In this document: piece by piece, positions 1 to 64,000 of the stretch | Layout of the letters: every line of letters begins with the position of its first letter | Numbering within the stretch: position 1 is the first letter of the stretch | Sequence record: MK373778.1 | Direction: 5' to 3' (one strand) | Origin: Escherichia phage vB_EcoM_WFbE185 | DNA length: 64,000 nucleotides | Notes under the pieces: model-generated | What the model was told of the DNA's origin: nothing | What the model saw: the letters and a program-made list of their open reading frames with translations, nothing else | Databases searched by the model: none | Made by a program: the position numbers and the translations under genes

Positions 1-741
1 GATGACGAAGAAAAATACCGTCACGGCGTATTTGATATGCGTGGTTCTAACGTATTTGCCGTAACAAGAATTATAAGAACAAATGTTGGCTCTATTACTT
101 CAATGGATGGTAATGCAACTTATCCATGGTTCACTGATTTCCTTTTAGGAATGGCTGGTGTTTCAGGTGGTATGGGTAGTAATTGTGGTAAATTCTACGG
201 TCCGAACGCTTTTGGCGCTGACCTCGGGTATTATTCTCAATTAGTATCTTATATGGGTATGCTTCAAGATATGATTGCTCCTCTTCCAGATTTTTGGTTT
301 AACTCTGCAAACGAGCAATTAAAAGTAATGGGTAACTTTAGACAGAAAGATGTCATTATCGTTGAATCGTATGTTCGCTCTTATATCGAGACCCATAAGA
401 TGGTAGGAAATACAGTAGGGTACGGTCAGGTCGGTCCTCGTGATTCATGGTCTATTTCTGAACGTTATGATAATCCAGACCATAATTTGGTCGGACGTCG
501 AGTTGGTGAAGATCCTGCAACTAAACAAGGCGCATATAACAACCGATGGGTTAAAGATTATGCAACTGCATTAGCTAAAGAGCTTAATGGACAAATTCTT
601 GCTAAACATCAAGGTATGATGTTACCGGGTGGCGTCACTGTTGATGGTGTTCGATTAATTGAAGAAGCTCGTTTAGAGAAAGAAGCTTTACGAGAAGAGT
701 TATATTTACTGGACCCTCCTGCAGGTATTTTGGTAGGTTAA
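1..741 (+). CDS. 13: neck protein gp13, C-terminal part (5' end lies upstream of the window)
   Basis: Open frame runs from base 1 to stop at 739-741 and sits immediately upstream of gp14; assignment by synteny, not by recalled sequence. Confidence 0.65.
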
Positions 742-742
742 T

Positions 743-1507
743 ATGGCAACTTATGATAAAAATCTTTTCGCCAAGCTAGAAAATCGTGGTGGGTATTCTC
801 AGACAAATGAGACTGAAATCCTCAATCCATTTGTCAATTTTAATAATTATGAGAATAGTCAGACATTAGCCGACGTTCTAGTGGCAGAAAGCATACAGAT
901 GCGCGGTATTGAATGTTTTTATGTTCCACGTGAATATGTTGCCGTGGACCTTATCTTTGGTGAGGACCTTAAAAATAAATTTACTAAAGCATGGAAATTT
1001 GCTGCATATCTGAACTCTTTTGAAGGTTATGAAGGAGCGAAATCGTTCTTCAGCAACTTCGGAATGCAAGTTCAAGACGAAGTTACATTATCTATTAACC
1101 CGGGTCTTTTCAAACACCAGGTCAACAATCAGGAGCCTAAGGAAGGTGATTTAATATACTTCCCAATGGACAACAGTTTGTTTGAGATTAACTGGGTTGA
1201 ACCATATGACCCATTCTATCAAGTAGGTAAAAATGCGATTCGTAAAATTACCGCAGGCAAGTTTATTTACTCTGGCGAAGAAATCAATCCGGTGCTTCAG
1301 AAAAATGAAGGTATCAATATACCTGAATTTAGTGACTTGGAACTTAACCCTGTTAGAAATCTTGACGGTATCCATGACATTAATATCGATGAGTATTCTG
1401 AAGTTGAGCAAATCAATTCAGAGGCAAGTGAATACGTTGAGCCGTATGTAGTAGTTAACAACCGTGGTAGACAAAATTCACCATTTGACGATGGGTTTAT
1501 GAATTAA
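743..1507 (+). CDS. 14: neck protein gp14
   Basis: 254 aa (T4 gp14 recalled as ~256 aa); position between 13 and 15. Confidence 0.8.
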
Positions 1508-1556
1508 TAAATAGATAAGATAAAGCAAACACCGGTCGAAAGGCCGGTTAGGAGAA

Positions 1557-2381
1557 ATGATGTTTGGTTATTTTTACAACTCGTCGTTCAGGCGATATAT
1601 CACAATGATGGGCGATTTGTTTTCAAATATCCAAGTTAACCGTCAATTGTCTACAGGCAATAAATTAATTAGAGTTCCTATTACGTATGCATCTAAAGAG
1701 CACTTTATGATGAAACTTAATAAATGGACCTCTATAAACTCACAAGAAGATGTGGCTAAAGTCGAAACTATTCTACCACGTATAAATCTCCAAATGGTAG
1801 ATTTCGTTTATAACCCAACGTTTAAAACGAATATATTGAATAACTCTCTTTTGAGTAAATCGACTAAGGATATTGTAGACCAATACAACCCATCACCAAT
1901 TAAAATGATTTTTGAACTGAGCATCTTTACTCGTTATGAAGATGATATGTTCCAAATCGTTGAGCAAATTATTCCATATTTTCAGCCGCATTTTAATACG
2001 ACTATGATTGAGCAATATGGGCAGGATATTCCATTTGAAAGGGATATTAAAGTCGTATGGATGGCAGCAGCAATGGATGAACAAATAGACGGTGATAATT
2101 TATCTCGTCGACGTTTAGAGTGGTCATTAACATTTGAAGTAAATGGATGGATGTATCCTCCGGTAGGCGCAGCTGAAGGCCTTATTAAAACGACTTATCT
2201 TGATTTTCATGCTAATGAACGAGACCTTCAAACAGCCGCCAGTGTTTTTGAATCAGTTGATACAGAAATTAAACCGAGAGACGTTGAAGCACAAGATTGG
2301 AATGGCGAAGTTGAACAAACTTATACTCATGATATTCCAATCCCGACTCCACCAACCCCTCCTGGTCCTAGAAAACAATAA
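1557..2381 (+). CDS. 15: tail sheath stabilizer / tail completion protein gp15
   Basis: N-terminus MMFGYFYNSSFRRY... matches recalled T4 gp15; 274 aa; synteny. Confidence 0.85.
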   Translation: MMFGYFYNSSFRRYITMMGDLFSNIQVNRQLSTGNKLIRVPITYASKEHFMMKLNKWTSINSQEDVAKVETILPRINLQMVDFVYNPTFKTNILNNSLLSKSTKDIVDQYNPSPIKMIFELSIFTRYEDDMFQIVEQIIPYFQPHFNTTMIEQYGQDIPFERDIKVVWMAAAMDEQIDGDNLSRRRLEWSLTFEVNGWMYPPVGAAEGLIKTTYLDFHANERDLQTAASVFESVDTEIKPRDVEAQDWNGEVEQTYTHDIPIPTPPTPPGPRKQ

Positions 2382-4707
<2,326 letters not shown>

Positions 4708-4734
4708 AAATAAAGCAAATTAAGAGGAATTAAA

Positions 4735-6717
4735 ATGTCACTTCTCTCTCCGGGCGTTGAGCTCAAAGAAACTACCGTACAGAGTACTGTAGTTAATAAC
4801 TCCACTGGTACTGCTGCCCTGGCTGGAAAATTCCAATGGGGACCTGCATTCCAGATTAAACAAATCACTGATGAAGTTGCATTAGTTGATATGTTTGGTA
4901 CTCCTAATACGGATACAGCAGATTATTTCATGTCTGCTATGAACTTCCTTCAATATGGTAATGACCTTCGTGTTGTACGCGCAGTTGACCGTGATACTGC
5001 TAAGAACTCATCTCCTGTAGCAGGCAATATTGAATTCACAATCTCTGCTGCTGGTAGTAACTATGCAGTTGGTGATAAAATTATCGTTAAGTATTTGACC
5101 GAAACTGTTGAAGCAGATGGTTATGTCACTTCGGTTGATGTCGATGGTAAAATTCTTAACATTTATATCCCAACCGGTAAAATTATTGCTCGTGCAAAAG
5201 AAATTAATGAATATCCGGCATTGGGTTCTAACTGGACCGCCGAAGTTGCCAGTTCTTCTTCTGGTCTCTCTGGCGTTATTACAATTGGTTCTATCGTAAC
5301 CGATTCGGGTATTCTGTTAACTGAAGTTGAAACTTCTGAAGAAGCTATTACTTCTCTAACTTTCCAAGAATCTATTAAAAAATATGGTGTCCCAGGTGTA
5401 GTTGCTCTTTATCCTGGTGAACTTGGCGACCAGCTCGAAATTGAAATCGTATCTAAAGCGGACTATGACAAAGGTGCTTCAGCCCAGTTAAAAATTTATC
5501 CTGATGGTGGTACTCGTGCATCTACTGCTAAAGCAATCTTTGGGTATGGCCCACAAACTGATGACCAATATGCAATTATCGTTCGTCGTAACGATGCTGT
5601 AGTTCAGAGCGTAATTCTTTCTACTAAACGCGGTGAACGCGATATTTATGGTAGTAATATCTTTATTGATGATTTCTTTGCTAAAGGCGCAAGCAATTAT
5701 ATTTTCGCTACTGCACAAGGTTGGCCAAAAGGTTTCTCTGGCGTAATCAAACTGGGTGGTGGCTTATCATCCAATGAAACGGTTGACGCTGGTGATTTAA
5801 TGGAAGCTTGGGATTTGTTTGCCGACCGCGAATCTGTTAATGCGCAGTTGTTTATTGCCGGTTCTTGTGCAGGTGAATCTTTAGAAGTTGCTTCTACAGT
5901 TCAGAAACATGTTGTAGCAATTGGTGATTCTCGCCAAGATTGCTTGGTTCTTTGCTCACCGCCACGTGCAACTATAGTTGGTATTCCTGTTAATCGTGCA
6001 GTTGATAATCTGGTTGATTGGCGTACTGCGTCAGGAACTTACACTGATAATAACTTTAATGTAAGTTCTACTTACGCGGCTATTGACGGTAACTATAAAT
6101 ATCAATATGACAAATATAATGATGTGAATCGTTGGGTTCCATTAGCTGCTGATATTGCTGGTCTTTGTGCTCGCACAGACAATATTTCTCAGCCTTGGAT
6201 GTCTCCTGCTGGTTATAACCGTGGACAAATTCTTAACGTTATTAAGCTTGCAATTGAAACTCGTCAACCACAGCGTGATCGTTTGTATCAGGAAGCTATT
6301 AACCCTGTTACTGGTACCGGTGGTGATGGGTATGTTCTGTACGGTGATAAAACTGCCACTTCTGTTCCTTCACCATTTGACCGTATTAACGTTCGTCGTT
6401 TGTTCAATATGGTTAAAACGAACATTGGTTCAGCATCCAAATATCGCCTGTTTGAATTGAACAACGCATTCACCCGTTCTTCTTTCCGTACAGAGACTTC
6501 TCAATATCTACAGGGTATTAAAGCTCTCGGTGGTGTATATAACTTTAAAGTTGTTTGTGATACTACCAATAACACCCCAGCAGTTATCGACCGTAATGAA
6601 TTTGTAGCTACTTTCTACTTACAACCTGCCCGCTCGATAAATTATATTACGTTGAACTTTGTAGCAACAGCAACTGGTGCCGATTTCGACGAACTAATTG
6701 GTGCTGTAGGTGGCTAA
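4735..6717 (+). CDS. 18: tail sheath protein gp18
   Basis: 660 aa; N-terminus MSLLSPGVELKETTVQSTVVNNSTGTAALAGKFQWGPAFQIKQ near-identical to recalled T4 gp18; SD AAGAGGA. Confidence 0.95.
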   Translation: MSLLSPGVELKETTVQSTVVNNSTGTAALAGKFQWGPAFQIKQITDEVALVDMFGTPNTDTADYFMSAMNFLQYGNDLRVVRAVDRDTAKNSSPVAGNIEFTISAAGSNYAVGDKIIVKYLTETVEADGYVTSVDVDGKILNIYIPTGKIIARAKEINEYPALGSNWTAEVASSSSGLSGVITIGSIVTDSGILLTEVETSEEAITSLTFQESIKKYGVPGVVALYPGELGDQLEIEIVSKADYDKGASAQLKIYPDGGTRASTAKAIFGYGPQTDDQYAIIVRRNDAVVQSVILSTKRGERDIYGSNIFIDDFFAKGASNYIFATAQGWPKGFSGVIKLGGGLSSNETVDAGDLMEAWDLFADRESVNAQLFIAGSCAGESLEVASTVQKHVVAIGDSRQDCLVLCSPPRATIVGIPVNRAVDNLVDWRTASGTYTDNNFNVSSTYAAIDGNYKYQYDKYNDVNRWVPLAADIAGLCARTDNISQPWMSPAGYNRGQILNVIKLAIETRQPQRDRLYQEAINPVTGTGGDGYVLYGDKTATSVPSPFDRINVRRLFNMVKTNIGSASKYRLFELNNAFTRSSFRTETSQYLQGIKALGGVYNFKVVCDTTNNTPAVIDRNEFVATFYLQPARSINYITLNFVATATGADFDELIGAVGG

Positions 6718-6728
6718 TAAGACGCCTG

Positions 6729-6750
6729 ATGGGCTATTTCGGTAGCCCAT
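6729..6750 (+). terminator. hairpin after gene 18
   Basis: 8-bp stem ATGGGCTA / TAGCCCAT with loop TTTCGG, followed by an A/T-rich tract. Confidence 0.5.
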
Positions 6751-6757
6751 ATAAATA
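6750..6757 (+). promoter_or_regulatory. late promoter (TATAAATA) for gene 19
   Basis: Exact TATAAATA after the gp18 terminator hairpin. Confidence 0.5.
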
Positions 6758-6829
6758 TATTATATCGTTTAAAAATTAATTCTATGGGCATCAGGTTAAT
6801 CCTAAGCCCATATTACTACAGAGGCTAAT

Positions 6830-7321
6830 ATGTTTGTAGATGACGTAACTCGTGCCTTCGAATCAGGTGATTTCGCTCGCCCTAACCTGTTCGAAGTAGA
6901 AATCTCTTATCTTGGGCAAAACTTTAGCTTCCAGTGTCGTGCTACGGCTCTTCCTGCTGCGATCGTTGAAAAGGTTCCTGTTTCTTATATGAACCGTAAA
7001 ATTAACGTGGCCGGTGATCGTACATTCGATGATTGGACTATTACAGTAATGAACGATGATGCTCATAGCATTCGTCAGAAATTTGTTGATTGGCAAGGTA
7101 TTGCAGCAGGACAAGGTAATGAAATTACCGGTGGTAAACCTGCTGAATATAAAAAGTCTGCTATCGTTCGTCAATTTGCTCGTGATGCTAAAACGGTCAC
7201 TAAAGAAGTTGAAATTGTCGGCTTGTGGCCTACTAACGTTGGTGAAGTATCTCTTGATTGGGATTCGAATAACGAGATTGAAACGTTCGAAGTAACTCTT
7301 GCTCTTGATTGGTGGGAATAA
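6830..7321 (+). CDS. 19: tail tube protein gp19
   Basis: 163 aa; MFVDDVTRAFESGDFARPNLF matches recalled T4 gp19. Confidence 0.95.
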   Translation: MFVDDVTRAFESGDFARPNLFEVEISYLGQNFSFQCRATALPAAIVEKVPVSYMNRKINVAGDRTFDDWTITVMNDDAHSIRQKFVDWQGIAAGQGNEITGGKPAEYKKSAIVRQFARDAKTVTKEVEIVGLWPTNVGEVSLDWDSNNEIETFEVTLALDWWE

Positions 7322-7326
7322 TCTGG

Positions 7327-7344
7327 TTGGGGAGAAATCCCCAG
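7327..7344 (+). terminator. hairpin after gene 19
   Basis: Stem GGGGA / TCCCC with GAAA tetraloop. Confidence 0.5.
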
Positions 7345-7369
7345 CTTCCCGTGATGACGGAGAAGTCCA

Positions 7370-7377
7370 TATAAATA
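7370..7377 (+). promoter_or_regulatory. late promoter (TATAAATA) for gene 20
   Basis: Exact TATAAATA 28 nt upstream of the ATG. Confidence 0.6.
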
Positions 7378-7405
7378 TAACTATAATTCCCATTCGGAGA
7401 ATACA

Positions 7406-8977
7406 ATGAAATTTAATATCTTAAGTTTGTTTGCTCCATGGGCAAAAATGGACGAACGTGATTACAAAGACCAAGAAAAAGAAAATTTAGAATCGATCAC
7501 CACACCAAAATTAGACGACGGCGCTAAAGAATACGAAGTATCTGAAAATGAAGCACAGCAAACATATAATGCTATGTTTCAGAGAATGTTCGGTAGCCAA
7601 GAACCAGGGCTCAAATCAACGCGTGAATTAATCGATACGTATCGAAATTTGATGACGAACTATGAAGTGGATAATGCAGTCTCTGAAATAGTTTCGGATG
7701 CTATCGTATATGAAGATGATACAGAAGTCGTTTCTATAAATTTAGACAACACAAAATTTAGTCCAAATATCAAATCAATGATGTTGGATGAATTTAACGA
7801 AGTGTTAAATCATTTATCTTTCCAACGTAAAGGTTCAGATCATTTTAGACGTTGGTATGTGGATTCTCGAATTTTCTTCCATAAAATTATTGACCCTAAA
7901 CGCCCTAAAGAAGGTATTAAAGAGCTTCGTCGTTTAGACCCACGTCAAGTTCAATATGTCCGTGAAGTTATTACAACCACTGAAGCTGGTGTTAAAATAG
8001 TCAAGGGTTATAAAGAATATTTCATTTATGACACATCACACGAATCTTATGCTTGTGATGGTCGCATATATGAAGCGGGCACAAAAATAAAAATCCCTAA
8101 AGCCGCGATTGTTTACGCCCATTCTGGTTTAGTTGATTGTTGTGGTAAAAATATCATTGGTTATTTGCATCGGGCTATTAAGCCAGCGAACCAATTAAAA
8201 CTTCTTGAAGATGCCGTCGTAATTTATCGTATTACTCGTGCTCCCGATCGTCGTGTATGGTACGTTGATACAGGTAATATGCCTTCAAGAAAAGCAGCAG
8301 AACATATGCAACATGTTATGAATACGATGAAAAACCGTATTGCATATGATGCTACTACAGGCAAGATTAAAAACCAACAGCATATTATGTCGATGACCGA
8401 AGATTATTGGTTACAACGACGTGATGGTAAAGCAGTAACAGAAGTTGATACATTACCAGGTGCAGATAATACCGGAAATATGGAAGATGTACGTTGGTTC
8501 CGTAATGCGCTTTATATGGCTTTACGTATTCCTATTACCCGTATTCCAAGTGACCAAGGTGGTATACAGTTTGATGCTGGTACTTCTATTACACGAGATG
8601 AATTATCATTTGGTAAATTTATTCGTGAGCTGCAACATAAATTTGAAGAGATATTCCTAGACCCGCTTAAAACTAATTTAATTCTTAAAGGAATTATTAC
8701 AGAAGATGAGTGGAATGATGAAATAAATAATATTAAGATAAAATTTCATCGGGATAGTTATTTCTCGGAATTAAAGGATGCTGAGATTCTGGAGCGTCGC
8801 ATTAATATGCTTCAGATGGCCGAACCATTTATTGGTAAATATATTTCTCACAGAACAGCTATGAAAGATATTCTTCAGATGTCTGATGAGGAAATTGAAC
8901 AAGAGGCTAAGCAAATTGAAGAAGAGTCGAAAGAGGCTCGTTTCCAAGACCCCGACCAAGAACAAGAGGATTTTTAA
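7406..8977 (+). CDS. 20: portal vertex protein gp20
   Basis: 523 aa; [18 protein letters not shown]... matches recalled T4 gp20. Confidence 0.95.
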
Positions 8978-9207
8978 TGGACGATTTAATTCAAGCTATT
9001 AAATCAAACGACCTCGTTGCTACTCGAAAGTTTTTTGAAAGTGCAATGGCAGAAAAAACGGTTCGTTTGATTGAAGCACGCAAAGCAGAAATCGCTTCTC
9101 AATTTTTGATTGAAGGCGAAGAACCTGAAGAAGAAAAGAAAGCTTCGGAAGACGACGCTGATGAAGGCGATGACGACGAAGACGAAGATGATGAGGACGA
9201 TGAATAA
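8977..9207 (+). CDS. 67: prohead core protein gp67 (acidic C-terminal tail)
   Basis: 76 aa with poly-D/E tail; position between 20 and 68. Confidence 0.75.
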
Positions 9208-9632
9208 TGTATCTTATCCCTGAATCTTATGAATTGGTACTCGAAAATGTCGAAGCACTTATTCCTGAAGCACAGGGCCGAATCGATGCATTGTCTTCTG
9301 CTCTCGATATTGACGATATAAATACTATTATCGAGAACATGCTTGAAACTGAAACGGATTTAGCTGTTGCAATGGCTTCCATTATTAATGAAGAACAGTT
9401 AAATGAGTTTATCGTTAAACATGTTTCTTCTCGTGGTGAAGTCACCCGCACTAAAGACCGTAAAACTCGTGAACGTAACGCGTTCCAAACAACCGGTCTT
9501 TCTAAAGCAAAACGTAGACAAATCGCTCGTAAGGTCGTTAAAGCTAAAAAAGCTAACCCTTCAGGCCAAGTTAAAGGCCTGCGTAAGCGTAAAAAGGCTC
9601 TTAAACGTCGTAAAGCATTAGGATTAAGCTAA
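9207..9632 (+). CDS. 68: prohead core protein gp68
   Basis: 141 aa, basic C-terminus; synteny. Confidence 0.75.
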
Positions 9633-10273
9633 TGAATAAACCCGAGTTACTTATTGAAACTTGGGGTCAACCCGGTGAGATTATTGATGGCGTTCCAATG
9701 TTGGAATCTCATGATGGAAAAGATTCTGGCTTAAAACCAGGGCTTTATATAGAAGGTATTTTTCTTCAGGCAGAGGTTGTTAACCGAAATAAACGTTTAT
9801 ATCCTAAACGCGTTTTGGAAAAAGCAGTAAGTGACTATATTAAAGAACAAGTCGCAACCAAACAAGCCCTTGGAGAATTAAACCATCCACCTCGTGCAAA
9901 TGTTGACCCTATGCAAGCCGCTATCATTATTGAAGATATGTGGTGGAAAGGAAACGATGTATATGGACGTGCTAGAATTATTGAAGGCGACCATGGTCCC
10001 GGTGATAAATTAGCTGCTAATATACGAGCTGGTTGGATTCCAGGTGTTTCCTCTCGTGGTCTTGGTTCTTTAACCGACACCAATAAAGGGTACCGTATCG
10101 TGAACGAAGGATTTAAATTAACCGTCGGTGTAGATGCCGTATGGGGACCTTCTGCTCCAGATGCTTGGGTTACTCCTAAACAAATATCAGAATCAGAAAA
10201 TTCGGTGGAAACCACCAAAAACAGTGCTGATGAAGCATTTAAAGCTCTCGCAGAGAGTTTAAAAGCATTATAA
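9632..10273 (+). CDS. 21: prohead core scaffold protein and protease gp21
   Basis: 213 aa; synteny and length. Confidence 0.9.
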   Translation: MNKPELLIETWGQPGEIIDGVPMLESHDGKDSGLKPGLYIEGIFLQAEVVNRNKRLYPKRVLEKAVSDYIKEQVATKQALGELNHPPRANVDPMQAAIIIEDMWWKGNDVYGRARIIEGDHGPGDKLAANIRAGWIPGVSSRGLGSLTDTNKGYRIVNEGFKLTVGVDAVWGPSAPDAWVTPKQISESENSVETTKNSADEAFKALAESLKAL

Positions 10274-10276
10274 ATA
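10269..10276 (+). promoter_or_regulatory. late promoter (TATAAATA) for gene 22
   Basis: Exact TATAAATA 30 nt upstream of the ATG. Confidence 0.55.
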
Positions 10277-10306
10277 ATAATGTAATCTAAACCACAGGAC
10301 ACTAAA

Positions 10307-11119
10307 ATGATCAAAGAACAACTTTTGAAAGAAGCTCAGAACATCGAGACTTCAGTTGCTCTTAATAGTGTTTTCGAATCAGTAGAACTGTCTCCGGACG
10401 TTAAAGCTAATTTCAGCACTGTATTCGAAGCCACCGTTAAGCAGGAAGCAGTCAAACTGGCTGAATCTCATATCAAAGCCATCGCCGAAAAAGCCGAAGA
10501 AGAAGTTGAAAAGGCTAAAGAAGATGCTGAAGAGAAAGCTGATAAAAAATTGGCTGAACAAGCTTCTAAATTCCTAGACCATCTTGCAAAAGAATGGCTC
10601 GCAGAAAACCAAATCGCAGTTGATAAAGGCATTAAAGCTGATTTGTTCGAATCCATGCTTGGTGGTCTGAAAGAACTGTTTGTTGAACATAACGTTGTTG
10701 TTCCAGAAGAATCTGTAGATGTTGTAGCAGAAATGGAAGAAGAGCTGGCCGAACATAAAGAAGAAACCGCTCGTTTGTTCGAAGAAGTTACCAAACGTGA
10801 TGCATATATCAATTACGTTCAGCGTGAAACCGCTATTAATGAAAGCGTAAAAGACCTGACTGAATCTCAGAAAGAAAAAGTTATTGGCCTGGTTGAAGGT
10901 ATGGATTATTCTGACGCATTTGGTACTAAGTTAACTGCTATTGTAGAAATGGTTAAAGGTTCTACTAAAGAAGAAGCCGCTATTACCGAAAGTATAAATA
11001 CAGTTGACAATGACGCTGCCGGTCTTAATTTTGTTGCCGAAGCAGTTGACACTACCACAACTCAGGTAGAACAGAATTCTAATGTAAGTTTATATGCGAA
11101 AGTCGCATCTCGTTTCTAA
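10307..11119 (+). CDS. 22: prohead core scaffold protein gp22
   Basis: 270 aa, acidic helical protein; synteny. Confidence 0.9.
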   Translation: MIKEQLLKEAQNIETSVALNSVFESVELSPDVKANFSTVFEATVKQEAVKLAESHIKAIAEKAEEEVEKAKEDAEEKADKKLAEQASKFLDHLAKEWLAENQIAVDKGIKADLFESMLGGLKELFVEHNVVVPEESVDVVAEMEEELAEHKEETARLFEEVTKRDAYINYVQRETAINESVKDLTESQKEKVIGLVEGMDYSDAFGTKLTAIVEMVKGSTKEEAAITESINTVDNDAAGLNFVAEAVDTTTTQVEQNSNVSLYAKVASRF

Positions 11120-11136
11120 TTTAAAGGTTAACACAA

Positions 11137-12705
11137 ATGACTACTATCAAAACTAAAGCTCAGCTCGTAGACAAATGGAAAGAACTGCTGGAAGGTGAAG
11201 GCCTGCCGGAAATCGCTAATAGCAAGCAGGCTATTATCGCTAAAATCTTCGAAAACCAGGAAAAAGATTTCGAAGTATCCCCTGAATATAAAGACGAGAA
11301 AATCGCTCAGGCATTTGGTTCTTTCTTGACCGAAGCTGAAATTGGTGGTGACCATGGTTATAATGCTCAGAACATCGCAGCAGGTCAAACCTCTGGTGCA
11401 GTAACCCAAATTGGGCCGGCAGTTATGGGTATGGTTCGTCGTGCTATTCCTAATCTGATCGCTTTTGATATTTGTGGTGTTCAGCCTATGAACAGCCCTA
11501 CCGGTCAGGTATTTGCTCTCCGTGCAGTATATGGTAAAGACCCTATCGCTGCTGGCGCTAAAGAAGCTTTCCATCCGATGTATGCCCCAGACGCGATGTT
11601 CTCTGGTCAGGGTGCTGCTAAGAAATTCCCAGCTCTGGCTGCTGACACTACTACTGTTGTAGGTGATATCTATACTCACTTCTTCCAAGAAACTGGTACT
11701 GTATATCTGCAAGCTTCTGCTGTCGTAACACTTGATTCTGGTGCAACTGATGCAGCTAAATTAGATGCAGAAGTTAAGAAACAAATGGAAGCTGGTGCAC
11801 TGGTAGAAATCGCTGAAGGTATGGCTACTTCTATCGCTGAACTTCAGGAAGGTTTCAACGGTTCTACCGATAACCCATGGAATGAAATGGGCTTCCGTAT
11901 CGATAAACAAGTTATCGAAGCTAAATCTCGCCAGCTGAAAGCTGCTTACTCTATCGAATTAGCACAAGACCTCCGTGCAGTACACGGTATGGATGCTGAT
12001 GCTGAACTGAGCGGTATTCTGGCTACAGAAATTATGCTAGAAATCAACCGTGAAGTTGTTGATTGGATTAACTACTCAGCACAGGTTGGTAAATCTGGTA
12101 TGACCCTGACTCCTGGTTCTAAAGCTGGTGTATTTGACTTCCAGGACCCGATTGATATCCGTGGTGCTCGTTGGGCCGGTGAAAGCTTTAAATCTCTGTT
12201 GTTCCAGATTGATAAAGAAGCAGTTGAAATTGCTCGTCAAACCGGACGTGGTGAAGGTAACTTCATTATCGCTTCCCGTAACGTAGTTAACGTACTGGCT
12301 TCAGTTGATACTGGTATTTCTTACGCTGCACAGGGTCTGGCTTCTGGTTTTAATACCGACACTACTAAGTCTGTATTTGCCGGTGTACTTGGTGGTAAAT
12401 ACCGCGTATACATCGACCAGTATGCTAAACAGGATTACTTCACCGTTGGTTACAAAGGTGCTAACGAAATGGATGCAGGTATTTACTATGCTCCTTACGT
12501 TGCACTTACCCCACTGCGTGGTTCCGATCCTAAGAACTTCCAGCCGGTAATGGGCTTTAAAACTCGTTACGGTATCGGTGTTAACCCGTTTGCTGAAAGT
12601 TCCCTGCAGGCTCCAGGTGCTCGCATCCAGTCCGGTATGCCGTCTATCCTGAACAGCCTTGGTAAGAACGCTTACTTCCGCCGTGTATATGTAAAAGGCA
12701 TCTAA
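11137..12705 (+). CDS. 23: major capsid protein gp23
   Basis: 522 aa, near-identical to recalled T4 gp23 over most of its length. Confidence 0.97.
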   Translation: MTTIKTKAQLVDKWKELLEGEGLPEIANSKQAIIAKIFENQEKDFEVSPEYKDEKIAQAFGSFLTEAEIGGDHGYNAQNIAAGQTSGAVTQIGPAVMGMVRRAIPNLIAFDICGVQPMNSPTGQVFALRAVYGKDPIAAGAKEAFHPMYAPDAMFSGQGAAKKFPALAADTTTVVGDIYTHFFQETGTVYLQASAVVTLDSGATDAAKLDAEVKKQMEAGALVEIAEGMATSIAELQEGFNGSTDNPWNEMGFRIDKQVIEAKSRQLKAAYSIELAQDLRAVHGMDADAELSGILATEIMLEINREVVDWINYSAQVGKSGMTLTPGSKAGVFDFQDPIDIRGARWAGESFKSLLFQIDKEAVEIARQTGRGEGNFIIASRNVVNVLASVDTGISYAAQGLASGFNTDTTKSVFAGVLGGKYRVYIDQYAKQDYFTVGYKGANEMDAGIYYAPYVALTPLRGSDPKNFQPVMGFKTRYGIGVNPFAESSLQAPGARIQSGMPSILNSLGKNAYFRRVYVKGI

Positions 12706-12729
12706 TCTTAATTGATTAAATCTTATTTT

Positions 12730-12747
12730 GGGAGACTTCGGTCTCCC
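12730..12747 (+). terminator. intrinsic terminator after gene 23
   Basis: GGGAGAC-TTCG-GTCTCCC followed by ATTTTTGG. Confidence 0.75.
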
Positions 12748-12757
12748 ATTTTTGGTT

Positions 12758-13027
12758 TTATTTCTGTGCAATTTTGATGTAAGTTTTCAAAATATTTTGC
12801 CAATTAGGCATACCTTCTTGGACATATGCCGGAGAACCATCTTTGTTTTTGAATGATGCAAGTTTATCAGTGGCCCAATAACCTTTAGCTCGAGCTTCAG
12901 AATCAACTTTCATCCATACTTTGTTGAAGGCATTACCATTAACTTTTGCACCATATTTTTCTACTAACTTAACTGCTTCAGCTTCCAGAACTTTTAAAGT
13001 ATCTCGTAAGAAACGTGCTTTAGTCAT
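12758..13027 (-). CDS. hypothetical protein, antisense to the capsid cluster
   Basis: 89-aa ORF with SD AGGAG 7 nt upstream and its own early promoter; no recognised domain. Confidence 0.5.
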   Translation of the reverse strand: MTKARFLRDTLKVLEAEAVKLVEKYGAKVNGNAFNKVWMKVDSEARAKGYWATDKLASFKNKDGSPAYVQEGMPNWQNILKTYIKIAQK

Positions 13028-13057
13028 TTTGTTTACTCCTCTGTAGTTGATAAGTCT

Positions 13058-13087
13058 ATAGTATCACATATCAAATACGTTGTAAAC
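13058..13087 (-). promoter_or_regulatory. T4-type early promoter (GTTTAC-N18-TACTAT)
   Basis: Minus strand GTTTAC ... TGTGATACTATAGAC; drives the ORF at 12758-13027. Confidence 0.55.
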
Positions 13088-13093
13088 AATCTT

Positions 13094-13101
13094 TATAAAT
13101 A
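13094..13101 (+). promoter_or_regulatory. late promoter (TATAAATA) for gene 24
   Basis: Exact TATAAATA 27 nt upstream of the ATG. Confidence 0.6.
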
Positions 13102-13128
13102 ATCTATATCACATAAGGAAAAAATGCA

Positions 13129-14412
13129 ATGAGTAAAATCCAAAAATTATTGCGTGAATCTACAACGTCTACTAGCAACTCAATTGGTCGCCCAAATCTC
13201 GTTGCTTTGACTCGCGCTACGACTAAATTAATATATTCTGACATTGTAGCAACACAAAGAACTAATCAACCTGTTGCTGCTTTTTATGGTATCAAATATC
13301 TTAACCCAGATAACGAATTCACATTTAAAACCGGTGCTACTTATGCTGGCGAAGTTGGATATGTAGACCGAGAAAAAATTACCGAGCTCACAGAAGAATC
13401 AAAAGTCACACTAAATAAAGGCGATTTTTTCAAATATAATAATATCGTTTATAAAGTATTAGAAGATACACCGTTTGCAGATATTCAGGAAAGTGATCTA
13501 GAATTAGCTCTTCAGATTGCGGTCGTTCATTTAAAGGTACGGTTGTTTTCAGATGCAGCGGTAACAAGCAAATTTGAAAGCTCTGGTAGCGAAATTTCTG
13601 ATGCAAGATTCCAGATTAATAAATGGCAAACCGCTGTTAAATCTCGTAAACTTAAAACTGGCCTAACGGTTGAATTAGCGCAAGATTTGGAAGCGAATGG
13701 ATTTGATGCCCCTAACTTCTTAGAAGATTTACTTGCTACTGAAATGGCTGATGAAATTAATAAAGATATTCTTCAGTCTTTAATTACTGTATCGAAACGT
13801 TATAAAGTTACTGGAATTACTGACACCGGATTTATTGACTTGAGCTATGCGTCTGCTCCAGAAGCAGGTCGTTCATTATATCGAATGGTGTGTGAAATGG
13901 TATCACACATTCAAAAAGAGTCAACTTATACCGCAACGTTTTGCGTAGCTTCAGCTCGTGCAGCCGCTATTCTTGCTGCTTCAGGTTGGTTAAAACATAA
14001 GCCGGAAGATGATAAGTATCTTTCACAAAATGCTTATGGATTCTTGGCAAATGGATTACCTCTTTACTGCGATACTAACAGCCCGTTAGATTATGTTATT
14101 GTGGGTGTTGTAGAAAATATCGGCGAAAAAGAAATTGTAGGGTCCATCTTTTATGCTCCATACACTGAAGGAGTAGATTTAGATGACCCGGAACATGTTG
14201 GTGCATTTAAAGTTGTAGTTGATCCAGAAAGCTTGCAACCGTCTATCGGATTATTGGTTAGATATGCTTTATCAGCAAATCCTTACACAGTAGCAAAAGA
14301 CGAAAAAGAAGCGAGAATAATTGATGGTGGGGACATGGATAAAATGGCAGGACGTTCAGACTTGTCTGTTTTACTCGGTGTTAAATTGCCTAAAATTATT
14401 ATAGATGAATAA
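13129..14412 (+). CDS. 24: capsid vertex protein gp24
   Basis: 427 aa, gp23 paralog; late promoter upstream. Confidence 0.95.
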   Translation: MSKIQKLLRESTTSTSNSIGRPNLVALTRATTKLIYSDIVATQRTNQPVAAFYGIKYLNPDNEFTFKTGATYAGEVGYVDREKITELTEESKVTLNKGDFFKYNNIVYKVLEDTPFADIQESDLELALQIAVVHLKVRLFSDAAVTSKFESSGSEISDARFQINKWQTAVKSRKLKTGLTVELAQDLEANGFDAPNFLEDLLATEMADEINKDILQSLITVSKRYKVTGITDTGFIDLSYASAPEAGRSLYRMVCEMVSHIQKESTYTATFCVASARAAAILAASGWLKHKPEDDKYLSQNAYGFLANGLPLYCDTNSPLDYVIVGVVENIGEKEIVGSIFYAPYTEGVDLDDPEHVGAFKVVVDPESLQPSIGLLVRYALSANPYTVAKDEKEARIIDGGDMDKMAGRSDLSVLLGVKLPKIIIDE

Positions 14413-14420
14413 ACGAAAAA

Positions 14421-14436
14421 GGGACCGTACGGTCCC
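14421..14436. terminator. bidirectional terminator between gene 24 and rnlB
   Basis: Perfect palindrome GGGACC-GTAC-GGTCCC flanked by A5 and T5, between convergent genes. Confidence 0.75.
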
Positions 14437-14443
14437 TTTTTCG

Positions 14444-15442
14444 TTATGATACTAATTCAATCCATGCAGGACGCAGAACATCTTGCACCATTCGGACTAA
14501 TTCTTTCTTAACAAGATTCGGATTATCGGATGATGTTAATACAATACCTTCACGAGAAGTTTCTTCCAGAATATCTTGAACAGTCAATCCCATCACTTTG
14601 CCAAAATCTTTTGGCGTTACAGTCCCAATCTTAGAAATCACATTATTAACACGGTTTAATGTAACATAACAAGCTAGGACATCAAGCAAGTTTTTGTCAA
14701 TTTCGGTTAATGGAACCTGAGTTTTAATAGGCTTATCAGACTTTTTCTTTTCACTGAATTTAGAGTTCTTGCACTTAATAGCTACACGAGTACCGTTTGG
14801 CAGCCATTTAGGGAAACAAGGCTTCAGAACATAACCTTCTGCTGTATTATCGCCAATAACATTAGCATCAAATACACAATTATTTGCTTCTACAAGGTCT
14901 TCTGACGCAGTAGCATTATAAGCGGCTAAGACGGAATCAAGGTCATTTGGAATCGCGATAAGAGCATCGAATGTTCCACGACCGAGCATTGGTGCCATTT
15001 TAAAACCGAATTCATTACAGAAATCTTGCATTTCGTAATCGGTCAAATACGTATTATCACCACTTTCTGTATTGATAAGGATATCGAACACATAAAAATC
15101 TTTTTCACCGTAGTCAACACCTTTCTGGATTCCACCACCAGCGAATTCACCAAAGACCTGATATGATACAGCTCGAGAACTACCCATTACTTCTTGAACG
15201 TTTTTAATAGCCTTATCATACTTCTTGAGTACAATTTCATAACCATAAAAATCTTCTGCTGGAAGAATAGGGCCTGTGCGCTTGGCGCATGTGACGTTGT
15301 CACGTTCAATTATTAACGAGAAGTTAGTCCCATGGATTTTCTCACGTGCTACCCAAACACCAGTAGTCAAACCATTAGTGTAGAGTTTTTCAATAAACTT
15401 AGAGTTGTAGTGGTTTTCAAGACTGCTGTATTTCTTAAACAT
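14444..15442 (-). CDS. rnlB: RNA ligase 2
   Basis: 332 aa; [21 protein letters not shown]... with motif I KIHGTN matches recalled T4 Rnl2. Confidence 0.9.
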
Positions 15443-15533
15443 AAATCACCATTATAAATAATAATATCAAAATAATTAGCAGAGACTCTATCTCTGACCG
15501 GATGTTTAATTTGAATGGATAGAACCTAGATTC

Positions 15534-15559
15534 ATTATACCATCAAAAATTGTAAAGCA
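15534..15559 (-). promoter_or_regulatory. middle promoter (MotA box + -10) for rnlB
   Basis: Minus strand reads TGCTTTA, 13 nt, TATAAT. Confidence 0.5.
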
Positions 15560-15561
15560 TA

Positions 15562-15813
15562 TTAGAACTTGATTTCTATCCAATGACCATCACGCTGGTC
15601 GTGATTAATTTTGTACTGAAAGCCGTTATCACGAAGCCATTGACCGACTTGTTCAGTTATAGTTAAATCATTCTTTGACGGATAGTATGTAAATTGTGTC
15701 TGGCCTTTGTCAGCGGCTTTCTCTGCCATCGCAGAGAAGTTAGTAATAAAATCACTCAACAAATTAGCTTTAGTGGCCAGAGCCCTTTCTCTTAATTCCT
15801 GTGCAAAACTCAT
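15562..15813 (-). CDS. hypothetical protein (T4 24.2 position)
   Basis: 83-aa ORF; synteny only. Confidence 0.45.
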   Translation of the reverse strand: MSFAQELRERALATKANLLSDFITNFSAMAEKAADKGQTQFTYYPSKNDLTITEQVGQWLRDNGFQYKINHDQRDGHWIEIKF

Positions 15814-16010
15814 TTCTTCACCTTTTTGTTAATCAAACGTTTACGGTATACAACTTTTTCTTTTGCTTTAAACTTTGACCGAGCTGTCTCGGCTTTAGTC
15901 CATAGTAATCCAACTTCTTTAGGTTGTAAACCGATTTTTTGAGCAATTTCTACGAATGAAAATCCCGCCTCATGTAATGTATAAACTTCAACTTCAGCTC
16001 TCATAATCAA
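15810..16010 (-). CDS. hypothetical protein with possible helix-turn-helix (T4 24.3 position)
   Basis: 66-aa ORF; GFSFVEIAQKIGLQPKEV resembles an HTH; basic tail. Confidence 0.45.
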   Translation of the reverse strand: MIMRAEVEVYTLHEAGFSFVEIAQKIGLQPKEVGLLWTKAETARSKFKAKEKVVYRKRLINKKVKK

Positions 16011-16084
16011 TCCCGTATTATTTGGTTTGTGCCATTATATACATCAATCTCAAGTTGTGTTTTGTATGCTTTAAAAACGAAGAA

Positions 16085-16098
16085 AGGGGCCGAAGCCC
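16085..16098 (-). terminator. terminator after hoc
   Basis: GGGGC-CGAA-GCCCC; U-run on the minus transcript. Confidence 0.6.
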
Positions 16099-16105
16099 CT
16101 TACGA

Positions 16106-17524
16106 TTATGGATATGTATAGATGATACCAGTTTCCAAAGCAGTTTTATGGATGACGTATCCATTACGTGATTCTTGAACATCAACTTCTGGATAGTCTT
16201 TCATCATCTTCTGAAGAGTGTAACGATGCAGGTAGTATTTACTATCTGCATCTTCAGTTTTCCAATCTTTACCTTCTTCAGTCATTTTTTGTATTTCATC
16301 CATAACCCACCAACCGCACCAGATGTAAGCTGAAGTACGATGTGGAAGAGGATGAACATAAGGTAATTCACCTTCTGGTTCTGGAGCAACTTTATCGGTT
16401 ACCTGAACTTGTCCTTCTGCTGTAATAGTTTTGCTATCATAATCAGTAGCAGTAACGACGGCAGTCACTTCAATAGTTTGACTTCCAATAGATGAGGTAT
16501 CAACGGTATATACATTAGTTGACCCTTCTACAGGAGAAGAATCTTTCTTCCATGAATAAGCAATTTGTGCTTCTTCTGGTGCACCAGTAACATTAGCTGT
16601 AAATGTAGCCGAAGCATCTTGTTGAACATTAATAGAAGGAGGAGTCAATGTAACCTGTGGATTCATTGTCTTCTTATTAACCGTTAATGATACTTCATTC
16701 GAAGTAACTTCCTTTGCATCATAATCTGTCGCAGTTACTTGGGCTACACATTTAATTCTTTTTACTCCACTTGTAGTTGGAGTATAGCTAAATGTAGAGT
16801 TAGTTTCTCCACCAATCTGTGAATCATCTACATACCACTGATACGTAGCAGACGCTCCAACCGGTTGAGAAGCTAAGGCGGCAGTAAATTGAACTGGGGT
16901 TCCAATTACTCCGGCTGAAGGACTATTGGGAGTTACTGCCAACGTAGTTGTCTGCGTCTTTTTATTAACAGTCAGTGACACTTCATTAGAAGTAACGCTT
17001 AGTGCGTCATAATCTGTTGCGGTTACTTGAGCCACACACTTAATTCTTTTTACCCCGCTTTCGGCAGGAGTGTAATTGAATGTAGCGTTAGTTGCTTCGC
17101 CAACAGGAGAATCATCTACATACCATTGATAAGTAGCGTTTGCGCCTGATGGCTGCGAAGCTAAAGCGGCAGTAAATTCAATAGCTGTTCCGATTACTCC
17201 AGCGTCAGGGCTATTAGGAGTTACAGCTAAGGTAGTCGTTTGTGTCTTATTTTGAACTGTGATAGTTGTAGAAGCTTCTGCTGTTTCAGCTTCAGCTTCT
17301 GGAACTGTATTTGTTGCAACTACTTTAATAGACTTTTGACCTGCAGGTCCTTTTAACACATAATCAAAAGTTGCTTCAGCTCCATCTTGCGAAACATCAT
17401 CTACAGTCCAAGCATATGTAATAGTTCCACCTCCAGTTTCACCACTGGGAGTAGCAGTAAACTGCTGAGTCTGATCTATAACTCCAGTAGGTGTTTTAGG
17501 AGTTATATCAACTGTAAAAGCCAT
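16106..17524 (-). CDS. hoc: highly immunogenic outer capsid protein Hoc, four Ig-like domains
   Basis: 472 aa; repeated Ig-like modules plus C-terminal capsid-binding domain; position between 24.x and inh. Confidence 0.85.
   Translation of the reverse strand: MAFTVDITPKTPTGVIDQTQQFTATPSGETGGGTITYAWTVDDVSQDGAEATFDYVLKGPAGQKSIKVVATNTVPEAEAETAEASTTITVQNKTQTTTLAVTPNSPDAGVIGTAIEFTAALASQPSGANATYQWYVDDSPVGEATNATFNYTPAESGVKRIKCVAQVTATDYDALSVTSNEVSLTVNKKTQTTTLAVTPNSPSAGVIGTPVQFTAALASQPVGASATYQWYVDDSQIGGETNSTFSYTPTTSGVKRIKCVAQVTATDYDAKEVTSNEVSLTVNKKTMNPQVTLTPPSINVQQDASATFTANVTGAPEEAQIAYSWKKDSSPVEGSTNVYTVDTSSIGSQTIEVTAVVTATDYDSKTITAEGQVQVTDKVAPEPEGELPYVHPLPHRTSAYIWCGWWVMDEIQKMTEEGKDWKTEDADSKYYLHRYTLQKMMKDYPEVDVQESRNGYVIHKTALETGIIYTYP
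16670..17245 (-). repeat. tandem direct repeat (2 x ~288 bp) inside hoc, encoding two near-identical Ig-like domains
   Basis: Protein segments TTTLAVTPNSP...VSLTVNKKT occur twice in tandem; the underlying DNA copies (about 16670-16957 and 16958-17245) are clearly alignable. Confidence 0.8.
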
Positions 17525-17533
17525 AAGTTATCC

Positions 17534-18202
17534 TTATTTTAATGTTACGAAAGAAGAATTACGAGTTTCACGAATTAGAACTGATCCATCGCGATTAATA
17601 TAATAAATTAAGCTAAATAATGTTTGGTGAGCAGAAGCGTGCACAAAACTGGTTGGGCGAGATTTCCAATCTGGGGTTTCGTCTATCCATTGATAAATCC
17701 ACCAAGGAACAGTAACATATCCTGGGCCTTTGCCTAATTTAATGAGTGTAGGACTAAAATTTTCAGGCAGAACAAATTTTACTTCTTTATTTACCTCTGG
17801 CTCAGGCTCTTTTTCAGATTCAACAACCTGAGTAATTGCTTCTTCGAATTTATCATGGTCGAATTCTTTTTCTTGTTCGACAACTTCTAATACTTCAACT
17901 TGTTCTGTTGGAGAATCAAACAACAGAATAGCTTCTTCTTTAACTTCTTCGTTGGTGAAATTAACACCGTCCACATCATCTGCGGCAGTAATTAAATCGG
18001 TGATAGATAATCCATCAGTTTCAGGTAATGGTTCATCAGCCAGTGCGTTAAGAGCTTCTTCGATATCAATAACAATATTATCGAATGATTTTGTTTTCTT
18101 AACACTAATGCCAAATTGTTCCGCATATTCAAACAGTTTAGCTTTGGCTTCCTTTTTATCAGAAAGAGCACGTAACTCTTCAATATAGTCTTTATCGATC
18201 AT
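17534..18202 (-). CDS. inh: Inh, inhibitor of prohead protease
   Basis: 222 aa; synteny between hoc and uvsW; acidic central region. Confidence 0.6.
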   Translation of the reverse strand: MIDKDYIEELRALSDKKEAKAKLFEYAEQFGISVKKTKSFDNIVIDIEEALNALADEPLPETDGLSITDLITAADDVDGVNFTNEEVKEEAILLFDSPTEQVEVLEVVEQEKEFDHDKFEEAITQVVESEKEPEPEVNKEVKFVLPENFSPTLIKLGKGPGYVTVPWWIYQWIDETPDWKSRPTSFVHASAHQTLFSLIYYINRDGSVLIRETRNSSFVTLK

Positions 18203-18215
18203 GATATTTCCTCAT

Positions 18216-18223
18216 TATAAATA
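18216..18223 (+). promoter_or_regulatory. late promoter (TATAAATA) for uvsW
   Basis: Exact TATAAATA 29 nt upstream of the ATG. Confidence 0.6.
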
Positions 18224-18252
18224 TAACTATATTTATTACATGGTAATTTGAC

Positions 18253-19767
18253 ATGACTGACATTAAAGTACATTTTCATGATTTTAGTCACGTGCGCATT
18301 GAATGCGACGAAAGTACGTTTTACGAACTTCGTGACTTTTTTAGCTTTGAAGCTGACGGGTATAAATTTAACCCAAAATATCGCTATGGGCAATGGGATG
18401 GTAGAATTCGACTTTTAGATTACAATCGTTTGTTACCATATGGACTTGTAGGACAAATAAAAAAGTTCTGTAACAATATGAGTTATTCTGTATGGATTGA
18501 CCATAAAATCTTTGAGACCGAAGACCTTACCAGGGAAGATTTTGACGCATGGCTTTCTAAACAAGAAATTTATTCAGGCAACGCCAAAATCGAACCGCAT
18601 TGGTATCAAAAAGATGCAGTATATGAAGGACTAGTTAATCGTCGTCGAATTTTAAACCTTCCGACATCAGCAGGTAAATCACTAATCCAAGCACTTTTAG
18701 CTCGGTATTATCTAGAGAACTATGAAGGTAAAATTCTCATTATCGTCCCTACAACAGCATTGACAACCCAGATGGCTAATGATTTTGTTGATTATCGCTT
18801 GTTTAGTCATTCGATGATTAAGAAAATTGGCGGTGGCGCTGATAAAGCGGACAAATCTAAAAATGACGCTCCAATTATTGTTGGCACATGGCAAACTGTA
18901 GTTAAGCAGCCTAAAGAATGGTTCTCTCAGTTCGGTATGATGATGAATGATGAATGCCACTTAGCAACAGGCAAAAGTATTTCTTCAATCATCTCAGGAT
19001 TAAATAATTGCATGTTTAAATTCGGTTTATCTGGCTCATTAAGAGACGGAAAAGCCAATGTAATGCAGTACGTAGGTATGTTCGGTGAAATCTTCCGTCC
19101 TGTTAGCACGTCTAAATTAATGGAAGATGGACAGGTAACTGAGCTTAAGATTAATAGTATTTTCCTTCGTTATCCGGACGAATTCACCACCAAATTAAAA
19201 GGTAAAACATACCAAGAAGAAGTTAAAATTATTACCGGACTAAAACGTCGTACAAAGTGGATTGCTCAACTTTCAGTAAAATTGGCTAAGAAAGACGAGA
19301 ACGCCTTTGTAATGTTTAAACACGTTACACACGGTAAAGAAATATTTGAAGCTATTAAAGAGCTTGGATACGAAAAAGTTTATTACGTATCAGGTGAAGT
19401 TGATACTGAAACACGTAACGCGCTTAAAGTCATGGCAGAAAATGGTAAAGGCATTATTATTGTTGCATCATATGGAGTATTCTCTACTGGTATTTCAGTC
19501 AAGAATCTTCATCATGTTATTTTTGCCCATGGTGTTAAATCAAAAATTATCGTACTTCAAACCGTAGGTCGCGTGCTTCGTAAGCATGGTTCTAAAGCTG
19601 TTGCTACAGTTTGGGATCTCATCGACGATGCAGGTGTAAAACCTAAATCATTAAATACTAAAAAGAAGTATACTCATCTTAATTACTTGTTAAAACACGG
19701 TATTGATCGTATCCAACGTTACGCTGATGAGAAATTTAACTATGTAATGAAAACAATTAATTTATAA
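18253..19767 (+). CDS. uvsW: UvsW RNA-DNA and DNA-DNA helicase
   Basis: 504 aa; helicase motif I LPTSAGKS and motif II MMNDECH; near-identical to recalled T4 UvsW. Confidence 0.95.
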   Translation: MTDIKVHFHDFSHVRIECDESTFYELRDFFSFEADGYKFNPKYRYGQWDGRIRLLDYNRLLPYGLVGQIKKFCNNMSYSVWIDHKIFETEDLTREDFDAWLSKQEIYSGNAKIEPHWYQKDAVYEGLVNRRRILNLPTSAGKSLIQALLARYYLENYEGKILIIVPTTALTTQMANDFVDYRLFSHSMIKKIGGGADKADKSKNDAPIIVGTWQTVVKQPKEWFSQFGMMMNDECHLATGKSISSIISGLNNCMFKFGLSGSLRDGKANVMQYVGMFGEIFRPVSTSKLMEDGQVTELKINSIFLRYPDEFTTKLKGKTYQEEVKIITGLKRRTKWIAQLSVKLAKKDENAFVMFKHVTHGKEIFEAIKELGYEKVYYVSGEVDTETRNALKVMAENGKGIIIVASYGVFSTGISVKNLHHVIFAHGVKSKIIVLQTVGRVLRKHGSKAVATVWDLIDDAGVKPKSLNTKKKYTHLNYLLKHGIDRIQRYADEKFNYVMKTINL

Positions 19768-19792
19768 GGGCTTCGGCCCTTAGGAGATAAAA

Positions 19793-20026
19793 ATGGTACT
19801 TGAATTTAAACAATTTTTATACGAAGCATCTATTGACGAATTCATGGGTAAAATTGCTAGTTGTCATACCTTAGAAGGGCTTGAAGAATTGGAAGCTTAT
19901 TATAAGAAACGTATAAAAGAAACGGAATTAAAAGATACAGATGATATTTCTGTCAGGGATGCCTTAGCAGGTAAGCGTGCCGAACTTGAAGGCGACGATG
20001 ATGAGGATGTGGAAGAAGACTTCTAA
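19793..20026 (+). CDS. uvsW.1: UvsW.1 small acidic protein
   Basis: 77 aa immediately downstream of uvsW; synteny. Confidence 0.7.
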   Translation: MVLEFKQFLYEASIDEFMGKIASCHTLEGLEELEAYYKKRIKETELKDTDDISVRDALAGKRAELEGDDDEDVEEDF

Positions 20027-20074
20027 TTAAAAAAAGGCCCGACCTTTTTGGAAGGGCCAAAAACCATAGGCAAA

Positions 20075-20242
20075 AAAGGTAACACTATAGTAAAAGTTGG
20101 GTTTCATTCAATTGCTCTTCTGAACTTTCTGAAACCGGCAATTGTTGGACATAGTTATAACAAGGACCAGGGTGTGCTGGGCCTTTGTCTGTTTCAACAA
20201 CCAATGCAGAATCGATTGGAGTTTTACAGACAACACAAATCT
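20075..20242 (-). CDS. small putative zinc-binding protein (T4 uvsY.-2 position)
   Basis: 55-aa ORF, below the cutoff of the supplied ORF track, found by hand: MSDKICVVCKTP...HPGPCYNY with C-x2-C...H-x3-C spacing; strong SD AGGAGG 5 nt upstream; late promoter upstream. Confidence 0.5.
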
Positions 20243-20281
20243 TATCTGACATGATTGCCTCCTAAGTTGAAATTACATATC

Positions 20282-20289
20282 TATTTATA
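20282..20289 (-). promoter_or_regulatory. late promoter (TATAAATA) for the small zinc-binding ORF
   Basis: Reverse-complement TATAAATA upstream of the ORF at 20075-20242. Confidence 0.45.
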
Positions 20290-20509
20290 CAACTCTCATA
20301 TGCATATCAATGCCCATATCTTTAGAATAAAAATATTCATCAAGATATCCGGCAAACTTCCCTTTAATATAAAGGACGTCTTCGCCACAAGGATGGTCTG
20401 CCAGGATACGAATATCCTGACGACGTAGACGATACTTTTCCATTAAGAATTTAATTTCAGTTTCAAATTCTTCATCATTATTAAAGGCATCTTCAATTGA
20501 ATAACGCAT
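20285..20509 (-). CDS. hypothetical protein (T4 uvsY.-1 position)
   Basis: 74-aa ORF; synteny. Confidence 0.5.
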   Translation of the reverse strand: MRYSIEDAFNNDEEFETEIKFLMEKYRLRRQDIRILADHPCGEDVLYIKGKFAGYLDEYFYSKDMGIDMHMRVV

Positions 20510-20922
20510 TATTGCCCCGCTTCAAATTCTCGCATATCCTGGATATGTTTAAGTGCAAAACTACGAGATTTAACTGCGTCAAGTGCACCACTACAGAACT
20601 CAAGTAAAATTCCCCAGTATTGTAAAGTAGTCTCTATTTTAAGCACATCTTTATCTGCAGCCAGGACAGTTTTCATTTCAGATTTCTCGTATCGGTCCAT
20701 ACTGAATTCATCACCGTCACCTCGTCCTGAGTAGTAGTCTAATCTTGCTTTTAGAGCAGTTTTCTTCTGAGTCTCTATACGCAACATTTCTTTACGAATA
20801 AATGAGTGCTTACGTAGCCATTTGCTGTATAACTTAACATTATTCGCTGTCTCATATTGCAACTTTGTCGTATCAATAGCTAAGTCTGCGTCTAACTCTT
20901 CCTGTAAATCTTCCAGCTTCAT
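20509..20922 (-). CDS. uvsY: UvsY recombination mediator
   Basis: 137 aa from the internal Met at 20922 (MKLEDLQEEL...), matching recalled T4 UvsY; the longer track ORF to 21003 overlaps the promoter and gene 25 end. Confidence 0.9.
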   Translation of the reverse strand: MKLEDLQEELDADLAIDTTKLQYETANNVKLYSKWLRKHSFIRKEMLRIETQKKTALKARLDYYSGRGDGDEFSMDRYEKSEMKTVLAADKDVLKIETTLQYWGILLEFCSGALDAVKSRSFALKHIQDMREFEAGQ

Positions 20923-20977
20923 AATATTCTCTCTTTTAACTAATAATCTCCCGGCTGTATCGGAAGGACCTAAAACC

Positions 20978-21002
20978 ATTATACATAGGTTGTCTTGAAG
21001 CA
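20978..21002 (-). promoter_or_regulatory. middle promoter for uvsY (candidate oriF-type origin promoter)
   Basis: Minus strand reads TGCTTCA, 12 nt, TATAAT in the 25-uvsY intergenic region. Confidence 0.55.
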
Positions 21003-21401
21003 TTACACTCTATTGCTTGATGCTAACTGAAGTTTGATTTGTTCGATATCATCAGGGTTATCTACGACCGAAAATCTAATCTCTACTATAACTGTATAGT
21101 CATCATATACTGGCGTTACACTTACAGAAAGTTTGTCGATGCGCGGCTCATAGTTACGGACGGCTGCCTGGATATTACGCTCAATCGTATCGGCTGTAAG
21201 TGGTGTCATGTTCTCGAAAAGTTCATCAACCAAATCGCATCCAAATTCAGGGTCGAAGGGGCGTGAGCCTTTTCTAGTTGTCACTATGCCAAGAAGACTA
21301 TTTTTAATAGAACGAAGTCCTACAGAACGAGCAACGTCCTTGTTCCAATCCATACGCATTTCTGGATCGATATCTGAATAAAGTTTATTGATATTAGACA
21401 T
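21003..21401 (-). CDS. 25: baseplate wedge protein gp25
   Basis: 132 aa; MSNINKLYSDIDPEMRMDW... matches recalled T4 gp25. Confidence 0.95.
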   Translation of the reverse strand: MSNINKLYSDIDPEMRMDWNKDVARSVGLRSIKNSLLGIVTTRKGSRPFDPEFGCDLVDELFENMTPLTADTIERNIQAAVRNYEPRIDKLSVSVTPVYDDYTVIVEIRFSVVDNPDDIEQIKLQLASSNRV

Positions 21402-22027
21402 TATAGTAACTCAAAGAATTCTTTGAGGCCTCGTATTGTGTGAACGTGTGATGCCCCACATTTGGGACATTTAATAGGGGTTGCCAGATAAATTGATGGC
21501 GATACCAAAAGATTTTTAATATTGATCATGTCATCTTCTGTTATAAGGCCGTAAAGGTCGTTTATTTCTGCTTCAGTTAAATCTTCAACAGGGATGGACT
21601 CTCCATTGACAAAAACGGCCTCAATACATGAAGCAATCATTAATGCGATATTTTTATCGTCAAATAATTTAGGTTGACGGAACTTAATTTTAATACCACT
21701 GAACGAATACCAGGGATCGGCCTGTTCATCTAATTGAGTGTGCAATAAATTCATATAGACTTGAAATGAATGCCCACAGGAACAATTCCAGGTGTGTTCT
21801 TGATTCACTTCACCTAATGAATGTGCCCACAGATTTACCAACAATAACTCGGCTTCTTGTTTAGTCAAGTTTTTAGCATTAGAGCAATTAGTGATAATAT
21901 TGTTCACTGCGGATTCAATAGTATCGGTAGCCCGCGCACCTATGAGTCCTAAATATTCTTTTAAAGTAAAGGCTCTACAATTCACTTCTTTATCGCCTAA
22001 ACGTACGGTAAACGTATATTTGTACAT
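21401..22027 (-). CDS. 26: baseplate hub protein gp26
   Basis: 208 aa; synteny, divergent from gene 51. Confidence 0.9.
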   Translation of the reverse strand: MYKYTFTVRLGDKEVNCRAFTLKEYLGLIGARATDTIESAVNNIITNCSNAKNLTKQEAELLLVNLWAHSLGEVNQEHTWNCSCGHSFQVYMNLLHTQLDEQADPWYSFSGIKIKFRQPKLFDDKNIALMIASCIEAVFVNGESIPVEDLTEAEINDLYGLITEDDMINIKNLLVSPSIYLATPIKCPKCGASHVHTIRGLKEFFELL

Positions 22028-22045
22028 GTTAACTCCTTTATTGTG

Positions 22046-22057
22046 TATTTATAAATA
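22046..22057. promoter_or_regulatory. divergent overlapping late promoters for genes 26 (minus) and 51 (plus)
   Basis: Sequence TATTTATAAATA contains TATAAATA on both strands, 18 and 17 nt from the respective ATGs. Confidence 0.6.
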
Positions 22058-22074
22058 ATAGAAAAGGAGTAATT

Positions 22075-22827
22075 ATGGCTAATATAATTCGTTGTAAATT
22101 ACCGGATGGTGTTCATCGTTTTAAGCCGTTCACTGTGGCGGATTATAGAGACTTTTTACTAGTTAGAAATGATATCGAACATCGTTCGCCGCAAGAACAA
22201 AAAGAAATAATTGCCGATCTGATTGATGATTATTTTGGCGAGTACCCTAAAACATGGCAACCATTTATATTCCTGCAAGTTTTTGCAGGCTCTATAGGCA
22301 AAACAAAAGTTCCCGTTATTTTCACTTGCCCTAAATGCTCTAAAGAAAAAACTGCACCATTTGAGATATATCAAAAAGAACTAGTCGAACCTGAACTTGA
22401 TGTTGCTGGTATAAAAATACGTTTTTCTTTCCCTGAAAAGTTTTATGACAACAAGGCATTAATGATAAGTGAAAACATAAAAGAAATATATTATAATGAC
22501 AAATGGTACCCATGGAATGATTTGACTGAAGAGAACCAAATCCAAGTAATAGAAGCAATAGACATTGACTCGCTCGAGAAGGTTATTGCTTCTATGAACC
22601 CTATTAATTTGACCCTTAGATTAGGCTGTTGTGAACGACATGTTAAAACATATACTGATATCTTAGAGGTTTTTAAATTGTTAGTTAACCCTGATGAGAT
22701 TTTTACATTCTATCAGATAAACCATTCACTGGTAAAGAGTCAATACACATTGGATTCTATTATGCAAATGATTCCTGTTGAACGTGGTATTGCTTTAACA
22801 TTAGTAGAAAAGGACCATAAAAAATGA
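22075..22827 (+). CDS. 51: baseplate hub assembly catalyst gp51
   Basis: 250 aa; late promoter and SD AAGGAG; synteny. Confidence 0.9.
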
Positions 22828-23996
22828 AAGTATTCCAACGTCCAGGATATCCTAACTTAAGCGTTAAATTATACCAAGATTATTCGGCTTGGCAAGAAAA
22901 TAGATACGTTGAACTCGCGGCAACAATAACAACTTTAACCATGCGAGATTCGCTATATGGAAGAAATGAAGGGATTCTTCAATTTTATGACACTAAAAAC
23001 ATCCACACTAAAATGGACGGTAGACAGATAGTTCAAATCTCTGTTTCAAATTCAAACACACCTCTCCAAGTTAGAACTCGAATTTATGGATGCAAACATT
23101 ATTCTGTGTCTGTGGACTCAAAAGGTGACAATATTATTGCAATTGAGCTTGGAACAATACATTCTATAGAGAACCTTAAATTTGGGCGACCATTCTTCCC
23201 AGACGCAGGCGAATCTATACGTGAAATGTTAGGTGTCATATACAAAGACCGTGCGTTAATTACTCCGCCAATAAACACTATTAATGCTTATGTTCCTGAT
23301 ATCCCTTGGACAAGCACATTTGATGATTATTTGGCATATGTCAGAGAATTAGGACTTGCTACAGCGAGTGATAAGTTCGTATTCGTATGGCAAGATATTT
23401 TAGGCGTAAACATGATTGACTACGATACTCTTATTGGTCAGGAAGGCATTAAGATGATTGTAGGCGAGCCAAATACTGTAGGTCAGTATATTCAAGAGCT
23501 TGAGTATCCATTAGTATGGGATTTTACCTGGATGACTAAAGCTAACCAGTTTACAAGAGACCCTATTAAAAACGCCACGATATTCGCCCATTCATTTTTA
23601 GATACATCTATTCCGGTTATTGTTACAGGCGATGGTGATAATGCTATTGTTGTGTCAAGATCCGGTGGATATTCCGAAATGACCTATCGTAATGGATTTG
23701 AAGAAGCAAGTCGTCTTCAGACAATGGCTCAATATGACGGATATGCTAAATGCACTACTACAGGCAATTTTAACATAACTCCTGCTACTAAAATTATATT
23801 TGTTGACCAAAAGAACCAATTCAAATCCGAATTTTACGTCGATGAAGTTATTCATGAGTTATCAAATAACAACTCACAAACTCATCTGTACATGTTTACC
23901 AACTCAATGGTGTTAGAACCTGTTAACCCAGTTAAGGTTAAAAATGAACTTAAATCTGATTCTACCTCTAAAGAAAATAATTCTACCACAGTCTAA
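22824..23996 (+). CDS. 27: baseplate hub protein gp27
   Basis: 390 aa; synteny and length. Confidence 0.9.
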
Positions 23997-24477
23997 TAAA
24001 AAGGTAATGATTCCTAAATTAGGGCTCAAACATTATAATCTTTTAAAGGACGTTAAAGGTCCTGATGAAAACATGAAAATCTTAGCTGATTCTATTTGTA
24101 AAAATATGAGCCCAGCAGATTTTGATTTTGCATGTCTACACATATTGGAATTTAATAACAAACTTAAGTCTGAAGTTGAAAAAGACGGATTCACATATAA
24201 ACTAGATGACGTCTATGTATGCCAACGAACAGAATTCCAATTCCAAGGCAATACCTTTTATTTTAGACCTCCAGGCAAATTTGAACAATTCGCTACAATC
24301 AGTGAAATGCTATCAAATTGCTTAATAAAAGTTAATGACGAAGAGAAAGAAATTTCTTTCCTTGAGATGCCTGCTTTTGTAATCAAATGGGCAGAAGACC
24401 TTTCGACAACTATTGCTATTCCAGGCCCTAATGGCCCTATTAAGGGTATAGCAGAAATTATTGGATTGCTTGAATGA
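23944..24477 (+). CDS. 28: baseplate hub distal subunit gp28
   Basis: 177 aa; overlaps 27 and 29 as in T4. Confidence 0.8.
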
Positions 24478-26246
24478 AACCTGAAGAAATGAAATCCATG
24501 CGTAGAAATAAGGTCATTGCCGATAATAAACCACAAAAAGTAGCTGCAACAGCAGCTACCGATTCATTAGAAGCATTGAATGACATTTCATCAAAACTAG
24601 ACGATGTCCAAGCCGCGTCTGAACTCACATCACAAAGTGTAGAAGATAAAGGCAATGGAATTATTGAATCAATTGGAGACTTAAAGAATTCGACAGATAA
24701 TACTGCTGAAGGCACAGAGCTTATCGCAGAAGTTATTGAAAAACAAACTGAAGTCACTAAAAGTATAAACGAAGTTTCTAGTGCAATAAGCTCTAAGTTA
24801 GACCGATTAGCTACATTATTAGAGCAAAAATTACAAACATCTACCGCTATTCAAAATACAGGAGGCACCTCTCTTGAAGTAATTGAGAACGCAATACCTG
24901 TTAAAGTGGTTGAGAATGAAACTTCTGACGAGTTGTTTAAAGCATTACCTACACCTGAAAAGATTGATAATAAGCCAGACGAAGATTTCTTCCCGGCCCC
25001 GGTTCAAGAAAGTGCTAATTCTACTTCCGATTCTAAAGGCGGAATTAGCTTTAAATTGAGTGATAAAATTGCAATGCTCACCAAAACAGTTCAAACCGGG
25101 TTTAATAAATCAATATCAATTTCAGACAGAATTGCTGGAATGCTTTTCAAATACACTATAACGGCTGCTATTGAAGCAGCAAAAATGGCCGCACTTATTC
25201 TTGGTATTGTTATCGGTATTGATTTATTGATAGTCCATTTCAAATATTGGACAGACAAGTTCACTTCTGCCTGGGATTTATTTGATGAAAACTTTACTAA
25301 ATTCTCCGATGAAGCTAAAGAGTGGGGTAAATTCTTAAGTGATATATTCACTTCTATTGACTCGATAAAACAAATGTGGGAAGCTGGAGACTGGGGTGGT
25401 TTAACCGTTGCTATTGTCAAAGGTGTAGGAACAGCATTAATGAACTTAGGTGAACTAATTCAATTAGGAATGGCTAAACTCTCCGCGTCTATATTGCGTG
25501 CTATAGGTTTTGGCGATACCGCGGACGAAATAGAAGGACGTGCTTTAGAAGGATTCCAAGAAACTACTGGGAACAAATTAAAGAAAGAAGACCAAGAGAA
25601 AGTCGCTAAATATCAAATGAAACGTGACGATGGGGAATTAGGAACCGTTTCTAAAGGTCTTGATATGTTACAACGCGGCAAAACATTCGTTACTAACTGG
25701 GTTCGTGGTAATGACAATAAAGAAGAGTTTAGTACAAGTGATGAGCGCGCTGCGGAATCAGCAAAATTAAAAGAGTTACCTGAAGAGGAACGTAAAGAGG
25801 CGTACATAAAAGCGAATGAAACTCGTGCCGCACTGGTTAGATTTGAGGATTATATCGATAAAATCGATATGACTAATCCAGAAAATGCTAAAAACGTCGA
25901 GAAGTCTTATGCTGATTTAAGTAAACTTATTAAAGACCCTGAACTTAATAAAACTCCTGTTGTTAAAAAGGAAATAGATGCTAGATTTGAAAAGCTAAAT
26001 AATAAAATGGCTGAAGCCAAAAAGGCTCAGACTACAGTTAAGCCTGAATCTTCGTCTAAATCTCCGGAAGCAAAACAAGTTCAGTCAATAGAGAAAGGAC
26101 GTGCTTCTGAATCTAAACAACAGCAACCGGTAGCGGCGATTAGTAACACAAATAATGTCGTCAAAAAGAATACCGTAGTCCAGAATATGACCCCTGTAAC
26201 AAGTACAACGGCTCCTGGAATTTTCCATGCCACCGGTGTTAATTAA
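24474..26246 (+). CDS. 29: baseplate hub / tail length determinator gp29
   Basis: 590 aa; synteny and length. Confidence 0.9.
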   Translation: MKPEEMKSMRRNKVIADNKPQKVAATAATDSLEALNDISSKLDDVQAASELTSQSVEDKGNGIIESIGDLKNSTDNTAEGTELIAEVIEKQTEVTKSINEVSSAISSKLDRLATLLEQKLQTSTAIQNTGGTSLEVIENAIPVKVVENETSDELFKALPTPEKIDNKPDEDFFPAPVQESANSTSDSKGGISFKLSDKIAMLTKTVQTGFNKSISISDRIAGMLFKYTITAAIEAAKMAALILGIVIGIDLLIVHFKYWTDKFTSAWDLFDENFTKFSDEAKEWGKFLSDIFTSIDSIKQMWEAGDWGGLTVAIVKGVGTALMNLGELIQLGMAKLSASILRAIGFGDTADEIEGRALEGFQETTGNKLKKEDQEKVAKYQMKRDDGELGTVSKGLDMLQRGKTFVTNWVRGNDNKEEFSTSDERAAESAKLKELPEEERKEAYIKANETRAALVRFEDYIDKIDMTNPENAKNVEKSYADLSKLIKDPELNKTPVVKKEIDARFEKLNNKMAEAKKAQTTVKPESSSKSPEAKQVQSIEKGRASESKQQQPVAAISNTNNVVKKNTVVQNMTPVTSTTAPGIFHATGVN

Positions 26247-26254
26247 GGATTATT

Positions 26255-27364
26255 ATGATTAGTGTAAAAGAAATAGTAGTAGATGCAAAGGATTTAAATA
26301 AAGCAATCCCAGTCTCAGAAAGTGCTGGGCAAAGCACTAAAACCGAAACAACTACTAAAACTTATGTTGCTCAATTTCCTACAGGAAGAGCAGCCGGAAA
26401 TGACTCCACAGGAGACTTCCAGGTAACAGACCTTTATAAGAATGGATTATTATTTACCGCGTACAATATGTCTGCACGCGATTCAGGATCCCTCAGGAAT
26501 TTACGTCCGGCATATGCCGGTACTTCATCTAATGGTATCATATCAGATTTAACCGATAATGTGAAAGATGCAGTGACTAAATTCTCTAATGGATTGCTTC
26601 CTGCCGGGGCTAATAAATCTACTATAAATAAAACTCCTGTTGCTAATATACTTTTGCCACGTTCCAAATCTGATGTCGATACAACTTCGCATCGTTTTAA
26701 TGATATCGGTGATAGCCTTATTACTAAAGGTGGAGGTACTGCTACGGGTGTTTTAAGTAACATTGCTTCTACTGCAGTCTTTGGTGCATTAGATTCTATT
26801 ACTCAAGGGCTTATGGCTGATAATAACGAACAGATTTATACGACTTCTCGTAGTATGTACGGTGGTGCTGAGAACCGTACCAAAGTCTTTACATGGGATT
26901 TAACTCCGCGTTCAACTGAAGACCTTATGGCTATTATAAACATTTACCAGTATTTTAACTATTTCTCATATGGTGAGACCGGTAAATCACAGTACGCCCA
27001 AGAGATTAAAAGTTATTTAGACGAATGGTACCGTTCAACGTTTATTGAGCCTATGACGCCAGATGATGCAGTAAAAAATAAGACATTGTTTGAAAAGATT
27101 ACTGCGTCATTAACAAATGTATTAGTTGTAAGCAACCCTACAATTTGGATGGTTAAAAACTTTGGTTATACGTCTAAATTTGATGGATTAACTGACGTAT
27201 TTGGTCCATGCCAAATTCAAAGCGTACGTTTTGATAAAACTCCAAATGGACAATTTAATGGTCTTGCTGTTGCTCCTAACTTACCATCAACATTTACGTT
27301 AGAGATAACAATGCGAGAAATTATTACATTAAACCGTTCTTCACTTTATGCGGGGACTTTCTAA
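26255..27364 (+). CDS. 48: baseplate tail tube cap gp48
   Basis: 369 aa; synteny. Confidence 0.9.
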   Translation: MISVKEIVVDAKDLNKAIPVSESAGQSTKTETTTKTYVAQFPTGRAAGNDSTGDFQVTDLYKNGLLFTAYNMSARDSGSLRNLRPAYAGTSSNGIISDLTDNVKDAVTKFSNGLLPAGANKSTINKTPVANILLPRSKSDVDTTSHRFNDIGDSLITKGGGTATGVLSNIASTAVFGALDSITQGLMADNNEQIYTTSRSMYGGAENRTKVFTWDLTPRSTEDLMAIINIYQYFNYFSYGETGKSQYAQEIKSYLDEWYRSTFIEPMTPDDAVKNKTLFEKITASLTNVLVVSNPTIWMVKNFGYTSKFDGLTDVFGPCQIQSVRFDKTPNGQFNGLAVAPNLPSTFTLEITMREIITLNRSSLYAGTF

Positions 27365-28326
27365 TGTACTCTTTAGAAGAATTTAATAACCAAGCTATAA
27401 ATGCAGATTTCCAACGAAACAATATGTTTAGTTGTGTATTTGCTACTACACCATCAACCAAATCGTCTTCACTAATTTCGTCAATTGGTAGTTTTGCTTA
27501 TAATAACTTAGGGTTGGATTCAGATTGGCTAGGATTGTCTCAAGGTGATATCAATCAGGGCGTAACAACCCTGATTACAGCAGGAACACAGAAATTAATT
27601 CGAAAATCAGGTATAAGTAAATATCTGATTGGAGCAATGAGTCAACGTACGGTACAAAGCTTGTTAGGTGAGTTCACAGTAGGAACTTATCTGATAGACT
27701 TCTTCAATATGGCATATAATAATACAGGTTTAATGATTTATTCTGTAAAAATGCCTGAGAACCGATTATCTTATGAAACGGACTTCAACTATAACTCCCC
27801 GAACATCCGAATTACCGGTCGTGAAATGGACCCGTTAGTAATAAGCTTTAGAATGGATTCCGAAGCATCTAACTTTAGAGCAATGCAAGACTGGGTAAAC
27901 TCAGTCCAAGACCCTGTAACAGGTCTTCGTGCTTTACCACAAGACGTCGAAGCAGATATTCAGGTTAATTTACACGCACGAAATGGTTTACCACATACCG
28001 CTGTCATGTTCACAGGATGTATTCCTGTTAGTGTCTCTTCTCCTGAGTTAACGTATGATGGTGATAATCAGATAACAGTTTTTGATGTAACATTTGCTTA
28101 TCGCGTTATGCAATCAGGTGCTGTAAATAGACAGGCTGCTTTAGAATGGCTGGAATCAGGACTTATTAGTAGTGTTTCAGGAATGTTTGGAAATAATCAG
28201 AATGATTCTGGGCTAGGAAGTGCAGTATCAAGACTTTCTAGATTAGGTGGGACTGCTGGTGGCGTGTCTAATATAAACACACTGACAGGTGTGGTGAATT
28301 CTGCGTCAAGAGTTTTAGGACTATAA
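27364..28326 (+). CDS. 54: baseplate tail tube initiator gp54
   Basis: 320 aa; synteny and length. Confidence 0.9.
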   Translation: MYSLEEFNNQAINADFQRNNMFSCVFATTPSTKSSSLISSIGSFAYNNLGLDSDWLGLSQGDINQGVTTLITAGTQKLIRKSGISKYLIGAMSQRTVQSLLGEFTVGTYLIDFFNMAYNNTGLMIYSVKMPENRLSYETDFNYNSPNIRITGREMDPLVISFRMDSEASNFRAMQDWVNSVQDPVTGLRALPQDVEADIQVNLHARNGLPHTAVMFTGCIPVSVSSPELTYDGDNQITVFDVTFAYRVMQSGAVNRQAALEWLESGLISSVSGMFGNNQNDSGLGSAVSRLSRLGGTAGGVSNINTLTGVVNSASRVLGL

Positions 28327-28332
28327 GAAAAA

Positions 28333-28349
28333 GGGAGACAACGTCTCCC
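28333..28349. terminator. bidirectional terminator between gene 54 and the alt-downstream ORF
   Basis: GGGAGAC-AAC-GTCTCCC flanked by A-run and T-run, between convergent genes. Confidence 0.65.
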
Positions 28350-28358
28350 TTTAGGGGT

Positions 28359-28652
28359 TTATTTACGGAATGAAAGGAATGCTGGTGCTCGGAATGGAGT
28401 ATCATCTTTAGAGTATTTAACTAATACGACCATTGGTACCTCTGTTTCTAAATGACCTGTCACTACACCGATAAAAATTTGATCAGTGTGCTCAGGGTCA
28501 CGAAAGTTTTTAAGAGGTTCCATAGCAATATGGAATGCACCTGGGAATACTCGATTCAATTCGTCAATCACAGCTTCGTTAAAAACATCATCCGCTGGGA
28601 TAGCATCTTCAACTACTAGTTCTTGACCATTAAAGCGAAGCATAGATTTCAT
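28359..28652 (-). CDS. hypothetical protein downstream of alt
   Basis: 97 aa from the internal ATG at 28652, which has SD GAGGAA and lies downstream of an early promoter; the longer track ORF would start inside that promoter. Confidence 0.5.
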   Translation of the reverse strand: MKSMLRFNGQELVVEDAIPADDVFNEAVIDELNRVFPGAFHIAMEPLKNFRDPEHTDQIFIGVVTGHLETEVPMVVLVKYSKDDTPFRAPAFLSFRK

Positions 28653-28681
28653 AACGTTTTCCTCATGTTGTTGATGGGATG

Positions 28682-28711
28682 ATAGTATCACACATCCATG
28701 TGTTTGTAAAC
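28682..28711 (-). promoter_or_regulatory. T4-type early promoter
   Basis: Minus strand GTTTAC-N18-TACTAT; the -35 overlaps the alt stop codon. Confidence 0.55.
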
Positions 28712-30798
28712 TATCCTTGGATAAATTTAAACGGAACTGATTCTAAATCCATTAAAGATGCTAACAATTTCAAACCTTTAGGTGCACTAGTTTTTTCTAC
28801 AAATGAGGCAAAAGATACCGGCTCATCTGATTCGATTTCACCCGTCATAGCAACTACCTCGCCTGTTTCCATGAGAACATCACCATCGTAAATGACAGCT
28901 TCGTCCAACTGGTCCGAGGACATGACTTCAGCTTGAATAAATTTAAGGTTGGATTCTAAACCTGCACCAGTGTCAGATGACGCATCTGTAATTTTATTTA
29001 TCTGCAAGAGAATGCCTCTAGGCAAAATAATTTCTTGCTCATTAGGGTGATTACTCAACTGACCCGGATAAATCACGTTAACTTTATGGGCGCCATCAAT
29101 AGCCCATCCAACGTTAACACGGATTTGTTCTGGTGCATGCATAGCTGTTCTTACTTGACTAGGAGAAATAGTAACACCTTCGTCGTTATTGTCAATGTTA
29201 AGCTCTTTGCGAACTTCTTCAGGAGCAAGTCCAAGGGCAACGTTCTCTTTAAACCCACCGAAAATAATAGGAGCTAGTGAAGTGGAAACATAGTTTCTGA
29301 AATAGAATACCTTATTTTTAACCATTGCTTCGTAAATAGGCATTCTGATAGACTGAGCTCTATATAACGTTAGTCCTTCAGGTAAACGGTCTCCATTTAA
29401 AAACGCCGAATCAAGACCATCAATAGCGCGTTTAACTTCATCTTCATCCGCAACATCGTAAAAATCTGGTTTATAACGACCTAACAACATATTATTGATA
29501 TCTGTATATGCAGAAGAGGCATATTCACGAATAGCTCGTTTTTCAGAAACAGAGTATTGTTTAGGGTCCCGATTCATTGTTATATTAAAGGTGCCTCTAG
29601 CCGATTCTCGGGCATAAGTATACATCACATTAGACAAGAACGCTGATTTACGTTGTTTCCAAGTTCTTTCAGATACTTCAGCTAAAACGTCGTCAGGCAG
29701 TTGGAAATTATCACGTCTAAAATCTTCAAACCATTCGTCTTTAATAGAGTCTGCAATTTCATTTGCAGCTTCAACAAAAGCAGCTAATGCTTTAACAGAT
29801 GTTGTTTTTTCGGTTTTAATTTTCTTAGCAAACTTTTCTAAAGTCGGCTTAATAACACCACCATAAGAAACTTCATCAGCAAATTTAAAGGATTCATCAA
29901 TACGATTATAAATCTTATTTTCGATATCAGCAACTAAAGTGCCTTTTGCTGTGGACGACGCTTGGGCTAGTACTATTTCATATGCTTCAGGAAGTAATTC
30001 GGCTGTAGCTGGGCCACTAACTTCTTTAGCAGAATTTTCATATTTCTGGAATAACTCACCTTCTTGTCGGTCCGCTTCTAAAGATTGACTTGCTGCAATA
30101 GCACGACGAGAAATTTTAGTACGAGCAATAACAGGCTTATCTTTACGTTTTTCTTCTACAGCAGCAATAGAACCAGCGATAGCCGTTTCTTTGGTGACCT
30201 TTTCGCCGGTCTTTTTACTAACATAAACTTCGCCAACATCAGAATCTACTTTCGTGTACAACTCTGTGTTAATGTTAGGGATGCCTTTAATATCTTCAAT
30301 GTTGGCATTTTTACGAACCATCATCACATAGGTGTGTTTACCTGTGAATTGATACATTGCCGACAATACTTTAAAACGACCACCGGTTTTAGTAGAAACT
30401 AAACGAGCAAGAAGAGTTTGAAGCTGTTGTCCACGTCCTTTCAATTTCTTGGTAGGGAATCGGAACAGAACTGCATCCATACGAAGAGCTTTAACTTGTT
30501 CATATACTGTATTGAAAATGGTGTTGATTGCATCAATAGGAGCAGGACCAAGGCCATTTTTCAATTCAGCGAGATTACCCTTTTCAGACAGACTCATAAT
30601 AACAACATGAGCGTATTTATCGCCGAGTTTAACTTGTTTTACAGCATCGCCTTCGGAAAGGTAAGAGAATAAACGAACTACAATATTTGTATCGATATCA
30701 CCAATTTTCCAGACTTGTGGAACTTTAGCTTTAGGGTTCAAATTGACGACAGGAAGACTGCCTTCAGATTCAAACACTTCATTTAATTGTTCAGACAT
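28711..30798 (-). CDS. alt: Alt ADP-ribosyltransferase (virion-packaged)
   Basis: 695 aa; ART R-S-E signature (LYRAQS, YVSTSL, EQEII); position upstream of gene 30. Confidence 0.85.
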   Translation of the reverse strand: MSEQLNEVFESEGSLPVVNLNPKAKVPQVWKIGDIDTNIVVRLFSYLSEGDAVKQVKLGDKYAHVVIMSLSEKGNLAELKNGLGPAPIDAINTIFNTVYEQVKALRMDAVLFRFPTKKLKGRGQQLQTLLARLVSTKTGGRFKVLSAMYQFTGKHTYVMMVRKNANIEDIKGIPNINTELYTKVDSDVGEVYVSKKTGEKVTKETAIAGSIAAVEEKRKDKPVIARTKISRRAIAASQSLEADRQEGELFQKYENSAKEVSGPATAELLPEAYEIVLAQASSTAKGTLVADIENKIYNRIDESFKFADEVSYGGVIKPTLEKFAKKIKTEKTTSVKALAAFVEAANEIADSIKDEWFEDFRRDNFQLPDDVLAEVSERTWKQRKSAFLSNVMYTYARESARGTFNITMNRDPKQYSVSEKRAIREYASSAYTDINNMLLGRYKPDFYDVADEDEVKRAIDGLDSAFLNGDRLPEGLTLYRAQSIRMPIYEAMVKNKVFYFRNYVSTSLAPIIFGGFKENVALGLAPEEVRKELNIDNNDEGVTISPSQVRTAMHAPEQIRVNVGWAIDGAHKVNVIYPGQLSNHPNEQEIILPRGILLQINKITDASSDTGAGLESNLKFIQAEVMSSDQLDEAVIYDGDVLMETGEVVAMTGEIESDEPVSFASFVEKTSAPKGLKLLASLMDLESVPFKFIQG

Positions 30799-30839
30799 AG
30801 TGTTTTCCTTTTAGTAATAATTTATATTTATGCCAAAAA

Positions 30840-30853
30840 GAGCCCGAAGGCTC
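30840..30853 (-). terminator. terminator upstream of alt
   Basis: GAGCC-CGAA-GGCTC, then UUUUGG on the minus transcript. Confidence 0.55.
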
Positions 30854-31042
30854 TTAATCCACAATCGGAAGCAAAGTACGATAAACTTCAAAATTAGAGC
30901 CTTTTTCGTACTTATCGAAATTGTCCATAAAAATATGATAGGAATCGTTATTAGGAAAATCTAATATAATCTGAGAGCAAGAGGTGGAAACATCTCCACC
31001 ATCCTTCTTAGCTACAATAACTGTTTCTAAATAAGCTTTCAT
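30854..31042 (-). CDS. hypothetical protein
   Basis: 62 aa from ATG at 31042, overlapping the gene 30 stop (TAATG); terminator hairpin directly after its stop. Confidence 0.4.
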   Translation of the reverse strand: MKAYLETVIVAKKDGGDVSTSCSQIILDFPNNDSYHIFMDNFDKYEKGSNFEVYRTLLPIVD

Positions 31043-32535
31043 TATAAACCTGTCTGGGACCACGGTCCAAATACGTCTTCAAACGAATCCGCTTCTGTTT
31101 TATCAAAACGGAACCCTTTAATAATTGGAAGGAAAATACCTACAGTACCTTCACGGCCTTTAGAATGAACCCAACCATTACATTCACAATCAGCGATACG
31201 TCCAATTAATTTACCTTCACGAGCTTCGGTCATTAATCGTTCACGGTCTAAATCATGACGCTCGTCTAAAGGAATAAGAACCTTTACACCGTCAACTGTT
31301 TTATGAGTTGTATCTTTAAAACCTGAACCACAATCGGTTGTAATACGACGACAACGTGATACGAGTTCGACACCACCTAATTTGTTAGGGTCTTTAGAGT
31401 GTTCATAGTATCCTACAACTTCTAAAGCGATATCAATAACTTCTTTAAATTTAATTAGGTTCTTAGAGCGTTTGTTTTCCCAATATGAATCACGGTTTTT
31501 AAGAATAATACCTTCAAGACCTTGGTCAACATATTTTTTATAAACCACTTTAGCTTCGTCAAGATTACGAACTAACTGATTTTCAATTGGCTCAATTCGC
31601 TTAAAGCCTTCAGCCATATTTTCAAGAGCAGCAAAACGAACATCGTATTTCTGACCTTTAATTTTGCCATCAGAATAGACTTCATCTAAAGGAACATAGT
31701 CCCAGGCTTGAAGAACAATACCTTCAGCTTCTTTAGGAGAAATAGTCCCTTGAAGAGATTTATTTGCTAAACCGTTTGAAGTGCTACGGTCCGCAACTTG
31801 TACTTCTTCGGATTCTTCATTATCACCAAATAAGAACGACAGGTCATTTCCTGAGCTCACAGCCTTTTTAATATCAAATGAATGGTAAACTAATTCACCG
31901 TCGATTAAAACCCCATTAGGGTGTCTTTCACGAGCTTCTTTAGTCATTTCCATTAGTTCATCCGCTAATAGAGTAAGACCATGATATTCGTTGCCGGCAC
32001 GAGAAAAGAATTGAACACCATCATCGCGAACTTCAGCGAAACAACGAGCACCATCGGCTTTTAATTGAGCAAATGCAGGCCATTTAATATTTTTAGTAAT
32101 CAATTTCTCATCATATGCAGATGCTAACATCTGTGGTTGCAATTGAATAAGTCCAGGCCACACCTTATTCGCGATAGACACTGAAGCACCTACTTCAAGG
32201 TCGCGCATCATTACACGACGAAGGACTTCTACATCATCAGGTTTACCGTCAGCGATATAACCCATGAGCTCTTTAATTGCAGCATTACCAGTGAGTTTAC
32301 GAGTGGCTAATGTGAACTCAATAAAATCCAACATGTCATCTAATTCAAGAAGACCATACGCTTGAGACCTTTCACCTGGTCCTGGCCATTTCTTAATATA
32401 ATACTGGATACCACGTGCATATGTTAAACGATACACACGTTCAAGTAATTTGTTGTCCTTATTTTTCTTAAGGATTTCCTGTTTTGTTTTAGTAGAACCG
32501 ATCGCAGCTATTTGGTTTAAAATATCTAAAATCAT
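31042..32535 (-). CDS. 30: ATP-dependent DNA ligase gp30
   Basis: 497 aa; adenylation motif KADGAR; MILDILNQIAAIGSTK... matches recalled T4 ligase. Confidence 0.95.
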   Translation of the reverse strand: MILDILNQIAAIGSTKTKQEILKKNKDNKLLERVYRLTYARGIQYYIKKWPGPGERSQAYGLLELDDMLDFIEFTLATRKLTGNAAIKELMGYIADGKPDDVEVLRRVMMRDLEVGASVSIANKVWPGLIQLQPQMLASAYDEKLITKNIKWPAFAQLKADGARCFAEVRDDGVQFFSRAGNEYHGLTLLADELMEMTKEARERHPNGVLIDGELVYHSFDIKKAVSSGNDLSFLFGDNEESEEVQVADRSTSNGLANKSLQGTISPKEAEGIVLQAWDYVPLDEVYSDGKIKGQKYDVRFAALENMAEGFKRIEPIENQLVRNLDEAKVVYKKYVDQGLEGIILKNRDSYWENKRSKNLIKFKEVIDIALEVVGYYEHSKDPNKLGGVELVSRCRRITTDCGSGFKDTTHKTVDGVKVLIPLDERHDLDRERLMTEAREGKLIGRIADCECNGWVHSKGREGTVGIFLPIIKGFRFDKTEADSFEDVFGPWSQTGL

Positions 32536-32801
32536 TTGATGTCCTCGATTTTGGTTACGGTTCTATTATAAGCCACTTCATCTAGAAGCGATTTCAGCGT
32601 TTTCTGATAAGTTGTAATCCATTTACCGAGTCCTTCAACATAGTATTCTGAAATGTAGATGAACCCTTGTTCAACACACTCTTTAAATATTTCTGTGTCT
32701 TTTACTGAACGAAACAATGGCCAGTCTCGAAAGAACATGTTAACGTGACCGTAGTCACGTGTGGTATTTTTGCCATCTGTAATATCATGAACTACAAACA
32801 T
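32532..32801 (-). CDS. hypothetical protein (T4 30.1 position)
   Basis: 89-aa ORF; synteny. Confidence 0.45.
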   Translation of the reverse strand: MFVVHDITDGKNTTRDYGHVNMFFRDWPLFRSVKDTEIFKECVEQGFIYISEYYVEGLGKWITTYQKTLKSLLDEVAYNRTVTKIEDIK

Positions 32802-32810
32802 AATTAACCC

Positions 32811-33635
32811 TTAACAATTTATAGACCAAGTCCATTTAGACGAATCTAAAGGAAAGTTTTGAATCGTCCACCACGGCTGCATATCAGTTGGTCCTGGGGT
32901 TCGCCAGGTATATGGAGTACGTGTTGTCGAGGGGCCACCAATTTGATTAGGCCATGCACCTGGACTTGTTGCACCAGATTCTTTAAGCAAATCCGCCAAT
33001 CGTTTTAAAAGGTCTTCACGATCTGAATCTGAATTATTCTTAGGCAGAACCAAACGAGATTCAATATCATCCCACGTGTGTACACGTTGTGCAGTACGAG
33101 GAATGGCATCACGTTCACCACGAGCCAACCAATAAATCGGTACATTAAGAATTTCTGCCGCATGGTCACAGTGATGAGCTAAATCGTCAACGTAACAAAT
33201 CACGTTATATTTTGTTTTAGCTAGTTCGAATAATTGTTCCTTTGAAGAATCATGACCACACATCATTACTTCAGAGAAAGCGCCTGGGAACAAAGCATTC
33301 AAATTAAATTGTCTATTCAATCGAGCATCAATTGAATCACCTAGCGCCGTCACGGCTACAAAATTATAGTCTTCTTTTAGTTTATTGATAACTCGAAGAG
33401 CATCAGAATAAGGCGCTAAGTAACGAATAAAATCAGAGCTATTATATTTTTCTATTAATTGTTTACCAAGGTTATCGTCGGTATTGAACAGTTTACCAGG
33501 AGAAATAAATTTTTCGTCCTGAATCATTTTTAAAATATGTTCTAATGGAAGGTTATATTTTTGGGCAAAATAAGGAAGTCCAGATTGCCAGCTTAAACAT
33601 ACACCATCAATATCAGTCAAAATAGTAGGCTTCAT
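32811..33635 (-). CDS. HAD-superfamily-like hydrolase (T4 30.2 position)
   Basis: 274 aa; N-terminal DIDGV (HAD motif I DxDG[T/V]) and later YVDD (motif IV-like). Confidence 0.5.
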   Translation of the reverse strand: MKPTILTDIDGVCLSWQSGLPYFAQKYNLPLEHILKMIQDEKFISPGKLFNTDDNLGKQLIEKYNSSDFIRYLAPYSDALRVINKLKEDYNFVAVTALGDSIDARLNRQFNLNALFPGAFSEVMMCGHDSSKEQLFELAKTKYNVICYVDDLAHHCDHAAEILNVPIYWLARGERDAIPRTAQRVHTWDDIESRLVLPKNNSDSDREDLLKRLADLLKESGATSPGAWPNQIGGPSTTRTPYTWRTPGPTDMQPWWTIQNFPLDSSKWTWSINC

Positions 33636-34099
33636 AAAGAGTCTCTTAGTAGGTTTAACACGTCAATAAATTCATCTTCAGTTAGTATTGTATCATCTTT
33701 TGTTAGGTGGCTGGCCATGCTGTGCTTCAAAATTTTTCCTTTAGAGGCTTGTAAGGCATCACGAAACCCCTTGTTTTGGATCGCGGCTTCAAAATATGCA
33801 TTTGTGTATAATTCTTTCCACGCTTCGGAGTATCTTGAAAATGGAACTCCTAACCAGAAGAGAGTCCCACGGTCCTGAGCTCTTGCGTAAGACCTTCCAG
33901 CTTGCTGTGCAGCCAATCCAGACAACCCAAATATACGTCTTTGTTGTTCAACATTTTTCACCTTACATCCTTGGAGAAATCCTTCAAGACCTCCGAATTG
34001 AATACCATCCATAACAAAAGGCCATTGAGCAAAGTTACTTAATGCACATGACGGCCATTTGAAATTACTTCTTATTTCTAATTCAGACATCTTTAACAC
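33632..34099 (-). CDS. YbiA/DUF1768-like protein (T4 30.3 position)
   Basis: 155 aa; SNF-x-WPF and FRDAL-type motifs typical of the YbiA family, as recalled. Confidence 0.5.
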   Translation of the reverse strand: MLKMSELEIRSNFKWPSCALSNFAQWPFVMDGIQFGGLEGFLQGCKVKNVEQQRRIFGLSGLAAQQAGRSYARAQDRGTLFWLGVPFSRYSEAWKELYTNAYFEAAIQNKGFRDALQASKGKILKHSMASHLTKDDTILTEDEFIDVLNLLRDSL

Positions 34100-34301
34100 T
34101 TATAATTTCAACATCGGCCCAATGTCCGTATCCAGGTATACGGTCTTCGATAGATAAATTTCTGTCATTTTTAGGCATTTTAATTGACGTAACGTATGGT
34201 TCTAAACGGTTTTCCGCGTAATATGGAAAAACGTCGGTTACACGATAAGTAACTTCAATCATTTCCATACCAAACAATTTCTGGATTAATTTATTCAACA
34301 T
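34083..34301 (-). CDS. hypothetical protein
   Basis: 72-aa ORF in an operon-like array. Confidence 0.4.
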   Translation of the reverse strand: MLNKLIQKLFGMEMIEVTYRVTDVFPYYAENRLEPYVTSIKMPKNDRNLSIEDRIPGYGHWADVEIISVKDV

Positions 34302-34488
34302 GTTTCAACCCTTTAATAGGAGATAACTCTTTACCCATACGTATGTCAGAAGTCCCATCAACCCATTGAACAGCATACGCTTCATTGATAATTCCAGCGG
34401 CAGTTTTAAATTCGTTGAGAACTTTAAAAATCATCCCAGGGATTCCAACACCTTTTAATTGGACTGTTTGTGCTATTAAAAATTTCAT
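34291..34488 (-). CDS. hypothetical protein
   Basis: 65-aa ORF overlapping its neighbours. Confidence 0.4.
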   Translation of the reverse strand: MKFLIAQTVQLKGVGIPGMIFKVLNEFKTAAGIINEAYAVQWVDGTSDIRMGKELSPIKGLKHVE

Positions 34489-34542
34489 ATTTTTCCACTT
34501 ACTAAAGAAATCATTATACTCTAATCCGTCCTTGGATGTACA

Positions 34543-35157
34543 CTACTTAATGAAATTAATTTCTACCGGATGAACAACAGGTTGAGCAGTGATATATTGA
34601 GTAATTGCTTTCATGACTAGAGCTTCAGAACCAGGATTTTTCTCAACGAATTCACGTGCTAGGTTATGAGCTTCGAGTTCACTCAATAAACCGGAACGCT
34701 GGCATCCACGGTCTTGAGTACCCTGTTCAGATAAAAGGACTACTACATATTTTTCATCGTCGTAGGGCTTAGCCAGTTGAGCAAATGTTCCTTTACTTCC
34801 AAAAGGAGAGTTATGTCGCCACATCACGCCGTGTGGAGTTTCAACCTTCGTATATTCGTGCGGTCCATTTTTCTTAGTTTCTTGATGTGGAACTTCATAG
34901 ACCTTAGGGTTAGGACATTCAATAAAATGCTCATCTAAATCGGTCGAGAATATTAAAGTAAAACAATTACTGAATTTACCAACACCGGCCTGATAAATTT
35001 TACCTTCAGAAGTTCTAATTTCACAAACTGAGCCGGCATCAGTAACTTCTAAAACTTCAAAAGGCTCAATAAGGTCATATGAGAACATGTTTTTAAGGCG
35101 TGGAGTAATATCCCCATTTTTAAAATTCATTTTATAAAAAGTATTAACTTTAAACAT
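34543..35157 (-). CDS. hypothetical protein
   Basis: 204 aa from ATG at 35157 with SD GAGG upstream; the longer track ORF begins with TTG inside a hairpin. Confidence 0.5.
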   Translation of the reverse strand: MFKVNTFYKMNFKNGDITPRLKNMFSYDLIEPFEVLEVTDAGSVCEIRTSEGKIYQAGVGKFSNCFTLIFSTDLDEHFIECPNPKVYEVPHQETKKNGPHEYTKVETPHGVMWRHNSPFGSKGTFAQLAKPYDDEKYVVVLLSEQGTQDRGCQRSGLLSELEAHNLAREFVEKNPGSEALVMKAITQYITAQPVVHPVEINFIK

Positions 35158-35169
35158 AATTTCCTCAGT

Positions 35170-35185
35170 GGGAGCCGAAGCTCCC
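35170..35185 (-). terminator. hairpin between the 30.7-like and 30.6-like ORFs
   Basis: GGGAGC-CGAA-GCTCCC; no clear U-run, so it may be a stabilising or processing hairpin rather than a terminator. Confidence 0.35.
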
Positions 35186-35192
35186 AATTAAT

Positions 35193-35558
35193 TTAGATAT
35201 CAAATTCGTTAAGAACTACATCAAAGATTGCTTCGAGATGTTCAGGTTTAGCTCGGTTACTCAGGATATGACGAATCCAAGTTTTAACCAGAAGTTTACG
35301 ATTAACACCATTCCAGCAAGGATGAGTACCTAAATCACGTTGACGGAAGTCATCATCTAAAGCGATTTTGAAATTAGAACCTTCCATCGTGATTGAAACC
35401 GTGATGCCATTTTCAAATCGCATATAAACGTAATTAGGAGTCATGCACTGTTCGATTTCACAAACTGTACCGTTTTCGTGTTTCCATAAGCAAATAACTT
35501 CAGAAGAACCAGCAATACCGTTAGAAACATATTTACGTTCGAAGTTGATGTAGTTCAT
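35193..35558 (-). CDS. hypothetical protein (T4 30.7-like position)
   Basis: 121 aa; SD GGAGA; early promoter upstream. Confidence 0.5.
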   Translation of the reverse strand: MNYINFERKYVSNGIAGSSEVICLWKHENGTVCEIEQCMTPNYVYMRFENGITVSITMEGSNFKIALDDDFRQRDLGTHPCWNGVNRKLLVKTWIRHILSNRAKPEHLEAIFDVVLNEFDI

Positions 35559-35599
35559 TTTATTCTCCAGATGTTTAAGTTGTTTGTTGGTACAGGTCT

Positions 35600-35628
35600 A
35601 TAATAACATAACCTGTACCAAAGTAAAC
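35600..35628 (-). promoter_or_regulatory. T4-type early promoter with flanking inverted repeat
   Basis: Minus strand GTTTAC-N17-TATTAT; 9-bp inverted repeat (35589-35597 / 35611-35619) brackets the -10. Confidence 0.55.
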
Positions 35629-35632
35629 TGTT

Positions 35633-36001
35633 TTATGCAACTTTAATCCAATTGTCTAAATTTAAAACACCTTTGGCTTTCATTTTTTCGATCAGGTTAT
35701 CTGCTGTAATGCGTCCATTTTGATACCATGTAACATCTTCAGAGTAACCAGTTTCTTCGTCAACATATGTTTCTGAACGAATTTTACCGGTAATAATAGT
35801 TTTTAATTCGTATGTGTCACCTGTGAAAAAGTTTGCTAACACAATTTTCCAAGAGAAATCATCAGAAGGACCTTCAGGGGTCATACAACCTACGAACTCA
35901 AATTGCTCTTTGTATAACATCCACTGGAATTCTTTAATTTCGATAGCTTTATAACCGTCGTGGTCTTTACATTTGATGTATGAGTTCAGATTGATTTTCA
36001 T
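35633..36001 (-). CDS. hypothetical protein (T4 30.8-like position)
   Basis: 122 aa; early promoter upstream. Confidence 0.5.
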   Translation of the reverse strand: MKINLNSYIKCKDHDGYKAIEIKEFQWMLYKEQFEFVGCMTPEGPSDDFSWKIVLANFFTGDTYELKTIITGKIRSETYVDEETGYSEDVTWYQNGRITADNLIEKMKAKGVLNLDNWIKVA

Positions 36002-36043
36002 TTTGTTCTCCGGTTTGTTTTATTGATTAGGTGGTACAAGTCT

Positions 36044-36072
36044 ATAGTAACACATCCTACAGGAGAGTAAAC
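36044..36072 (-). promoter_or_regulatory. T4-type early promoter
   Basis: Minus strand GTTTAC-N17-TGTGTTACTATAGAC upstream of the ORF at 35633-36001. Confidence 0.55.
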
Positions 36073-36108
36073 ATCTTTTTAAACTTTTTCTGCCCTAAAC
36101 GCACAAAA

Positions 36109-36126
36109 GGGAGACCGAAGTCTCCC
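36109..36126 (-). terminator. intrinsic terminator after the small basic ORF
   Basis: Minus strand GGGAGAC-UUCG-GUCUCCC followed by UUUUG. Confidence 0.65.
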
Positions 36127-36131
36127 TAAAA

Positions 36132-36311
36132 TTATGCAACAACCTTTCCAAAACGAGAAGCATCATCTCGAAGAACTGCACGTGCTCTGCGCATGATCTT
36201 CTCAACTGTTTGATTAATACGAGAGTTCGACCCACGCTTGTATCCAGCGCGTTTAGAGGTACCATCAACTTTCTTTTCAACTGCTTTCTTTGCTTTAGCT
36301 TGTTTTGCCAT
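36132..36311 (-). CDS. small highly basic protein
   Basis: 59-aa ORF, below the track cutoff, found by hand: MAKQAKAKKAVEKKVDGTSKRAGYKRGSNSRINQ...; SD AAGAG; terminator hairpin 6 nt after its stop. Confidence 0.5.
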   Translation of the reverse strand: MAKQAKAKKAVEKKVDGTSKRAGYKRGSNSRINQTVEKIMRRARAVLRDDASRFGKVVA

Positions 36312-36523
36312 TATAAATTCTCTTTAAATGAAAATGCAGGACTTATTGACATTGCCTGCGCAAGCCCTCAAGGGGAACATAGGTTTTGGATATTTAACGA
36401 CAGGATAACCATAAACCCGTCATCATACCAACCACGACTTAGACAGATAACCTTTTTCTGACGCGTGATAGTACAAAATACATTCAAGAGGTACACCGTA
36501 AAACTGCCGTGGTCTTAAAACTA

Positions 36524-36543
36524 TAATGATTCGCAAATCATTA
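36524..36543. repeat. perfect 20-bp palindrome TAATGATT-CGCA-AATCATTA in a non-coding region
   Basis: 8-bp perfect inverted arms with a 4-nt centre, read directly from the sequence; function unknown. Confidence 0.6.
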
Positions 36544-36606
36544 ATCAGACAGTTCGACGGCTCCTCGATTTTCTAGCCGCACTTAAGGTAGCGAATCACC
36601 TAAAAC

Positions 36607-36855
36607 TTATTTAAGGGTAATAACAAAATGACGTACTGCTTTACGAGCTGCAGAAGCCAAAGGCTTAGCATATTTCAGTTCATCTTTTGCTTCCAGTTCA
36701 GAGGCCAAAGCCGCCTGTACCGGGTTCAGACGTTTGAAATAATGCAGGATTTCCAGTGCTTCGGCTTCAACATCAATCGACGCGCCGTAGTTTTCGTGAC
36801 CGTTATTCCATGCGTTTCGTTGCAGTTCAAGAGCGTGTTGTAATTGTTTAATCAT
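36607..36855 (-). CDS. rIII: RIII lysis-inhibition accessory protein
   Basis: 82 aa; position next to gene 31. Confidence 0.85.
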   Translation of the reverse strand: MIKQLQHALELQRNAWNNGHENYGASIDVEAEALEILHYFKRLNPVQAALASELEAKDELKYAKPLASAARKAVRHFVITLK

Positions 36856-36971
36856 TTTAAATTCTCAATTCGAGATAATATTTAGTAGCCACGTTCGTCT
36901 GAATTTCACCTTCTTTCGACAAGTCTCTCAGTTGTAGGCTACCGCTTAGAAGAGTGTTCTCTTCATATAGT

Positions 36972-36979
36972 TATTTATA
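36972..36979 (-). promoter_or_regulatory. late promoter (TATAAATA) upstream of rIII
   Basis: Reverse-complement TATAAATA in the 31-rIII intergenic region, followed by hairpin GAAGAG-AACA-CUCUUC. Confidence 0.4.
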
Positions 36980-37312
36980 TCACTTATAAAGACACGGAAT
37001 AGCTTTATAGTGGCATGTTACGAATTTCTGTTTAATTTCTTTAGGTTGTTTAAGTCCCAAAGCCACAAATGGATGTGGAACATTTCGAATTTGTCCAACT
37101 GGTAGTGGAGTCAAATCACCGACTTCAACAAAACCTTCAGGAACATCAGGACCTACAGAATGAACTACACATAGTTCAGGAACTTCACCTTGAACACGTT
37201 TACCAATCACAAGTCCTGATTCGGTAACTTCTTCATCACCTGCTTGAGCGGGTTCAGAAACCAGAATGACATATTCACCAACAGCACGAATTGGGAGTTG
37301 TACTTCAGACAT
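36980..37312 (-). CDS. 31: gp31 GroES-like co-chaperonin for capsid folding
   Basis: 110 aa; [29 protein letters not shown]... matches recalled T4 gp31. Confidence 0.95.
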
Positions 37313-37342
37313 CTTATTTCCTTGTTGTTTGACGATAGATTA

Positions 37343-37367
37343 ATAATACCATACTATTCGTAAAGCA
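37343..37367 (-). promoter_or_regulatory. middle promoter (MotA box + -10) for gene 31
   Basis: Minus strand reads TGCTTTA, 12 nt, TATTAT, then SD AGGAA. Confidence 0.5.
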
Positions 37368-37369
37368 TA

Positions 37370-37678
37370 TTACATAAGAAGCAAACGTTCTACCGGAGTA
37401 CCATCAACCGAAATTACTTTATCAAGGCGGAAAGAACGCCACTGACCTAACTTGGTATCGAATGCTCGAACTGATTCACGAGGTTCAGAACGAACTTCTG
37501 TTGCCGGATTGTTATTTTCATATTTGACTTCAAGTTCATCGCGCGAAGCAAACATAGTGCGTACCTCACCGTTAGCCTTTTCAAATACAACACAATGAAC
37601 GCCTACAGACAGAATAGTTTTAATACGTTCACGAAGAACCATAGTCTCTTGTTCAGTTAAAATCATATTATTCACCAC
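37370..37678 (-). CDS. hypothetical protein (T4 31.1 position)
   Basis: 102 aa; synteny. Confidence 0.5.
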   Translation of the reverse strand: MVNNMILTEQETMVLRERIKTILSVGVHCVVFEKANGEVRTMFASRDELEVKYENNNPATEVRSEPRESVRAFDTKLGQWRSFRLDKVISVDGTPVERLLLM

Positions 37679-38249
37679 AAAAGTTTCGGATTTGTTCCCA
37701 ATTCAGAGAACGAAGATTATTACGAGAGTACTGAATTACTTCAATACCGGCTTGTTTTAGAATGTCTGCCCAATTTTCAGGAGATCTGTCATATAATTCT
37801 GCGTATACAACCTTTTTAATACCTGACTGTGTAATAGCTTTAGTGCAATCAGGACACGGAGAAAGCGTCGTATATAACGTAGCACCTTCAATAGAATTAC
37901 CTTTACGAGCTGCAAACAAAATTGCATTCAATTCAGCATGGATTTCATTATTAGCAGACCATGCACTATGAGCCGCTCGATGTTCTTTAGCCAAAACAAA
38001 ATTATCCACCCGTCCAAATGCTGTAGTGCCTTCTTTATGCCCAGCAACGATGACCGGGCTTGGTTTATTCTTCAACCAACCGTTTTCGGATGCATGTTCG
38101 CAACAGTTTGTACCACCTGAAGGAGAGCCATTATAACCTGTAGAAATAATGCGTCCATCTTTTTCAATGACGGCACCAACTTTCCATGAACAACATTTTG
38201 ATTCTTGAGAAATCAAATAAGCAATTTGAAGATATGTGCTAGCTTTCAT
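37668..38249 (-). CDS. cd: dCMP deaminase
   Basis: 193 aa; zinc motifs HAELNA and PCPDC. Confidence 0.95.
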   Translation of the reverse strand: MKASTYLQIAYLISQESKCCSWKVGAVIEKDGRIISTGYNGSPSGGTNCCEHASENGWLKNKPSPVIVAGHKEGTTAFGRVDNFVLAKEHRAAHSAWSANNEIHAELNAILFAARKGNSIEGATLYTTLSPCPDCTKAITQSGIKKVVYAELYDRSPENWADILKQAGIEVIQYSRNNLRSLNWEQIRNFCGE

Positions 38250-39241
38250 TATTGAACCTTATTAATATAAGTTAACAGCTCTTTAGTTTGTTCCCAACTG
38301 ATGCACGCATCGGTAACGGAAACGCCATAGGACATATTATCAGAAATTTTTTGATTTCCTTCATGTAGGAATGATTCTATCATAATTCCTTTGACCAAAT
38401 CATTAGCTGCTAAATTTTTACCAATACCAATTTGATTGCTATAATGCCCAGCAGCGTTTGCATGGCTACAGTCAACCATTACATAATGATTCAGACCTAC
38501 TGCACTTGCTTTGTTAGAAGCTTCTTGAATATCAGAAGAATGATAGTTCGGGCCGTTGGTCCCGCCACGCAATACGATATGCGTATTCTGATTACCTTCA
38601 GCTTCAACAATGCCTACAGTACCATCGACGTCCATACCCATATACCGATGAGGCCAGGCGGCACTATACATCGCGTCTGTAGCTACTTTAATAGAACCAT
38701 TGGTTGCGTTCTTGAAGCCTACGCACATCGGTAGACCTGAAGCAATTTCACGATGTGTCTGACTTTCAGTCGTACGGGCGCCAATAGCAACCCATGAGAA
38801 AATACCAGAAAGATACTTAATCGTGAATGGGTCTAATACTTCAGTTGCTAATGGAAGTCCCATACGTAGAAGTTTACGACACAATGTTCGTGCAACTATA
38901 AGACCGTGGTTCATATCAAAACTTCCGTCAAGATATGGATCATTTACAAGACCTTTCCAACCTACGGTAGTTCGAGGCTTTTCAAAATAAACGCGCATCA
39001 CTAACAGAACATTAGGAAGACGAGTTTGAAGTTCAGCCAGACGTTTGCCGTATTCAACAGCAGCAATAGGGTCATGAATTGAACAAGGACCTACAACAAT
39101 AAGTTTGCGTGGGTCTTCACCGTTCATAATCGAATTAACTTGTTCGCGATGAGAAGCCACTTGTGATGCGTAAGCTTCCGACAAAGGAATAATCTCAGCC
39201 AGTTCTTTTGGAGAAATAAGTTTTCCGACGACAGGTAACAT
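38249..39241 (-). CDS. class I DAHP synthase (phospho-2-dehydro-3-deoxyheptonate aldolase, AroG/AroF/AroH-type)
   Basis: 330 aa; motifs GPCSIHD, KPRTTVGWKG, GARTTESQ, DCSHAN, ESFLHEGNQ, TDACI align with recalled E. coli AroG active-site regions; SD AAGGA; stop overlaps the cd start. Confidence 0.9.
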   Translation of the reverse strand: MLPVVGKLISPKELAEIIPLSEAYASQVASHREQVNSIMNGEDPRKLIVVGPCSIHDPIAAVEYGKRLAELQTRLPNVLLVMRVYFEKPRTTVGWKGLVNDPYLDGSFDMNHGLIVARTLCRKLLRMGLPLATEVLDPFTIKYLSGIFSWVAIGARTTESQTHREIASGLPMCVGFKNATNGSIKVATDAMYSAAWPHRYMGMDVDGTVGIVEAEGNQNTHIVLRGGTNGPNYHSSDIQEASNKASAVGLNHYVMVDCSHANAAGHYSNQIGIGKNLAANDLVKGIMIESFLHEGNQKISDNMSYGVSVTDACISWEQTKELLTYINKVQ

Positions 39242-39361
39242 AACAATCCTTAGGAGATATAAACAGATTCTGATTCAACAATACCTTTAACCGGATTAGA
39301 CAGGCTAAGTTGGTAGTGCTCAGATTTATGACCATTCTCGATAGTAATGAGATAGCTCTCA

Positions 39362-39598
39362 TTATAGTGTTCCATATACTCGAGTTGCTTCAACAAGACC
39401 ATCACTGCCTAATTTAAGATTAGTAATTTGGTCACCATCTTTAGGATTAACGATTATGAGAAAAGAACGTGGAGATTCTTGAATAACTCGTAATGTTGCA
39501 TCTTGGAAACGTTCAGACACTTTATTGATGAGTGCTTGAGCAAATTCTTTTACTTTAATCTGAAATTCGTGTACTGTAATTGGGTTTTCACTTAGCAT
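39362..39598 (-). CDS. hypothetical protein (cd.x region)
   Basis: 78 aa; SD GAGGAA; early promoter upstream. Confidence 0.45.
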   Translation of the reverse strand: MLSENPITVHEFQIKVKEFAQALINKVSERFQDATLRVIQESPRSFLIIVNPKDGDQITNLKLGSDGLVEATRVYGTL

Positions 39599-39626
39599 TT
39601 CTATTTCCTCATTTGTTGGTAGAGTT

Positions 39627-39656
39627 ATAGTATCACAACTCTACCATGTTGTAAAC
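39627..39656 (-). promoter_or_regulatory. T4-type early promoter with flanking inverted repeat
   Basis: Minus strand GTTTAC-N18-TACTAT; 9-bp arms at 39618-39626 and 39638-39646. Confidence 0.55.
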
Positions 39657-39658
39657 CA

Positions 39659-39934
39659 TTAAATTGCTTTGCATTCAATTTTTTGTGTACCGAAATTGAT
39701 ATCACATTGGATAACTAAATCGCCGTCAAGATCAAATACCACGATGACGTGTGCAGACCCAGGGAGAAGAGTAATAGCAATAGAATCTACTTGGTCTGGG
39801 AGCAAAGCATTGAGTACATGAGTTACTTGAGCATGAACTCTGAGTTCGGCTGCATTATTAAGCACTTCAAACATATTATTAGCAATAATCTGACTGAAGA
39901 CTACCTTTACAATTTCAGAATAAGTTGGGAACAT
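39659..39934 (-). CDS. hypothetical protein (cd.x region)
   Basis: 91-aa ORF. Confidence 0.45.
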   Translation of the reverse strand: MFPTYSEIVKVVFSQIIANNMFEVLNNAAELRVHAQVTHVLNALLPDQVDSIAITLLPGSAHVIVVFDLDGDLVIQCDINFGTQKIECKAI

Positions 39935-39941
39935 AATTACC

Positions 39942-40166
39942 TCAGTGCACAGTATTTACTTTAACTCGAACAACAAATCGCTCGGTTGGTTCACCTACAG
40001 GAACAAACTCTACATGATATTCACCTTTGTAACGAGTATTCAGATCATTACGAATTCCTGCGAGTTTGTTGATTAATGTAGGACTCATATTAAGTCCCAC
40101 TAGTTTACGAAGCATTTTGTATGCTTCATCTTCGATTTCATGATGTTTATCGTACATAGTTTTCAT
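39942..40166 (-). CDS. hypothetical protein (cd.x region)
   Basis: 74-aa ORF. Confidence 0.45.
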   Translation of the reverse strand: MKTMYDKHHEIEDEAYKMLRKLVGLNMSPTLINKLAGIRNDLNTRYKGEYHVEFVPVGEPTERFVVRVKVNTVH

Positions 40167-40338
40167 TTAACCATTCAATTGCCTGGTCGACGTTATCAAA
40201 TATACCACCGTCCAAACGTTCTTCATGCTCATAGTCCAGCACATCAATACCGAACTGTCCATTTACTAAAGGCCAGGCTACAAACAAATATTCTTTATGC
40301 TGTTCGATTGTACGAAAAATCTTTTCGATGTTATTCAT
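40147..40338 (-). CDS. hypothetical protein (cd.x region)
   Basis: 63-aa ORF. Confidence 0.45.
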   Translation of the reverse strand: MNNIEKIFRTIEQHKEYLFVAWPLVNGQFGIDVLDYEHEERLDGGIFDNVDQAIEWLNENYVR

Positions 40339-41053
40339 AAGTTTTCCATTTTCTACCTAGTTGCCAGTCCGGGCTGTTTAATCTAGGATCGTTTATATCG
40401 GTGGTAGAAGACTTTTTACCTGAAATATGGATTAACCATTTTCTAGATTTAGCTGCTTTAGAATAATTTTCTTTAGCCTTATCACTTCTAACCTTGCCTT
40501 TATTGGATTTGGATATTTTATTACCCCATTCAATAATAGACTCTTCACTCATAAAATCTTTAACATTCTTACCATACATAGGATTATTTTCGCCTTTAAA
40601 CGTATTACCATTTTTAAGACGGGTTTCTTTAGATTTAATCCCATGACCTGGCAATTTCTTACCTTTAATCCAAGGAACCACACCATTATTAAATCGTTCT
40701 TTTTGCGATTTAGAAATTTTTGCAGATGTTTCTGGGCTTGAATTAACATTAATACGATTTTCATTAATATAATCCCAGCCTCCTTCTCCGCCAGGTTTCA
40801 AATTGTAATTAGTATCCAGTTTTATAAATTCTTTAGTTACTAATTTGGCTTCTAAATCATATGCTTCTTGTTTAGTTTCAAATATTTTTATGATTTCTTT
40901 ATTAAAAGAATCTTTACCATATTTTGATTCAGCATTTTTAAAAGCTGTACCGGAACCTAAATAAGAATCATTTTCTTTTAAGGTCTTATGAACCCCTATA
41001 TAAATTTTGTTGTTAACCAAACATGTGGTTTTATACACAGTGTATTTTTCCAT
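40331..41053 (-). CDS. GIY-YIG homing endonuclease (Seg-like, freestanding)
   Basis: 240 aa from ATG at 41053 (SD GAGGTGA 5 nt upstream); N-terminal GIY-YIG module VYKTTCLVNNKIYIGVHKT...YLGSG and C-terminal NUMOD-like basic repeats. Confidence 0.8.
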   Translation of the reverse strand: MEKYTVYKTTCLVNNKIYIGVHKTLKENDSYLGSGTAFKNAESKYGKDSFNKEIIKIFETKQEAYDLEAKLVTKEFIKLDTNYNLKPGGEGGWDYINENRINVNSSPETSAKISKSQKERFNNGVVPWIKGKKLPGHGIKSKETRLKNGNTFKGENNPMYGKNVKDFMSEESIIEWGNKISKSNKGKVRSDKAKENYSKAAKSRKWLIHISGKKSSTTDINDPRLNSPDWQLGRKWKTYE

Positions 41054-41071
41054 TAGAATCACCTCTATAGA

Positions 41072-41079
41072 TATTTATA
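41072..41079 (-). promoter_or_regulatory. late promoter (TATAAATA) for the homing endonuclease gene
   Basis: Reverse-complement TATAAATA 18 nt upstream of the ATG at 41053. Confidence 0.5.
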
Positions 41080-41100
41080 TTCATCTATGGAGATTTCTAA

Positions 41101-42187
<1,087 letters not shown>

Positions 42188-42188
<1 letters not shown>

Positions 42189-42487
42189 TATTTTATTCCT
42201 AAGAAAGTTTCAAGAATACGAATGTTATGCTCGCGCCGGTCTTTATTAATTTCAGCAACGTTTTTATTAATTGACGTACTTCTAACGTTTGAAGAAATAA
42301 ATTTAATCATATGACTTTTGAGTTGTTGCAAATCCAACCCTTTTTCTTTAGCAGCTTTACGAAGAGCTTTACCTGCTTCATCTAGTGCCTTTGCTGCATC
42401 TTTGTCATAATTGACAAGTGACATTCCACGGCAGATATCAATATACTCGTCAGACCGTTTGATGTAATTCTCTAGTAATGTTTTCAT
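42188..42487 (-). CDS. hypothetical protein
   Basis: 99 aa; SD GAGGAA; early promoter upstream. Confidence 0.5.
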
Positions 42488-42515
42488 TTAGATTTCCTCA
42501 ATTATCCATAGGAGC

Positions 42516-42545
42516 ATTATACTCTGCTCCCGAGAGTTTGTAAAC
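42516..42545 (-). promoter_or_regulatory. T4-type early promoter
   Basis: Minus strand GTTTAC-N18-TATAAT; short inverted repeat GGAGCA / TGCTCC around the -10. Confidence 0.55.
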
Positions 42546-42769
42546 TATTTTACTAAAGATTCAATATACTCATGAAGAGCTTTAGTCGCTACTGCCCACT
42601 TATTCTGATATTCATTTTTCAGATTAGCACGAGACTGAACTAACAAGCGGTCATTAGTCGGAGGCAAAGATTCTAATCGTTGAATCTGGCGTCCATAAAT
42701 CATAGCCGCCATTTCAGATTCATAGATAAGCCCTTTAATGTATTCATGCTGTTCTTTAGTCATTGGCAT
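42545..42769 (-). CDS. hypothetical protein (pseT.1 position)
   Basis: 74-aa ORF. Confidence 0.45.
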   Translation of the reverse strand: MPMTKEQHEYIKGLIYESEMAAMIYGRQIQRLESLPPTNDRLLVQSRANLKNEYQNKWAVATKALHEYIESLVK

Positions 42770-43050
42770 TTTTCCTCTTTTAAACCACTACGATAATAAC
42801 ATAACATAGTCTTCTGGTCATGTATATATCTTTTTACGTCGTTTAACCAGATACGAAATTCTTGAGAGTCTTCAAATGGCATTCCAACCCACGGATTACC
42901 ATCAATAACCTTTACTTGCCATTTCTGGTTGTATTCGGAAATAGGCGTAGGCCATGAAGGATGTAAAGTTTCTTTAGGGCTTACTGGCACATCCTGAGTA
43001 CATCCAACTAGGAGACCAATAGATAATACAGCCACAGTTAATTTAATCAT
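42760..43050 (-). CDS. o-spanin lipoprotein (T4 pseT.2 equivalent)
   Basis: 96 aa; signal peptide with lipobox LLVGC. Confidence 0.7.
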   Translation of the reverse strand: MIKLTVAVLSIGLLVGCTQDVPVSPKETLHPSWPTPISEYNQKWQVKVIDGNPWVGMPFEDSQEFRIWLNDVKRYIHDQKTMLCYYRSGLKEEKCQ

Positions 43051-43403
43051 TCTGAGAGCTTCCTGAGGTCTTCTGCAAAGGAATCGAAGGACCTGTTGAT
43101 TTGTTTTTCGACCAATCCTGGTTTACTTGCCACCACGTTCTTCTTCTTCGAATCCTTACGGAGCTTTTCATTTTCGGCCTTAAGTTGGTCAACTAAAACA
43201 CGGTTCTTATAAGTCATTTCTTCGATTGACTGATATTGAACCTTGAAGTCGTCTAATACTTTAGCATTGTTTTTAGCAGTCTCTTTAACAGAAGCCAATT
43301 CAGTATTCAGCGAATCGACTTTATGGTTCAGAAATGCTATTGTTACAGTAGCAACAACTGCAAAAGCTGCCACTACAATATATGATGCATTTACTTTAAG
43401 CAT
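43047..43403 (-). CDS. i-spanin (T4 pseT.3 equivalent)
   Basis: 118 aa; N-terminal transmembrane helix IVVAAFAVVATVTIAFL followed by a coiled-coil-like charged region. Confidence 0.7.
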   Translation of the reverse strand: MLKVNASYIVVAAFAVVATVTIAFLNHKVDSLNTELASVKETAKNNAKVLDDFKVQYQSIEEMTYKNRVLVDQLKAENEKLRKDSKKKNVVASKPGLVEKQINRSFDSFAEDLRKLSE

Positions 43404-43891
43404 GTTTGAATAATCTCAATGATTTCGTCTCGGGATAATCCATTGATAAGAACTGTTTTAGGCCCGTCAGTTTGGATTTTGTATGATTCAAACAATACAC
43501 ACAACTCTTCTGCTGTATGATATGGGCTTGAGATTCCGAGACGGTTGAATTTGTCGGTAAGAGGGTCGCAAATAATATAGAATTTGATACCTGCGATATG
43601 TACGTTTGGTTGACTAATATTAATGAACACATTAGCGTCATATTTAGTCAAATTGTTTTGAAGAAATTCTACCATAGCATTAACTGCTTCTGGCATCGCT
43701 TCGCGTTTCTCTTCAGCGTATCGGGTTGAATACTCTTTTTGTTTTACTTTCTTTTTAAGATTTTTGGCCAGTGTAACACGTAGGTCAGTAAGATAACCAA
43801 CTGGACGTCCTTTCTTAAAGACCCGGATTCCGTCAGTTGTGTCTCCAAAAGCGTTTACGACCATATCGTTAGTAATCAATTGCATATTCAT
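43391..43891 (-). CDS. alc: Alc, inhibitor of host transcription
   Basis: 166 aa from ATG at 43891 (SD GAGGAG 6 nt upstream, downstream of an early promoter); position between spanins and rnlA. Confidence 0.65.
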   Translation of the reverse strand: MNMQLITNDMVVNAFGDTTDGIRVFKKGRPVGYLTDLRVTLAKNLKKKVKQKEYSTRYAEEKREAMPEAVNAMVEFLQNNLTKYDANVFINISQPNVHIAGIKFYIICDPLTDKFNRLGISSPYHTAEELCVLFESYKIQTDGPKTVLINGLSRDEIIEIIQTCLK

Positions 43892-43920
43892 AATTTTCTC
43901 CTCGTGTTGTTGATAAACCC

Positions 43921-43950
43921 ATAGTATCACCATCCTTGGTGTTTGTAAAC
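43921..43950 (-). promoter_or_regulatory. T4-type early promoter for alc
   Basis: Minus strand GTTTAC-N18-GGTGATACTAT, then SD GAGGAG. Confidence 0.55.
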
Positions 43951-43952
43951 CG

Positions 43953-45086
<1,134 letters not shown>

Positions 45087-45104
45087 TCAGTTAGTTTTTT
45101 TAAA

Positions 45105-45134
45105 TTGTACCACAATCCTTGTGGTATGTAAACT
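45105..45134 (-). promoter_or_regulatory. T4-type early promoter for rnlA
   Basis: Minus strand GTTTAC-N18-TACAAT; the -35 overlaps the denA stop. Confidence 0.5.
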
Positions 45135-45543
45135 ACTTTTTCTTATGTTGGATATTCCAAGGCGGGTTGAACTTTTTGATAAAAAGTGGTTCTTCAAGGT
45201 CCATTGTTGCGATGGTCATTGAACCAAGTTCGTTGGTGACTGAAAGGTCAAAACATTGGCGGGCCCAGAATTCAACCTTTTTGCCTTGCATTAAGGCATC
45301 CAAAATCATAAGTGATTTTCTTGAATCTGAAGTCTGGTCTTTTCGATTTATGGCTGTTCGATAATAGTTAATGCGTTTCTTTAAATTCTTGGTTTTACCA
45401 ATATACACAAGTTCGTCATCTATAGCAATAGCATATATGACATTTTTCTTATTAGGGACATCAACTGTTTTAATTGTTGCATCTTCTAATAGCTCCAATT
45501 CTGTATATTTAATAAAGGAATATTCGGCGGCGATATCTTTCAT
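45133..45543 (-). CDS. denA: endonuclease II (GIY-YIG fold)
   Basis: 136 aa; VIYAIAIDDELVYIGKTKNLKKRINYYR; position between rnlA and nrdB. Confidence 0.8.
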   Translation of the reverse strand: MKDIAAEYSFIKYTELELLEDATIKTVDVPNKKNVIYAIAIDDELVYIGKTKNLKKRINYYRTAINRKDQTSDSRKSLMILDALMQGKKVEFWARQCFDLSVTNELGSMTIATMDLEEPLFIKKFNPPWNIQHKKK

Positions 45544-45551
45544 AATAAAGT

Positions 45552-45565
45552 GGGACCGAAGTCCC
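45552..45565 (-). terminator. hairpin after nrdB, just upstream of denA
   Basis: GGGAC-CGAA-GTCCC followed by ACUUUAUU and the denA ATG. Confidence 0.5.
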
Positions 45566-45569
45566 GTCC

Positions 45570-46748
45570 TTAGAAATATTTTTTGTATGAATTGATTACA
45601 TTTTGGTCTACATCATTATCAATTTGTGCGACAAGATAAGAACTGATTTCAACTTCCTGAGGAGCTGCTTGAACTAAATCAGAGTTCAGATATTCACGAA
45701 TCCAAGGATACGGATGCTTGGTCGGAGCATCAGTAATTGGACATGGCAAACCACACTGTTTCATACGAGACACAGTCAAGTAATCAACAAAAGCACACAT
45801 ACCCTGCGTATTGATACCTGGACATGTACCATCTTTAAAGAGGTGTGCAGCCCATTCCTTCTCTTGACTATTTACTTCCATAAAAATGTCAACTGCTTCT
45901 TGTTCACATTCTTTAGCAGTTTGAACCCACTCATCACCGTCAGTACCAGATTGAAGTTGACGGATAATGTACTGAGTACCCTTGAGATGGAGTTGTTCGT
46001 CACGAGCAATGAACTTCATAATCTTTGCATTGCCTTCCATAATTTCCATATTTTTATGGAAGTTAAAGGTACATGCAAATGATACGTAAAAACGAATAGC
46101 TTCCAAGGCGTTAATTACATGAAGGCAAAGATAAAGAGATTTCATTAGCTCACGCTTCCAATATGTCTCATGCTCAATAGCATCTTCAATAACGTCTTCG
46201 TCTGCATTAATTTCTTTTTGGTATTCGATATCGGCTTTAGCGTTTTCCCAATAACGAGTTTTAACCAGAACATCATCGTAATATTTACCTATTGATTCAG
46301 CTCGTTTCATGATTGCTTCGTCTAATACAATCTCATCAAATACTTTGGATGGATCGGTATAAAGATTTCGCATAATATGAGTGTACGAACGAGAGTGAAT
46401 AGTTTCACTGAATGTCCATGTTGCAACCCACGTATCTAATGAAGGGTCGGAAATCAGTGCCATAAGTACCGCAGATGGGGCCCTGCCTTGGATAGAATCT
46501 AATAATGATTGATACTTAAGATTGTTTGTAAAGATGTCCTGTTGGAACTGAGGAAGCTTATTGAACTGCGCAGAGTCCAACATCAAGTTTACCTCTTCTG
46601 GGCGCCAGAAAAACGACAATTGCTTTTCAATAAGTTCTTCAAAAACTTTATGTCGCTGAATATCATAACGTGCTAGGCCAAGACCAGAACCAAAGAACAT
46701 TGGTTCATTCAAAACATCGACTTGTTGTGTGTTAAAAACTGTACTCAT
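45570..46748 (-). CDS. nrdB: ribonucleotide reductase small subunit
   Basis: 392 aa, uninterrupted; class Ia R2-type di-iron protein. Confidence 0.95.
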   Translation of the reverse strand: MSTVFNTQQVDVLNEPMFFGSGLGLARYDIQRHKVFEELIEKQLSFFWRPEEVNLMLDSAQFNKLPQFQQDIFTNNLKYQSLLDSIQGRAPSAVLMALISDPSLDTWVATWTFSETIHSRSYTHIMRNLYTDPSKVFDEIVLDEAIMKRAESIGKYYDDVLVKTRYWENAKADIEYQKEINADEDVIEDAIEHETYWKRELMKSLYLCLHVINALEAIRFYVSFACTFNFHKNMEIMEGNAKIMKFIARDEQLHLKGTQYIIRQLQSGTDGDEWVQTAKECEQEAVDIFMEVNSQEKEWAAHLFKDGTCPGINTQGMCAFVDYLTVSRMKQCGLPCPITDAPTKHPYPWIREYLNSDLVQAAPQEVEISSYLVAQIDNDVDQNVINSYKKYF

Positions 46749-46803
46749 TATATTTTCTCACTTAGTTATTAACTCATCCATGAGTAAATTATAATCAAAA
46801 GTC

Positions 46804-49059
46804 TTAAAGCTTACAAGCAGAACAATCTTCAGCTTTAGGTGTTTCTAATTCATAGTCATCTGTGCCTGACCCATCACGAGTGTTATGATAGTAGAGGTTT
46901 TTTCCGCCAAAGTACCAGAAGTAAAGCAGATCGTCAAGCATTACTGACATTGGCACTTTACCTTTCTCAAATACTGCAGGGTCATAGTAAGTATTAGCAG
47001 AAGCAGATTGGCACACCCATTTCAACATGATAGCAACTTGGGTCAAATAAGGTTTATTACCTTTCTTAGCAAGTTTCCACGCGTAGTCGTAAAGACCCAT
47101 GTTATGTTCTATATTAGGAACAACCTGACGGAAGTTGCCTTCTTTAGATTCTTTAATACTCACTGGACCACGCGGCGGTTCAATCCCGTTTGTAGAGTTT
47201 GATACTTGACTGCTTGACTCACAAGGCATGAGTGCAGACAACGTTGAGTTACGAATTCCATGTTCTTTGAGTTCAGCTCGAAGTTCTTCCCAATCACATA
47301 CGTAGTTCGGGGCTGCGATTTGGTCAATCTTTTTATTGTACCAGTCGATAGGTAATTCGCCTCTAGACCATTTAGTGTCTGAATAATACTCGCAACATCC
47401 TTTTTCTTTGGCGAGTTTGATTGAAGCTTTGATAAGGCCATATTGCAATCTCTCAAACAATTCATGAGTCAAATCGTTAGCGTCTTCATATGAAGCGAAG
47501 TTAGAAGCTAACCATGCAGCATAGTTCGTAACACCAACACCAAGATTACGACGCTTTTTGGCTTTTAAAGCTTCTGGAACCGGATAATCTTGATAGTCTA
47601 ACAGGTTATCAAGTGCACGTACTTGTACTTCAGCAAGTTCATTAATTTTATCTTGGTCTTGCCAATCAAATTTATCTAACACGAATGCAGATAATGTGCA
47701 TAAACCAATTTCAGCATCAGGACCATTCACATCATTAGTTGGAATAGCGATTTCACAACATAAGTTACTCTGACGAATTGGAGCTTTTTCACGAATAAAT
47801 GGAGTGTAGTTGTTCGTGTTATCAACGAATTGCGGATAAATTCGAGCGGTGCCAGAACGTTCAGTCATGAACAATTCAAAGAGTTCTAGTGCTTTGATTC
47901 TTTTCTTTCTGATTGTTGGGTCTTTTTCAGCTTTCTCATAAAGCTCACGGAATTTATCTTGATCTTCAAAGAACGAGTAGTATAGTTCGCCTGACATTTC
48001 GTGAGGGCTAAATAAAGTAATATAATCATTTTTACCAAGGCGTTCCATCATAAGGTCATTAATCTGAATTCCGTAGTCCATATGTCGAATACGGTTTTCA
48101 TCCACGCCTTTGTTATTTTTCAGAACTAATAGGTTCTCTACTTCTAAGTGCCACATCGGATAATACGCTGTAGCAGCACCACCACGAATACCACCTTGAG
48201 AACAAGATTTTACTGCAGTTTGGAAATGTTTCCAGAATGGAATAACACCCGTATGTCGAACTTCACCCATACCGATCTTAGAACCTTCTGCACGAAGCAT
48301 ACCAACGTTGATACCAATACCAGCTCGTTTAGAAATATATTCAATAATTGATGCTGAAGTTTTGTTAATAGATTTTAACGAATCACCGGCTTCAATAACT
48401 ACACAACTAGAGAACTGGCGAGTTGGAGTACGAGCACCTGCCATAATTGGGGTTGGCAATGAAACTTGATGAGTAGAAACGGCATCATAAAAACGAATAA
48501 TATGTTTCAAACGGTCATGAGTTTCGTCTTGGTGTAAGGCCATGCCAATAGCCATGATAGCAAACTGTGGAGTTTCATAAATCTTCCCAGTTGTTTTATC
48601 TTTAACTAGATATTTTTCTTTAAGCTGCATAGCACCAGCATAAGTCAGGTCAAAATCTCGCTCATGTTTAATCTGAGAATCAAGATAAATGATTTCTTCT
48701 GCTGAATATTGAGACAACAGCTCAGGATCATATTTGCCTTCATTAACACAATAAGAAATATGGTCGATAAAAGCAGGAGGTTCAAACTGGCCATACACAT
48801 CTTTACGAAGTGCAAACATTAATCCTTTAGCGGCAACATACTGATAATCAGGTTCTTCGACAGAAATCGAGTTAGCTGCAACTTTAATACAAATCTTCTG
48901 AATATCTTTGGTGCTCATCCCGTCAACAAGATGGGTCTTAATTTCTTCGTACAATTCATATGGGTCAATTTGTGTTCCTTCACACTGCCAAGTTAAGACT
49001 TGAATAATTTTCTGTGCATCAAAATTTTGGGATACCCCACTGCTCTTAGTTACTTGCAT
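46804..49059 (-). CDS. nrdA: ribonucleotide reductase large subunit
   Basis: 751 aa; class Ia R1. Confidence 0.95.
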   Translation of the reverse strand: MQVTKSSGVSQNFDAQKIIQVLTWQCEGTQIDPYELYEEIKTHLVDGMSTKDIQKICIKVAANSISVEEPDYQYVAAKGLMFALRKDVYGQFEPPAFIDHISYCVNEGKYDPELLSQYSAEEIIYLDSQIKHERDFDLTYAGAMQLKEKYLVKDKTTGKIYETPQFAIMAIGMALHQDETHDRLKHIIRFYDAVSTHQVSLPTPIMAGARTPTRQFSSCVVIEAGDSLKSINKTSASIIEYISKRAGIGINVGMLRAEGSKIGMGEVRHTGVIPFWKHFQTAVKSCSQGGIRGGAATAYYPMWHLEVENLLVLKNNKGVDENRIRHMDYGIQINDLMMERLGKNDYITLFSPHEMSGELYYSFFEDQDKFRELYEKAEKDPTIRKKRIKALELFELFMTERSGTARIYPQFVDNTNNYTPFIREKAPIRQSNLCCEIAIPTNDVNGPDAEIGLCTLSAFVLDKFDWQDQDKINELAEVQVRALDNLLDYQDYPVPEALKAKKRRNLGVGVTNYAAWLASNFASYEDANDLTHELFERLQYGLIKASIKLAKEKGCCEYYSDTKWSRGELPIDWYNKKIDQIAAPNYVCDWEELRAELKEHGIRNSTLSALMPCESSSQVSNSTNGIEPPRGPVSIKESKEGNFRQVVPNIEHNMGLYDYAWKLAKKGNKPYLTQVAIMLKWVCQSASANTYYDPAVFEKGKVPMSVMLDDLLYFWYFGGKNLYYHNTRDGSGTDDYELETPKAEDCSACKL

Positions 49060-49355
49060 ATGTCCTCTATATTAAATTCATCTTTAAAAAGTTTATTAAC
49101 CACTAGAGCTATTATATCACCATGACAGGCTTTTGGTTTACATGTGCATCCTAATCGCATCCCACGTAAAGGTTCAAGATGAGCTTTTGTGATTTCTCCA
49201 CTTCTAATTCTTTTAATAAAATCCTTTTTGAAAAGCTCAATAGCTTCTTCTCGAGAAGAGGCATCCTTGCCTACATAATTTCCCCAGAATGTGCCACGGT
49301 GAATATTAACATCAAAATCTGATTTGTATTTATTCACTACGCGGCATATTTTCAT
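49050..49355 (-). CDS. conserved hypothetical protein
   Basis: 101 aa; FWGN...CTCKP..CHGD motif; recalled as DUF4326-like but unverified. Confidence 0.5.
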   Translation of the reverse strand: MKICRVVNKYKSDFDVNIHRGTFWGNYVGKDASSREEAIELFKKDFIKRIRSGEITKAHLEPLRGMRLGCTCKPKACHGDIIALVVNKLFKDEFNIEDICK

Positions 49356-49573
49356 GTTACGTCAACCTCAAACCAACAGTCATAAACATTATCCAAAGGA
49401 TTATGCTTATTATATTCATACACCTTTGTAACAGAGAGAACTCTCTCTTCAAAGCCGTCAACATTAATTGTCTCAGTTTTAATAGGGAGCTCAAGAGGAT
49501 TAGCATTATAAAGTTCAGCTAACATCTTTTTACTACCATGTCCTTTACGAACAATACGAATATTGATACCCAT
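49352..49573 (-). CDS. hypothetical protein
   Basis: 73-aa ORF. Confidence 0.4.
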   Translation of the reverse strand: MGINIRIVRKGHGSKKMLAELYNANPLELPIKTETINVDGFEERVLSVTKVYEYNKHNPLDNVYDCWFEVDVT

Positions 49574-49821
49574 TAGTTACGTTCCAATTCTTCATATTCT
49601 TTAGGTGTCAAGACTGTGATATTGAAATAAACCAACGGTTCTTTTTCTATACCGAATCCACCACAGAATTCACGATATTCATAAATTCGTTCATGTGAAT
49701 AACAAATGAATCGTTCACCTTTAACTGTGATTTCACTATTCGGTGAAGGGATATCCAGTTCACTTGGATTTTTCATTTCAAAAATTGTGGTGCCATATGA
49801 ATTAATAAAACGTAAAATCAT
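49573..49821 (-). CDS. hypothetical protein
   Basis: 82-aa ORF. Confidence 0.4.
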   Translation of the reverse strand: MILRFINSYGTTIFEMKNPSELDIPSPNSEITVKGERFICYSHERIYEYREFCGGFGIEKEPLVYFNITVLTPKEYEELERN

Positions 49822-49822
49822 T

Positions 49823-50683
49823 TTATACCGCCATTTTAGCTTTGATAACTGGATGTGATTCGTAATTTTTAAGAACGAAATCAGAATGTGTCATCGTTCC
49901 GGTAACCCAGTCCATTTGGATTTTTGTAGGCCAATTCTCAAAATTACTAGGCCAATCAATTTTAAGTTCACACAGTTCTTTAGGCTCACGACGTAAAACT
50001 TCTTTGCATTGCTCTATGTGGTTGCTGTAGATATGCGTATTGCCGCCTGAGAACACTAAATCACCAGGGATAAGATTACACATCTTAGCCACAATATGCG
50101 TCAAGGCAGCGTACGAGGCAATGTTGAACGGCAAACCCAAGAAAACATCTACACTGCGTTGATACCATTGCAAATCAAGATGACCATTACGCACATTGAA
50201 CTGATAGAACATGTGGCAAGGAGGAAGAGCCATTTGATTTATTTCGGCCGGATTCCAGGCAGAAACAATTTGACGGCGATCAGTTGGTAATTTTTTAATA
50301 CGGTCGATTGTTTCAACTAATTGGTCCACACCACCGAAATCACGCCATTGTTTACCATATATAGGACCAAGTTCACCGCTATGATAACCAAGGTCTTTTG
50401 CCTGATTTTCGTAATTATCGTCCCAAATAGTTTTACCTTGAATAAGACTACCATGAGTACGAATACGTAAATCATTAACATTGGTAGAACCAGACATGAA
50501 CCACAGTAACTCGGCAATACAAGCTTTCCATGCTAATTTCTTAGTTGTTACCGCAGGGAATCCTTTAGTTAGATCCCAACGTAATTTAGTTCCGAACAGG
50601 GCAATAGTGCCGGTACCTGTACGGTCGTCTGTTTCGTAGCCATTTTCTAGGATATCATTAATCAGGTATTGGTATTGTTTCAT
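49823..50683 (-). CDS. td: thymidylate synthase
   Basis: 286 aa, uninterrupted; active-site PPCH; matches recalled T4 Td. Confidence 0.95.
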   Translation of the reverse strand: MKQYQYLINDILENGYETDDRTGTGTIALFGTKLRWDLTKGFPAVTTKKLAWKACIAELLWFMSGSTNVNDLRIRTHGSLIQGKTIWDDNYENQAKDLGYHSGELGPIYGKQWRDFGGVDQLVETIDRIKKLPTDRRQIVSAWNPAEINQMALPPCHMFYQFNVRNGHLDLQWYQRSVDVFLGLPFNIASYAALTHIVAKMCNLIPGDLVFSGGNTHIYSNHIEQCKEVLRREPKELCELKIDWPSNFENWPTKIQMDWVTGTMTHSDFVLKNYESHPVIKAKMAV

Positions 50684-51267
50684 TTATATACACTCTCAGT
50701 AATTTCGGTGAGTTCATCGATTCTGTAGTAATGAGATTCTACCATAGAACGTTGAAGCATAATATCCTGGACGAAATCTTTATCAAGTTGAACATCTGAA
50801 TTAACACGACATTTCTTAATGATTTTAGTCATCACGATTTCATCGGCATAAGGCAATGCTTGTTTAAGTAGAGCAGGACCGCCGATAACAGATACATCAA
50901 CATGTTCAGTAGAAAGTTTAAACGGTACATCAGTTGCAGGGCTAAACAGGTTAATTTCACCACCTGTTACCAAGGTAATAAATTCAGATTGGGTGATATA
51001 GAACCGTGCAAGTTCATCAGTTTTAGTCCTAGGCAGTGTTCTGGCCATATCAGTGACAACCACATGAGTACGATCTGGGAGTAGACGAGGTAATGATGCA
51101 AAAGTCTTAGCACCCATAACCATTACAGTGTTTTTAGTGCGAGCAACAAAGTTACTCATATCTTGTTTGATATGCTTCCATGGAAGTCCGTCACCTAATC
51201 CAAAAGCATATTCCAGTTTATCATCAACTGTTTTAGACGAGGCACATGCGAATACTAATTTAAGCAT
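50680..51267 (-). CDS. frd: dihydrofolate reductase
   Basis: 195 aa from the internal ATG at 51267 (MLKLVFACASSKTVDD...), matching recalled T4 Frd. Confidence 0.9.
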   Translation of the reverse strand: MLKLVFACASSKTVDDKLEYAFGLGDGLPWKHIKQDMSNFVARTKNTVMVMGAKTFASLPRLLPDRTHVVVTDMARTLPRTKTDELARFYITQSEFITLVTGGEINLFSPATDVPFKLSTEHVDVSVIGGPALLKQALPYADEIVMTKIIKKCRVNSDVQLDKDFVQDIMLQRSMVESHYYRIDELTEITESVYK

Positions 51268-51508
51268 TTTTAAGTCCTTTAATAACTTTTTGGATTTGTG
51301 ATTTAGAAGAAACCAAATCAGTCTGGATTTGACAGCCATCGGTCGGGTCAAATGTTATAACACAAACGCGAGGTTTTGTTGTGTATCGCCCAGACAAATC
51401 AAATGCGTCGCCAATGAATTCGGCCAAATCCGGATGGTCTAAATTAACTGAAGTATAAACTTCATATCCGACATCAGCGCCTTGAGAGTATTCAACAACA
51501 ACATTCAT
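51260..51508 (-). CDS. hypothetical protein (frd.1 position)
   Basis: 82-aa ORF overlapping the frd start. Confidence 0.45.
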   Translation of the reverse strand: MNVVVEYSQGADVGYEVYTSVNLDHPDLAEFIGDAFDLSGRYTTKPRVCVITFDPTDGCQIQTDLVSSKSQIQKVIKGLKNA

Positions 51509-51510
51509 AA

Positions 51511-51759
51511 TTATTTCCTCAGATTTTTCTTAACAACTTTCCAATCAACTTTAAACGATTCAACATCAGAGTGGTGAATCCAGAATCCTGCACTTTCACC
51601 ATCTTCGTAGAGTGGACATCCATCGCATTCTTCGTTCCAACCCATTTCACGTAAAGCTTCTTCAGCTTGTTCAAGGAGTTCAGCGTCTTTACCGACGATG
51701 TTGAAGTACCATTTACCTCTAACTTCCGAATCTTTGATGCTCTGGCGTTGCAATCTCAT
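51511..51759 (-). CDS. hypothetical protein (frd.2 position)
   Basis: 82-aa ORF. Confidence 0.45.
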   Translation of the reverse strand: MRLQRQSIKDSEVRGKWYFNIVGKDAELLEQAEEALREMGWNEECDGCPLYEDGESAGFWIHHSDVESFKVDWKVVKKNLRK

Positions 51760-51822
51760 TTTATTCTCCTCTTCACTTTTATTTTATAGGGCTACTATAA
51801 CATAGCCCTATCTTGTTATAAA

Positions 51823-52215
51823 CTACTTTTTAAAAGTTTTTTGCAAAAGTTTGATGATTTCGTCGACGTTAGTTTCATCCACGATACAATGGATTTTTGT
51901 TACACCTAAAGTTATACCTTCGTTAGTAGGTTGAGGCTTTACTAAATCTACCTCAGTAAAGTATTTGAACTCGTCAGGATAAATCTCAAAATAAGTTTCA
52001 ATTTCACCACCGGCAGAACATACAGTACCATCTTCCATAGTTACACTTACTACGTTTGACGTATCGCTATCATAATCAGGTTCCATTCCGTTTACAACAA
52101 AACTAGGCCCGTGGAGTTCAATCAATTTTAACATCTTAGCGTTATTATGTGGTGCTTCTTGAACAAAGTCGTCTTTAAATAAAGGGTTAATGATATAAGA
52201 TTTTCCGATTTCCAT
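51823..52215 (-). CDS. hypothetical protein (frd.3 position)
   Basis: 130 aa; SD GAGGAA; early promoter upstream. Confidence 0.5.
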   Translation of the reverse strand: MEIGKSYIINPLFKDDFVQEAPHNNAKMLKLIELHGPSFVVNGMEPDYDSDTSNVVSVTMEDGTVCSAGGEIETYFEIYPDEFKYFTEVDLVKPQPTNEGITLGVTKIHCIVDETNVDEIIKLLQKTFKK

Positions 52216-52244
52216 TTTGATTTCCTCATGTTGTTGATAGGTCT

Positions 52245-52273
52245 ATACTAACACATCCAGGGAAGAAGTAAAC
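52245..52273 (-). promoter_or_regulatory. T4-type early promoter
   Basis: Minus strand GTTTAC-N17-TGTGTTAGTATAGAC upstream of the ORF at 51823-52215. Confidence 0.55.
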
Positions 52274-52304
52274 AACTTTTTCGGCAATTTACAGATACTC
52301 AAAA

Positions 52305-52322
52305 GGGAGACCGAAGTCTCCC
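52305..52322 (-). terminator. intrinsic terminator after gene 32
   Basis: Minus strand GGGAGAC-UUCG-GUCUCCC followed by UUUUGAG. Confidence 0.7.
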
Positions 52323-52328
52323 AATTTA

Positions 52329-53228
52329 TTATAGACCAGCTAACAGGTCATCGAGGTCGCCATCGTCAGAAGACGAGGAACTCATGAAGTCATCTTCAGT
52401 TTTTGCAGAACTAAAGGCTTCCATGTCTTTATCAAAATCGTCGAGGTCAGAAGCAACTTTATCTGCAACAGAAGCTGCGGCAGCTGCTGCACCACCAAGA
52501 GCGGCAGTACCAAGAACTTGATTAAATTTAGTATTCAATTCTTCAAACGATTTGAACTTATCTTTAGAAGTCATTTCAGAAAGGTCAACCATTTGTTCGA
52601 ACAATTCTTTCTGGAAAGATTCATCATCAATGTTTGGAATCGCAGATTGATTCAGGAATTTAGATTCGTCGTAGTTACTGAAACCAGAAACCTGTTTAAC
52701 TTTCAGCACAAAGTTAGCACCTTCCCACGGGCAAGTTACATCAACAGGAGTTTCACCCATTTCAGTATCGACTGCAATCATTGCATTGATTTTGTCCCAA
52801 ATCTTTTTACCGAAACGATATTTGAATACTTTACCTTCATTATCTGGAGCTTGTGGGTCTTTAACAACCAGAATATTAGCCCAATAAGAAGTTTTACGTT
52901 TCAGTTGAGAATATTCAGTTTTGTTGGTATTGTACAGGTCATTTTTACTAATGTACTGACATACAGGACAAGAGTCATAATCGCCGTGTGTAGATGAACA
53001 GGTTTCAATATACCATTTACCATTTTTCTTGAACCCATGGTTAACAAGAATTGTAAACGGAAGTGCGTCATCTGTTTTTGCCGGCAGGAAACGAATTACC
53101 GCTTGACCATTACCGGATGCATCGAGTTTCAGCTTCCATTCACCTTTATCTTCTGAAGAGAAACCTTTGTTACCATTCAGTTTAGCCATCTGAGCTGCGA
53201 GGTCTGCGGTACTTTTACGTTTAAACAT
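52329..53228 (-). CDS. 32: single-stranded DNA-binding protein gp32
   Basis: 299 aa; zinc site [15 protein letters not shown] and acidic C-terminus; near-identical to recalled T4 gp32. Confidence 0.95.
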
Positions 53229-53300
53229 TTTATTTGCCTTTATTTAGATTATTAATTAAATTTTACAGTTGGTTGCTACGACACTTATACCTCGTAGCTG
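53229..53300 (-). promoter_or_regulatory. gene 32 mRNA leader: hairpin plus A/U-rich region (autoregulatory translational operator)
   Basis: 7-bp stem GCUACGA / UCGUAGC at 53275-53298, then an unstructured A/U-rich stretch up to the AAAGG SD; architecture matches the known T4 gene 32 operator. Confidence 0.5.
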
Positions 53301-53308
53301 GTATGATT

Positions 53309-53316
53309 TATTTATA
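53309..53316 (-). promoter_or_regulatory. late promoter (TATAAATA) for gene 32
   Basis: Reverse-complement TATAAATA upstream of the gene 32 leader. Confidence 0.5.
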
Positions 53317-53345
53317 AAGTAATTTTAACACACAAGAAATAAAGC

Positions 53346-53999
53346 TTAATACTTACATGATTTGATTGTTTCTATGAACAATTTCTTAGCAGCATTTCTA
53401 TCGATTTGAAGTATTTTTCGATATGCCTTTAATTTGGTAGAATAATTTTGCCAGACTAAATTGTCAGTGAGTTCGTCGTGCTTATCTATAATATTCAAAA
53501 ACGAGTCTAACAATAAGAAAGTCTCAAATGAAATTATATTGCTTTGTAGCAATTTGAATATGTAGCTCGACTGAACGTTGTTATTATAATCAAATATCTC
53601 TTGAAGCGCACTAACTTCAACTTTCTTACTGAAATAGTAGATGTTACGTACGTCTTCAGCAAACGTCTCTTTAGCTTGTTTGAGACGTCCAATATATTCC
53701 CTATAGAAAACTAATGCATCAGCGTCTGATATCTCACCAATCCATGCGTCTTGGTTAGCAACTAAGTTGCTTATGAATATCAAGGTGAGTTCCTTCAATT
53801 TATATTTCTCTGCTAGTTTTTCAAAGAAATATTTATCTCGGCGTTTTTGATACGCATTATCCGAAACACGCATGCACCAGTTATATTTGATTACGTCATA
53901 CCGACCACCAAAGTGGTTTTTGCACATCAAGTATAGTTTATATACTGATTTACCGTTAATATAACGTTCTCCGTCAGGAGGCATGCGTATTTTAATCAT
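53346..53999 (-). CDS. 59: helicase loader gp59
   Basis: 217 aa; MIKIRMPPDGERYINGKSVYKLYLM... matches recalled T4 gp59. Confidence 0.95.
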   Translation of the reverse strand: MIKIRMPPDGERYINGKSVYKLYLMCKNHFGGRYDVIKYNWCMRVSDNAYQKRRDKYFFEKLAEKYKLKELTLIFISNLVANQDAWIGEISDADALVFYREYIGRLKQAKETFAEDVRNIYYFSKKVEVSALQEIFDYNNNVQSSYIFKLLQSNIISFETFLLLDSFLNIIDKHDELTDNLVWQNYSTKLKAYRKILQIDRNAAKKLFIETIKSCKY

Positions 54000-54675
54000 A
54001 GTTCCATCCAGGCCATTTTGAAGATTTAAGTCTATACGTAACTAGAGATGCAGAAATATTAAAAACATCTGAAACTTCTGTGCATGATGAGTATTTTATA
54101 CCATCAATAATTATAGGTTTTTGTTTTTTAATAGTTCTTTCTTTAGAATGCGGCTTTGAATTTGCTATTCTAAGAGCTTCTTTGGTTGAATCAGGCATCG
54201 GCTTATTCGTTTTTCGCCCTTTTCGGACTTTACTCAAAGCTAATTTATGAGCTTCAGATAGTTTCCTACCCTTATTAGGGGATGGTATTTTTCTTTCTAA
54301 TCTGGTTTTAGATACTTTAGCCTTAGTCTCTTCAGATCTAGGTTTCCCTATTTTAGAAAGTGAAATAGCCCTTTTAGCTTCATCACTTTGTTTTTTACCA
54401 GGGCCACCTTTACCACCTGGAACCAGGTTATAAGTATCAGTTCGCAAAACAAAATCTTCATTAACCAATTCTGCTTCTTTTTTATAGGCGTCCTTGGCAT
54501 TATCATATTCATAAAGAACTTCAGTATAAAAATTTTTTAGCCCGTATTTAGCTTTGGCCGCTAATATAGCGCGACCAGACCCAATATACCAATCTTTCTC
54601 TTTATGTTTTTTGTGTACACCTATATAAATTTTACCATTTATTTTATTGGTAGTTTTATACACAACGTATTTCAT
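53992..54675 (-). CDS. GIY-YIG homing endonuclease (Seg-like, freestanding)
   Basis: 227 aa; VYKTTNKINGKIYIGVHKK...WYIGSG GIY-YIG module plus NUMOD-like basic repeats; start overlaps gp33 stop (ATGA), stop overlaps gp59 start. Confidence 0.8.
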   Translation of the reverse strand: MKYVVYKTTNKINGKIYIGVHKKHKEKDWYIGSGRAILAAKAKYGLKNFYTEVLYEYDNAKDAYKKEAELVNEDFVLRTDTYNLVPGGKGGPGKKQSDEAKRAISLSKIGKPRSEETKAKVSKTRLERKIPSPNKGRKLSEAHKLALSKVRKGRKTNKPMPDSTKEALRIANSKPHSKERTIKKQKPIIIDGIKYSSCTEVSDVFNISASLVTYRLKSSKWPGWNYD

Positions 54676-55010
54676 AATAAGAAATCTAACGTATTAGTTT
54701 TTTCACCACGAGCAACTGACGGGCGAAGCATGTTTTCGTCAATTGCTTCGCTTGTAATTTTTTCAACAATTCCTGTAGGAATAAATTTAGCAAATTGTGT
54801 TTCTGGAATAGAATTTTCTTCCAAGAAAGCAGTTGTTGCTTCTAAATAAGACATACCAAATTGTTCAACCATGGATTCGATAATGAATCCGTTTTCTTGT
54901 CGGTCAAGCAATTTAGCGATATCATCTTTATCGTGTTTTACTGCTAATTCTTGTTCAGATAAACCGGCCTCATCAACCGGTTTAATATCACTTAGTGAAA
55001 ACTGTGTCAT
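54672..55010 (-). CDS. 33: late transcription accessory protein gp33
   Basis: 112 aa; matches recalled T4 gp33. Confidence 0.9.
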   Translation of the reverse strand: MTQFSLSDIKPVDEAGLSEQELAVKHDKDDIAKLLDRQENGFIIESMVEQFGMSYLEATTAFLEENSIPETQFAKFIPTGIVEKITSEAIDENMLRPSVARGEKTNTLDFLL

Positions 55011-55257
55011 AAAGCTCGACTACCTCTTCGTTTTCAGCTTCAAATTGATCACGAGCGTCTTTATGATAAAGAGCTAACAAACGATTAAACATTTTTCCAT
55101 CGACACCAAGCTCTTCTTTAGCACGAGTACGAATGTCTTTAATCAGTTCATTATATCCAGAAATTTTAAGTTTGTTATCGGAAGCTTCCTTGACTAGTTT
55201 AGCCAGTTCTTCACCGTGCACATCTTGATTAAATTCAACCGCTTCTTTCTTAGCCAT
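54988..55257 (-). CDS. dsbA: double-stranded DNA-binding protein DsbA
   Basis: 89 aa from ATG at 55257 (SD GAGGT 4 nt upstream); the longer track ORF lacks an SD. Confidence 0.7.
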   Translation of the reverse strand: MAKKEAVEFNQDVHGEELAKLVKEASDNKLKISGYNELIKDIRTRAKEELGVDGKMFNRLLALYHKDARDQFEAENEEVVELYDTVFTK

Positions 55258-55264
55258 GTTTACC

Positions 55265-56182
55265 TCAGAATTCATTAATTACACTTGTTAATTTAGAAAG
55301 ACCAGATTTTACAAAATATGAATAAATCTTGCCTTTAGGTTGTTGTTTATATGAGTTATAATACTCTATAATGGTTGAAGCAATATTATCAGGGATATAA
55401 TCAAAATCAATGAGAACCAAATTTTCTTGATACCGTTTATATTCTTCTGCACTTAATAATACTTCAGCTTGAGAACGGTCATTGGCAATTGCTTCAATAA
55501 TCGATGTTTTCATGCTCGGAGTTCGTTCACCATCAACTCTGGTAAACCAGAAGTCGCCACGAACTCGAACAGATGCAACACCATCCTTACGGTCACCTTT
55601 AAGAATTTTAGTCATGCAATCAATTTCAGCAGAACCATTCTTAATTTTAACCCATTTTTTCTGTGGTGGCGACCACTGTTTAACGTTAGGATATTTGTGT
55701 AATTGTGTAAAGTCACCATCTGATGCAACAATACATACTTTATGTCCAGCTAATGACAAATATTTAGTTAATACACCGATATGGTCATCCGCTTCATACT
55801 TGTCAATATCCATTACAACGTATGGCATGTATTTCTTAATCTCATCAACAACTTGATGGAGTGCAGTAAAATATCCTTCCCAATCCCACTTTGAAGCTTC
55901 ACGATCGGTTTTACGATTTTTCTTGTAATAGTAAGCAAAGTCACGACGCCAATAACCCGAAGTAGCATTATCCATACACAATACAAATTTTGTATAGCCT
56001 TGCTTACGGAACATCACTACGTTTTTACGAATTGAATTCAAGATTACATGGCGAACCATCGGAACGGTAATTTTATCGCCGTCTTCAAAGTTGTTTAATG
56101 CGGCTGCCAATGCAATGTTACTAAAGTCAGCAAGTGCAATACCTTCTTTGTAATCTTCATCCAACATCATTTCTAGATCCAT
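55265..56182 (-). CDS. rnh: RNase H (5'-3' exonuclease, FEN family)
   Basis: 305 aa; synteny before gene 34; early promoter upstream. Confidence 0.9.
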   Translation of the reverse strand: MDLEMMLDEDYKEGIALADFSNIALAAALNNFEDGDKITVPMVRHVILNSIRKNVVMFRKQGYTKFVLCMDNATSGYWRRDFAYYYKKNRKTDREASKWDWEGYFTALHQVVDEIKKYMPYVVMDIDKYEADDHIGVLTKYLSLAGHKVCIVASDGDFTQLHKYPNVKQWSPPQKKWVKIKNGSAEIDCMTKILKGDRKDGVASVRVRGDFWFTRVDGERTPSMKTSIIEAIANDRSQAEVLLSAEEYKRYQENLVLIDFDYIPDNIASTIIEYYNSYKQQPKGKIYSYFVKSGLSKLTSVINEF

Positions 56183-56214
56183 ATGAACCTCTTGTTCAGT
56201 TAGTCAACTTGTCT

Positions 56215-56244
56215 ATAGTAACACACTCATTTGAAAGCGTAAAC
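56215..56244 (-). promoter_or_regulatory. T4-type early promoter for rnh
   Basis: Minus strand GTTTAC-N18-TGTGTTACTATAGAC; back-to-back with the gene 34 late promoter. Confidence 0.55.
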
Positions 56245-56247
56245 TGG

Positions 56248-56255
56248 TATAAATA
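56248..56255 (+). promoter_or_regulatory. late promoter (TATAAATA) for gene 34
   Basis: Exact TATAAATA 30 nt upstream of the ATG. Confidence 0.6.
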
Positions 56256-56285
56256 AGTATTATTGAAACAATAAAGGAAAAACGA

Positions 56286-59200
56286 ATGGCCGACATCAAA
56301 CGTAAGTTCAGAGCCGAAGACGGTCTGGACGCCGGTGGCGACAAGATTGTTAACGTAGCATTAGCCGACCGTACAGTAGGTACTGATGGCGTAAACGTTG
56401 ACTTCCTGGTACAAGAAAACACCGTTCAAGTATATGATTCTACGCGTGGATATAACAAAGGATTTGTTGTTCTTTATGACAACCGTTTATATCAAGCAAT
56501 AAATGATATCGTGTCTCCTTCCGGGGCATTTAACCTTTTACAATGGCGTGCAGTTCGTACTGATGCACAATGGATAACTGTCGCTTCTGGGACTTATCAA
56601 CTTTCTTCAGGTGAATCTATTTCGGTTAACACTGGTGCCGGTAATGATATGGTTTTCACGTTGCCAAATACGCCGGTTGATGGTGATACTGTTGTTTTGG
56701 CTGATATTGGTGGAAGAACCGGGACAGTTAAAGTACAGATTAACGCGTCTGTTCAGAGTATTTTAAACTTTAGAGGTGAACAAGTTCGTACAGTTTTAAT
56801 GACGCGCCCACGTTCACAACTATTGTTTGTGTTTAGTAATCGTTTGTGGCAGATGTATATTACCGATTATGGTAAAGAATCAATCACTGTTACACCTGCG
56901 TCACCATATCAAGCACAAGCAAATGATTTTATCGTTAGTCGTTTTACTAGTGCAGCACCAATCAACATTACACTTCCACGTAATGCTAACAATGGTGATA
57001 TAATCAGCCTAGTCGATTTAGATAGATTAAACCCACTGTATCATACAATTGTTAAAACATTTGATGATACAACGTCTATTGGTGAAGTCGGGACTCATAT
57101 TGCCGAAGGCAGAAATGACTCTGACGCGTTTTTTGTTTTTGATGCTGCAAATAGTTTATGGCGTATATGGGAAGGCGACCAGAAATCGCGTCTTCGTATT
57201 ATCCGTGCGGATTCAAATATTCGTCCAAATGAAGAAGTTCTTATTTTTGGCACAAATAACGCTACAGCCGGAACTATTAATCTTACGCTGCCTTCCGGAA
57301 TTTTGAGTGGTGACACTGTTAAAATTTCAATGAACTACATGCGTAAAGGCCAAACAGTAAAAATTAAAGCTGCCGAAGGTGATACAATTGCTTCTTCTGT
57401 TGCATTGCTTCAGTTCCCTAAACGTTCTGAATATCCACCTGATGCTCAATGGGTCTCTGTTACTGAACTAGAATTCAATGGCACTACTTCATATGTTCCT
57501 GTATTAGAATTAGCGTATATCGAAGACACCGTTGCTGGTACACGTTATTGGGTCGTTCAACAAAACGTCCCTACGGTAGAACGTGTTGATGCTGGAACTG
57601 ATGCTACACGAGCTCGTTTAGGTGTTATTGCTCTTGCTACTCAAGCGCAAGCAAATGTTGATTTAGAGAATACTCCGGCTAAAGAAGTGGCTATTACTCC
57701 TGAAACGTTGGCAAATCGTACAGCAACTGAAGCTCGACGTGGTATCGCTAAAATTGCTACAACAGCACAAGTTAACCAGAATTCCACAGCAACATTTGTG
57801 GACGATACTATTGTTACGCCTAAAAAACTAAATGAGCGTACAGCAACTGAAACTCGTCGCGGTCTTGCTGAAATTGCTACTCAGGCTGAAACCGATGCTG
57901 GTCTTGATGACACAACGATTATTACGCCTAAGAAATTACAGGCCCGTCAGGGTTCTGAAACACTATCTGGTATAGTTAAATATGTATCAACTACTTCTGC
58001 TACTCCTGCTGAAACTCGTGGTACCGCAGGCACTAACGTTTATAATAAAACTGTAAATAATTTAACTATTTCTCCTAAAGCCCTTGACCAATATAAAGCA
58101 ACTTATGCTCAACAAGGTGCAGTAATTTTAGCTGTCGATAGTGAAGTAATTGCTGGTCAATCCCAAGCAGGTTATTCTCATGCTGTAGTAACTCCTGAAA
58201 CACTACATAAGAAAACTTCTACTGATGGACGTATTGGTTTAATTGAAATTGCTACGCAAGCAGAAACTAATGCTGGGACTGATTATACACGTGCAGTAAC
58301 ACCTAAGACGTTAAATGATAGGAAAGCTACGGAAGGATTATCCGGCATAGCCGAACTTGCTACGCAAGTCGAATTTGATACTGGAACTGATGATACTCGT
58401 ATCTCGACTCCACTGAAAATTAAAACTCATTTTGATTCTTCTGACCGTACCAGTGTTAATTCTGATTCCGGACTTATTGAAGAAGGAACCTTGTGGAACC
58501 ATTATACTCTTGATATTTCTAAAGCAAATGAAACACAACGTGGTACACTTCGCGTAGCGACTCAGGCAGAATCTAATGCAGGAACTTTAGATGATGTTCT
58601 TATTACTCCTAAAAAGCTTTTAGGGACTAAGTCCACTGAAACGTCTGAAGGCGTAATTAAGGTTGCTACTCAGGCTGAAACTGTAACAGGAACTTCTGCT
58701 AATACCGCTGTATCGCCTAAGAATTTAAAATGGATTGTCCAGTCTGAACCAACATGGGCTGCTACTACAGCAATTCGTGGATTCGTTAAAACTTCATCCG
58801 GTTCTATTACATTCGTTGGTAATGATACAGTTGGTTCAACACAACCTTTAGAATCATATGAAAAAAATAGCTATGCTATATCTCCATATGAATTAAACCG
58901 TGTACTTGCTAACTATTTGCCATTAAAAGCAAAAGCTGCTGACGCAAATTTATTAGATGGTCTAGATTCATCTCAGTTCATTCGTAGGGACATTGCACAG
59001 ACGGTTAATGGTTCACTAACCTTAACCCAACAAACGAATCTGAGTGCCCCTCTTGTATCAACTAGTACTGCTACGTTTGGTGGTTCAGTTTCGGCAAATA
59101 GTACATTAACTATTTCTAACTCTGGAACAGCTACTCGTCTGATTTTTGAAAAAGGACCTCAAACTGGAACTAACCCAGCACAGACGATGACTATCAGAGT

Positions 59201-60161
59201 TTGGGGAAATGAATTTGGTGGTGGTTCAGATACAACACGTTCTACTGTATTTGAAGTTGGTGATGAAACATCTAATCACTTTTATTCTCAACGTAATAAA
59301 GCCGGGAATATAACGTTTAGTATCAATGGTACTGTGATGCCAATAAATGTTAACGCTTCAGGCACGTTAAATGCGAATGGCATTGCAACATTTGGACGTT
59401 CAGTTACAGCCAATGGCGAATTCATTAGCAAGTCTGCAAATGCTTTCAGAGCAATTGGTGGTGATTACGGATTCTTTATTCGCAATGATGGCGGCAGCAC
59501 ATATTTTATGCTTACTGCATCTGGTGATCAGACAGGTGGATTTAATGGATTACGTCCATTATCAATTAATAATCAATCCGGACAAGTTACGATTGGTGAA
59601 AGCTTAATCATTGCCAAAGGTGCTACTATAAATTCTGGCGGTTTGACTGTTAACTCAAGAATTCGTTCTCAGGGTACTAAAACATCCGATTTATATACCC
59701 GTGCGCCAACATCTGATAATGTAGGATTCTGGTCAATTGATATTAACGATTCAGCCACTTATAACCAGTTCCCAGGTTATTTTAAAATGGTTGAAAAAAC
59801 TAATGAAGTGACTGGGCTTCCATACTTAGAACGTGGCGAAGAAGTTAAATCTCCTGGTACACTGACTCAGTTTGGTAACACACTTGATTCACTTTACCAA
59901 GATTGGATTACTTATCCAACAACCCCAGAAGCACGTACAACCCGTTGGACTCGTACATGGCAGAAAACTAAAAATTCTTGGTCAAGTTTTGTTCAAGTAT
60001 TTGATGGGGGTAACCCTCCTCAGCCATCTGATATTGGTGCTTTACCTTCTGATAATGCAACAATCGGAAACTTGACAATAAGGGATTTCTTAAGGATTGG
60101 TAATGTCCGCATTATTCCAGACCCTGTGAATAAATCTGTTAAATTCGAGTGGATTGAATAA
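56286..60161 (+). CDS. 34: long tail fiber proximal subunit gp34
   Basis: 1291 aa with the characteristic repeated ATPxxL / IATQAE motifs; late promoter upstream. Confidence 0.95.
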   Translation: MADIKRKFRAEDGLDAGGDKIVNVALADRTVGTDGVNVDFLVQENTVQVYDSTRGYNKGFVVLYDNRLYQAINDIVSPSGAFNLLQWRAVRTDAQWITVASGTYQLSSGESISVNTGAGNDMVFTLPNTPVDGDTVVLADIGGRTGTVKVQINASVQSILNFRGEQVRTVLMTRPRSQLLFVFSNRLWQMYITDYGKESITVTPASPYQAQANDFIVSRFTSAAPINITLPRNANNGDIISLVDLDRLNPLYHTIVKTFDDTTSIGEVGTHIAEGRNDSDAFFVFDAANSLWRIWEGDQKSRLRIIRADSNIRPNEEVLIFGTNNATAGTINLTLPSGILSGDTVKISMNYMRKGQTVKIKAAEGDTIASSVALLQFPKRSEYPPDAQWVSVTELEFNGTTSYVPVLELAYIEDTVAGTRYWVVQQNVPTVERVDAGTDATRARLGVIALATQAQANVDLENTPAKEVAITPETLANRTATEARRGIAKIATTAQVNQNSTATFVDDTIVTPKKLNERTATETRRGLAEIATQAETDAGLDDTTIITPKKLQARQGSETLSGIVKYVSTTSATPAETRGTAGTNVYNKTVNNLTISPKALDQYKATYAQQGAVILAVDSEVIAGQSQAGYSHAVVTPETLHKKTSTDGRIGLIEIATQAETNAGTDYTRAVTPKTLNDRKATEGLSGIAELATQVEFDTGTDDTRISTPLKIKTHFDSSDRTSVNSDSGLIEEGTLWNHYTLDISKANETQRGTLRVATQAESNAGTLDDVLITPKKLLGTKSTETSEGVIKVATQAETVTGTSANTAVSPKNLKWIVQSEPTWAATTAIRGFVKTSSGSITFVGNDTVGSTQPLESYEKNSYAISPYELNRVLANYLPLKAKAADANLLDGLDSSQFIRRDIAQTVNGSLTLTQQTNLSAPLVSTSTATFGGSVSANSTLTISNSGTATRLIFEKGPQTGTNPAQTMTIRVWGNEFGGGSDTTRSTVFEVGDETSNHFYSQRNKAGNITFSINGTVMPINVNASGTLNANGIATFGRSVTANGEFISKSANAFRAIGGDYGFFIRNDGGSTYFMLTASGDQTGGFNGLRPLSINNQSGQVTIGESLIIAKGATINSGGLTVNSRIRSQGTKTSDLYTRAPTSDNVGFWSIDINDSATYNQFPGYFKMVEKTNEVTGLPYLERGEEVKSPGTLTQFGNTLDSLYQDWITYPTTPEARTTRWTRTWQKTKNSWSSFVQVFDGGNPPQPSDIGALPSDNATIGNLTIRDFLRIGNVRIIPDPVNKSVKFEWIE

Positions 60162-60169
60162 GAGGTATT

Positions 60170-61297
60170 ATGGAAAAATTTATGGCTAAGTTTGGACAAG
60201 GATACGTCCAAACGCCATTTTTATCGGAAAGCAATTCAGTACGATTTAAATTAAGCATAGCGGGCTCTTGCCCGCTATCAACATCTCCTGCTTATATTAA
60301 GTTCCAGGATAATCCACTTGGGTCCCAGGTTTTTTCCGTTGGATTAAACGTTCGTGTAATAAATCCTACAACGGGTGCAGTAGTTGAATCTAAGACATAT
60401 AATTTCTCTACTGAAAACGACGCCACGTCAAGTGCATTTGTTACTTTCATGGACACATATGCTTCAAATTTTATATTTGCTCTTGTTACTAACGCTAAAA
60501 CAAACTTTCCGCCAGAAGTTCTTGCATGGTTTAATAAAGCCGGAAGTTCTGCTATTCCATTAGCTCAACAAGTTTTAAATATAGTGGACATTTCTTATTC
60601 GGCATTTTATATTTCTGGTAAGAATGCTATAGCACTAGAACATATTAAGTATAGTAATAAGAAAACTTCAACCGACTATAGTACACCACTTGATGTTGTG
60701 TACGACACGATCGATGATATTGGTGCTACCGGCTTCCCTAGTCGTACGTACGAATCGACAGACACATTTTTATCTGCTGTTGGAGGTACTAATAATGAAA
60801 TTAAAAGGATGCCTACAACGTCCATTATTACACCTCTCGCTGGGTATAAATTGAAGCCTGGAGATTTCCTTTATATGAAATTCCAACTAATGGCCGATGC
60901 TGATTTGTTAGCACAAGGGACGACACGACTTTCTATTCGTTTCTTTAAATCTCCTTCTACTTCACCTATTTCATTTAAGGATATAAACTTTGATGGGGCT
61001 GCAGGTGAATGGAAGATATATGAAGACTACATAGAAATTCCTGCTGGTGCTGACGGGTTCACGATTTATTGTTATCGTACAGCTCCAGTCGGGCAAGGTG
61101 GATTAAGAAACGTTATATTCACTGAAGTATCATGTAATGGAAGCGTTTCAAAACCTGCTGAGTTTGGTATAAATGGTATTCGTGTAAATTATGTTTCAGA
61201 ATCTTTAAGTGCTCCAGACATAATGACATTACCTACTCAATCTTCAACTGATACTGGTAAGGTATTTGGACAAGAATTTAAAGAAGCATCAGAATAA
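60170..61297 (+). CDS. 35: long tail fiber hinge protein gp35
   Basis: 375 aa; synteny. Confidence 0.9.
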   Translation: MEKFMAKFGQGYVQTPFLSESNSVRFKLSIAGSCPLSTSPAYIKFQDNPLGSQVFSVGLNVRVINPTTGAVVESKTYNFSTENDATSSAFVTFMDTYASNFIFALVTNAKTNFPPEVLAWFNKAGSSAIPLAQQVLNIVDISYSAFYISGKNAIALEHIKYSNKKTSTDYSTPLDVVYDTIDDIGATGFPSRTYESTDTFLSAVGGTNNEIKRMPTTSIITPLAGYKLKPGDFLYMKFQLMADADLLAQGTTRLSIRFFKSPSTSPISFKDINFDGAAGEWKIYEDYIEIPAGADGFTIYCYRTAPVGQGGLRNVIFTEVSCNGSVSKPAEFGINGIRVNYVSESLSAPDIMTLPTQSSTDTGKVFGQEFKEASE

Positions 61298-61302
61298 ATT
61301 TA

Positions 61303-61320
61303 GGGAGACTTCGGTCTCCC
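61303..61320 (+). terminator. intrinsic terminator after gene 35
   Basis: GGGAGAC-TTCG-GTCTCCC followed by ATTTTTG. Confidence 0.7.
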
Positions 61321-61327
61321 ATTTTTG

Positions 61328-61335
61328 TATAAATA
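61328..61335 (+). promoter_or_regulatory. late promoter (TATAAATA) for gene 36
   Basis: Exact TATAAATA 25 nt upstream of the ATG at 61361. Confidence 0.6.
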
Positions 61336-61360
61336 TGGGTATACATATAAGGAGACAACT

Positions 61361-62026
61361 ATGGCCGATTTAAAAGCTGGTAGTACAACTGGCGGTGCCG
61401 TTATATGGCATCAAGGTAATTTCCCTTTAATGCCAGCAGGTGATGACGTCCTGTATAAAACGTTTAAACTCTATTCGGAATATAATAAGCCACAAGCTGC
61501 TGATAACGATTTCGTTTCTAAAGCAAACGGTGGTACTTACGCTTCAAAGGTAACATTTAACAGTGGTGTGCAAATACCATATGCTATAAACAATACAAAC
61601 CCATGTGGTGTTTATCCAGGTAACGGTGATGCAGCTACTTTTGTTACAGCAAATATTGATATTGTTTCATGGTACGGTATTGGTTTTAAATCATCACAAG
61701 GAACAGTTGGTAGAACTGTAGTAATCAATACACGTAATGGTGATATTAATACAAAAGGCGTTGTGTCGGCAGCTGGTCAAGTAAGAAGCGATATGACTGC
61801 TCCGGTTGCAGCAAATGATCTCACAAGAAAAGATTATGTTGATGGAAGAATAAATATTGTTACGGATAACGCAAATTCCCGTGTATTGCGTAAAGGCGAT
61901 ACCATGACTGGTACTTTAACAGCACCAAACTTTTTCTCACAGAATCCGGCGTCTGAGGCTAATCATGTTCCTCGTTTCGACCAGATTGTAATTAAAGATT
62001 CTGTTCAAGATTTCGGCTATTATTAA
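61361..62026 (+). CDS. 36: long tail fiber distal connector gp36
   Basis: 221 aa from ATG at 61361 (SD AAGGAG, late promoter); the track ORF from 61325 starts at TTG inside the promoter. Confidence 0.85.
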   Translation: MADLKAGSTTGGAVIWHQGNFPLMPAGDDVLYKTFKLYSEYNKPQAADNDFVSKANGGTYASKVTFNSGVQIPYAINNTNPCGVYPGNGDAATFVTANIDIVSWYGIGFKSSQGTVGRTVVINTRNGDINTKGVVSAAGQVRSDMTAPVAANDLTRKDYVDGRINIVTDNANSRVLRKGDTMTGTLTAPNFFSQNPASEANHVPRFDQIVIKDSVQDFGYY

Positions 62027-62034
62027 GAGGACTT

Positions 62035-64000
62035 ATGGCTACATTAAAACAGATACAATTTAAAAGAAGCAAAGTAGCAGGAGTTAATCCTACTGCAGCA
62101 CAATTAGCCGAAGGCGAATTAGCGATAAACTTAAAAGATCGAACTCTTTTTACCAAAGATGACCTCGGTAATATTATTAGCCTAGGCTTTGCTAAGGGCG
62201 GGGATATTAACGGTAATGTAACTCAAACTGGTGATTATTTACAAAACGGCACGTATAATCTCAATGGAAATCAGTTTGTTTATGCAGGAAAATACATTGA
62301 ATTTTTACCTAAAACCACTGGAAATGGCGCTTGGGCTAACCAACATTCGAATAAAGCCCCTATCTTTACAGATTTAAGTTCAACTACTTCTGTTTCAGAA
62401 TACCATCCACTGATTAAACAACGCTATAAAGATGGAACTTTTTCTGCTGGTACATTAGTAAACGAAGGTAGTTTTAAATTCCATTATATTGATGAAACCG
62501 GGACTTCAAAATACTGGACTTTTAATCGAAACGGTAATTTTCAAGTTGATTCCGGAAGTTTATTAGTATCTAATGGATATTTAGTTACTCAAAGTAATAT
62601 TGAAACTAAAGCTGGTTCTTTAATTGGTCCTAAAGTTATTACCAAAAATATCAATGTGAGCACTAAATCTTGGGACACTAATATTGATACTGCATATGAT
62701 TTAGTTTCATTACCGACTTGGCAGTATACTCCAACCGAAACGGATTTGGATACTAATGGTATAAACTACCTTCGTAAATTCCGCGGACATGTTTCTTCTG
62801 CTATTTTCCATGAAGTTGCTGATGCTCGTTCAGGTAAACCACAGAATATTTCGTATTGGACGGGACGTAATGCCGAAGTTTATCAATGGTCTTATACCAC
62901 AGATGGGCGTATGTCTGTTGCTAATTCGATAGGTATAGGTCTTGCTGATGTTGGTGACCAAGGACGTTATCCATTGGTTTCGTTTGGTAAAGGTATTGCC
63001 ATTGGTGATAACGATACAGGTATTAAATGGGTTCGCGACGGCGTTATCGATTTAATGGCCAACGGTATTTCTTCGGCTACCATTTTGAACAATGGTATTA
63101 ACAGCACCAAGAAATTGATGGTTGGTTATAGCCGAGATTCAGGTTCTACTTGGGATTTCCCAAATAATAACCAAGCAATGTTTACTGCGCGTACCGATGT
63201 TGATGGTAATAATAACGGCGATGGACAGACTCATATCGGATATAGCAGCAATGCTAAGATGTATCACTATTTCCGTGGTACAGGTCGTATGTCCGTTAGT
63301 ATGGGCGATGGACTTCTTGTTGAGCCCGGCATTTTAGATATTAAAACCGGTTCAAATTCGCTAAATTTGCGTGCTGATGGTACCATCGCTTCTGTTCAAA
63401 CGTTAAAACTTAATAACGGATTATATTTTAATGGTGATGGAACTAATGCTTCTCTAGTTTTTAAAGCAGCTTCAGGTATTGATGGCACTAAGCAAATAAT
63501 GTGGGAAGGCGGTACTCGTGCAGGTCAGAACAAAAGTTATGTGACCGTGAAAGCATGGGGTAACTCATTTAATGCTACTGGTGATAAAGCTCGAGAAACC
63601 GTATTTGAGGTTTCTGATGGCCAAGGTTATTATTTCTATTCTCAACGCGTAGCTCCGACCGGTTCTGAAACTACAGGCCCTGTTGTAACTCAGTTCAATG
63701 GACAGGTTAATGCTAGAGGAAGCTTAATAACCGACGGAAGTCTTAGAGTTAACGGATTAAGCACTCTAGTTGGCAACGTTACAATGAATAATGGATTGTT
63801 TGTTCAAGGTGGTGCCTCAATTACCGGACAGGTTAAAATTGGCGGGACTGCTGATGCTTTCCGTATTTACGATGCTGAATATGGTGCTATTTTCCGTCGT
63901 TCTGAAGATAAGTTTTATATTATTCCAACTCCGCAGAATGCTGGTGAATCAGGTGGTATTTCTAATTTACGTCCATTCTATATTACATTAAGTAATGGTA
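62035..64000 (+). CDS. 37: long tail fiber distal subunit gp37, N-terminal ~655 aa (3' end beyond the window)
   Basis: MATLKQIQFKRSKVAGVNPTAAQLAEGELAINLKDRT... matches recalled T4 gp37 N-terminus; no stop within the window. Confidence 0.85.
   Translation, partial: MATLKQIQFKRSKVAGVNPTAAQLAEGELAINLKDRTLFTKDDLGNIISLGFAKGGDINGNVTQTGDYLQNGTYNLNGNQFVYAGKYIEFLPKTTGNGAWANQHSNKAPIFTDLSSTTSVSEYHPLIKQRYKDGTFSAGTLVNEGSFKFHYIDETGTSKYWTFNRNGNFQVDSGSLLVSNGYLVTQSNIETKAGSLIGPKVITKNINVSTKSWDTNIDTAYDLVSLPTWQYTPTETDLDTNGINYLRKFRGHVSSAIFHEVADARSGKPQNISYWTGRNAEVYQWSYTTDGRMSVANSIGIGLADVGDQGRYPLVSFGKGIAIGDNDTGIKWVRDGVIDLMANGISSATILNNGINSTKKLMVGYSRDSGSTWDFPNNNQAMFTARTDVDGNNNGDGQTHIGYSSNAKMYHYFRGTGRMSVSMGDGLLVEPGILDIKTGSNSLNLRADGTIASVQTLKLNNGLYFNGDGTNASLVFKAASGIDGTKQIMWEGGTRAGQNKSYVTVKAWGNSFNATGDKARETVFEVSDGQGYYFYSQRVAPTGSETTGPVVTQFNGQVNARGSLITDGSLRVNGLSTLVGNVTMNNGLFVQGGASITGQVKIGGTADAFRIYDAEYGAIFRRSEDKFYIIPTPQNAGESGGISNLRPFYITLSNG

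Follow-up and report, generated by a model that had tools for sequence, protein, structure and literature searches.

Identical candidate terminator hairpins at several genes of an RB69-like phage

Why does one 18-nt hairpin stand unchanged behind several genes, on both strands, of a single phage genome? We addressed this question in a 64,000-nt stretch of Escherichia phage vB_EcoM_WFbE185 (MK373778.1), the whole of which we call the window, and which belongs to Mosigvirus, the RB69-like group of T4-type phages. A first-pass annotation had described a terminator hairpin after gene 23, a small basic ORF, gene 32 and gene 35, and had ascribed the identity of the copies to selection on the sequence itself, for example as a protein or RNase recognition site, or to spread by recombination. 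The four hairpins are most probably ordinary transcription stop signals, and the unusual point is that one hairpin is found unchanged at several genes and in two phage genera. We infer that the four 18-mers, together with a fifth hairpin built on their stem, are most probably Rho-independent terminators of Mosigvirus whose identity reflects a narrow set of stems and strong purifying selection.

Hairpins at the ends of genes in the window

A window-wide match count for GGGAGACTTCGGTCTCCC returned exactly four perfect matches, compared with a chance expectation of 0.00 from dinucleotide-preserving shuffles, and reproduced the positions and strands given in the first-pass annotation (Table 1). 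No additional copies were found in the window at up to three mismatches. The gene labels were also correct according to the ORFs and the annotation of relatives, with the small basic ORF being a homologue of T4 30.9. Each copy lies just 3' of a stop codon on the strand of that gene, as expected at the end of a transcription unit, and the distance from the stop codon to the start of the 18-mer is 5-24 nt in all four cases (5 nt at the 59-aa ORF, 6 nt at gene 32 and 5 nt at gene 35).

All four copies have a UUCG loop with a closing C-G pair (...GAC-UUCG-GUC...), which places them among the extra-stable C(UUCG)G tetraloops. The stem is 7-8 bp long with five G-C pairs, and the bare 18-mer folds at -12.0 kcal/mol, a stability that few shuffles or none reached. 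Fold energies with the flanks included lay between -13.4 and -16.1 kcal/mol, and z-scores between -2.8 and -4.8. At gene 23, a T-A pair lengthens the stem to 8 bp (12729-12748; -16.1 kcal/mol with flanks, z-score -4.1), and the tail beyond it is TTTTTGGTTTT. The stem of the 30.9-like hairpin is also 8 bp if the flanking A-U pair is counted, and the tail is then UUUGUG. On the strand of the upstream gene, each hairpin is followed by a T-rich DNA tail, namely ATTTTTGG (gene 23), TTTTGTG (30.9-like ORF), TTTTGAG (gene 32) and ATTTTTGT (gene 35). The corresponding RNA tails contain U-tracts and read AUUUUUGG, UUUUGUG, UUUUGAG and AUUUUUGU, with AUUUUUG as the tail of the gene 35 hairpin. Because UUUUGUG and UUUUGAG have only four uninterrupted U, termination may be partial at these two sites. 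A search of the entire window with Rfam at gathering thresholds gave no match.

The stable stem, the U-tract and the sense position after stop codons show that the first-pass annotation was right to read the four copies as terminator hairpins, and their sequence suggests that they would terminate transcription in vivo. The RNA would fold into a 7-8 bp stem with G-rich and C-rich arms and a C(UUCG)G cap, and this hairpin with the U-tract after it would release the host RNA polymerase and leave a nuclease-resistant 3' end. The gene 23 and gene 35 copies would terminate late plus-strand transcripts, and the copies at the 30.9-like ORF and gene 32 would terminate early or middle minus-strand transcripts. 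The 18-mer is a compact, strong candidate terminator part.

A fifth hairpin, which was absent from the first-pass list, has the same 7-bp stem and reads AAAGGGAGAC-GUU-GUCUCCCUUU on the minus strand. Its 3-nt loop puts it outside the C(UUCG)G tetraloop class. It is located between two convergent genes and is probably a bidirectional terminator. Within the window, the 7-mer GGGAGAC with its complement is confined to these five hairpins.

Table 1. Positions of the hairpins, neighbouring genes and promoters in the window
Feature	Position	Strand	Remark
Gene 23	11137-12705	+	ORF; annotation of relatives
Predicted terminator hairpin, gene 23 (major capsid protein)	12730-12747	+	Exact 18-mer match
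89-aa ORF beyond gene 23 hairpin	12758-13027	-	Convergent; hairpin sits between gene 23 and this ORF
Gene 54	27364-28326	+	Convergent neighbour of fifth hairpin
Fifth hairpin, GGGAGAC/GUCUCCC stem, GUU loop	28333-28349 (28330-28352 with AAA/UUU extensions)	-	Between convergent genes
alt.-3-like gene	28359-28691	-	Convergent neighbour of fifth hairpin
122-aa ORF, 30.8 homologue	35633-36001	-	Preceded by early promoter 36044-36072
T4-type early promoter GTTTACT-N16-TACTAT	36044-36072	-	36 nt downstream of 30.9-like hairpin
Predicted terminator hairpin, 30.9-like ORF	36109-36126	-	Exact 18-mer match
59-aa basic ORF, T4 30.9 homologue	36132-36311	-	ORF; annotation of relatives
130-aa ORF, frd.2 homologue	51823-52215	-	Preceded by early promoter 52245-52273
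T4-type early promoter GTTTACT-N16-TAGTAT	52245-52273	-	32 nt downstream of gene 32 hairpin
Predicted terminator hairpin, gene 32 (ssDNA-binding protein)	52305-52322	-	Exact 18-mer match
Gene 32	52329-53228	-	ORF; annotation of relatives
Gene 35	60170-61297	+	ORF; annotation of relatives
Predicted terminator hairpin, gene 35	61303-61320	+	Exact 18-mer match
TATAAATA, T4 late promoter of gene 36 (start codon ATG, 61361)	61328-61335	+	Directly after gene 35 terminator; annotated so in OL960577

Orthologous sites in related phages

The element is already known, as the exact hairpin is annotated as a terminator in public genomes. Mosigvirus records typically contain five matching places each, and several annotate these as 'terminator'. 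Records such as OL960577, MH243438, MK373784 and NC_055708 have the same sequence at the same position, with terminator labels derived from WebGeSTer and TransTermHP predictions, and in OL960577 the gene 35 copy is labelled 'rho-independent terminator' beside the late promoter. The deposited annotations handle the sites singly and pass over the fact that the copies are identical. A new annotation is not needed for the element, which in RB69-like phages marks where the transcription units of gene 23, 30.9, gene 32 and gene 35 end.

In RB69, gene 23, 30.9 and gene 32 are each followed by the 18-mer, and the gene 35 site has a GGAGAC stem; the phi25-307 copy at the latter site has a UUCA loop. 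In Kosakonia phage Kc304, a member of Winklervirus, each of the four orthologous sites holds the identical 18-mer, so that 72/72 nt agree with the window, compared with 84/200 identical positions (42%) in the flanks of the four sites.

Very stable C(UUCG)G tetraloop terminators have long been known in T4. The description of T4 Rho-independent terminators with C(UUCG)G hairpins goes back to Tuerk et al. 1988 (PNAS 85:1364), as cited in PMC3972237. The hairpins in the window share with those of T4 a UUCG loop on a G/C-rich stem with a closing C-G pair, a U-tract and an intercistronic position just past stop codons. When we made the comparison with T4 terminators that the first-pass annotation had called for, T4 proved to have the same type of hairpin but other stems at the orthologous sites. 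The stems of JS98 at these sites also differ. At the gene 23 site T4 has GGGAACC, at 30.9 GGACUCC, at gene 32 GGGGACC (CUAGA loop) and at gene 35 GGGACCC. C(UUCG)G hairpins are widespread in the genomes compared. We counted 18 perfect C(UUCG)G hairpins in T4, including those after gene 23 and 30.9, and 9, 21 and 22 in the window, phi25-307 and Kc304, respectively. In T4, the hairpins after genes 23 and 35 are nearly alike and those after 30.9 and soc are identical, and one hairpin is reused at most twice, whereas the lineage of the window has one stem at five sites.

Among about 60 T4-like contigs, the orthologous sites nearly always have a hairpin and a T-run. The stems vary by paired changes (GGGAGAC, GGGAGCC, GGAGCC, GGGACC, GGGAACC), and most of the loops are UUCG. 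Orthologues of the gene 35 site were located via gp36, because a gp35 probe was too divergent and yielded 2 loci only.

Promoters beside the hairpins

The PeSL elements (promoter-early stem-loops) of T4-type phages consist of a stem-loop and a sigma-70-like early promoter with a Shine-Dalgarno sequence and a start codon in an intergenic region of ~100 bp (Arbiol et al. 2010, PMC2839356; Comeau et al. 2014, PMC4122927). Their stem consensus is lineage-specific (PMC2839356; PMC4122927). In the window, the minus-strand hairpins at 36109 and 52305 are each followed by an early promoter and thus form PeSL-type terminator/promoter cassettes. Both have a stem-loop terminator and, within ~35 nt of it, an AT-rich stretch and a TTTACW-N16/17-TAYWAT promoter, then a Shine-Dalgarno sequence and start codon. 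The lineage-specific stem consensus is a further likeness, and an ORF indel adjoins the gene 32 cassette. The plus-strand copies at 12730 and 61303 differ from this architecture, the gene 23 copy being a plain late terminator and the gene 35 copy a terminator with a late promoter. Of the window's 10 early-promoter-like sites, only two are accompanied by a hairpin.

The ORF next after the gene 32 cassette, ORF245c in RB69 and frd.3 in T4, is missing in the window and in phi25-307. The junctions of this indel map to the spacer of the promoter and to a repeated 5'-UTR. In PeSL elements crossovers have been mapped inside a stem-loop (PMC2839356), whereas we found no recombination junction inside the hairpins here. 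One IMG isolate has a gene 32 site in which the promoter is kept and the hairpin is gone.

Constraint and exchange between copies

The evolutionary question is whether constraint alone keeps dispersed T4-like terminators identical or whether recombination among the copies does so. Selection on the sequence itself, as first proposed, has some support from the hairpins being kept across genera while their flanks diverged, but T4 and JS98 use other stems at the same sites. In the explanation we favor, T4-like phages would draw on a narrow set of terminator stems with recurring features: GGG at the base, so that CCC adjoins the U-tract; a 5' arm rich in purines; and closure of UUCG by a C-G pair. 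Strong purifying selection would then act on the hairpins, possibly aided by occasional short-patch recombination or palindrome-templated correction. A limited repertoire alone is a poor fit to identity at 4/4 sites between genera with so little flank identity, and it likewise leaves the apparent all-or-none pattern among genera unexplained.

We hold it possible, though only tentatively, that the copies were copied from one another, with short-patch gene conversion, PeSL-type recombination or palindrome-templated correction homogenising the hairpins. This would concern the cause of the identity and not terminator function, and it is compatible with the favored explanation. In a column permutation test, stems at different sites of one genome matched in 16/60 pairs compared with 6.9 expected (P ~0.001). 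GGGAGAC occurs at 3-5 sites in Mosigvirus, Winklervirus and two IMG isolates, GG(G)ACC occurs at three sites in three isolates, and the like pairs of hairpins in T4 point the same way. The gene 23 and gene 35 copies agree over 30 nt but for one mismatch (ATTTN[18]ATTTTTG), and [18]TTTTG is common to those of 30.9 and gene 32; such common tails are also under functional constraint. The nrdB-site hairpin has GGGAC in the window and GGGAGAC in Kc304, a symmetric 2-bp change within conserved flanks, and close relatives differ by an inversion of the fifth hairpin's loop. The suggestion of the first-pass annotation that the element spread by recombination is plausible, given that two copies are in recombination-prone PeSL-type cassettes and that PeSL crossovers are known within a stem-loop, but its statistics are weak. 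When the window's own lineage was left out, which removes ascertainment bias, matches fell to 10/54 compared with 5.6 expected (P = 0.04 for 5-nt arms, 0.13 for 6-nt arms), and in these tests the collapsing of identical profiles removes phylogenetic non-independence only partly. Concerted evolution across T4-like genomes was set aside, the permutation being significant only with that lineage included, and the statistics for homogenisation are only suggestive. Further, a second genus has the 18-mer at these four sites too, and the shared state may simply be ancestral and conserved. Should recombination be at work, the PeSL concept would apply to late-gene terminators as well as to early-gene cassettes, and the hairpins would offer a tractable viral example of regulatory hairpins evolving in concert.

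A stronger version, which we think unlikely, is that an active genome-level process holds dispersed terminators identical, either by gene conversion or palindrome-templated repair or by co-evolution with a lineage-specific hairpin-binding factor. Such a process would explain why the same 18-mer is at four to five sites in Mosigvirus and Winklervirus while T4 and JS98 diverged at almost all of them.

It is highly improbable that the exact 18-mer is the recognition site of a phage or host protein or RNase that fixes all 18 bases. RegB would be an example, since GGAG is present in the stem and the lineage of the window encodes a RegB-like endoribonuclease according to annotation, and a recognition site would also account for 72/72 nt kept across two genera with diverged flanks. 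However, T4 RegB requires single-stranded GGAG and then an A-rich tail (GGAGRAYARAA), and 16 T4 RNAs with GGAG in stable structures, often UUCG-capped terminators, are RegB-resistant (PMC1702504). In the 18-mer, GGAG is paired within the stem and followed by ACUUCGG. We rejected a RegB site on the published evidence, and the first-pass proposal of an RNase site as the reason for exact reuse found no support. Many other genomes besides T4 and JS98 carry other stems at orthologous sites, and variation is tolerated in the lineage's own gene 35 copy, which has a UUCA loop in phi25-307 and a GGAGAC stem in RB69. The 18-mer is present in at least 120 unrelated IMG/VR stretches and a permuted control stem of the same composition in 108. 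Because the permuted stem is about as common, no special preference for the 18-mer is shown, and we rejected the idea that it is an exceptionally favoured phage sequence.

We give almost no credence to the element acting as DNA, whether as a near-palindromic recombination hotspot, an endonuclease site or a mobile or segmentally duplicated repeat: it is a near-perfect DNA palindrome with indels beside the gene 32 cassette (ORF245c/frd.3 presence or absence, and the hairpin lost in one IMG isolate), but every copy points in the direction in which its upstream gene is transcribed and has the T-run on that strand, the ORF245c junctions are outside the hairpin, the genes between the copies keep their order from T4 to Kc304, and neither target-site duplications nor terminal repeats were found around the copies. 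In an alignment of +/-60 nt of flank, invariant columns were limited to the 18-mer, the T-run and scattered AT positions, and nothing aligned past the AT-rich leaders and the T-run. Since the flanks are unrelated, we rejected segmental duplication; the extended flanking identity that the first-pass annotation had named as refuting its reading was not found. The rearrangements it had envisaged between identical repeats did not appear, as none ended in a copy in comparisons with RB69, phi25-307, T4, JS98 and Kc304.

Among the IMG/VR matches listed, a T-run follows the 18-mer on the UUCG-sense strand in 89/103 unique contexts, compared with 25/103 on the opposite strand. Other UUCG hairpins in 1.07 Mb of seeded loci (n = 17) have diverse stems.

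Hairpin copies and terminator identity

A motif search of both strands returned exactly four exact matches to GGGAGACTTCGGTCTCCC (hairpin GGGAGAC-UUCG-GUCUCCC; table), and shuffles gave an expectation of zero, bearing out the first-pass annotation, which had reported one 18-mer at four loci on both strands. No extra copy was found in the window at up to three mismatches. A gapped search of the window recovered a fifth hairpin with identical 7-bp arms and a 3-nt loop, and the 7-mer GGGAGAC and its complement are confined to these five hairpins. At every copy, UUCG is read on the same strand as the upstream gene, and a T-run comes next. Copy 1 faces a convergent 89-aa ORF, and the 59-aa basic ORF upstream of copy 2 is the homologue of T4 30.9. 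The window matches Mosigvirus genomes (RB69-like T4-type coliphages) at 96-98% identity, and the RefSeq annotation of Shigella phage phi25-307 transfers to it gene by gene.

Features of the window
Feature	Position	Strand	Context
Copy 1	12730-12747	+	begins 24 nt past stop of gene 23 (11137-12705, +)
Copy 2	36109-36126	-	begins 5 nt past stop of 59-aa basic ORF (36132-36311, -)
Copy 3	52305-52322	-	begins 6 nt past stop of gene 32 (52329-53228, -)
Copy 4	61303-61320	+	begins 5 nt past stop of gene 35 (60170-61297, +)
Fifth hairpin	28333-28349		between convergent genes 54 (27364-28326, +) and alt.-3-like (28359-28691, -)
nrdB hairpin	45552-45565	-	GGGAC-UUCG-GUCCC
C(UUCG)G hairpin	19765-19782	+	TAAGGGC..GCCCTTA then GGAGAT, uvsW/uvsW.1 junction
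C(UUCG)G hairpin	35169-35186	-	TGGGAGC..GCTCCCA then CTGAGGAAAT
34-nt palindrome	14412-14445		between convergent genes 24 (13129-14412, +) and rnlB (14444-15442, -)
Early-promoter pattern matches	13086, 15930, 28710, 35627, 36071, 39655, 42544, 43949, 45132, 52272	-	pattern TTTAC[AT]-N16-18-TANNAT
Region without ORF245c/frd.3 ORF	52215-52300		downstream of gene 32
DAHP synthase	~38.2-39.2 kb		annotated in relatives; placed approximately, from the offset to L001

The 18-mer alone is predicted to form, as RNA, a 7-bp stem capped by a UUCG loop (-12.0 kcal/mol), and the four sites with their natural flanks gave predicted folds of -13.4 to -16.1 kcal/mol (z-scores -2.8 to -4.8). The predicted fold, the loop and the T-run are features of Rho-independent terminators with a C(UUCG)G tetraloop, a hairpin class reportedly first described by Tuerk et al. 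in 1988 from T4 intercistronic regions. These elements are already annotated as terminators in public Mosigvirus genomes. Searching 50,697 phage records with 32 nt spanning the gene 35 copy gave 380 matching records; those from Mosigvirus typically held five matching places each, and several of them carry the label 'terminator' there. In OL960577 the gene 35 element is annotated 'rho-independent terminator; discovered using WebGeSTer and TransTermHP', with 'TATAAATA T4-late promoter' beside it, and in the window the same late promoter, that of gene 36, directly follows copy 4. We conclude that the 18-mer elements are, as far as sequence can tell, known intrinsic terminators with UUCG tetraloops, real but ordinary.

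Other hairpins of the window differ in form. The two C(UUCG)G hairpins at uvsW/uvsW.1 and on the minus strand (table) have no U-tract and stand directly before a Shine-Dalgarno sequence; a role in intercistronic mRNA stability or in translation is more likely for them than termination. The gap between genes 24 and rnlB is bridged by a perfect 34-nt palindrome, AACGAAAAAGGGACC-GTAC-GGTCCCTTTTTCGTT (15-bp stem, self-complementary loop), which overlaps the stop codons of both genes and probably terminates transcription in both directions.

Flanks and early-promoter cassettes

An alignment of the four copies with 60 nt on either side showed no extended identity: the invariant columns were those of the 18-mer and the T-run, plus a few AT positions. 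Segmental duplication, the reading that longer flanking identity would have favoured, is thus rejected, and the proposal of a reused element stands. The late-gene copies on the plus strand (genes 23 and 35) have ATTTN[18]ATTTTTG in common, and the minus-strand copies (30.9-like ORF and gene 32) share [18]TTTTG.

Both minus-strand copies are followed 32-36 nt downstream by a T4-type early promoter, GAAAAAGTT...GTTTACT-N16-TA(C/G)TATAGAC, and then by a Shine-Dalgarno sequence and start codon. This arrangement is the same as in promoter-early stem-loop (PeSL) cassettes, for which the T4/PST group has the promoter consensus TTTACW-N17-TAYWAT (PMC2839356, PMC4122927), and these two terminators belong to known PeSL-type cassettes. 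The ten early-promoter-like sites of the window all lie on the minus strand, in keeping with the direction of T4 early transcription; an upstream hairpin was present at 2/10, the two minus-strand 18-mer copies.

Conservation and origin of the identical copies

Perfect C(UUCG)G hairpins numbered 9 in the window (64 kb), 21 in the whole phi25-307 genome and 18 in that of T4 (stem of at least 4 bp), and 22 in the whole genome of Kosakonia phage Kc304 (Winklervirus; at least 5 bp). The exact 18-mer follows gene 23, 30.9 and gene 32 in phi25-307, where the gene 35 copy has a loop point mutation (UUCA) and the gene 54 copy a GUU-type loop. RB69 has the 18-mer at the same three sites and AAGGAGAC-UUCG-GUCUCCUU after gene 35. 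No copy was found in the whole T4 genome; its stems are GGGAACC (gene 23), GGACUCC (30.9, with the same hairpin after soc), GGGGACC with a CUAGA loop (gene 32), GGGACCC/GGUUCCC (gene 35) and GGGGACC with a GAAA loop (gene 54). JS98 carries AUGGGAGAC, AUGGGACUC, GGGAAGAC and AAGGAACC after gene 23, 30.9, gene 32 and gene 35, respectively. In IMG/VR T4-like contigs covering the sites of gene 23 (~57 contigs), gene 32 (29) and gene 35/36 (24), a hairpin and T-run were nearly always found; the stems form a small set (GGGAGAC, GGGAGCC, GGAGCC, GGGACC, GGGAACC) varying by paired changes, with the UUCG loop mostly kept. Because the hairpin persists while its stem varies, structure is the conserved feature across the subfamily, and the same places would function with other sequences.

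In Kc304 the exact 18-mer is present at all four sites (gene 23, 30.9, gene 32 and gene 35) and also downstream of nrdB. The four orthologous 18-mers are identical to those of the window at 72/72 nt, versus 84/200 for the 25-nt flanks anchored on the hairpin, so the multi-site identity either is old or has recurred, and some genera maintain it strongly, whereas T4 and JS98 have lost it at nearly every site.

The first-pass annotation had suggested a protein or RNase recognition site, and this is unsupported, since RegB, the one known sequence-specific T4 RNase, cuts single-stranded GGAG followed by an A-rich tail, and 16 T4 RNAs with GGAG in stable structures, often UUCG-capped terminators, are RegB-resistant (PMC1702504). 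In IMG/VR, at least 120 stretches whose flanks are unrelated carry the 18-mer, and many of them belong to non-T4-like contigs. Among the matches listed, a T-run followed the hairpin on the UUCG-sense strand in 89/103 unique contexts versus 25/103 for the opposite strand, a bias that marks the 18-mer as a terminator recurring across many phages. When the stem was permuted at constant composition (GGAGGAC...GUCCUCC), the count was 108 stretches, so no particular preference for GGGAGAC was shown and we rejected it as a specially favoured stem.

The identity pattern is consistent with purifying selection, acting on a hairpin in which few single changes are tolerated, and equally with short-patch recombination, in which copies correct one another. 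We compared stems between different sites of one genome by column permutation in 21 distinct genome profiles, with kinship partly controlled, and found within-genome matches in 16/60 pairs versus 6.9 expected (P ~0.001). Six of the 16 matches stem from the window's own lineage, which prompted the question; without it, and with kinship again partly controlled, there were 10/54 versus 5.6 expected (P = 0.04 with 5-nt arms, 0.13 with 6-nt arms). At the gene 54/alt.-3 hairpin, the plus-strand loop is AAC in the window and RB69 and GTT in phi25-307 (16829-16845 in comparison locus L001), with identical stems and flanks. This reverse-complemented loop is a small inversion of the kind made by template switching in palindromes. 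The nrdB hairpin differs from that of Kc304 (GGGAGAC-UUCG-GUCUCCC) by a symmetric 2-bp change in both arms, within similar, conserved flanks. Together, the two cases show that these palindromes change by templated events; templated mutation in quasi-palindromes is said to have been described in T4 by Ripley and colleagues. The residual curiosity is that one hairpin sequence is kept at 4-5 dispersed sites in two genera, and homogenisation could account for it.

Gene order and the gene 32 segment

Identical repeats had also been proposed to mediate rearrangements. The genes lying between the copies keep the same order from T4 to Kc304, and these comparisons revealed no rearrangement ending in an identical 18-mer. 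An additional ORF of ~75 aa separates the gene 32 terminator/early-promoter cassette from frd.2 in RB69 (ORF245c) and T4 (frd.3) but is absent from the window and phi25-307 (compare loci L297 42680-43057 and L122 46530-46947). The indel junctions lie outside the hairpin, in the promoter spacer and a repeated 5'-UTR/Shine-Dalgarno leader, ATCAACAA..ATGAGGAAA..AAAATG. In the Mosigvirus-like IMG isolate 2974787500 (L207), no terminator hairpin separates the gene 32 stop from the early promoter GTTTACATT...TACTATAC, which comes immediately after it. The related isolate 2974742932 has a region downstream of gene 32 identical to that of T4 (GGGGACC-CUAGA hairpin), which indicates that genera have exchanged this intergenic segment.

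A gene for DAHP synthase (aroF-like phospho-2-dehydro-3-deoxyheptonate aldolase), which T4 lacks at the corresponding position, is annotated beside dCMP deaminase in relatives (L001 26720-27712).

Follow-up and report, generated by a model that had tools for sequence, protein, structure and literature searches.

The segment 12761-13093 of the window (the whole stretch of DNA analysed here, 64,000 nt of Escherichia phage vB_EcoM_WFbE185, record MK373778.1) is probably, with a likelihood of about three in four, a self-contained and exchangeable single-gene early unit which codes for a dispensable accessory protein and resides in a variable slot between the capsid genes 23 and 24. An 89-aa ORF had been predicted on the minus strand between these two genes, and it is present there, starting with ATG. 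The features of the locus are the following:

11137-12705, plus strand: gene 23 (major capsid protein), a 522-aa ORF annotated so in PhAPEC2 and other Mosigvirus records
12729-12759, strand left unassigned: gene 23 terminator, the hairpin GGGAGAC-TTCG-GTCTCCC (12729-12748) followed by a T-run on the plus strand, supported by a terminator scan
12758-13027, minus strand: the 89-aa ORF (RB69ORF188c homolog, phrog_6003), based on the ORF list, a profile match and the PhAPEC2 annotation
13036-13041, minus strand: Shine-Dalgarno sequence GAGGAG, 8 nt before the ATG of the 89-aa ORF
13058-13086, minus strand: T4-type early (sigma-70) promoter, based on motif, conservation and the prediction made in RB69
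13094-13101, plus strand: gene 24 late promoter, an exact match to TATAAATA, 27 nt before the gene 24 ATG
13129-14412, plus strand: gene 24 (capsid vertex protein), the right flank of the slot, a 427-aa ORF identified by annotation

The phage of the window is an RB69-like (Mosigvirus) T4-type phage. A 651-bp query over the ORF region showed 99.7% identity to E. coli O157 typing phages 3, 6 and 13 and 99.2-99.5% to the remaining listed records with full coverage of the query, all of them from Escherichia or Shigella phages and several from named Mosigvirus members, e.g., PhAPEC2, in which the ORF is annotated as "hypothetical protein, similar to RB69ORF188c." The gene order is T4-like (20, 67, 68, 21, 22, 23, ORF, 24, rnlB, 24.2, 24.3, hoc, inh), with gene 23 forming the left flank of the slot and convergent with the ORF. 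A two-codon mini-ORF (ATG CAA TGA, 13124-13132) overlaps the gene 24 start codon (ATGCAATGAGT) and is probably insignificant. The window contains one copy of gene 24; two tandem paralogs of this vertex gene were observed in Dhakavirus JS10 (locus L006), Gaprivervirus VR7 (L007) and Gelderlandvirus S16 (L015), as well as in related metagenomic phages (L004, L010).

Comparison of the intergenic slot across T4-like phages, which had been proposed along with the original prediction, revealed a variable site with four main states (empty, promoter-segD, promoter-ORF and promoter-ORF-segD) and an ORF kept in three genera. The empty form occurs in seven phages, Tequatrovirus RB10, MLF4 and LYE-01, Karamvirus PG7, a Jiaodavirus, Gelderlandvirus S16 and Acinetobacter phage Henu6, in which the gene 23 stop codon is followed by the hairpin, the T-run, about 10 nt, the late promoter box and gene 24. 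These phages keep the terminator and the late promoter and have no early promoter; their late box is TATAAATA, with GATAAATA in PG7 and no exact TATAAATA in Henu6. The promoter-segD state is represented by T4 and PST (53 records), and the seg gene that the original prediction placed near this site in T4 is indeed segD, which lies between genes 23 and 24 and is encoded on the minus strand. The window, JS10 and VR7 display the promoter-ORF state, and the promoter-ORF-segD state is found in LF82-7, 04086, IME08 and ATK48 (38 records). In the latter, segD begins 3 nt past the ORF stop codon and codes for a homolog with 57% identity to T4 SegD; the two genes stand under one promoter and are apparently translationally coupled. 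More distant T4-like phages, Krischvirus pEJ01 (positions 1376-1698 of locus L017) and Aeromonas phage 31 (positions 625-1789 of L018), hold unrelated ORFs in the slot, on the capsid-gene strand, suggesting that the 23/24 site is a general insertion hotspot.

Some observations on the annotation of segD and its surroundings emerged from this comparison. In phage 04086 (L008) a complete SegD homolog at 2771-3440 was left unannotated, and gene 23 seems to be annotated in truncated or split form (3502-4611, with an ORF on the other strand at 4633-5046). The annotated start of T4 SegD (MFKMKYLIY; L003 3233-3222) precedes by three codons the start that the homologs of LF82-7 and 04086 support (MNYLIY; starting at position 2771 of both L027 and L008); the real start of T4 SegD may be the second ATG.

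The exchange of cassettes is best illustrated by LF82-7, which possesses Mosigvirus flanks 95-98% identical to the window but carries a JS10-type ORF plus segD inside them. The alignments between LF82-7 and the window stop at 13036, in the Shine-Dalgarno sequence, and resume at 12761, at the ORF stop codon and hairpin; relative to the empty form, the cassette corresponds to 12761-13093. RB69-type and JS98/JS10-type alleles, which share about 33% identity, occupy one and the same slot. The cassette is an ordinary swappable accessory unit that is optional in the slot, and its swaps break exactly at the conserved Shine-Dalgarno/promoter region on one side and at the hairpin on the other.

A more far-reaching and rather doubtful proposal regards the slot as a "docking site" equipped with a promoter, in which the conserved flanks act as recombination handles for the exchange of whole coding cassettes between T-even genera, with or without the help of SegD; the phrog_6003 protein would then be a partner of SegD or a new early factor of host takeover or anti-defence, with a small, previously undescribed fold. 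If this were true, one handle would be formed by the back-to-back late/early promoter and the Shine-Dalgarno sequence, and the other by the bidirectional hairpin.

The association with segD also raises the question of whether the protein assists or opposes SegD, e.g., as an immunity, helper or regulatory partner, and persisted after loss of segD. The tandem arrangement in the 38 records, with its shared promoter and apparent translational coupling, and the joint transfer of ORF and segD into a Mosigvirus background in LF82-7 are in line with this notion. However, T4 and PST carry segD without the ORF, about 200 of the 240 carriers have the ORF without segD, and no endonuclease adjoins the family members in rV5-like and siphovirus-like contigs. 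Moreover, adjacency would be expected anyway if a homing endonuclease gene landed in a promoter-equipped intergenic slot, and the two proteins are unrelated in sequence (hhalign against T4 SegD, probability 2%). Considering that each gene occurs widely without the other and that they lack similarity, a link with SegD is possible and not required, and we regard a partnership as improbable.

The accessory unit can be compared with three systems described previously. It resembles the T4 segD unit in slot, antisense orientation, homologous back-to-back early and late promoters and terminator hairpin; in contrast to this free-standing GIY-YIG endonuclease, the window cargo is unrelated and lacks GIY-YIG, and some phages carry both in tandem. 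The PeSL mobile cassettes (Arbiol et al., 2010, PMC2839356; Comeau et al., 2014, PMC4122927) share with it an exact match to the promoter consensus, an ORFan bounded by conserved regulatory motifs and exchange breakpoints located at these motifs. They differ in that the stem-loop of the window follows the ORF on its 3' side, where it serves the convergent gene 23 as terminator, instead of being fused upstream of the promoter; the place immediately 5' of the promoter, where a PeSL has its stem-loop, is taken by the gene 24 late promoter. In addition, PeSLs are said to be rare in the structural gene block, and the window site lies inside this block. Lambdoid "morons" are likewise autonomous promoter-gene-hairpin units placed between two conserved genes and absent from relatives, but the GC content of the cassette (34.8%) is close to that of the genome (37.9%), the phage of the window is virulent, and expression would be early-lytic and not from a prophage.

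An early promoter had been predicted on the minus strand and was located at that site. It consists of a -35 element TTTACA (13086-13081), a 17-nt spacer ending in TGA (extended -10 TG) and a -10 element TACTAT (13063-13058), which would place the transcription start near 13051 (minus strand) and produce a leader of 24 nt. A generic sigma-70 scan was not significant (13 sites vs 12.9 expected from shuffled sequence, over 5 kb). The phage-specific motif TTTACW-N17-TAYWAT, the early promoter (PeSL) consensus of PST and T4 (Comeau et al., 2014), gave seven exact matches in the window vs 0.22 expected, all on the minus strand, which represents an enrichment of about 30-fold. The six other matches were found at 15902-15930, 28682-28710, 39627-39655, 42516-42544, 43921-43949 and 45104-45132, and the ending TGATACTAT is common to four of the seven (the ORF promoter and three others).

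This layout is preserved in divergent relatives. The gene 24 late promoter, which reads TATTTATA as its reverse complement, is followed in 10 of 11 divergent loci by 6-7 nt, TTTACA, a 17-nt spacer with TGT or TGA as its last three letters, and TAYTAT; the -35 element of one locus is TGTACA instead of TTTACA, VR7 shows the variant TTTACA-17-CATAAT, and a GGAG in the leader is conserved in all 11. Thus the promoter elements are kept while the spacer sequences differ freely. The same back-to-back module, counted among these 10, lies directly upstream of segD in T4 and PST. Immediately before segD, T4 (NC_000866 106561-107323, minus strand; L003) and PST contain TTTACA-17(..TGA)-TATTAT, homologous to the early promoter of the window. 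The site therefore displays the features of a T4-type early promoter, i.e., agreement with the consensus, location on the minus (early-gene) strand close to a Shine-Dalgarno sequence and start codon, and conservation in relatives. No MotA box (TGCTT) is present in the sequence upstream of the ORF, indicating that this is not a middle promoter. According to a review from 2010, no segD-specific promoter could be found and the segD transcript was possibly vanishingly low; in a time-resolved omics study of T4 (2022) segD RNA was classed as early and SegD protein was detected. We infer the early timing of the ORF unit from the motif, its conservation and this early class of T4 segD RNA.

On the opposite strand, TATAAATA lies ahead of the late gene 24, as expected for a T4 late promoter, and is conserved in occupied as well as in empty slots; the late start would be near 13107 (plus strand). 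The two promoters had been described as head-to-head and 6 bp apart. The spacing is correct if the G of GTTTACA is counted (it is 7 nt from TATAAATA to the -35 hexamer), but the wording is not, as the promoters are divergent (back-to-back) and it is with gene 23 that the ORF converges. Being divergent, the early and late transcripts do not collide.

Such proximity could nevertheless be taken to mean that the region is a regulatory device in which the early promoter or its transcript controls expression of the late capsid genes, either because the gene 24 late promoter stays occluded for as long as early transcription lasts or through a transcript antisense to the 3' end of gene 23, routes that are both physically possible. 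With starts near 13051 and 13107, TATAAATA would occupy positions of about -43 to -50 relative to the early start, and the early -35 element positions of about -21 to -26 relative to the late start, so the footprints overlap and two polymerases cannot occupy the site together; the tight spacing is conserved in 10 of the 11 loci, and read-through antisense to gene 23 is plausible since the minus-strand RNA of the hairpin has no U-run. Against such control, the empty-slot phages keep terminator and late promoter without any early promoter, so the cassette is not needed for gene 24 expression or capsid timing. Furthermore, the cargo behind the promoter varies (segD, the ORF or both), selection acts on the ORF at the protein level (see below), and the divergent promoters belong to different temporal classes. 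In T4, early sigma-70 promoters have already been silenced by the time gp55-dependent late transcription sets in. The overlap of the footprints makes a minor mutual exclusion of the two promoters physically possible. Altogether, the suggestion that the early gene interferes with or times late transcription of the capsid genes finds no support in these data, and a regulatory function of this kind seems hardly probable.

The gene 23 terminator, toward which the ORF transcript was predicted to run, is located directly 3' of the ORF stop codon, with the ORF convergent with gene 23, and it constitutes the 3' boundary of the cassette. The hairpin forms on both strands, with folding energies of -16.1 kcal/mol (z -4.3) on the plus strand and -18.2 kcal/mol (z -6.7) on the minus strand; a U-run exists only on the gene 23 strand. 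The stem is kept by compensatory changes (GGGAGAC/GTCTCCC, GGGAACC/GGTTCCC, GGGACC/GGTCCC, GGGAGCC/GGCTCCC), as seen in T4, RB10, PG7, the Jiaodavirus, S16 and VR7. An Rfam search of the region returned nothing near threshold.

Several lines of evidence indicate that the 89-aa ORF is a genuine protein-coding gene. As judged by the Nei-Gojobori method on unsaturated homolog pairs, dN/dS ranges from 0.04 to 0.13, evidencing strong purifying selection, and from this comparative standpoint the protein is shown to be functional. Because the selection operates at the protein level, the function of the ORF would reside in the protein rather than being purely transcriptional. Conservation in frame among relatives, which the original prediction took as decisive, was confirmed: homologs at 33-99% identity have an intact frame and keep their length (at levels of 98%, 70%, 61% and 31-36%), and those at 31-36% maintain length, frame and position in three genera. 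Most Mosigvirus records contain an ortholog 97-100% identical with slot and orientation unchanged, and the ORF was found in the matching slot and orientation in Dhakavirus JS10 and 04086, in Gaprivervirus VR7 and in metagenomic T4-like contigs. By tblastn the ORF family was detected in 240 phage records, about half of RB69-type and about half of JS98/VR7-type; for comparison, gp24 was detected in 1411. The isolates mogra and 310Ecol104PP carry copies that are frameshifted or truncated. An accidental antisense frame with a fortuitous promoter match, to which the outcome of the generic sigma-70 scan and the lack of a Pfam domain might point, would leave unaccounted for the low dN/dS, the preservation of length, frame and position down to 31-36% identity, the confident structure model, the strong Shine-Dalgarno sequence and the conserved and enriched promoter motif, and can be considered already refuted by the comparative data.

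The 89-aa protein has a mass of 10.1 kDa and is basic (pI 9.8), as are the T4-type members of its family (9.5-9.8); a pI of 8.0 was computed for a single non-T4 member (from L009). It matched phrog_6003 over its full length (E 2.9e-45, residues 1-89 vs profile positions 1-90 of 90), which places it in the phrog_6003/RB69ORF188c family. This is a small, phage-only family of about 27 clusters in all, the distant members of which match the profile too. These distant members are found among small ORFs in Acinetobacter phage ABPH49 (Vequintavirinae), inside long same-strand arrays of small ORFs in 140-kb contigs related to ABPH49 and, in one case, adjoining tail genes in a siphovirus-like contig; such small-ORF surroundings, which the family has in rV5-like and other virulent phages, are the typical company of early accessory genes. 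A 90-aa family member, P0006 (contig ERZ27245996 k123_278436), bears the JGI name "NADPH-dependent curcumin reductase CurA," a clear mislabel. An AlphaFold2 model of the 89-aa protein (pLDDT 87.9) confidently predicts a fold of two helices, a beta-hairpin and a third helix.

Searches of Pfam, NCBIfam, PADLOC, PDB and BFVD produced no informative structural or family match for the protein. Pfam returned neither a family nor a nuclease match; a DUF4859 match (E 0.0029, below the gathering threshold) was treated as noise because only 3 of 15 family members reproduced it. NCBIfam gave no match, and the curated defence-system models of PADLOC gave none for the window protein and only noise for its relatives. 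The sequence profile search of PDB yielded nothing below E 0.05 and the Foldseek comparison with PDB nothing below E 0.39, the scattered winged-helix domains in the latter (probability below 0.2) being unusable; the sole Foldseek match in BFVD was a family member. Two large proteins retrieved by an exhaustive profile search, P0022 (with Big_2/LRR repeats) and the repeat protein P0024, were rejected, since their scores are the sum of 8-11 weak repeat matches and all-beta Ig-like structures are incompatible with the helical model. The statement that the ORF lacks nuclease motifs is borne out by the Pfam result and the comparison with SegD, and neither a catalytic domain nor SegD similarity of the kind that defines a Seg-type GIY-YIG homing endonuclease was found in it.

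The gene was already catalogued and annotated. RB69ORF188c (NP_861878) and its orthologs PhAPEC2_170, EpJS10_0170 of JS10 and VR7ORF190c represent the same gene, with nothing materially different. The promoters and the terminator are also on record, as they were predicted in RB69 in the supplements of Nolan et al. (2006), which list an early promoter (Pe:109605, HMM score 29.9), a late promoter (Pl:109573) and a TransTerm terminator "23-><-RB69ORF188c." A literature search found no mention of RB69ORF188c by name and no Mosigvirus transcriptome.

Based on the available evidence, a course of events can be proposed for the single-gene early unit. Host sigma-70 RNA polymerase would start at the minus-strand promoter in the first minutes of infection and produce an mRNA of about 320 nt with a strong Shine-Dalgarno sequence, from which the basic 89-aa protein would be translated. 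This transcript would meet the gene 23 hairpin from the wrong side, and, as no U-run is present there, the hairpin probably stabilises its 3' end or allows some RNA to read on antisense to gene 23. The early promoter, basic charge, small size and genomic company suggest that the protein most likely acts as an early accessory factor, dispensable to the phage, with a host component or nucleic acid as its binding target, although the retention of the family in about 240 phage records indicates that it may matter more than the term "dispensable accessory" implies.

Since the cassette is optional, it has little weight for capsid gene regulation. It offers a clean example of T-even phages exchanging accessory genes at fixed sites, with breakpoints at regulatory motifs, in a structural block that is otherwise conserved. 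The promoter that precedes T4 segD, missed by the 2010 review, is a conserved early-type promoter shared with the RB69ORF188c cassettes, in agreement with the later omics classification of segD RNA as early. The phrog_6003 family is a candidate for a host-takeover or anti-defence function in these phages.

Follow-up and report, generated by a model that had tools for sequence, protein, structure and literature searches.

The early promoters of phage T4 are of the UP/-35/TGn/-10 type with additional regions of consensus (PMC2988021). Their published -35 is GTTTAC at -36 to -31 (PMC1524935), and the T4/PST consensus is TTTACW-N17-TAYWAT (PMC4122927). For RB69, Nolan et al. (2006, Virol J 3:30, Additional file 3) predicted a set of early promoters (Pe) and noted that C is preferred at -3 to -1. 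The promoter-early stem-loop (PeSL) cassettes of T4-like phages have stems between -35 and -10 or overlapping -10 (PMC2839356, PMC4122927), and the PeSL studies demonstrated terminator activity only for one GC-rich RB49/phi1 stem. T4 early mRNAs carry RegB/S1 sites, GG*AGRAYARAA (Durand et al., 2006, as reviewed in PMC3014915), and the Shine-Dalgarno sequence (SD) of RB69's own regB gene is reported to be cleaved in vivo (PMC3014915).

The DNA analysed here (64,000 nt of Escherichia phage vB_EcoM_WFbE185, MK373778.1; the window) is that of a Mosigvirus, with 95% identity to RB69 and 98.5–98.9% identity to Mosigvirus isolates. Judged by their sequence, the repeats on its minus strand are very probably host sigma-70-dependent early promoters of an RB69-like T-even phage. 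The original prediction listed ten of them, and all ten show GTTTAC, 17–18 nt and TAnnnT. The coordinates, which give the low-coordinate end of the -10 hexamer, were correct apart from 45105, which should read 45104. Sites 15902 and 51794 and a weaker candidate, 34513, were absent from that list.

13051–13087, minus strand: predicted early promoter of the 89-aa ORF 12758–13027, in the divergent region with gene 24; -35 GTTTAC 13082–13087, -10 TACTAT 13058–13063, predicted start 13051; weak 6-bp inverted repeat TTGATA/TATCAA at 13047–13074; RB69 Pe:109605, position-equivalent T4 site 107253.
15895–15931, minus strand: candidate early promoter within the 24.3 ORF, weight-matrix score 24.9; -35 15926–15931, -10 TACTAT 15902–15907, then GGAC; 82-nt leader to 24.2, without a nearby SD or a start-site block; 100% identity to RB69 Pe:112451.
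28675–28711, minus strand: predicted early promoter of alt.-3; -35 28706–28711, -10 TACTAT 28682–28687, predicted start 28675; 23-nt leader ATCAACAACATGAGGAA; RB69 Pe:125323, T4 site 123064.
34506–34543, minus strand: weaker extra candidate 5' of ORF 34291–34488; GTGTAC, 19 nt, TATAAT (-10 34513–34518); scores 13.4 in the two-block weight-matrix scan and 21.8 in the T4-comparison scan.
35587–35628, minus strand: predicted early promoter of 30.7 with embedded stem-loop; -35 35623–35628, -10 TATTAT 35600–35605, predicted start 35593; RB69 Pe:131670 ('1 bp del'), T4 129890.
36037–36072, minus strand: predicted early promoter of 30.8; -35 36067–36072, TGTGT TACTAT AGAC with -10 36044–36049, predicted start 36037; RB69 Pe:132117, T4 130281.
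39617–39656, minus strand: predicted early promoter of cd.2 with embedded stem-loop; -35 39651–39656, -10 TACTAT 39627–39632, predicted start 39620; RB69 Pe:134561, T4 orthologue Pe133295 (AF158101).
42509–42545, minus strand: predicted early promoter of the 99-aa ORF 42188–42487; -35 42540–42545, -10 TATAAT 42516–42521, predicted start 42509; RB69 Pe:136687, 100% identical.
43914–43950, minus strand: predicted early promoter of alc; -35 43945–43950, -10 TACTAT 43921–43926, predicted start 43914; leader ATCAACAACACGAGGAG; RB69 Pe:138093, T4 136307.
45097–45133, minus strand: predicted early promoter of rnlA; -35 45128–45133, -10 TACAAT 45104–45109, predicted start 45097; RB69 Pe:139277.
51786–51823, minus strand: predicted early promoter of frd.1 with embedded stem-loop, score 18.1; -35 variant GTTTAT 51818–51823, -10 TATAGT 51794–51799, predicted start 51787; RB69 Pe:145300, T4 146114.
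52238–52273, minus strand: predicted early promoter of frd.2; -35 52268–52273, TGTGT TAGTAT AGAC with -10 52245–52250, predicted start 52238; leader ATCAACAACATGAGGAA; RB69 Pe:146013, position-equivalent T4 site 146846.
56208–56244, minus strand: predicted early promoter of rnh, in the divergent region with gene 34; -35 56239–56244, TGTGT TACTAT AGAC with -10 56215–56220, predicted start 56208; RB69 Pe:149309, T4 150734.

The motif, its statistics, the positions of the sites and their orthology were observed directly. Pattern searches of the window found GTTTAC-N16-19-TACTAT seven times, always on the minus strand, against 0.05 expected (about 140-fold), and GTTTAC-N16-18-TAnnnT 13 times on the minus strand versus once on the plus strand. 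A two-block weight-matrix scan of both strands (score cut-off ≥10) gave 14 minus-strand and no plus-strand matches with about 1.7 per strand expected; 12 matches scored at least 18, and about 0.1 per strand are expected at 16 or above. A generic sigma-70 consensus scan stayed at chance level (60 found versus 56 expected), so that only the T4-type pattern discriminates in this AT-rich DNA. The pattern is confined to the early-gene strand, and sites lie directly 5' of the early-gene orthologues alt.-3, 30.7, 30.8, cd.2, alc, rnlA, frd.2 and rnh. The ten sites, 15902 and 51794 each match a predicted RB69 early promoter at a constant offset of 13–16 nt, and T4 sites were found at nine equivalent positions. 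Anatomy, strand, early-gene positions and these counterparts uphold the T4-type early-promoter reading, in which the predicted function rests on homology to T4.

The ten sites have in common an A-rich tract immediately 5' of the -35 and a GGA-containing SD with ATG, and nine of them have an extended -10 (T-15, G-14). The SD was described as being mostly of the GAGGA type, and most leaders carry GAGGA(A). To call the sites near-identical was an overstatement, as two sites agree on average at 51% of 58 aligned positions (range 36–71%), compared with 26% for random pairs. The -35 was also said to overlap the upstream stop codon often; this is true of three of the ten, where the G of the -35 is common to the TAG of alt (28682), of the gene upstream of 42516 and of denA (45104), and three more stop codons lie 2–4 nt away. 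The promoters of 30.7, 30.8 and frd.2 have a 1-nt shorter spacing, GTTTAC N17 (16 nt counted from a TTTACN -35). The frd.2 promoter directly follows the gene 32 terminator (52305–52322) and is fused directly to frd.2 because RB69 ORF245c is absent; the junction falls in a 26-bp stretch (52213–52238) that matches RB69 on both sides of ORF245c. Candidate 34513 lies within a segment absent from RB69 and present in JK45, and resembles the RB69 promoter sub-class 'CCAAGGAYGG..GAGTATAAT'.

From this we infer promoter activity, exact start sites and roles for the downstream block and the hairpins. Each promoter would combine an A-rich UP-like tract at about -44 to -39, a T4-type -35 GTTTAC(A/T) at -36 to -31, an extended -10 (TGn) and a TAyWAT -10, and with these four elements combined it could be used by unmodified E. 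coli RNA polymerase. The promoters would be active as soon as the DNA has been injected, aided by the co-injected Alt ADP-ribosyltransferase. The predicted first transcribed base is the A in the conserved C-C-T-A-T-C, 7 nt past the -10; for Pe133295, the promoter named in the T4 record at the cd.2 site, the start is exactly 7 nt 3' of the -10. The short predicted leaders (20–36 nt) would begin with AUCAAC or ACCAAC and end in a GAGG or GGAG SD.

The longer block TGTG(A/T)TACTATAGAC was found exactly at three sites (13058, 36044 and 56215) and not at the others listed, and the 10-mer TACTATAGAC with at most one mismatch is not enriched by itself in the window (8 found versus 4.3 expected). The TATAGAC extension is present at only five of the ten sites, where AGAC follows the -10. 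A wider RB69-type block that spans the transcription start, AGWCCTATCAA, has this extension as its first half. Genome-wide in RB69 the conserved block reads A-6 G-5 W-4 C-3 C-2 T-1 A+1 T+2 C+3 AA; it therefore includes the start site itself. Among 49 RB69 promoters C-3 is found in 39, T-1 in 41, A+1 in 39, T+2 in 38 and C+3 in 35, and a G two bases past the -10 in 28. Sigma region 1.2 favours a G at this position in E. coli promoters. The block would supply this discriminator G together with a pyrimidine(-1)/purine(+1) start. Within promoter sub-families the block would in part have been passed on as a unit. AGTC comes after TATAGT in 10 of 11 RB69 promoters, AGAC after TAYTAT in 11 of 26 and GCTC after TATAAT in three of six (Fisher p = 0.001), and this linkage of -10 and block variants indicates sub-families by descent. 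The suggestion of an additional recognition element or a defined 5' end was thus reasonable but incomplete, since the block spans the start, is linked to sub-families and sometimes forms a stem arm.

Stems bracketing the -10 occur at five of the 12 window sites (0.58 expected) and at 12 of the 49 RB69 sites (2.0 expected). At 30.7 an 11-bp inverted repeat, TTGGTACAGGT/ACCTGTACCAA (35611–35621 and 35587–35597), folds as RNA with -17.9 kcal/mol (z -4.3); T4 and 13 of 14 related loci have both arms unchanged while the leader diverges, and in the 14th locus (L011) the one altered base, in the 3' arm, still allows a G.U pair. The cd.2 promoter has a 10-bp repeat, TGGTAGAGTT/AACTCTACCA (39637–39646 and 39617–39626; -17.2 kcal/mol, z -6.3), and that of frd.1 a 9-bp repeat, ATAGGGCTA/TAGCCCTAT (51803–51811 and 51786–51794; -15.4 kcal/mol, z -4.3). 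A 6-bp repeat, GGAGCA/TGCTCC, is found at 42516 (42525–42530 and 42511–42516; fold z -2.9), and the rnlA spacer contains a small hairpin (CCACAAGGATTGTGG). In about a third of the promoters, pairing between the block and the spacer would create a stem-loop that encloses the -10; only read-through transcripts of the upstream gene could fold in this way. A start-site block that serves as the 3' arm of a -10-bracketing inverted repeat is the published PeSL architecture.

The repeats may be mainly mobile PeSL cassettes, whose conservation outside the -35 and -10, including TATAGAC and the leader, would reflect common descent and recombination or gene conversion among copies and not polymerase contact, and whose main evolutionary role would be to offer short homologies for gene-cassette swapping. 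We hold this tentatively, at slightly less than an even chance, and it complements the promoter reading without excluding it. The linkage of the -10 variant to the next tetramer in RB69, the excess of bracketing stems in both phages, the described PeSL stems between -35 and -10 or over the -10 (PMC2839356, PMC4122927), the ORF245c junction in its two-sided 26-bp match and the 34513 candidate, which sits in a lineage-specific insert and is like an RB69 promoter sub-class found elsewhere, all speak for it. However, these promoters do not flank most of the larger indels that separate the window from RB69, e.g., those of DAHP-synthase and two GIY-YIG endonuclease genes, and C-3, T-1, A+1 and T+2 are kept across sub-families and in stem-less promoters, which suggests selection at the start site itself.

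The dyad symmetry centred between -12 and -11 (consensus TAGGACTA-N8-TAGTCCTA) could be an operator at which a dimeric phage protein turns early promoters off a few minutes into infection, a shut-off that a review calls not completely understood (PMC3014915). In the RB69 register -16/-7, -17/-6 outward, 10 promoters have at least six contiguous pairs compared with 0–1 in neighbouring registers, and 55.5% of cells are paired versus 30–46% with partners slid. We nevertheless consider an operator improbable. The repeat is present in only about a third of the promoters, and its arms vary while complementarity is kept (GGACTA/TAGTCC, GGGCTA/TAGCCC, GGTCTA/TAGACC, GAGAGCA/TGCTCTC, GGTACAGG/CCTGTACC), which fits base-pairing and not the half-site of one protein. 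As RNA, the sense strand folds more stably than the antisense strand, and both observed single-arm changes give G.U pairs; these two results point to an RNA structure. Even less credible are MotA/AsiA-dependent middle promoters or chance sigma-70-like matches. A TAnnnT -10 with TGn occurs in T4 middle promoters too (PMC2988021) and generic sigma-70-like matches abound in the window, but a TGCTT MotA box at -30 is absent from all of the sites, TGCTT-N12-14-TAnnnT is no more frequent than expected by chance (12 found versus 12.3 expected) and falls at other positions, and the roughly 140-fold, one-stranded excess of the GTTTAC pattern argues against chance.

GGAG, noted earlier in several SDs, is present in the SD at four of the ten sites and at 51794. 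The full strong RegB/S1 site GGAGRAYARAA (11-nt consensus from PMC3014915) has three matches in the window versus 0.32 expected, all in these leaders:

35558–35568, minus strand: SD of 30.7, GGAGAATAAAA, full GGAGRAYARAA match directly before ATG.
36001–36011, minus strand: SD of 30.8, GGAGAACAAAA, full strong consensus match.
51759–51769, minus strand: SD of frd.1, GGAGAATAAAA, full strong consensus match.

The earlier remark on RegB is plausible from the sequence. The RB69 annotation includes regB, which lies outside the part of that genome corresponding to the window. The GGAG leaders, especially these three, are probable RegB/S1 cleavage sites, and cleavage would switch the messages off after the early period.

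Compared with E. coli sigma-70 promoters of the type with an extended -10, a UP element and a discriminator/sigma-1.2 contact, which have a -35 TTGACA and a GGGA discriminator, these promoters share TGn, the A-tract, the G two bases past the -10 and a pyrimidine at -1 with a purine at +1, whereas their -35 is GTTTAC and their discriminator AGWC. With T4 early promoters they share the UP-like A tract, GTTTAC at -36 to -31, TGn and a TAnnnT -10, in agreement with the published consensus (GTTTAC at -36 to -31; TTTACW-N17-TAYWAT). T4 equivalents lie 5' of alt.-3, 30.7, 30.8, cd.2, alc, frd.1 and rnh and after gene 32; at the T4 positions equivalent to 15902, 42516, 45104 and 34513 the scan gave no site with a score of at least 12. 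The window -10 leans to TACTAT and is followed by AGAC(C/T)T, whereas AGTC, ATAC, TATC, AGCT or TACC follows it in the T4 orthologues, and the stem at T4 146114 (AGGGTA/TACCCT) differs from that of frd.1.

PeSL cassettes (Arbiol et al., 2010; Comeau et al., 2014) are the same composite as found in the window: an upstream stop codon or AT-rich tract, early promoter, stem-loop, SD and start codon, with the stem between -35 and -10 or overlapping -10 as in phi1/RB49, and a T4/PST promoter consensus, TTTACW-N17-TAYWAT (PMC4122927), that the window promoters match. The window stems are AT-richer, of 6–11 bp, without a U-tract after them and found in only about 40% of the promoters, and the PeSL-like association with indels is seen at one junction only. 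As in T4 RegB/S1 sites, GGAG lies inside early-gene SDs and three leaders match at 11 of 11 positions, whereas most window leaders have GAGGA(A), with GGA but not GGAG.

The closest likeness is to the predicted RB69 Pe set, with 90–100% sequence identity and a one-to-one positional match for 12 sites. The three window sites with the 1-nt shorter spacer are those marked '1 bp del' by Nolan et al. (2006), whose 51-nt model ends at the putative start and therefore already covers the block after the -10. The window comes from a different isolate, with the extra candidate 34513 in a segment absent from RB69. The original finding is correct but not new, because every site matches an RB69 promoter predicted in 2006, and the early-promoter set of an RB69-like phage is already known.

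The ten minus-strand positions of the original prediction (13058, 28682, 35600, 36044, 39627, 42516, 43921, 45104, 52245 and 56215) were correct, each being the final base of the -10 hexamer, except that 45105 is to be read as 45104. The pattern GTTTAC-N16-19-TACTAT occurs seven times in the window against 0.05 expected, every time on the minus strand, and for the looser GTTTAC-N16-18-TAnnnT the minus strand has 13 matches and the plus strand one. A scan of the window with a flexible-spacer weight matrix of two blocks gave 14 minus-strand and no plus-strand matches at a score of at least 10 (about 1.7 expected per strand), and 12 matches at a score of at least 18, the expectation being only about 0.1 already at a score of at least 16. 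The scan added the sites 15902, 51794 and, more weakly, 34513. Generic sigma-70 TTGACA/TATAAT scans were at chance level in this AT-rich window (60 matches vs 56 expected; 49 vs 38), and TACTATAGAC as a stand-alone word was not enriched in it.

All ten sites have GTTTAC at -36 to -31, separated from the -10 by a gap of 17–18 nt (equivalent to TTTACN with a 16–17 nt spacer); the added site 51794 has the -35 variant GTTTAT. T-12, A-11, A-8 and T-7 are present in all ten, and the T-15 and G-14 of an extended -10 (TGn) in nine. Upstream of the -35 there is an A-rich UP-like tract, with A in 5–8 of the ten sites at each of the six positions -44 to -39, and the same tract is seen in the RB69 promoter set (A in 25–38 of 49). 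The sites all lie on the early-gene strand, and the Shine-Dalgarno (SD) sequence claimed for most of them was found for each: a GAGG/GGAG SD followed by the ATG of an early-gene orthologue, 20–36 nt past the predicted start. The sites are not near-identical as had been stated, since their mean pairwise identity is 51% (range 36–71%) vs 26% for random pairs. The longer block TGTG(A/T)TACTATAGAC, described as shared by several sites, is exact at three only; the AGAC extension after the -10 is found in five of ten, and the -35, said often to overlap the upstream stop codon, truly does so at three.

Many T-even phages of Escherichia and Shigella, among them G53, mogra, JK45 and APCEc01 (the last classified in Mosigvirus), are 98.4–98.9% identical to a 12-kb piece of the window, and the window has a mean identity of 95.0% to phage RB69 across the aligned blocks. 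Annotation was transferred from JK45, RB69 and T4. The genes are ordered gp18-24, rnlB, hoc, uvsW, uvsY, baseplate genes, alt, 30, 30.1-30.9, rIII, 31, cd, pseT, alc, rnlA, denA, nrdB, nrdA, td, frd, 32, 59, 33, dsbA, rnh and 34-37. According to this gene order, the minus strand at about 28–56 kb corresponds to the classical T-even early/middle region.

Early promoters of RB69 have been predicted by an HMM seeded with the T4 consensus, which gave 58 promoters (Nolan et al., 2006; coordinates in their Additional file 3). When the window was mapped onto RB69, the ten sites together with 15902 and 51794 coincided with 12 of these T4-type early promoters (Pe).

RB69 early promoters coinciding with window sites
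Pe:109605, 112451, 125323, 131670, 132117 and 134561
Pe:136687, 138093, 139277, 145300, 146013 and 149309

The offset to the RB69 coordinates is a constant 13–16 nt, corresponding to the start of the 51-nt model of Nolan et al., and the three sites with a spacer 1 nt shorter are exactly those labelled '1 bp del' by these authors. T4 counterparts could be identified at nine positions, upstream of segD, alt.-3, 30.7, 30.8, cd.2, alc, frd.1, frd.3 and rnh. An 'early promoter Pe133295 between cd.2 and cd.3' is listed in the GenBank record of T4, and coordinate 133295 falls precisely 7 nt past the -10 located here, which supports the A of C-T-A-Y-C as +1 in the window too.

The window sites also agree with the published descriptions of T4 and T4/PST early promoters: GTTTAC at -36 to -31 with highly conserved A-11 and T-7 (PMC1524935), TTTACW-N17-TAYWAT as the consensus of the T4/PST pair (PMC4122927), and a 'UP/-35/TGn/-10' structure with further consensus regions in T4, where Alt is stimulatory (PMC2988021). 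The sites could instead be MotA-dependent middle promoters, but this was rejected because the TGCTT MotA box (-30) is present in none of them; in the window this middle-promoter pattern occurs at chance frequency and at other positions. The anatomy, the early-gene strand, the 12 orthologous RB69 promoters and the nine T4 positions all argue that the early-promoter reading is right. As early promoters they would be active straight after infection, with unmodified sigma-70 holoenzyme and before phage proteins are made. As judged by sequence, every site is an orthologue of a promoter catalogued in RB69, and mostly also in T4, and the early-promoter set is already known. No usable genome-wide start-site map of T4 or RB69 and no 5'-end data for Mosigvirus were found in the literature. 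The annotation gains a reliable map of 12–13 early transcription units, with predicted starts, for a Mosigvirus isolate, and a true regulatory family proved recoverable from raw sequence by a reader without tools. Starts are predicted at 13051, 28675, 35593, 36037, 39620, 42509, 43914, 45097, 51787, 52238 and 56208.

Site 15902 (15895–15931, minus strand) lies inside the 24.3 ORF and reads GTTTAC-N18-TACTAT-GGAC, a good early-promoter match with the same sequence as RB69 Pe:112451. The start-site block is missing, the leader measures 82 nt and contains a small hairpin (GCCGAGACAGCTCGGT), and a T4 counterpart was not found, so that 15902 is an uncertain candidate. The weaker candidate 34513 (34506–34543, minus strand; GTGTAC-N19-TATAAT) is located upstream of ORF 34291–34488 in a segment without RB69 alignment (about 34304–35151), and resembles the RB69 sub-class 'CCAAGGAYGG..GAGTATAAT' (Pe:8387, 8947, 51019 and 52042).

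Some genes of the window differ from those of its relatives. A 330-aa gene between cd and cd.2 (38249–39241, minus strand), annotated in relatives as phospho-2-dehydro-3-deoxyheptonate aldolase (DAHP synthase, AroG-like), is missing at the equivalent position in RB69 and T4 and seems to represent an auxiliary metabolic gene in the sub-lineage. The minus-strand ORFs 53992–54675 (227 aa, between genes 59 and 33) and 40331–41062 (243 aa, between cd.4 and pseT) have no RB69 counterpart by DNA alignment and none in the JK45 annotation. Both contain GIY-YIG/NUMOD3/I-TevI-type domains and are therefore free-standing Seg-like homing endonuclease genes; neither has an early promoter of its own.

The TATAGAC extension beyond the -10 had been proposed to be an additional recognition element or a defined transcript 5' end. 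Conservation in this part was counted in the 49 RB69 sites with an HMM score of at least 15, as a genome-wide proxy.

Conservation after the -10 in 49 RB69 early promoters
-6: A, 33/49
-5: G, 28/49
-4: T, 22/49; A, 20/49
-3: C, 39/49 (1.4 bits)
-2: C, 30/49
-1: T, 41/49
+1: A, 39/49
+2: T, 38/49
+3: C, 35/49, followed by an A-rich run

According to these counts the extension is conserved, but it is the first half of a start-containing block, AGWCCTATCAA. This block is already covered by the model of Nolan et al., whose text reports a preference for C at -3 to -1 (PMC1524935). The -10 variant and the next tetramer are linked in RB69 (TATAGT with AGTC in 10 of 11, TAYTAT with AGAC in 11 of 26 and TATAAT with GCTC in 3 of 6; Fisher p = 0.001), which suggests promoter sub-families related by descent. 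In E. coli promoters, sigma region 1.2 prefers a G two bases past the -10, and a start at T-1/A+1, 7 nt away, is preferred. In view of these general preferences, it is plausible that the block contributes to polymerase binding and start-site choice.

Several SDs had also been noted to contain GGAG, the RegB motif. Strong RegB/S1 sites have the sequence GG*AGRAYARAA, and in RB69 there is a divergent regB, with in vivo cleavage at the GGAG SD of this gene itself (review, PMC3014915); the gene is annotated in RB69 at 60847–61305, beyond the region equivalent to the window. The window has three copies of the full 11-mer (0.32 expected), each forming an SD directly downstream of one of the promoters, and these SDs, of 30.7 (35558–35568), 30.8 (36001–36011) and frd.1 (51759–51769), are probably strong RegB sites. 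The SDs at 13058 and 43921 have GGAG only, and the remaining leaders have mostly GAGGAA.

The only part of the analysis with research value is a set of stem-loops embedded in the promoters. The block after the -10 often doubles as one arm of an inverted repeat, and perfect inverted repeats of at least 6 bp, one arm lying in the spacer and the second extending from the -10 end across +1, were found in five of the 12 window promoters and not in the others.

Stems embedded in window promoters
35587–35621, minus strand, 11-bp stem at site 35600
39617–39646, minus strand, 10-bp stem at site 39627
51786–51811, minus strand, 9-bp stem at site 51794
42511–42530, minus strand, 6-bp stem at site 42516
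13047–13074, minus strand, 6-bp stem at site 13058

As controls, chimeras were built from the upstream half of one promoter and the downstream half of a different one. They contained 0.58 ± 0.74 stems, five being reached in 0 of 500 permutations, and their mean MFE was -5.1 ± 0.5 kcal/mol vs -8.4 kcal/mol for the native window promoters. The RNA folds of the stems at 35600, 39627 and 51794 reach -15 to -18 kcal/mol (z -4.3 to -6.3). In RB69, stems of at least 7 bp were found in 12 of 49 promoters vs 2.0 ± 1.2 in chimeras, with one dominant register that has its dyad axis between -12 and -11. Covariation in a fixed register is weak among the 49 RB69 promoters (55.5% paired vs 53.9% when shuffled; covariation score equalled in 20 of 500 shuffles), so that the evidence for the hairpins comes from the flexible-register chimera tests and the individual folds. 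The arms vary among promoters with complementarity kept (GGACTA/TAGTCC, GGGCTA/TAGCCC, GGTCTA/TAGACC, GAGAGCA/TGCTCTC and GGTACAGG/CCTGTACC). Among 14 loci related by gp30.7, all from close relatives, the arms of the 30.7 stem are unchanged in 13 contigs and also in T4, while the neighbouring leader diverges. Contig L011 in the 30.7 stem and RB69 in the cd.2 stem each have one single-arm substitution, after which the sense strand still pairs as G.U. An Rfam search of the window gave no family.

Folds are more stable in sense than in antisense (-7.8 vs -6.5 kcal/mol; Wilcoxon p = 0.02), the sense orientation being the stabler one in 15 of 17 strong hairpins. With crude ORF calling, hairpins are also stronger in promoters abutting an upstream co-directional ORF than in the others (mean -9.0 vs -5.4 kcal/mol; one-sided p = 0.012). 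Canonical intrinsic terminators were rejected as an explanation, because no U-tract follows the stems; a terminator scan flagged 51786–51811 on the opposite strand only. Two strong GC-rich hairpins with T-tracts are present elsewhere: 52305–52322 is the terminator of gene 32 and immediately precedes the frd.2 promoter, and 28330–28352 is a terminator between alt.-3 and gene 54. Promoters after such terminators have no embedded stem-loop.

The upstream-gene preference and the greater sense-strand stability lead to a testable hypothesis on how T-even phages separate packed early cistrons. The stem-loops, present in about one third of the promoters, might be a distinct RNA-level device for this, although we consider it unlikely. 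They would fold only in read-through RNA from the upstream gene and not in promoter-started transcripts. Once folded, they could insulate the cistrons, for instance by shielding the upstream message at its 3' end once RegB or RNase E has cut the downstream leader, or they might attenuate read-through. If so, the dense early region could do without separate terminators.

Promoter leaders may also take part in recombination. The window lacks RB69 ORF245c (frd.3-like position), with the breakpoint in a 26-bp promoter-leader segment (52213–52238) that matches RB69 on both sides of ORF245c (L017 42676–42701 and 42939–42964). This fits a deletion or insertion by recombination between repeated leaders; the other window/RB69 indels lie outside promoter leaders. 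In T4, a run of about 45 bp is identical in the alt.-3 and alc promoters (GTTTACAAGTCCCTCGTGTTGTGTTATAGTAGTCTTACT.ACATAACATGAGGA; L002 19065–19094 and 32308–32337), a duplicated promoter-leader cassette 13 kb apart. Between their window orthologues (28682 and 43921), identity over 58 aligned positions is 64%.

Stems bracketing the -10 as seen here resemble the architecture of the promoter-early stem-loop (PeSL) cassettes (Arbiol et al., 2010; Comeau et al., 2014), for which a terminator/attenuator role and cassette shuffling were proposed, the former role being tested for one GC-rich RB49/phi1 stem (PMC2839356, PMC4122927); the single junction at 52213–52238 is consistent with the shuffling idea. 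Unlike that stem, those described here are AT-rich and of T-even type. The published RB69 model and the PeSL papers already cover the extended block and the embedded stem-loops, while the idea of RNA-level insulation goes beyond what the PeSL papers tested.

Follow-up and report, generated by a model that had tools for sequence, protein, structure and literature searches.

An anciently diverged pair of Ig-like modules in the four-domain Hoc of a Mosigvirus mar005p1-like phage

The 64,000-nt stretch of DNA analyzed here (hereafter, the window) derives from a T4-type phage resembling Mosigvirus mar005p1, its identity to genomes of that species being 98.0–98.4% over 22 kb. On the minus strand, a coding sequence for 472 amino acids plus stop (16106..17524) was recognized as a four-Ig allele of hoc, the gene for the highly immunogenic outer capsid protein, from the list of open reading frames (ORFs), a phmmer search, and synteny. 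The gene is placed between inh and a homolog of 24.3, as in T4, RB27, and moskry, and comparison with the loci annotated in T4, RB27, moskry, and JS09 confirmed the conserved position downstream of inh, upstream of 24.3/24.2, and next to uvsW. According to the ORF list, inh (inhibitor of prohead protease, 222 aa; 17534..18202, minus strand) ends 9 nt upstream of hoc; this neighbor is 669 nt long in the Mosigvirus records moskry, JS09, and AV116 and 681 nt long in Tequatrovirus records. Just after the hoc stop codon, a probable intrinsic terminator can be read from the sequence (16073..16100, minus strand), consisting of AGGGGC-TTCG-GCCCCT followed by a T-rich run (TTCTTCGTTTTT), and phage G2469 has an annotated terminator in the corresponding position. 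In the window, the T4 late-promoter core TATAAATA was counted 19 times, where 7.3 would be expected, and 0 of 100 shuffles reached 19. When this core was sought just upstream of hoc on the minus strand, none was found nearby; therefore, hoc probably either shares a transcript with inh or is served by a variant promoter. A 332-aa ORF (14444–15442, minus strand) that may resemble T4 RNA ligase 2 lies three genes downstream of hoc, beyond the 24.3 and 24.2 homologs.

In the phmmer search, the window protein matched the T4 Hoc chain 5vf3_Z, together with four further PDB entries, at an E-value of 8e-219. The alignment fell into two pieces, with T4 residues 1–109 corresponding to window residues 1–109 and T4 residues 93–376 to window residues 189–472; the window protein thus amounts to T4 Hoc enlarged by 96 residues in the middle. 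The enlargement claimed in the original prediction was thus confirmed, T4 hoc measuring 1131 nt (376 aa) and the window product 472 aa. In T4, Hoc is a fiber of about 180 angstroms in which three Ig-like domains stand on a conserved capsid anchor (PMC10385173). It binds the center of the gp23 hexamer and is dispensable in the laboratory (PMC10385173; PMC9958956). The window protein's C-terminal capsid-binding domain (aa 377–472; 16109..16396, minus strand) corresponds to T4 Hoc 281–376 and is near-identical to it, the segments YVHPLPHR, WCGWWVMD, and QESRNG being unchanged in the alignment. It carries the conserved Tyr293/His295, Arg300, Trp309/Trp310, and Glu-Ser-Arg-Asn-Gly loop of the Hoc capsid-binding domain, whose limits and conserved residues were taken from Fokine 2023 (PMC10385173). 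Judging by this near-identity to the T4 domain, one monomer of the window Hoc would sit in the middle of every gp23 hexamer on the mature capsid. Every testable defining feature is present, and the window protein is Hoc.

Four Ig-like domains precede the capsid-binding domain, all encoded on the minus strand. Ig-like domain 1 (D1; aa 1–92, 17249..17524) is predicted by AlphaFold to form a beta-sandwich with a pLDDT of 82–93. It is followed by repeat copy A (aa 93–188; 16961..17248), an A-type D2 Ig/PKD module delimited by Pfam PKD/Ig_2 matches, repeat finding, and alignments, and by repeat copy B (aa 189–284; 16673..16960), a B-type D2 Ig/PKD module in which residues 195–253 give the best Pfam PKD stretch and which is the counterpart of T4 Hoc domain 2. 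The last, Ig-like domain 3 (D3; aa 285–376, 16397..16672), is I-set/Ig_3-like (Pfam Ig_3 and I-set, 289–373; pLDDT 88–94) and aligns to T4 Hoc domain 3. Pfam matches to PKD (7e-10), Ig_2 (9e-8), and I-set/Ig_3 thus mark the Ig string expected of a Hoc protein. In the AlphaFold model (31 homologs, mean pLDDT 83), four confident beta-sandwich domains cover residues 1–380, with a pLDDT of about 80–95 over the Ig domains and lower values in the C-terminal domain. The best Foldseek matches in the PDB were likewise four-Ig strings, such as Sidekick Ig1–4 and Dscam1 Ig1–4, at large rmsd and not Hoc itself; such matches to a predicted model support the domain count and are silent on function. The predicted architecture of four Ig-like domains plus a capsid-binding domain is accordingly the one recovered by Pfam, the T4 alignment, AlphaFold, and Foldseek. 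Compared with T4 Hoc (PDB 5VF3 chain Z, 8T1X; 376 aa), which is the same gene in the same place, D1, D3, and the C-domain are collinear and near-identical, the single T4 D2 equals window copy B (91% nucleotide identity), and what differs is a single A-type D2 that the window protein has in addition, placed after D1 and before the D2 equivalent to that of T4, which makes four Ig domains where T4 has three.

The two central modules form a tandem repeat that is exactly in frame. Tandem Repeats Finder reported a 288-nt period in 2.0 copies at 16668–17248, with 76% matches, 0% indels, and a score of 684, and a second repeat search paired 16668–16955 with 16956–17243 at the same 76%. These limits, the module boundaries of A (17248..16961) and B (16960..16673), and the interval 16670–17245 of the original prediction agree apart from a few bases. 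Of the 288 nucleotide positions, 69 differ between the copies, and the reading frame is intact. In protein they share 80 of 96 residues (83%, close to the "roughly 85 percent" first proposed), compared with 33–37% between A or B and D1 or D3 and 23% between D1 and D3, and so the two modules are indeed more alike than either is to the other Hoc Ig domains. In 100 codon-shuffled genes, the best in-frame 288-nt self-identity averaged 41% and never exceeded 43%, against the observed 76%. The longest in-register run shared by A and B in the window genome is 17 nt. Amino acid differences between the copies were not concentrated in loops: strands make up 54% of the module and hold 8 of the differences, with the other 8 elsewhere; because of this even placement, no claim of surface targeting is made.

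The divergence between the copies is deep. By the Nei-Gojobori method, A and B differ with a pS of 0.63, a dS of 1.38 (about 1.4), a pN of 0.11, and a dN of 0.12 (dN/dS about 0.09), the dS value resting on 71.5 synonymous sites and being near saturation and hence imprecise. For the orthologous D1, D3, and C-domain segments, dS between the window and hoc from 16 other phages of Tequatrovirus and Mosigvirus was at most 0.40, so that the A/B value is at least three times the deepest orthologous dS of the remaining gene in the clade. Modules were assigned to type A or B using the 19 sites of a relaxed majority rule, the strictly diagnostic sites numbering only 7 because the module ends are mosaic. 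Mean dS was 0.39 within the A type, about the same within the B type, and 1.02 between types. Inside each type, pN/pS was about 0.2; therefore, neither copy is decaying and both are maintained.

Each copy has its closest kin in other genomes. Window A shows 97–99% nucleotide identity to module 1 of moskry, mar005p1, and teqskov, and 85–92% to module 1 of RB27 and PST and to the single modules of RB14, teqdroes, and IMGVR L004 (teqhad, 83%). Window B is 98%, 97%, and 91% identical to the single modules of AV116, JS09, and T4, respectively, but only 76% identical to its own neighbor A. In a neighbor-joining tree of 33 modules, unrooted since no outgroup module could serve to root the A/B split, A and B formed separate clades in 200 of 200 bootstrap replicates, with single-copy modules nested in both. 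A search for a young duplicate among 40 multi-module Hoc cluster representatives found no within-protein pair above 85% (median 79%). The near-identity at synonymous sites expected of young copies is thus missing, and orthologs elsewhere are closer than the neighboring copy. The duplication is not recent, contrary to the original prediction, and the copies are anciently diverged.

The A+B gene is also widespread. A megablast search of hoc against 50,697 phage records returned 658 matching records. Many independently sequenced genomes, including moskry, mobillu, teqskov, PST, RB27, and ime09, carry a collinear 1419-nt hoc at 88–97% identity (in many genomes, 92–97%), and many other records have the T4-type form, matching in two pieces over 1131 nt. 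The ratio of forms was taken from 60 rows sampled at even spacing from the 658, in place of a full census; about 23 had the 1419–1425-nt form and about 29 the 1131-nt form. The A+B gene is thus common to hundreds of GenBank phages in Tequatrovirus and Mosigvirus, and three-Ig and four-Ig forms were both found in both genera. The 12 nearest genomes, which match the window at 98.0% identity or more across 22 kb, comprise 5 read as four-Ig and 7 read as three-Ig; eight of these calls come from the matched hoc length, and four (FL18 and the three mar005P1 records) are deduced solely from the 22-kb span being about 288 nt shorter. The four-Ig, 472-aa Hoc proteins of moskry, Mosigvirus mar005p1 (OZ035759), teqskov, RB27, and ime09 share the same layout and A+B order. 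Over the whole gene, window hoc is 95–97% identical in nucleotides to the Mosigvirus four-Ig alleles and teqskov and 89–91% identical to RB27 and ime09, differing from these known four-Ig alleles by point differences only; in the moskry record, a repeat_region is already annotated inside hoc. The window four-Ig Hoc is therefore an ordinary, common, and already sequenced allele.

Hoc length changes in discrete steps across these relatives. Among the best 120 cluster representatives of a protein search, the lengths 376 aa (80 representatives), 472 aa (29), and 568 aa (7) predominated, and these contain one, two, and three D2-type modules, respectively. The whole series comprises 283, 376, 472, and 568 aa, and across the 376-, 472-, and 568-aa forms close relatives differ by whole repeat units, as a copy-number-polymorphic cassette would. 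The 568-aa proteins of UGKSEcP1/2 have five Ig domains, UGKSEcP1 adding a third D2-type module, and at the other extreme stand the two-Ig, 283-aa proteins of PNJ-9 and BYEP01, which lack D3. The BYEP01 protein, from a Tequatrovirus, comprises D1, one D2 (89% nucleotide identity to that of T4), and the C-domain, an architecture described as a "variant Hoc" for PNJ-9 (PMC11853027). Shared by these variants are a conserved C-terminal anchor and an Ig string varying by whole modules. Muldoon Hoc has 10 Ig domains in 1174 aa, and homologs with variable Ig strings, up to ten in that phage, are on record (PMC10385173).

A few further hoc variants were observed. Only four close relatives came out of a scan of viral contigs, which contributed little to the census but did bring to light a length series of the Dhakavirus/Gaprivervirus type. 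This second type of hoc, about 50% identical and found in IME341/VR20-like phages, varies separately, through lengths of 282, 377, and 472 aa. Its repeated module is the D3-like one beside the capsid anchor, which IME341 (L005) duplicates instead of D2, and the 282-aa form is without the middle domain; the copy number of Ig domains in Hoc has here changed independently. Separately, hoc is 6 nt longer (1425 or 1137 nt) in ESh32, EPIMAM01, and PYps32T, and measures 1137 nt in L003. In these longer genes, D2 begins at nt 282 rather than 276, implying a two-codon insertion in domain 1. Disrupted copies were seen in phage T2 (MH751506; a 1117-nt remnant with many in-frame stops and no annotated CDS), Yersinia phage PST (1420 nt, with an additional base and an annotation that begins only at an internal start), and Shigella phage JK42 (1133 nt, two CDSs), and these are either pseudogenes of a dispensable gene or homopolymer sequencing errors. 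Many Hoc proteins come from assemblies labeled Escherichia coli or Shigella sonnei, under names such as "endonuclease" or "PKD domain-containing protein"; these look like phage DNA within bacterial assemblies, bearing uninformative or wrong names.

Single-module alleles fall into both types, RB14, teqdroes, teqhad, and IMGVR L004 carrying an A-type module and T4, T2, JS09, AV116, L002, and L003 a B-type one, and several of them bear ends of the opposite type. To locate the junctions, each three-Ig gene was modeled as a four-Ig gene minus 288 nt, and the point at which the register switches was searched for. In CDS coordinates, the switch lies at nt 288–293 in AV116 (against moskry), 300–308 in G2469 and JS09, 321–338 in T4 and L002, 483–508 in teqhad (against ime09), and 528–569 in RB14 and L004, that is, in at least five distinct crossover intervals among the alleles. 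The switch stands out best in teqhad against ime09, where 1131 nt contain 18 mismatches and the left register gives just 3 before nt 495, the right register few after 483. Crossovers scattered in this way are what repeated unequal homologous recombination between A and B would be expected to leave. In the five-Ig UGKSEcP1, the three modules are an ime09-like A (98%), a T4-like B (90%), and an ime09-like B (97%); therefore, modules have also been added through out-of-register exchange between alleles. T4 recombination needs homology of roughly 50 bp or more. Since the longest run shared by the copies is 17 nt, the A/B repeat should be fairly stable within a lysate. The original prediction also regarded the repeat as a substrate for recombination-driven length variation, and this holds for the relatives, which vary by whole 288-nt modules and include chimeras, but the repeat in the window itself is a poor substrate.

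The account that we consider highly probable is that A and B are old paralogs, with unequal recombination acting between modules and one-module derivatives as its products. According to this account, an in-frame tandem duplication of the middle Ig/PKD module would have occurred before the divergence of the present Tequatrovirus and Mosigvirus hoc genes. Purifying selection would since have retained both copies, with synonymous sites diverging almost to saturation. The steps between 376, 472, and 568 aa would be whole 288-nt modules and would result from out-of-register homologous recombination between modules, either inside one genome or between co-infecting phages, and the 376-aa alleles of T4 type would mostly be one-module derivatives of the A+B gene. 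That the A+B gene is the older form and most 376-aa alleles are derived seems reasonably likely, because the A/B split is deep relative to the flanks and three-Ig alleles match particular four-Ig alleles on both sides; the direction is read from divergence depths and chimeric breakpoints. Chimeric single modules could also be produced by in-register recombination between an A-only and a B-only allele. An ancestral four-domain state in the clade had been named in the original prediction as evidence against a new duplication; four-domain Hoc did in essence pre-exist in the clade, the direction of change being drawn from unrooted comparisons.

The likeness of A and B (83% of amino acids, against 33–37% to D1 or D3) and a repeat that is exactly in frame and free of indels are what a recent in-frame tandem duplication in the phage's own lineage, enlarging a T4-like three-Ig Hoc, would leave behind. 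Such an event is nevertheless very improbable, given the A/B dS of about 1.4 (pS 0.63) against at most 0.4 for orthologous hoc segments over two genera, the separation of the types in every bootstrap replicate, the presence of the A+B gene in hundreds of records, and the closer kin of each copy elsewhere (97–99% for A with the A modules of moskry, mar005p1, and teqskov; 97–98% for B with the JS09 and AV116 module). The synonymous differences are no frame artifact, the ORF being intact and its frame conserved. An artifact of assembly or sequencing, such as an expanded repeat, has nothing specific in its favor beyond the general observation that tandem repeats are sometimes mis-assembled. With 24% of positions differing, reads place unambiguously in either copy, the ORF is intact, and the collinear 1419-nt hoc recurs in independently sequenced genomes. 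An assembly artifact was therefore rejected on the difference between the copies and this recurrence, and its probability is negligible.

A further alternative retains the deep divergence and reverses the order of events: A and B would once have been alleles of a single D2 in different lineages, the copies having diverged before they were joined, possibly repeatedly, by out-of-register recombination between A-only and B-only hoc genes during co-infection, with the three-Ig form ancestral. A-only alleles (RB14, teqdroes, teqhad, IMGVR L004) and B-only alleles (T4, JS09, AV116, L002, L003) do exist, the five-Ig UGKSEcP1 was apparently assembled from modules of different alleles, and hoc alleles move between genera, as the comparison of teqskov with the window indicates. 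However, the flanking D1, D3, and C-domain lack a matching deep split (dS at most 0.4, against about 1.0–1.4), and joining single-module alleles out of register would depend on short homology at the module boundaries only. Several three-Ig alleles in which an A portion is followed by a B portion each match one four-Ig allele throughout (teqhad with ime09, G2469 with mar005p1, and AV116 with moskry). Since both halves of the chimera and both flanks match one particular four-Ig allele, deletion from an A+B gene is favored, and the fusion of separate alleles is unlikely.

The Ig domains of Hoc bind fucosylated mucin glycans (PMC9271167). In phage PNJ-9, the D2 residues S183, L184, and T185 are needed for MUC2 binding, and in phage PNJ-6 the MUC2-binding residues are E29 and G33 in domain 1 (PMC11853027); the binding domain thus depends on the phage, being D1 in PNJ-6 and D2 in PNJ-9. 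The D1 of the window protein retains E29 and G33. The motif NEVSLT, which includes the S-L-T residues of the PNJ-9 type, occurs in both copies (aa 180–185 in A and aa 276–281 in B) and in 165 of the 169 D2-type modules examined. The extra domain would lengthen the Hoc fiber by one Ig unit and would add a second D2 surface with the S-L-T residues that bind fucosylated MUC2 in PNJ-9. Most likely, the fourth domain would change the reach or avidity of capsid adhesion and would affect no essential step of infection. A more far-reaching proposal, which we regard as doubtful, is that Hoc Ig number may be a fast-switching, selected setting for fiber length and avidity. Three-Ig and four-Ig alleles would then be co-maintained within one species, the four-Ig form would present two MUC2/fucose-binding D2 surfaces, and synonymous divergence between A and B would be favored for slowing module loss by T4-type recombination.

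Variable Ig number in Hoc has already been published (PMC10385173; PMC11853027). A search of the literature for a four-Ig T4-type Hoc or for A/B paralogs found no explicit description; what it yielded was general remarks about variable strings of Ig domains and about the deletion of domains. Not explicit in the literature searched, and modest refinements of it, are the ancient paralogy of A and B, the T4-type three-Ig form as a repeated one-module derivative, and the polymorphism within one species. The familiar "three Ig domains" are thus one of several natural Hoc alleles, which is relevant to work on display, vaccines, and mucus adherence. Rather than a new duplicate, the second copy of D2 is old and conserved. 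Close relatives with different domain numbers provide natural pairs for testing fiber length or D2 dosage against adhesion.

Follow-up and report, generated by a model that had tools for sequence, protein, structure and literature searches.

From our comparison of the window, the whole 64-kb stretch of DNA analysed here, with T4 and related phages, we propose that the minus-strand junction between gene 25 and uvsY carries the Mosigvirus orthologue of both the T4 uvsY middle promoter and the T4 replication origin oriF, a combined reading to which we assign a probability of roughly 0.5. The first component, a MotA/AsiA-dependent middle promoter, is very likely present. Whether the site has a further role as an origin is close to an even bet: this part of the reading is plausible, it draws on positional orthology and on the trans-acting proteins that are encoded in the window, and it is neither supported nor refuted by the sequence. 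If the origin role is true, T-even phages as a group would have kept R-loop origins, which would then be more than a T4 curiosity. The promoter role alone would be that of an expected and previously predicted regulatory element of the recombination gene uvsY.

The window belongs to a Mosigvirus, that is, an RB69-like T-even phage. Positions 20400..21500 are 99.0-99.4% identical to many Mosigvirus genomes (vB_EQ1, AV110, HX01 and others) and ~72% identical to T4; AV110 is 99.3% identical to the window. The genes are ordered uvsW (plus strand), uvsW.1, then uvsY.-2, uvsY.-1, uvsY, 25 and 26 (minus strand), then 51 (plus strand), and the arrangement around uvsY in T4 is the same. The earlier note had named gp25 and UvsY as the flanking products and had placed UvsW in the window, which the Pfam matches bear out. 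The features of this neighbourhood are:

18253..19767, plus strand, uvsW helicase (Pfam UvsW_N, PF21241, E 8e-46, plus helicase domains)
20029..20058, minus strand, intrinsic terminator GGCCCTTCC-AAAA-AGGTCGGGCC followed by seven T, from the sequence
20085..20252, minus strand, uvsY.-2, third gene of the uvsY unit (Pfam DUF2685, E 9.9e-32)
20285..20509, minus strand, uvsY.-1, second gene of the uvsY transcription unit (ORF list; synteny with T4 and RB69)
20509..20922, minus strand, uvsY, recombination mediator, 137-aa form from MKLEDLQEEL (Pfam UvsY, PF11056, E 1.1e-48)
21003..21401, minus strand, gene 25, baseplate wedge, 132 aa (ORF list; Pfam GPW_gp25, PF04965, E 4.8e-19)

The window uvsY aligns with T4 uvsY, and positions 1-128 of the Pfam UvsY model fall on residues 9-137 of the 137-aa form. 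The terminator marks the end of the uvsY unit and lies between the convergent genes uvsY.-2 and uvsW.1; RB69 and SA79RD have an annotated terminator at the equivalent position.

The gap between gene 25 and uvsY (20923..21003, minus strand) is itself an open reading frame in phase with uvsY, and in RB69 and several Mosigvirus records a 164-aa UvsY is annotated from an ATG at 21003 that overlaps the gene 25 stop. We rejected this longer start: KAW3E185 has a 1-nt deletion that disrupts the frame, and the Pfam UvsY model begins at, and fits, the 137-aa form. The 164-aa UvsY is probably an annotation artefact.

Read along the minus strand, the 25/uvsY junction has the sequence AGAGTG-TAA-TGCTTCA-AGACAACCTATG-TATAAT-GGTTTTAGGTCCTTCC. 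The motif reported in the earlier note, TGCTTCA and TATAAT separated by 12 nt, was thus found again, at 21002..20996 and 20983..20978. The elements of the junction are:

21005..21003, minus strand, gene 25 stop codon TAA, whose three bases open the MotA box
20996..21005, minus strand, MotA box TAATGCTTCA, a 10/10 match to the consensus and identical to the T4 PuvsY box
21002..20996, minus strand, TGCTTCA, from the sequence
20984..20995, minus strand, 12-nt spacer AGACAACCTATG, which varies among Mosigviruses (A/G at two positions)
20978..20983, minus strand, sigma-70 -10 hexamer TATAAT, invariant in all nine genera compared
20962..20977, minus strand, conserved block GGTTTT followed by AGGTCCTTCC, running from the discriminator into the initial transcribed region (cross-genus consensus; PWM scan)
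20935..20929, minus strand, uvsY ribosome-binding site AAGAGAG, within the AT-rich segment 20898..20947
20922, minus strand, uvsY ATG

In T4-type middle promoters the MotA box has the consensus (a/t)(a/t)(a/t)TGCTT(t/c)A (PMC2988021), is centred near -30 and is separated by 12 +/- 1 bp from the excellent sigma-70 -10 sequence, TAtaaT, that follows it. The distance of 12 nt and the perfect -10 hexamer of the window site agree with this spacing. A scan for sigma-70 -35/-10 pairs did not call the 25/uvsY site, since it found no -35 there; the missing -35 fits a MotA-type promoter. The TGn of an extended -10 is also absent from the uvsY promoter of the window. In the whole window the pattern TGCTTYA-N11-13-TANNNT has 12 matches against 1.89 expected, and 100 dinucleotide shuffles gave no count as high. 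The minus strand holds 11 of these matches. This six-fold enrichment of the motif class points to a putative MotA regulon. The genes motA and asiA lie outside the 64-kb window, and their presence is presumed from relatives: RB69 has orthologues of both (motA, E 5e-48), and gp95 of AV110 is a MotA-like regulator.

The earlier note had named alignment with T4 ori(uvsY) as a check. In a pairwise alignment, the window motif falls on TAATGCTTCA-13 nt-TATAAT of T4. T4 PuvsY/oriF (115.3 kb), also called ori(uvsY), occupies the same gap between genes 25 and uvsY; its MotA box is identical to that of the window and likewise overlaps the gene 25 stop, its -10 hexamer and start-site register are shared, its initial transcribed block AAGTCCATCC is related to AGGTCCTTCC, and the downstream genes and the convergent uvsW are the same. 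The two sites differ in the spacer, which has 13 nt with a TGn extended -10 in T4 but 12 nt without TGn in the window. T4 PuvsY is MotA-dependent by experiment (PMC3016281, PMC2988021), and its start has been mapped at 115371 (Table 1, PMC2988021), the seventh base after the hexamer. From the register with this mapped start, the window transcript is predicted to begin at A20971. The T4 RefSeq record places oriF at 115321, which is +51, with the note 'primer RNA is same as transcript for gene uvsY'.

Within RB69-type phages the same promoter has been found before. It was predicted independently in RB69 as Pm:117605, with a low HMM score of 8.1 (Nolan 2006, Additional file 4), and in SA79RD (GenBank OL960576, Mosigvirus) it is annotated as 'similar to phage T4 middle promoter'. 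Both are the window element except for one or two spacer bases, and both sources describe a promoter only, without an origin claim. Predicted and annotated by others as it is, the uvsY promoter is an ordinary, expected orthologue that will not surprise a T4 specialist. We further compared 25/uvsY junctions from nine genera, namely Mosigvirus, Tequatrovirus, Gelderlandvirus, Karamvirus, Tegunavirus, Gaprivervirus, Marfavirus, Winklervirus and Moonvirus. In all nine, a GCTT-type box is followed 12-13 nt later by TATAAT, which is invariant, and the cross-genus consensus is TATAAT GGTTyT aG.TCCTT, after which the leader is unconserved. As the gap is non-coding, this conservation shows function. 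The claim of a MotA-type middle promoter upstream of uvsY is well supported, by the alignment with mapped T4 PuvsY, the conservation across nine genera, the independent RB69 prediction and the SA79RD annotation.

The motif is short, and TATAAT-like hexamers are abundant in AT-rich genomes, so a match by chance and without function has to be considered; yet only ~0.002 matches are expected within the 80-bp 25/uvsY gap, the position is identical in T4, and the element is kept in a non-coding gap in nine genera, a conservation that effectively refutes this reading. It is also very improbable that the GCTT box is incidental and that TATAAT and the downstream block function either as a -10 promoter of the host type or together with another factor. 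Such a MotA-independent promoter would account for the departure of the box from consensus in several genera (CGCTTTC in S16 and PG7, TGCTTAT in fHe-Yen9-01) that nevertheless keep TATAAT and the +1 block unchanged; MotA is moreover known to accept boxes with many departures from consensus, and the contribution of the -10 equals or exceeds that of the box (PMC2988021). Against it, the window box is the full 10/10 match shared with T4, neither a -35 nor a TGn is there to support sigma-70 alone, dependence of T4 PuvsY on MotA is experimental, and the motif class is both enriched and strand-biased in the window. A MotA/AsiA-dependent promoter is the reading that we retain for the uvsY site.

The origin component concerns the DNA downstream of this promoter. 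In T4, oriF and oriG each have a middle-mode promoter within a minimal element of ~100 bp, as reviewed by Kreuzer and Brister (PMC3016281). T4 oriF consists of the promoter plus a ~50-bp downstream unwinding element (DUE), which needs no specific sequence and for which heterologous elements can substitute, and the persistent R-loop at oriF and oriG is independent of specific sequence (PMC3016281). RNase H is thought to process the R-loop RNA into a primer, UvsW unwinds origin R-loops late in infection, and the T4 origins are shut off by the end of middle transcription together with UvsW (PMC3016281). What the earlier note had said about T4 oriF, its R-loop and UvsW agrees with this review. A promoter of the kind that drives oriF and oriG is present at the uvsY site, and all four members of the trans-acting set, UvsW, gp59, RNase H and gp32, are encoded in the window (Pfam), two of them as follows:

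53346..53999, minus strand, gene 59, helicase loader, in T4 a trans-acting factor in the firing of R-loop origins (Pfam T4_Gp59_N and T4_Gp59_C)
55265..56182, minus strand, rnh, T4-type RNase H (Pfam RNaseH_C, E 7.5e-60)

The leader of the window can be divided into two parts:

20948..20966, minus strand, GC-rich hairpin CTTCCG-ATACAGC-CGGGAG, +6..+24 of the predicted transcript, Mosigvirus-specific
20898..20947, minus strand, AT-rich and purine-rich segment, +25..+74, candidate unwinding element or R-loop zone (nearest-neighbour dG)

The hairpin is identical in RB69, SA79RD and KAW3E185. T4 has no hairpin at +6..+24, and its leader is already AT-rich there. In the window, by contrast, a GC-rich stretch of 24 bases opens the transcript and AT-richness is confined to +25..+74; the hairpin raises duplex stability where the T4 unwinding element begins. 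Leader GC content is 0.38-0.39 in the window versus 0.30 in T4, and the stretch of low stability extends over ~50 bp in the window versus ~100 bp at T4 oriF. Over 50 bp, the nearest-neighbour dG of +25..+74, a segment that includes the uvsY ribosome-binding site and start codon, is -55.5 kcal/mol, compared with -55.0 at T4 oriF and -55.1 at T4 oriG. The hairpin is followed by ATTATTAGTT and was flagged as terminator-like by a scan; it might attenuate late read-through from gene 25, or be neutral. Apart from this one hairpin, the leader RNA of the window is unstructured. Seven uvsY leaders folded no better than their shuffles (z -0.1 to +1.9) and shared no structure, and an Rfam search of the uvsY leader gave no match; a riboregulator was rejected on these grounds. 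The Mosigvirus leader is a natural variant in which a GC-rich hairpin separates the promoter from the AT-rich patch.

Duplex stability was compared with a genome-wide null, defined as the least stable window in any 120-bp stretch. The uvsY site lies in the 17-21% tail of this null, T4 oriF in the 2-4% tail at 80-100 bp and at 15% at 50 bp, and T4 oriG at ~15%. Within +/-2 kb, the uvsY site is among the 5.5% least stable at 50 bp and the 18.5% least stable at 100 bp, T4 oriF is in the 6-8% tail and T4 oriG in the 0.6-1.5% tail. Over 80-100 bp, the stability of the window region is ordinary, T4 oriF lying in the 2-6% tail. The unwinding element has been retained in part, and the stability comparisons taken together are ambiguous. 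With 28 other T4 middle promoters as a negative control, ranks were assigned among 33 promoters. T4 oriF and oriG ranked 12-25 of 33 on duplex instability and RNA:DNA ddG (12th to 22nd on duplex instability), neither near the top, and the window site ranked 23rd of 33 on duplex instability and 4th of 33 on the ddG of RNA:DNA versus DNA:DNA. The latter value, a thermodynamic R-loop proxy only, is -4.6 to -6.2 kcal/mol for the transcribed region of the window, where the hybrid is favoured more than at T4 oriF. Both measures were rejected as discriminators: they do not separate oriF and oriG from the 28 other T4 middle promoters, and since the proven T4 origins are not distinguished, stability and hybrid measures cannot decide origin status.

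A switch in transcription strand or skew is a feature of oriE, oriF and oriG, not of oriA or oriC. Cumulative GC skew in the window has turning points near 28-29 kb and 59-60 kb and none at 21 kb, and a GC or AT skew turning point at the uvsY site was accordingly rejected as a candidate signal. The divergent 26/51 late-promoter region lies ~1 kb upstream of the uvsY site, as it does in T4. In the literature we found nothing on oriF or origin activity in RB69-type phages.

It is quite possible that the uvsY site is a promoter only, expressing uvsY, uvsY.-1 and uvsY.-2, and that origin activity is a peculiarity of Tequatrovirus (T4) that needs an AT-rich leader. The need for UvsY at middle times fully accounts for conservation of the promoter, and most T4 middle promoters are not origins: only 2 of the ~58 have been proven as plasmid origins (PMC3016281, PMC2988021). 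The ordinary stability over 80-100 bp, the lack of a skew signal and the Mosigvirus GC-rich hairpin at +6..+24 also favour a promoter without further function. Divergence of the leader between genera beyond +10 points the same way, but it is no argument against origin function, because the T4 DUE is not sequence-specific and heterologous replacement works (PMC3016281). Moreover, the window matches T4 in the instability of a 50-bp patch, and the antisense P34i/oriG promoter described below is intact there although it has no gene to express. These last points speak for the Mosigvirus site as an orthologue of oriF as well as of the promoter.

MotA/AsiA-dependent transcription should start at about A20971 and drive uvsY, uvsY.-1 and uvsY.-2 up to the terminator at 20058..20029. 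By orthology with T4 only, part of the transcript would remain annealed to its template at +25..+74 (20947..20898), RNase H would trim this R-loop to yield a primer for leftward leading-strand synthesis, towards uvsW, and gp59 would load the gp41 helicase onto the displaced strand. Late in infection, on the same grounds, the origin would be shut off by the loss of middle transcription and by unwinding of the R-loop by UvsW. The ColE1 RNA II origin and E. coli oriK, which acts in constitutive stable DNA replication, resemble this scheme in that a persistent RNA:DNA hybrid gives rise to a leading-strand primer made by RNase H (PMC3016281). ColE1 differs in its specific folded RNA II and its G-rich/C-rich contact, whereas the window site has no conserved RNA structure. 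The T4-type process, unlike that of ColE1, is controlled by the phage-encoded MotA, gp59 and UvsW.

The second proven R-loop origin of T4, P34i/oriG (PMC3016281), also called ori(34), has a MotA-type promoter that contains TATAATGG and, just past the start, a GGTTCC block. Unlike the uvsY promoter, this one is embedded in antisense orientation in the gene 34 coding region and has no gene to express. Its counterpart in the window is:

58501..58526, minus strand, P34i/oriG orthologue, TTGCTTTA, 13 nt, TATAAT, then GGTTCCACAAGGTTCC, antisense in gene 34 (ORF 56286..60161, plus strand)

This promoter is conserved in seven lineages in all: that of the window, Tequatrovirus, Dhakavirus, Gaprivervirus, Karamvirus, Yersinia phage MHG19 and Acinetobacter phage Ac42. 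A Klebsiella phage has lost it. Its conservation is confounded, because the same stretch of gene 34 encodes a conserved peptide of gp34, GTLW(N/D)HYT. The two codons that make up TATAAT, for His and Tyr, are nonetheless identical in 21 of 21 pairs among the seven lineages, compared with 11-15 of 21 pairs at other two-fold columns, and this invariance is a mild sign of constraint beyond coding. The intact oriG orthologue suggests that the R-loop origin strategy is conserved.

The conserved start region of the uvsY promoter recurs in a small family of middle promoters. The extended cassette consists of a MotA box, 12-13 nt, TATAAT, G(A/G)(A/T)T(C/T)T and then A(A/G)GT(C/T)C(N)TCC. A cassette PWM covering -12..+12 was built from five non-T4 uvsY promoters, and in the complete T4 genome it gave four sites at or above 19 bits against a background of at most 12.7:

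T4, PuvsY/oriF
T4, 53337, minus strand, PnrdC.7
T4, 11885, plus strand, modA/srd gap
T4, 75988, plus strand, gene 3/2 gap

The T4 cassettes are near-identical (MotA box, TATAAT, GRDTCT, then AAGYCC(C)TTCCAT). The published table of 58 middle promoters does not list the sites at 11885 and 75988, which are conserved in ~500 Tequatrovirus records; as they are oriented against all neighbouring genes, they have nothing to express. In the window the PWM scored PuvsY at 34 bits and a site at 15539, in the 24.2/rnlB gap, at 21 bits:

15527..15570, minus strand, second window cassette, ATATGCTTTA, 13 nt, TATAAT, a strong MotA-type promoter

This second cassette falls in the 119-bp gap between 24.2 (15562..15813) and rnlB (14444..15442), a gap that T4 lacks at this place, and corresponds to RB69 Pm:112073. 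Its discriminator and leader, GAATCT followed by AGGTTCTATCCATTC, are nearly identical to GAATCT followed by AAGTCCATCCAAT at T4 oriF; beyond them come a hairpin and, after it, the 50 bp of lowest stability within +/-2 kb (dG -48.2). By the logic of the earlier note, the 15539 site has no weaker claim to be an oriF-like candidate than the uvsY site.

All cassette sites have locally unstable DNA downstream. The idea that a GT(T)CC block after +1 is found at the two T4 origin promoters only was rejected, since it occurs in 3 of the 58 T4 promoters, one of them PnrdB. In PnrdC.7 the cassette has GCCC in place of GT(T)CC; as PnrdC.7 is no known origin and PnrdB has GT(T)CC, the block is not exclusive to origins. 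An association of the extra T4 cassettes with oriA, oriC and oriE was likewise rejected, as they lie 3-6 kb away and the association is weak and post hoc. It is unlikely that the initial transcribed block, and not AT-richness, makes a few middle promoters into persistent-R-loop origins or primer promoters; if it did, the window would hold two or three such origins. The cassette family is an unexplained lead rather than a result. Together with the natural leader variant of Mosigvirus, it offers handles on why only some middle promoters become R-loop origins.

Directly upstream of gene 59, which it overlaps by 8 bp, the window contains a GIY-YIG/NUMOD3 homing-endonuclease-like ORF (53992..54675, minus strand). 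In T4, by contrast, segG is found between genes 32 and 59.
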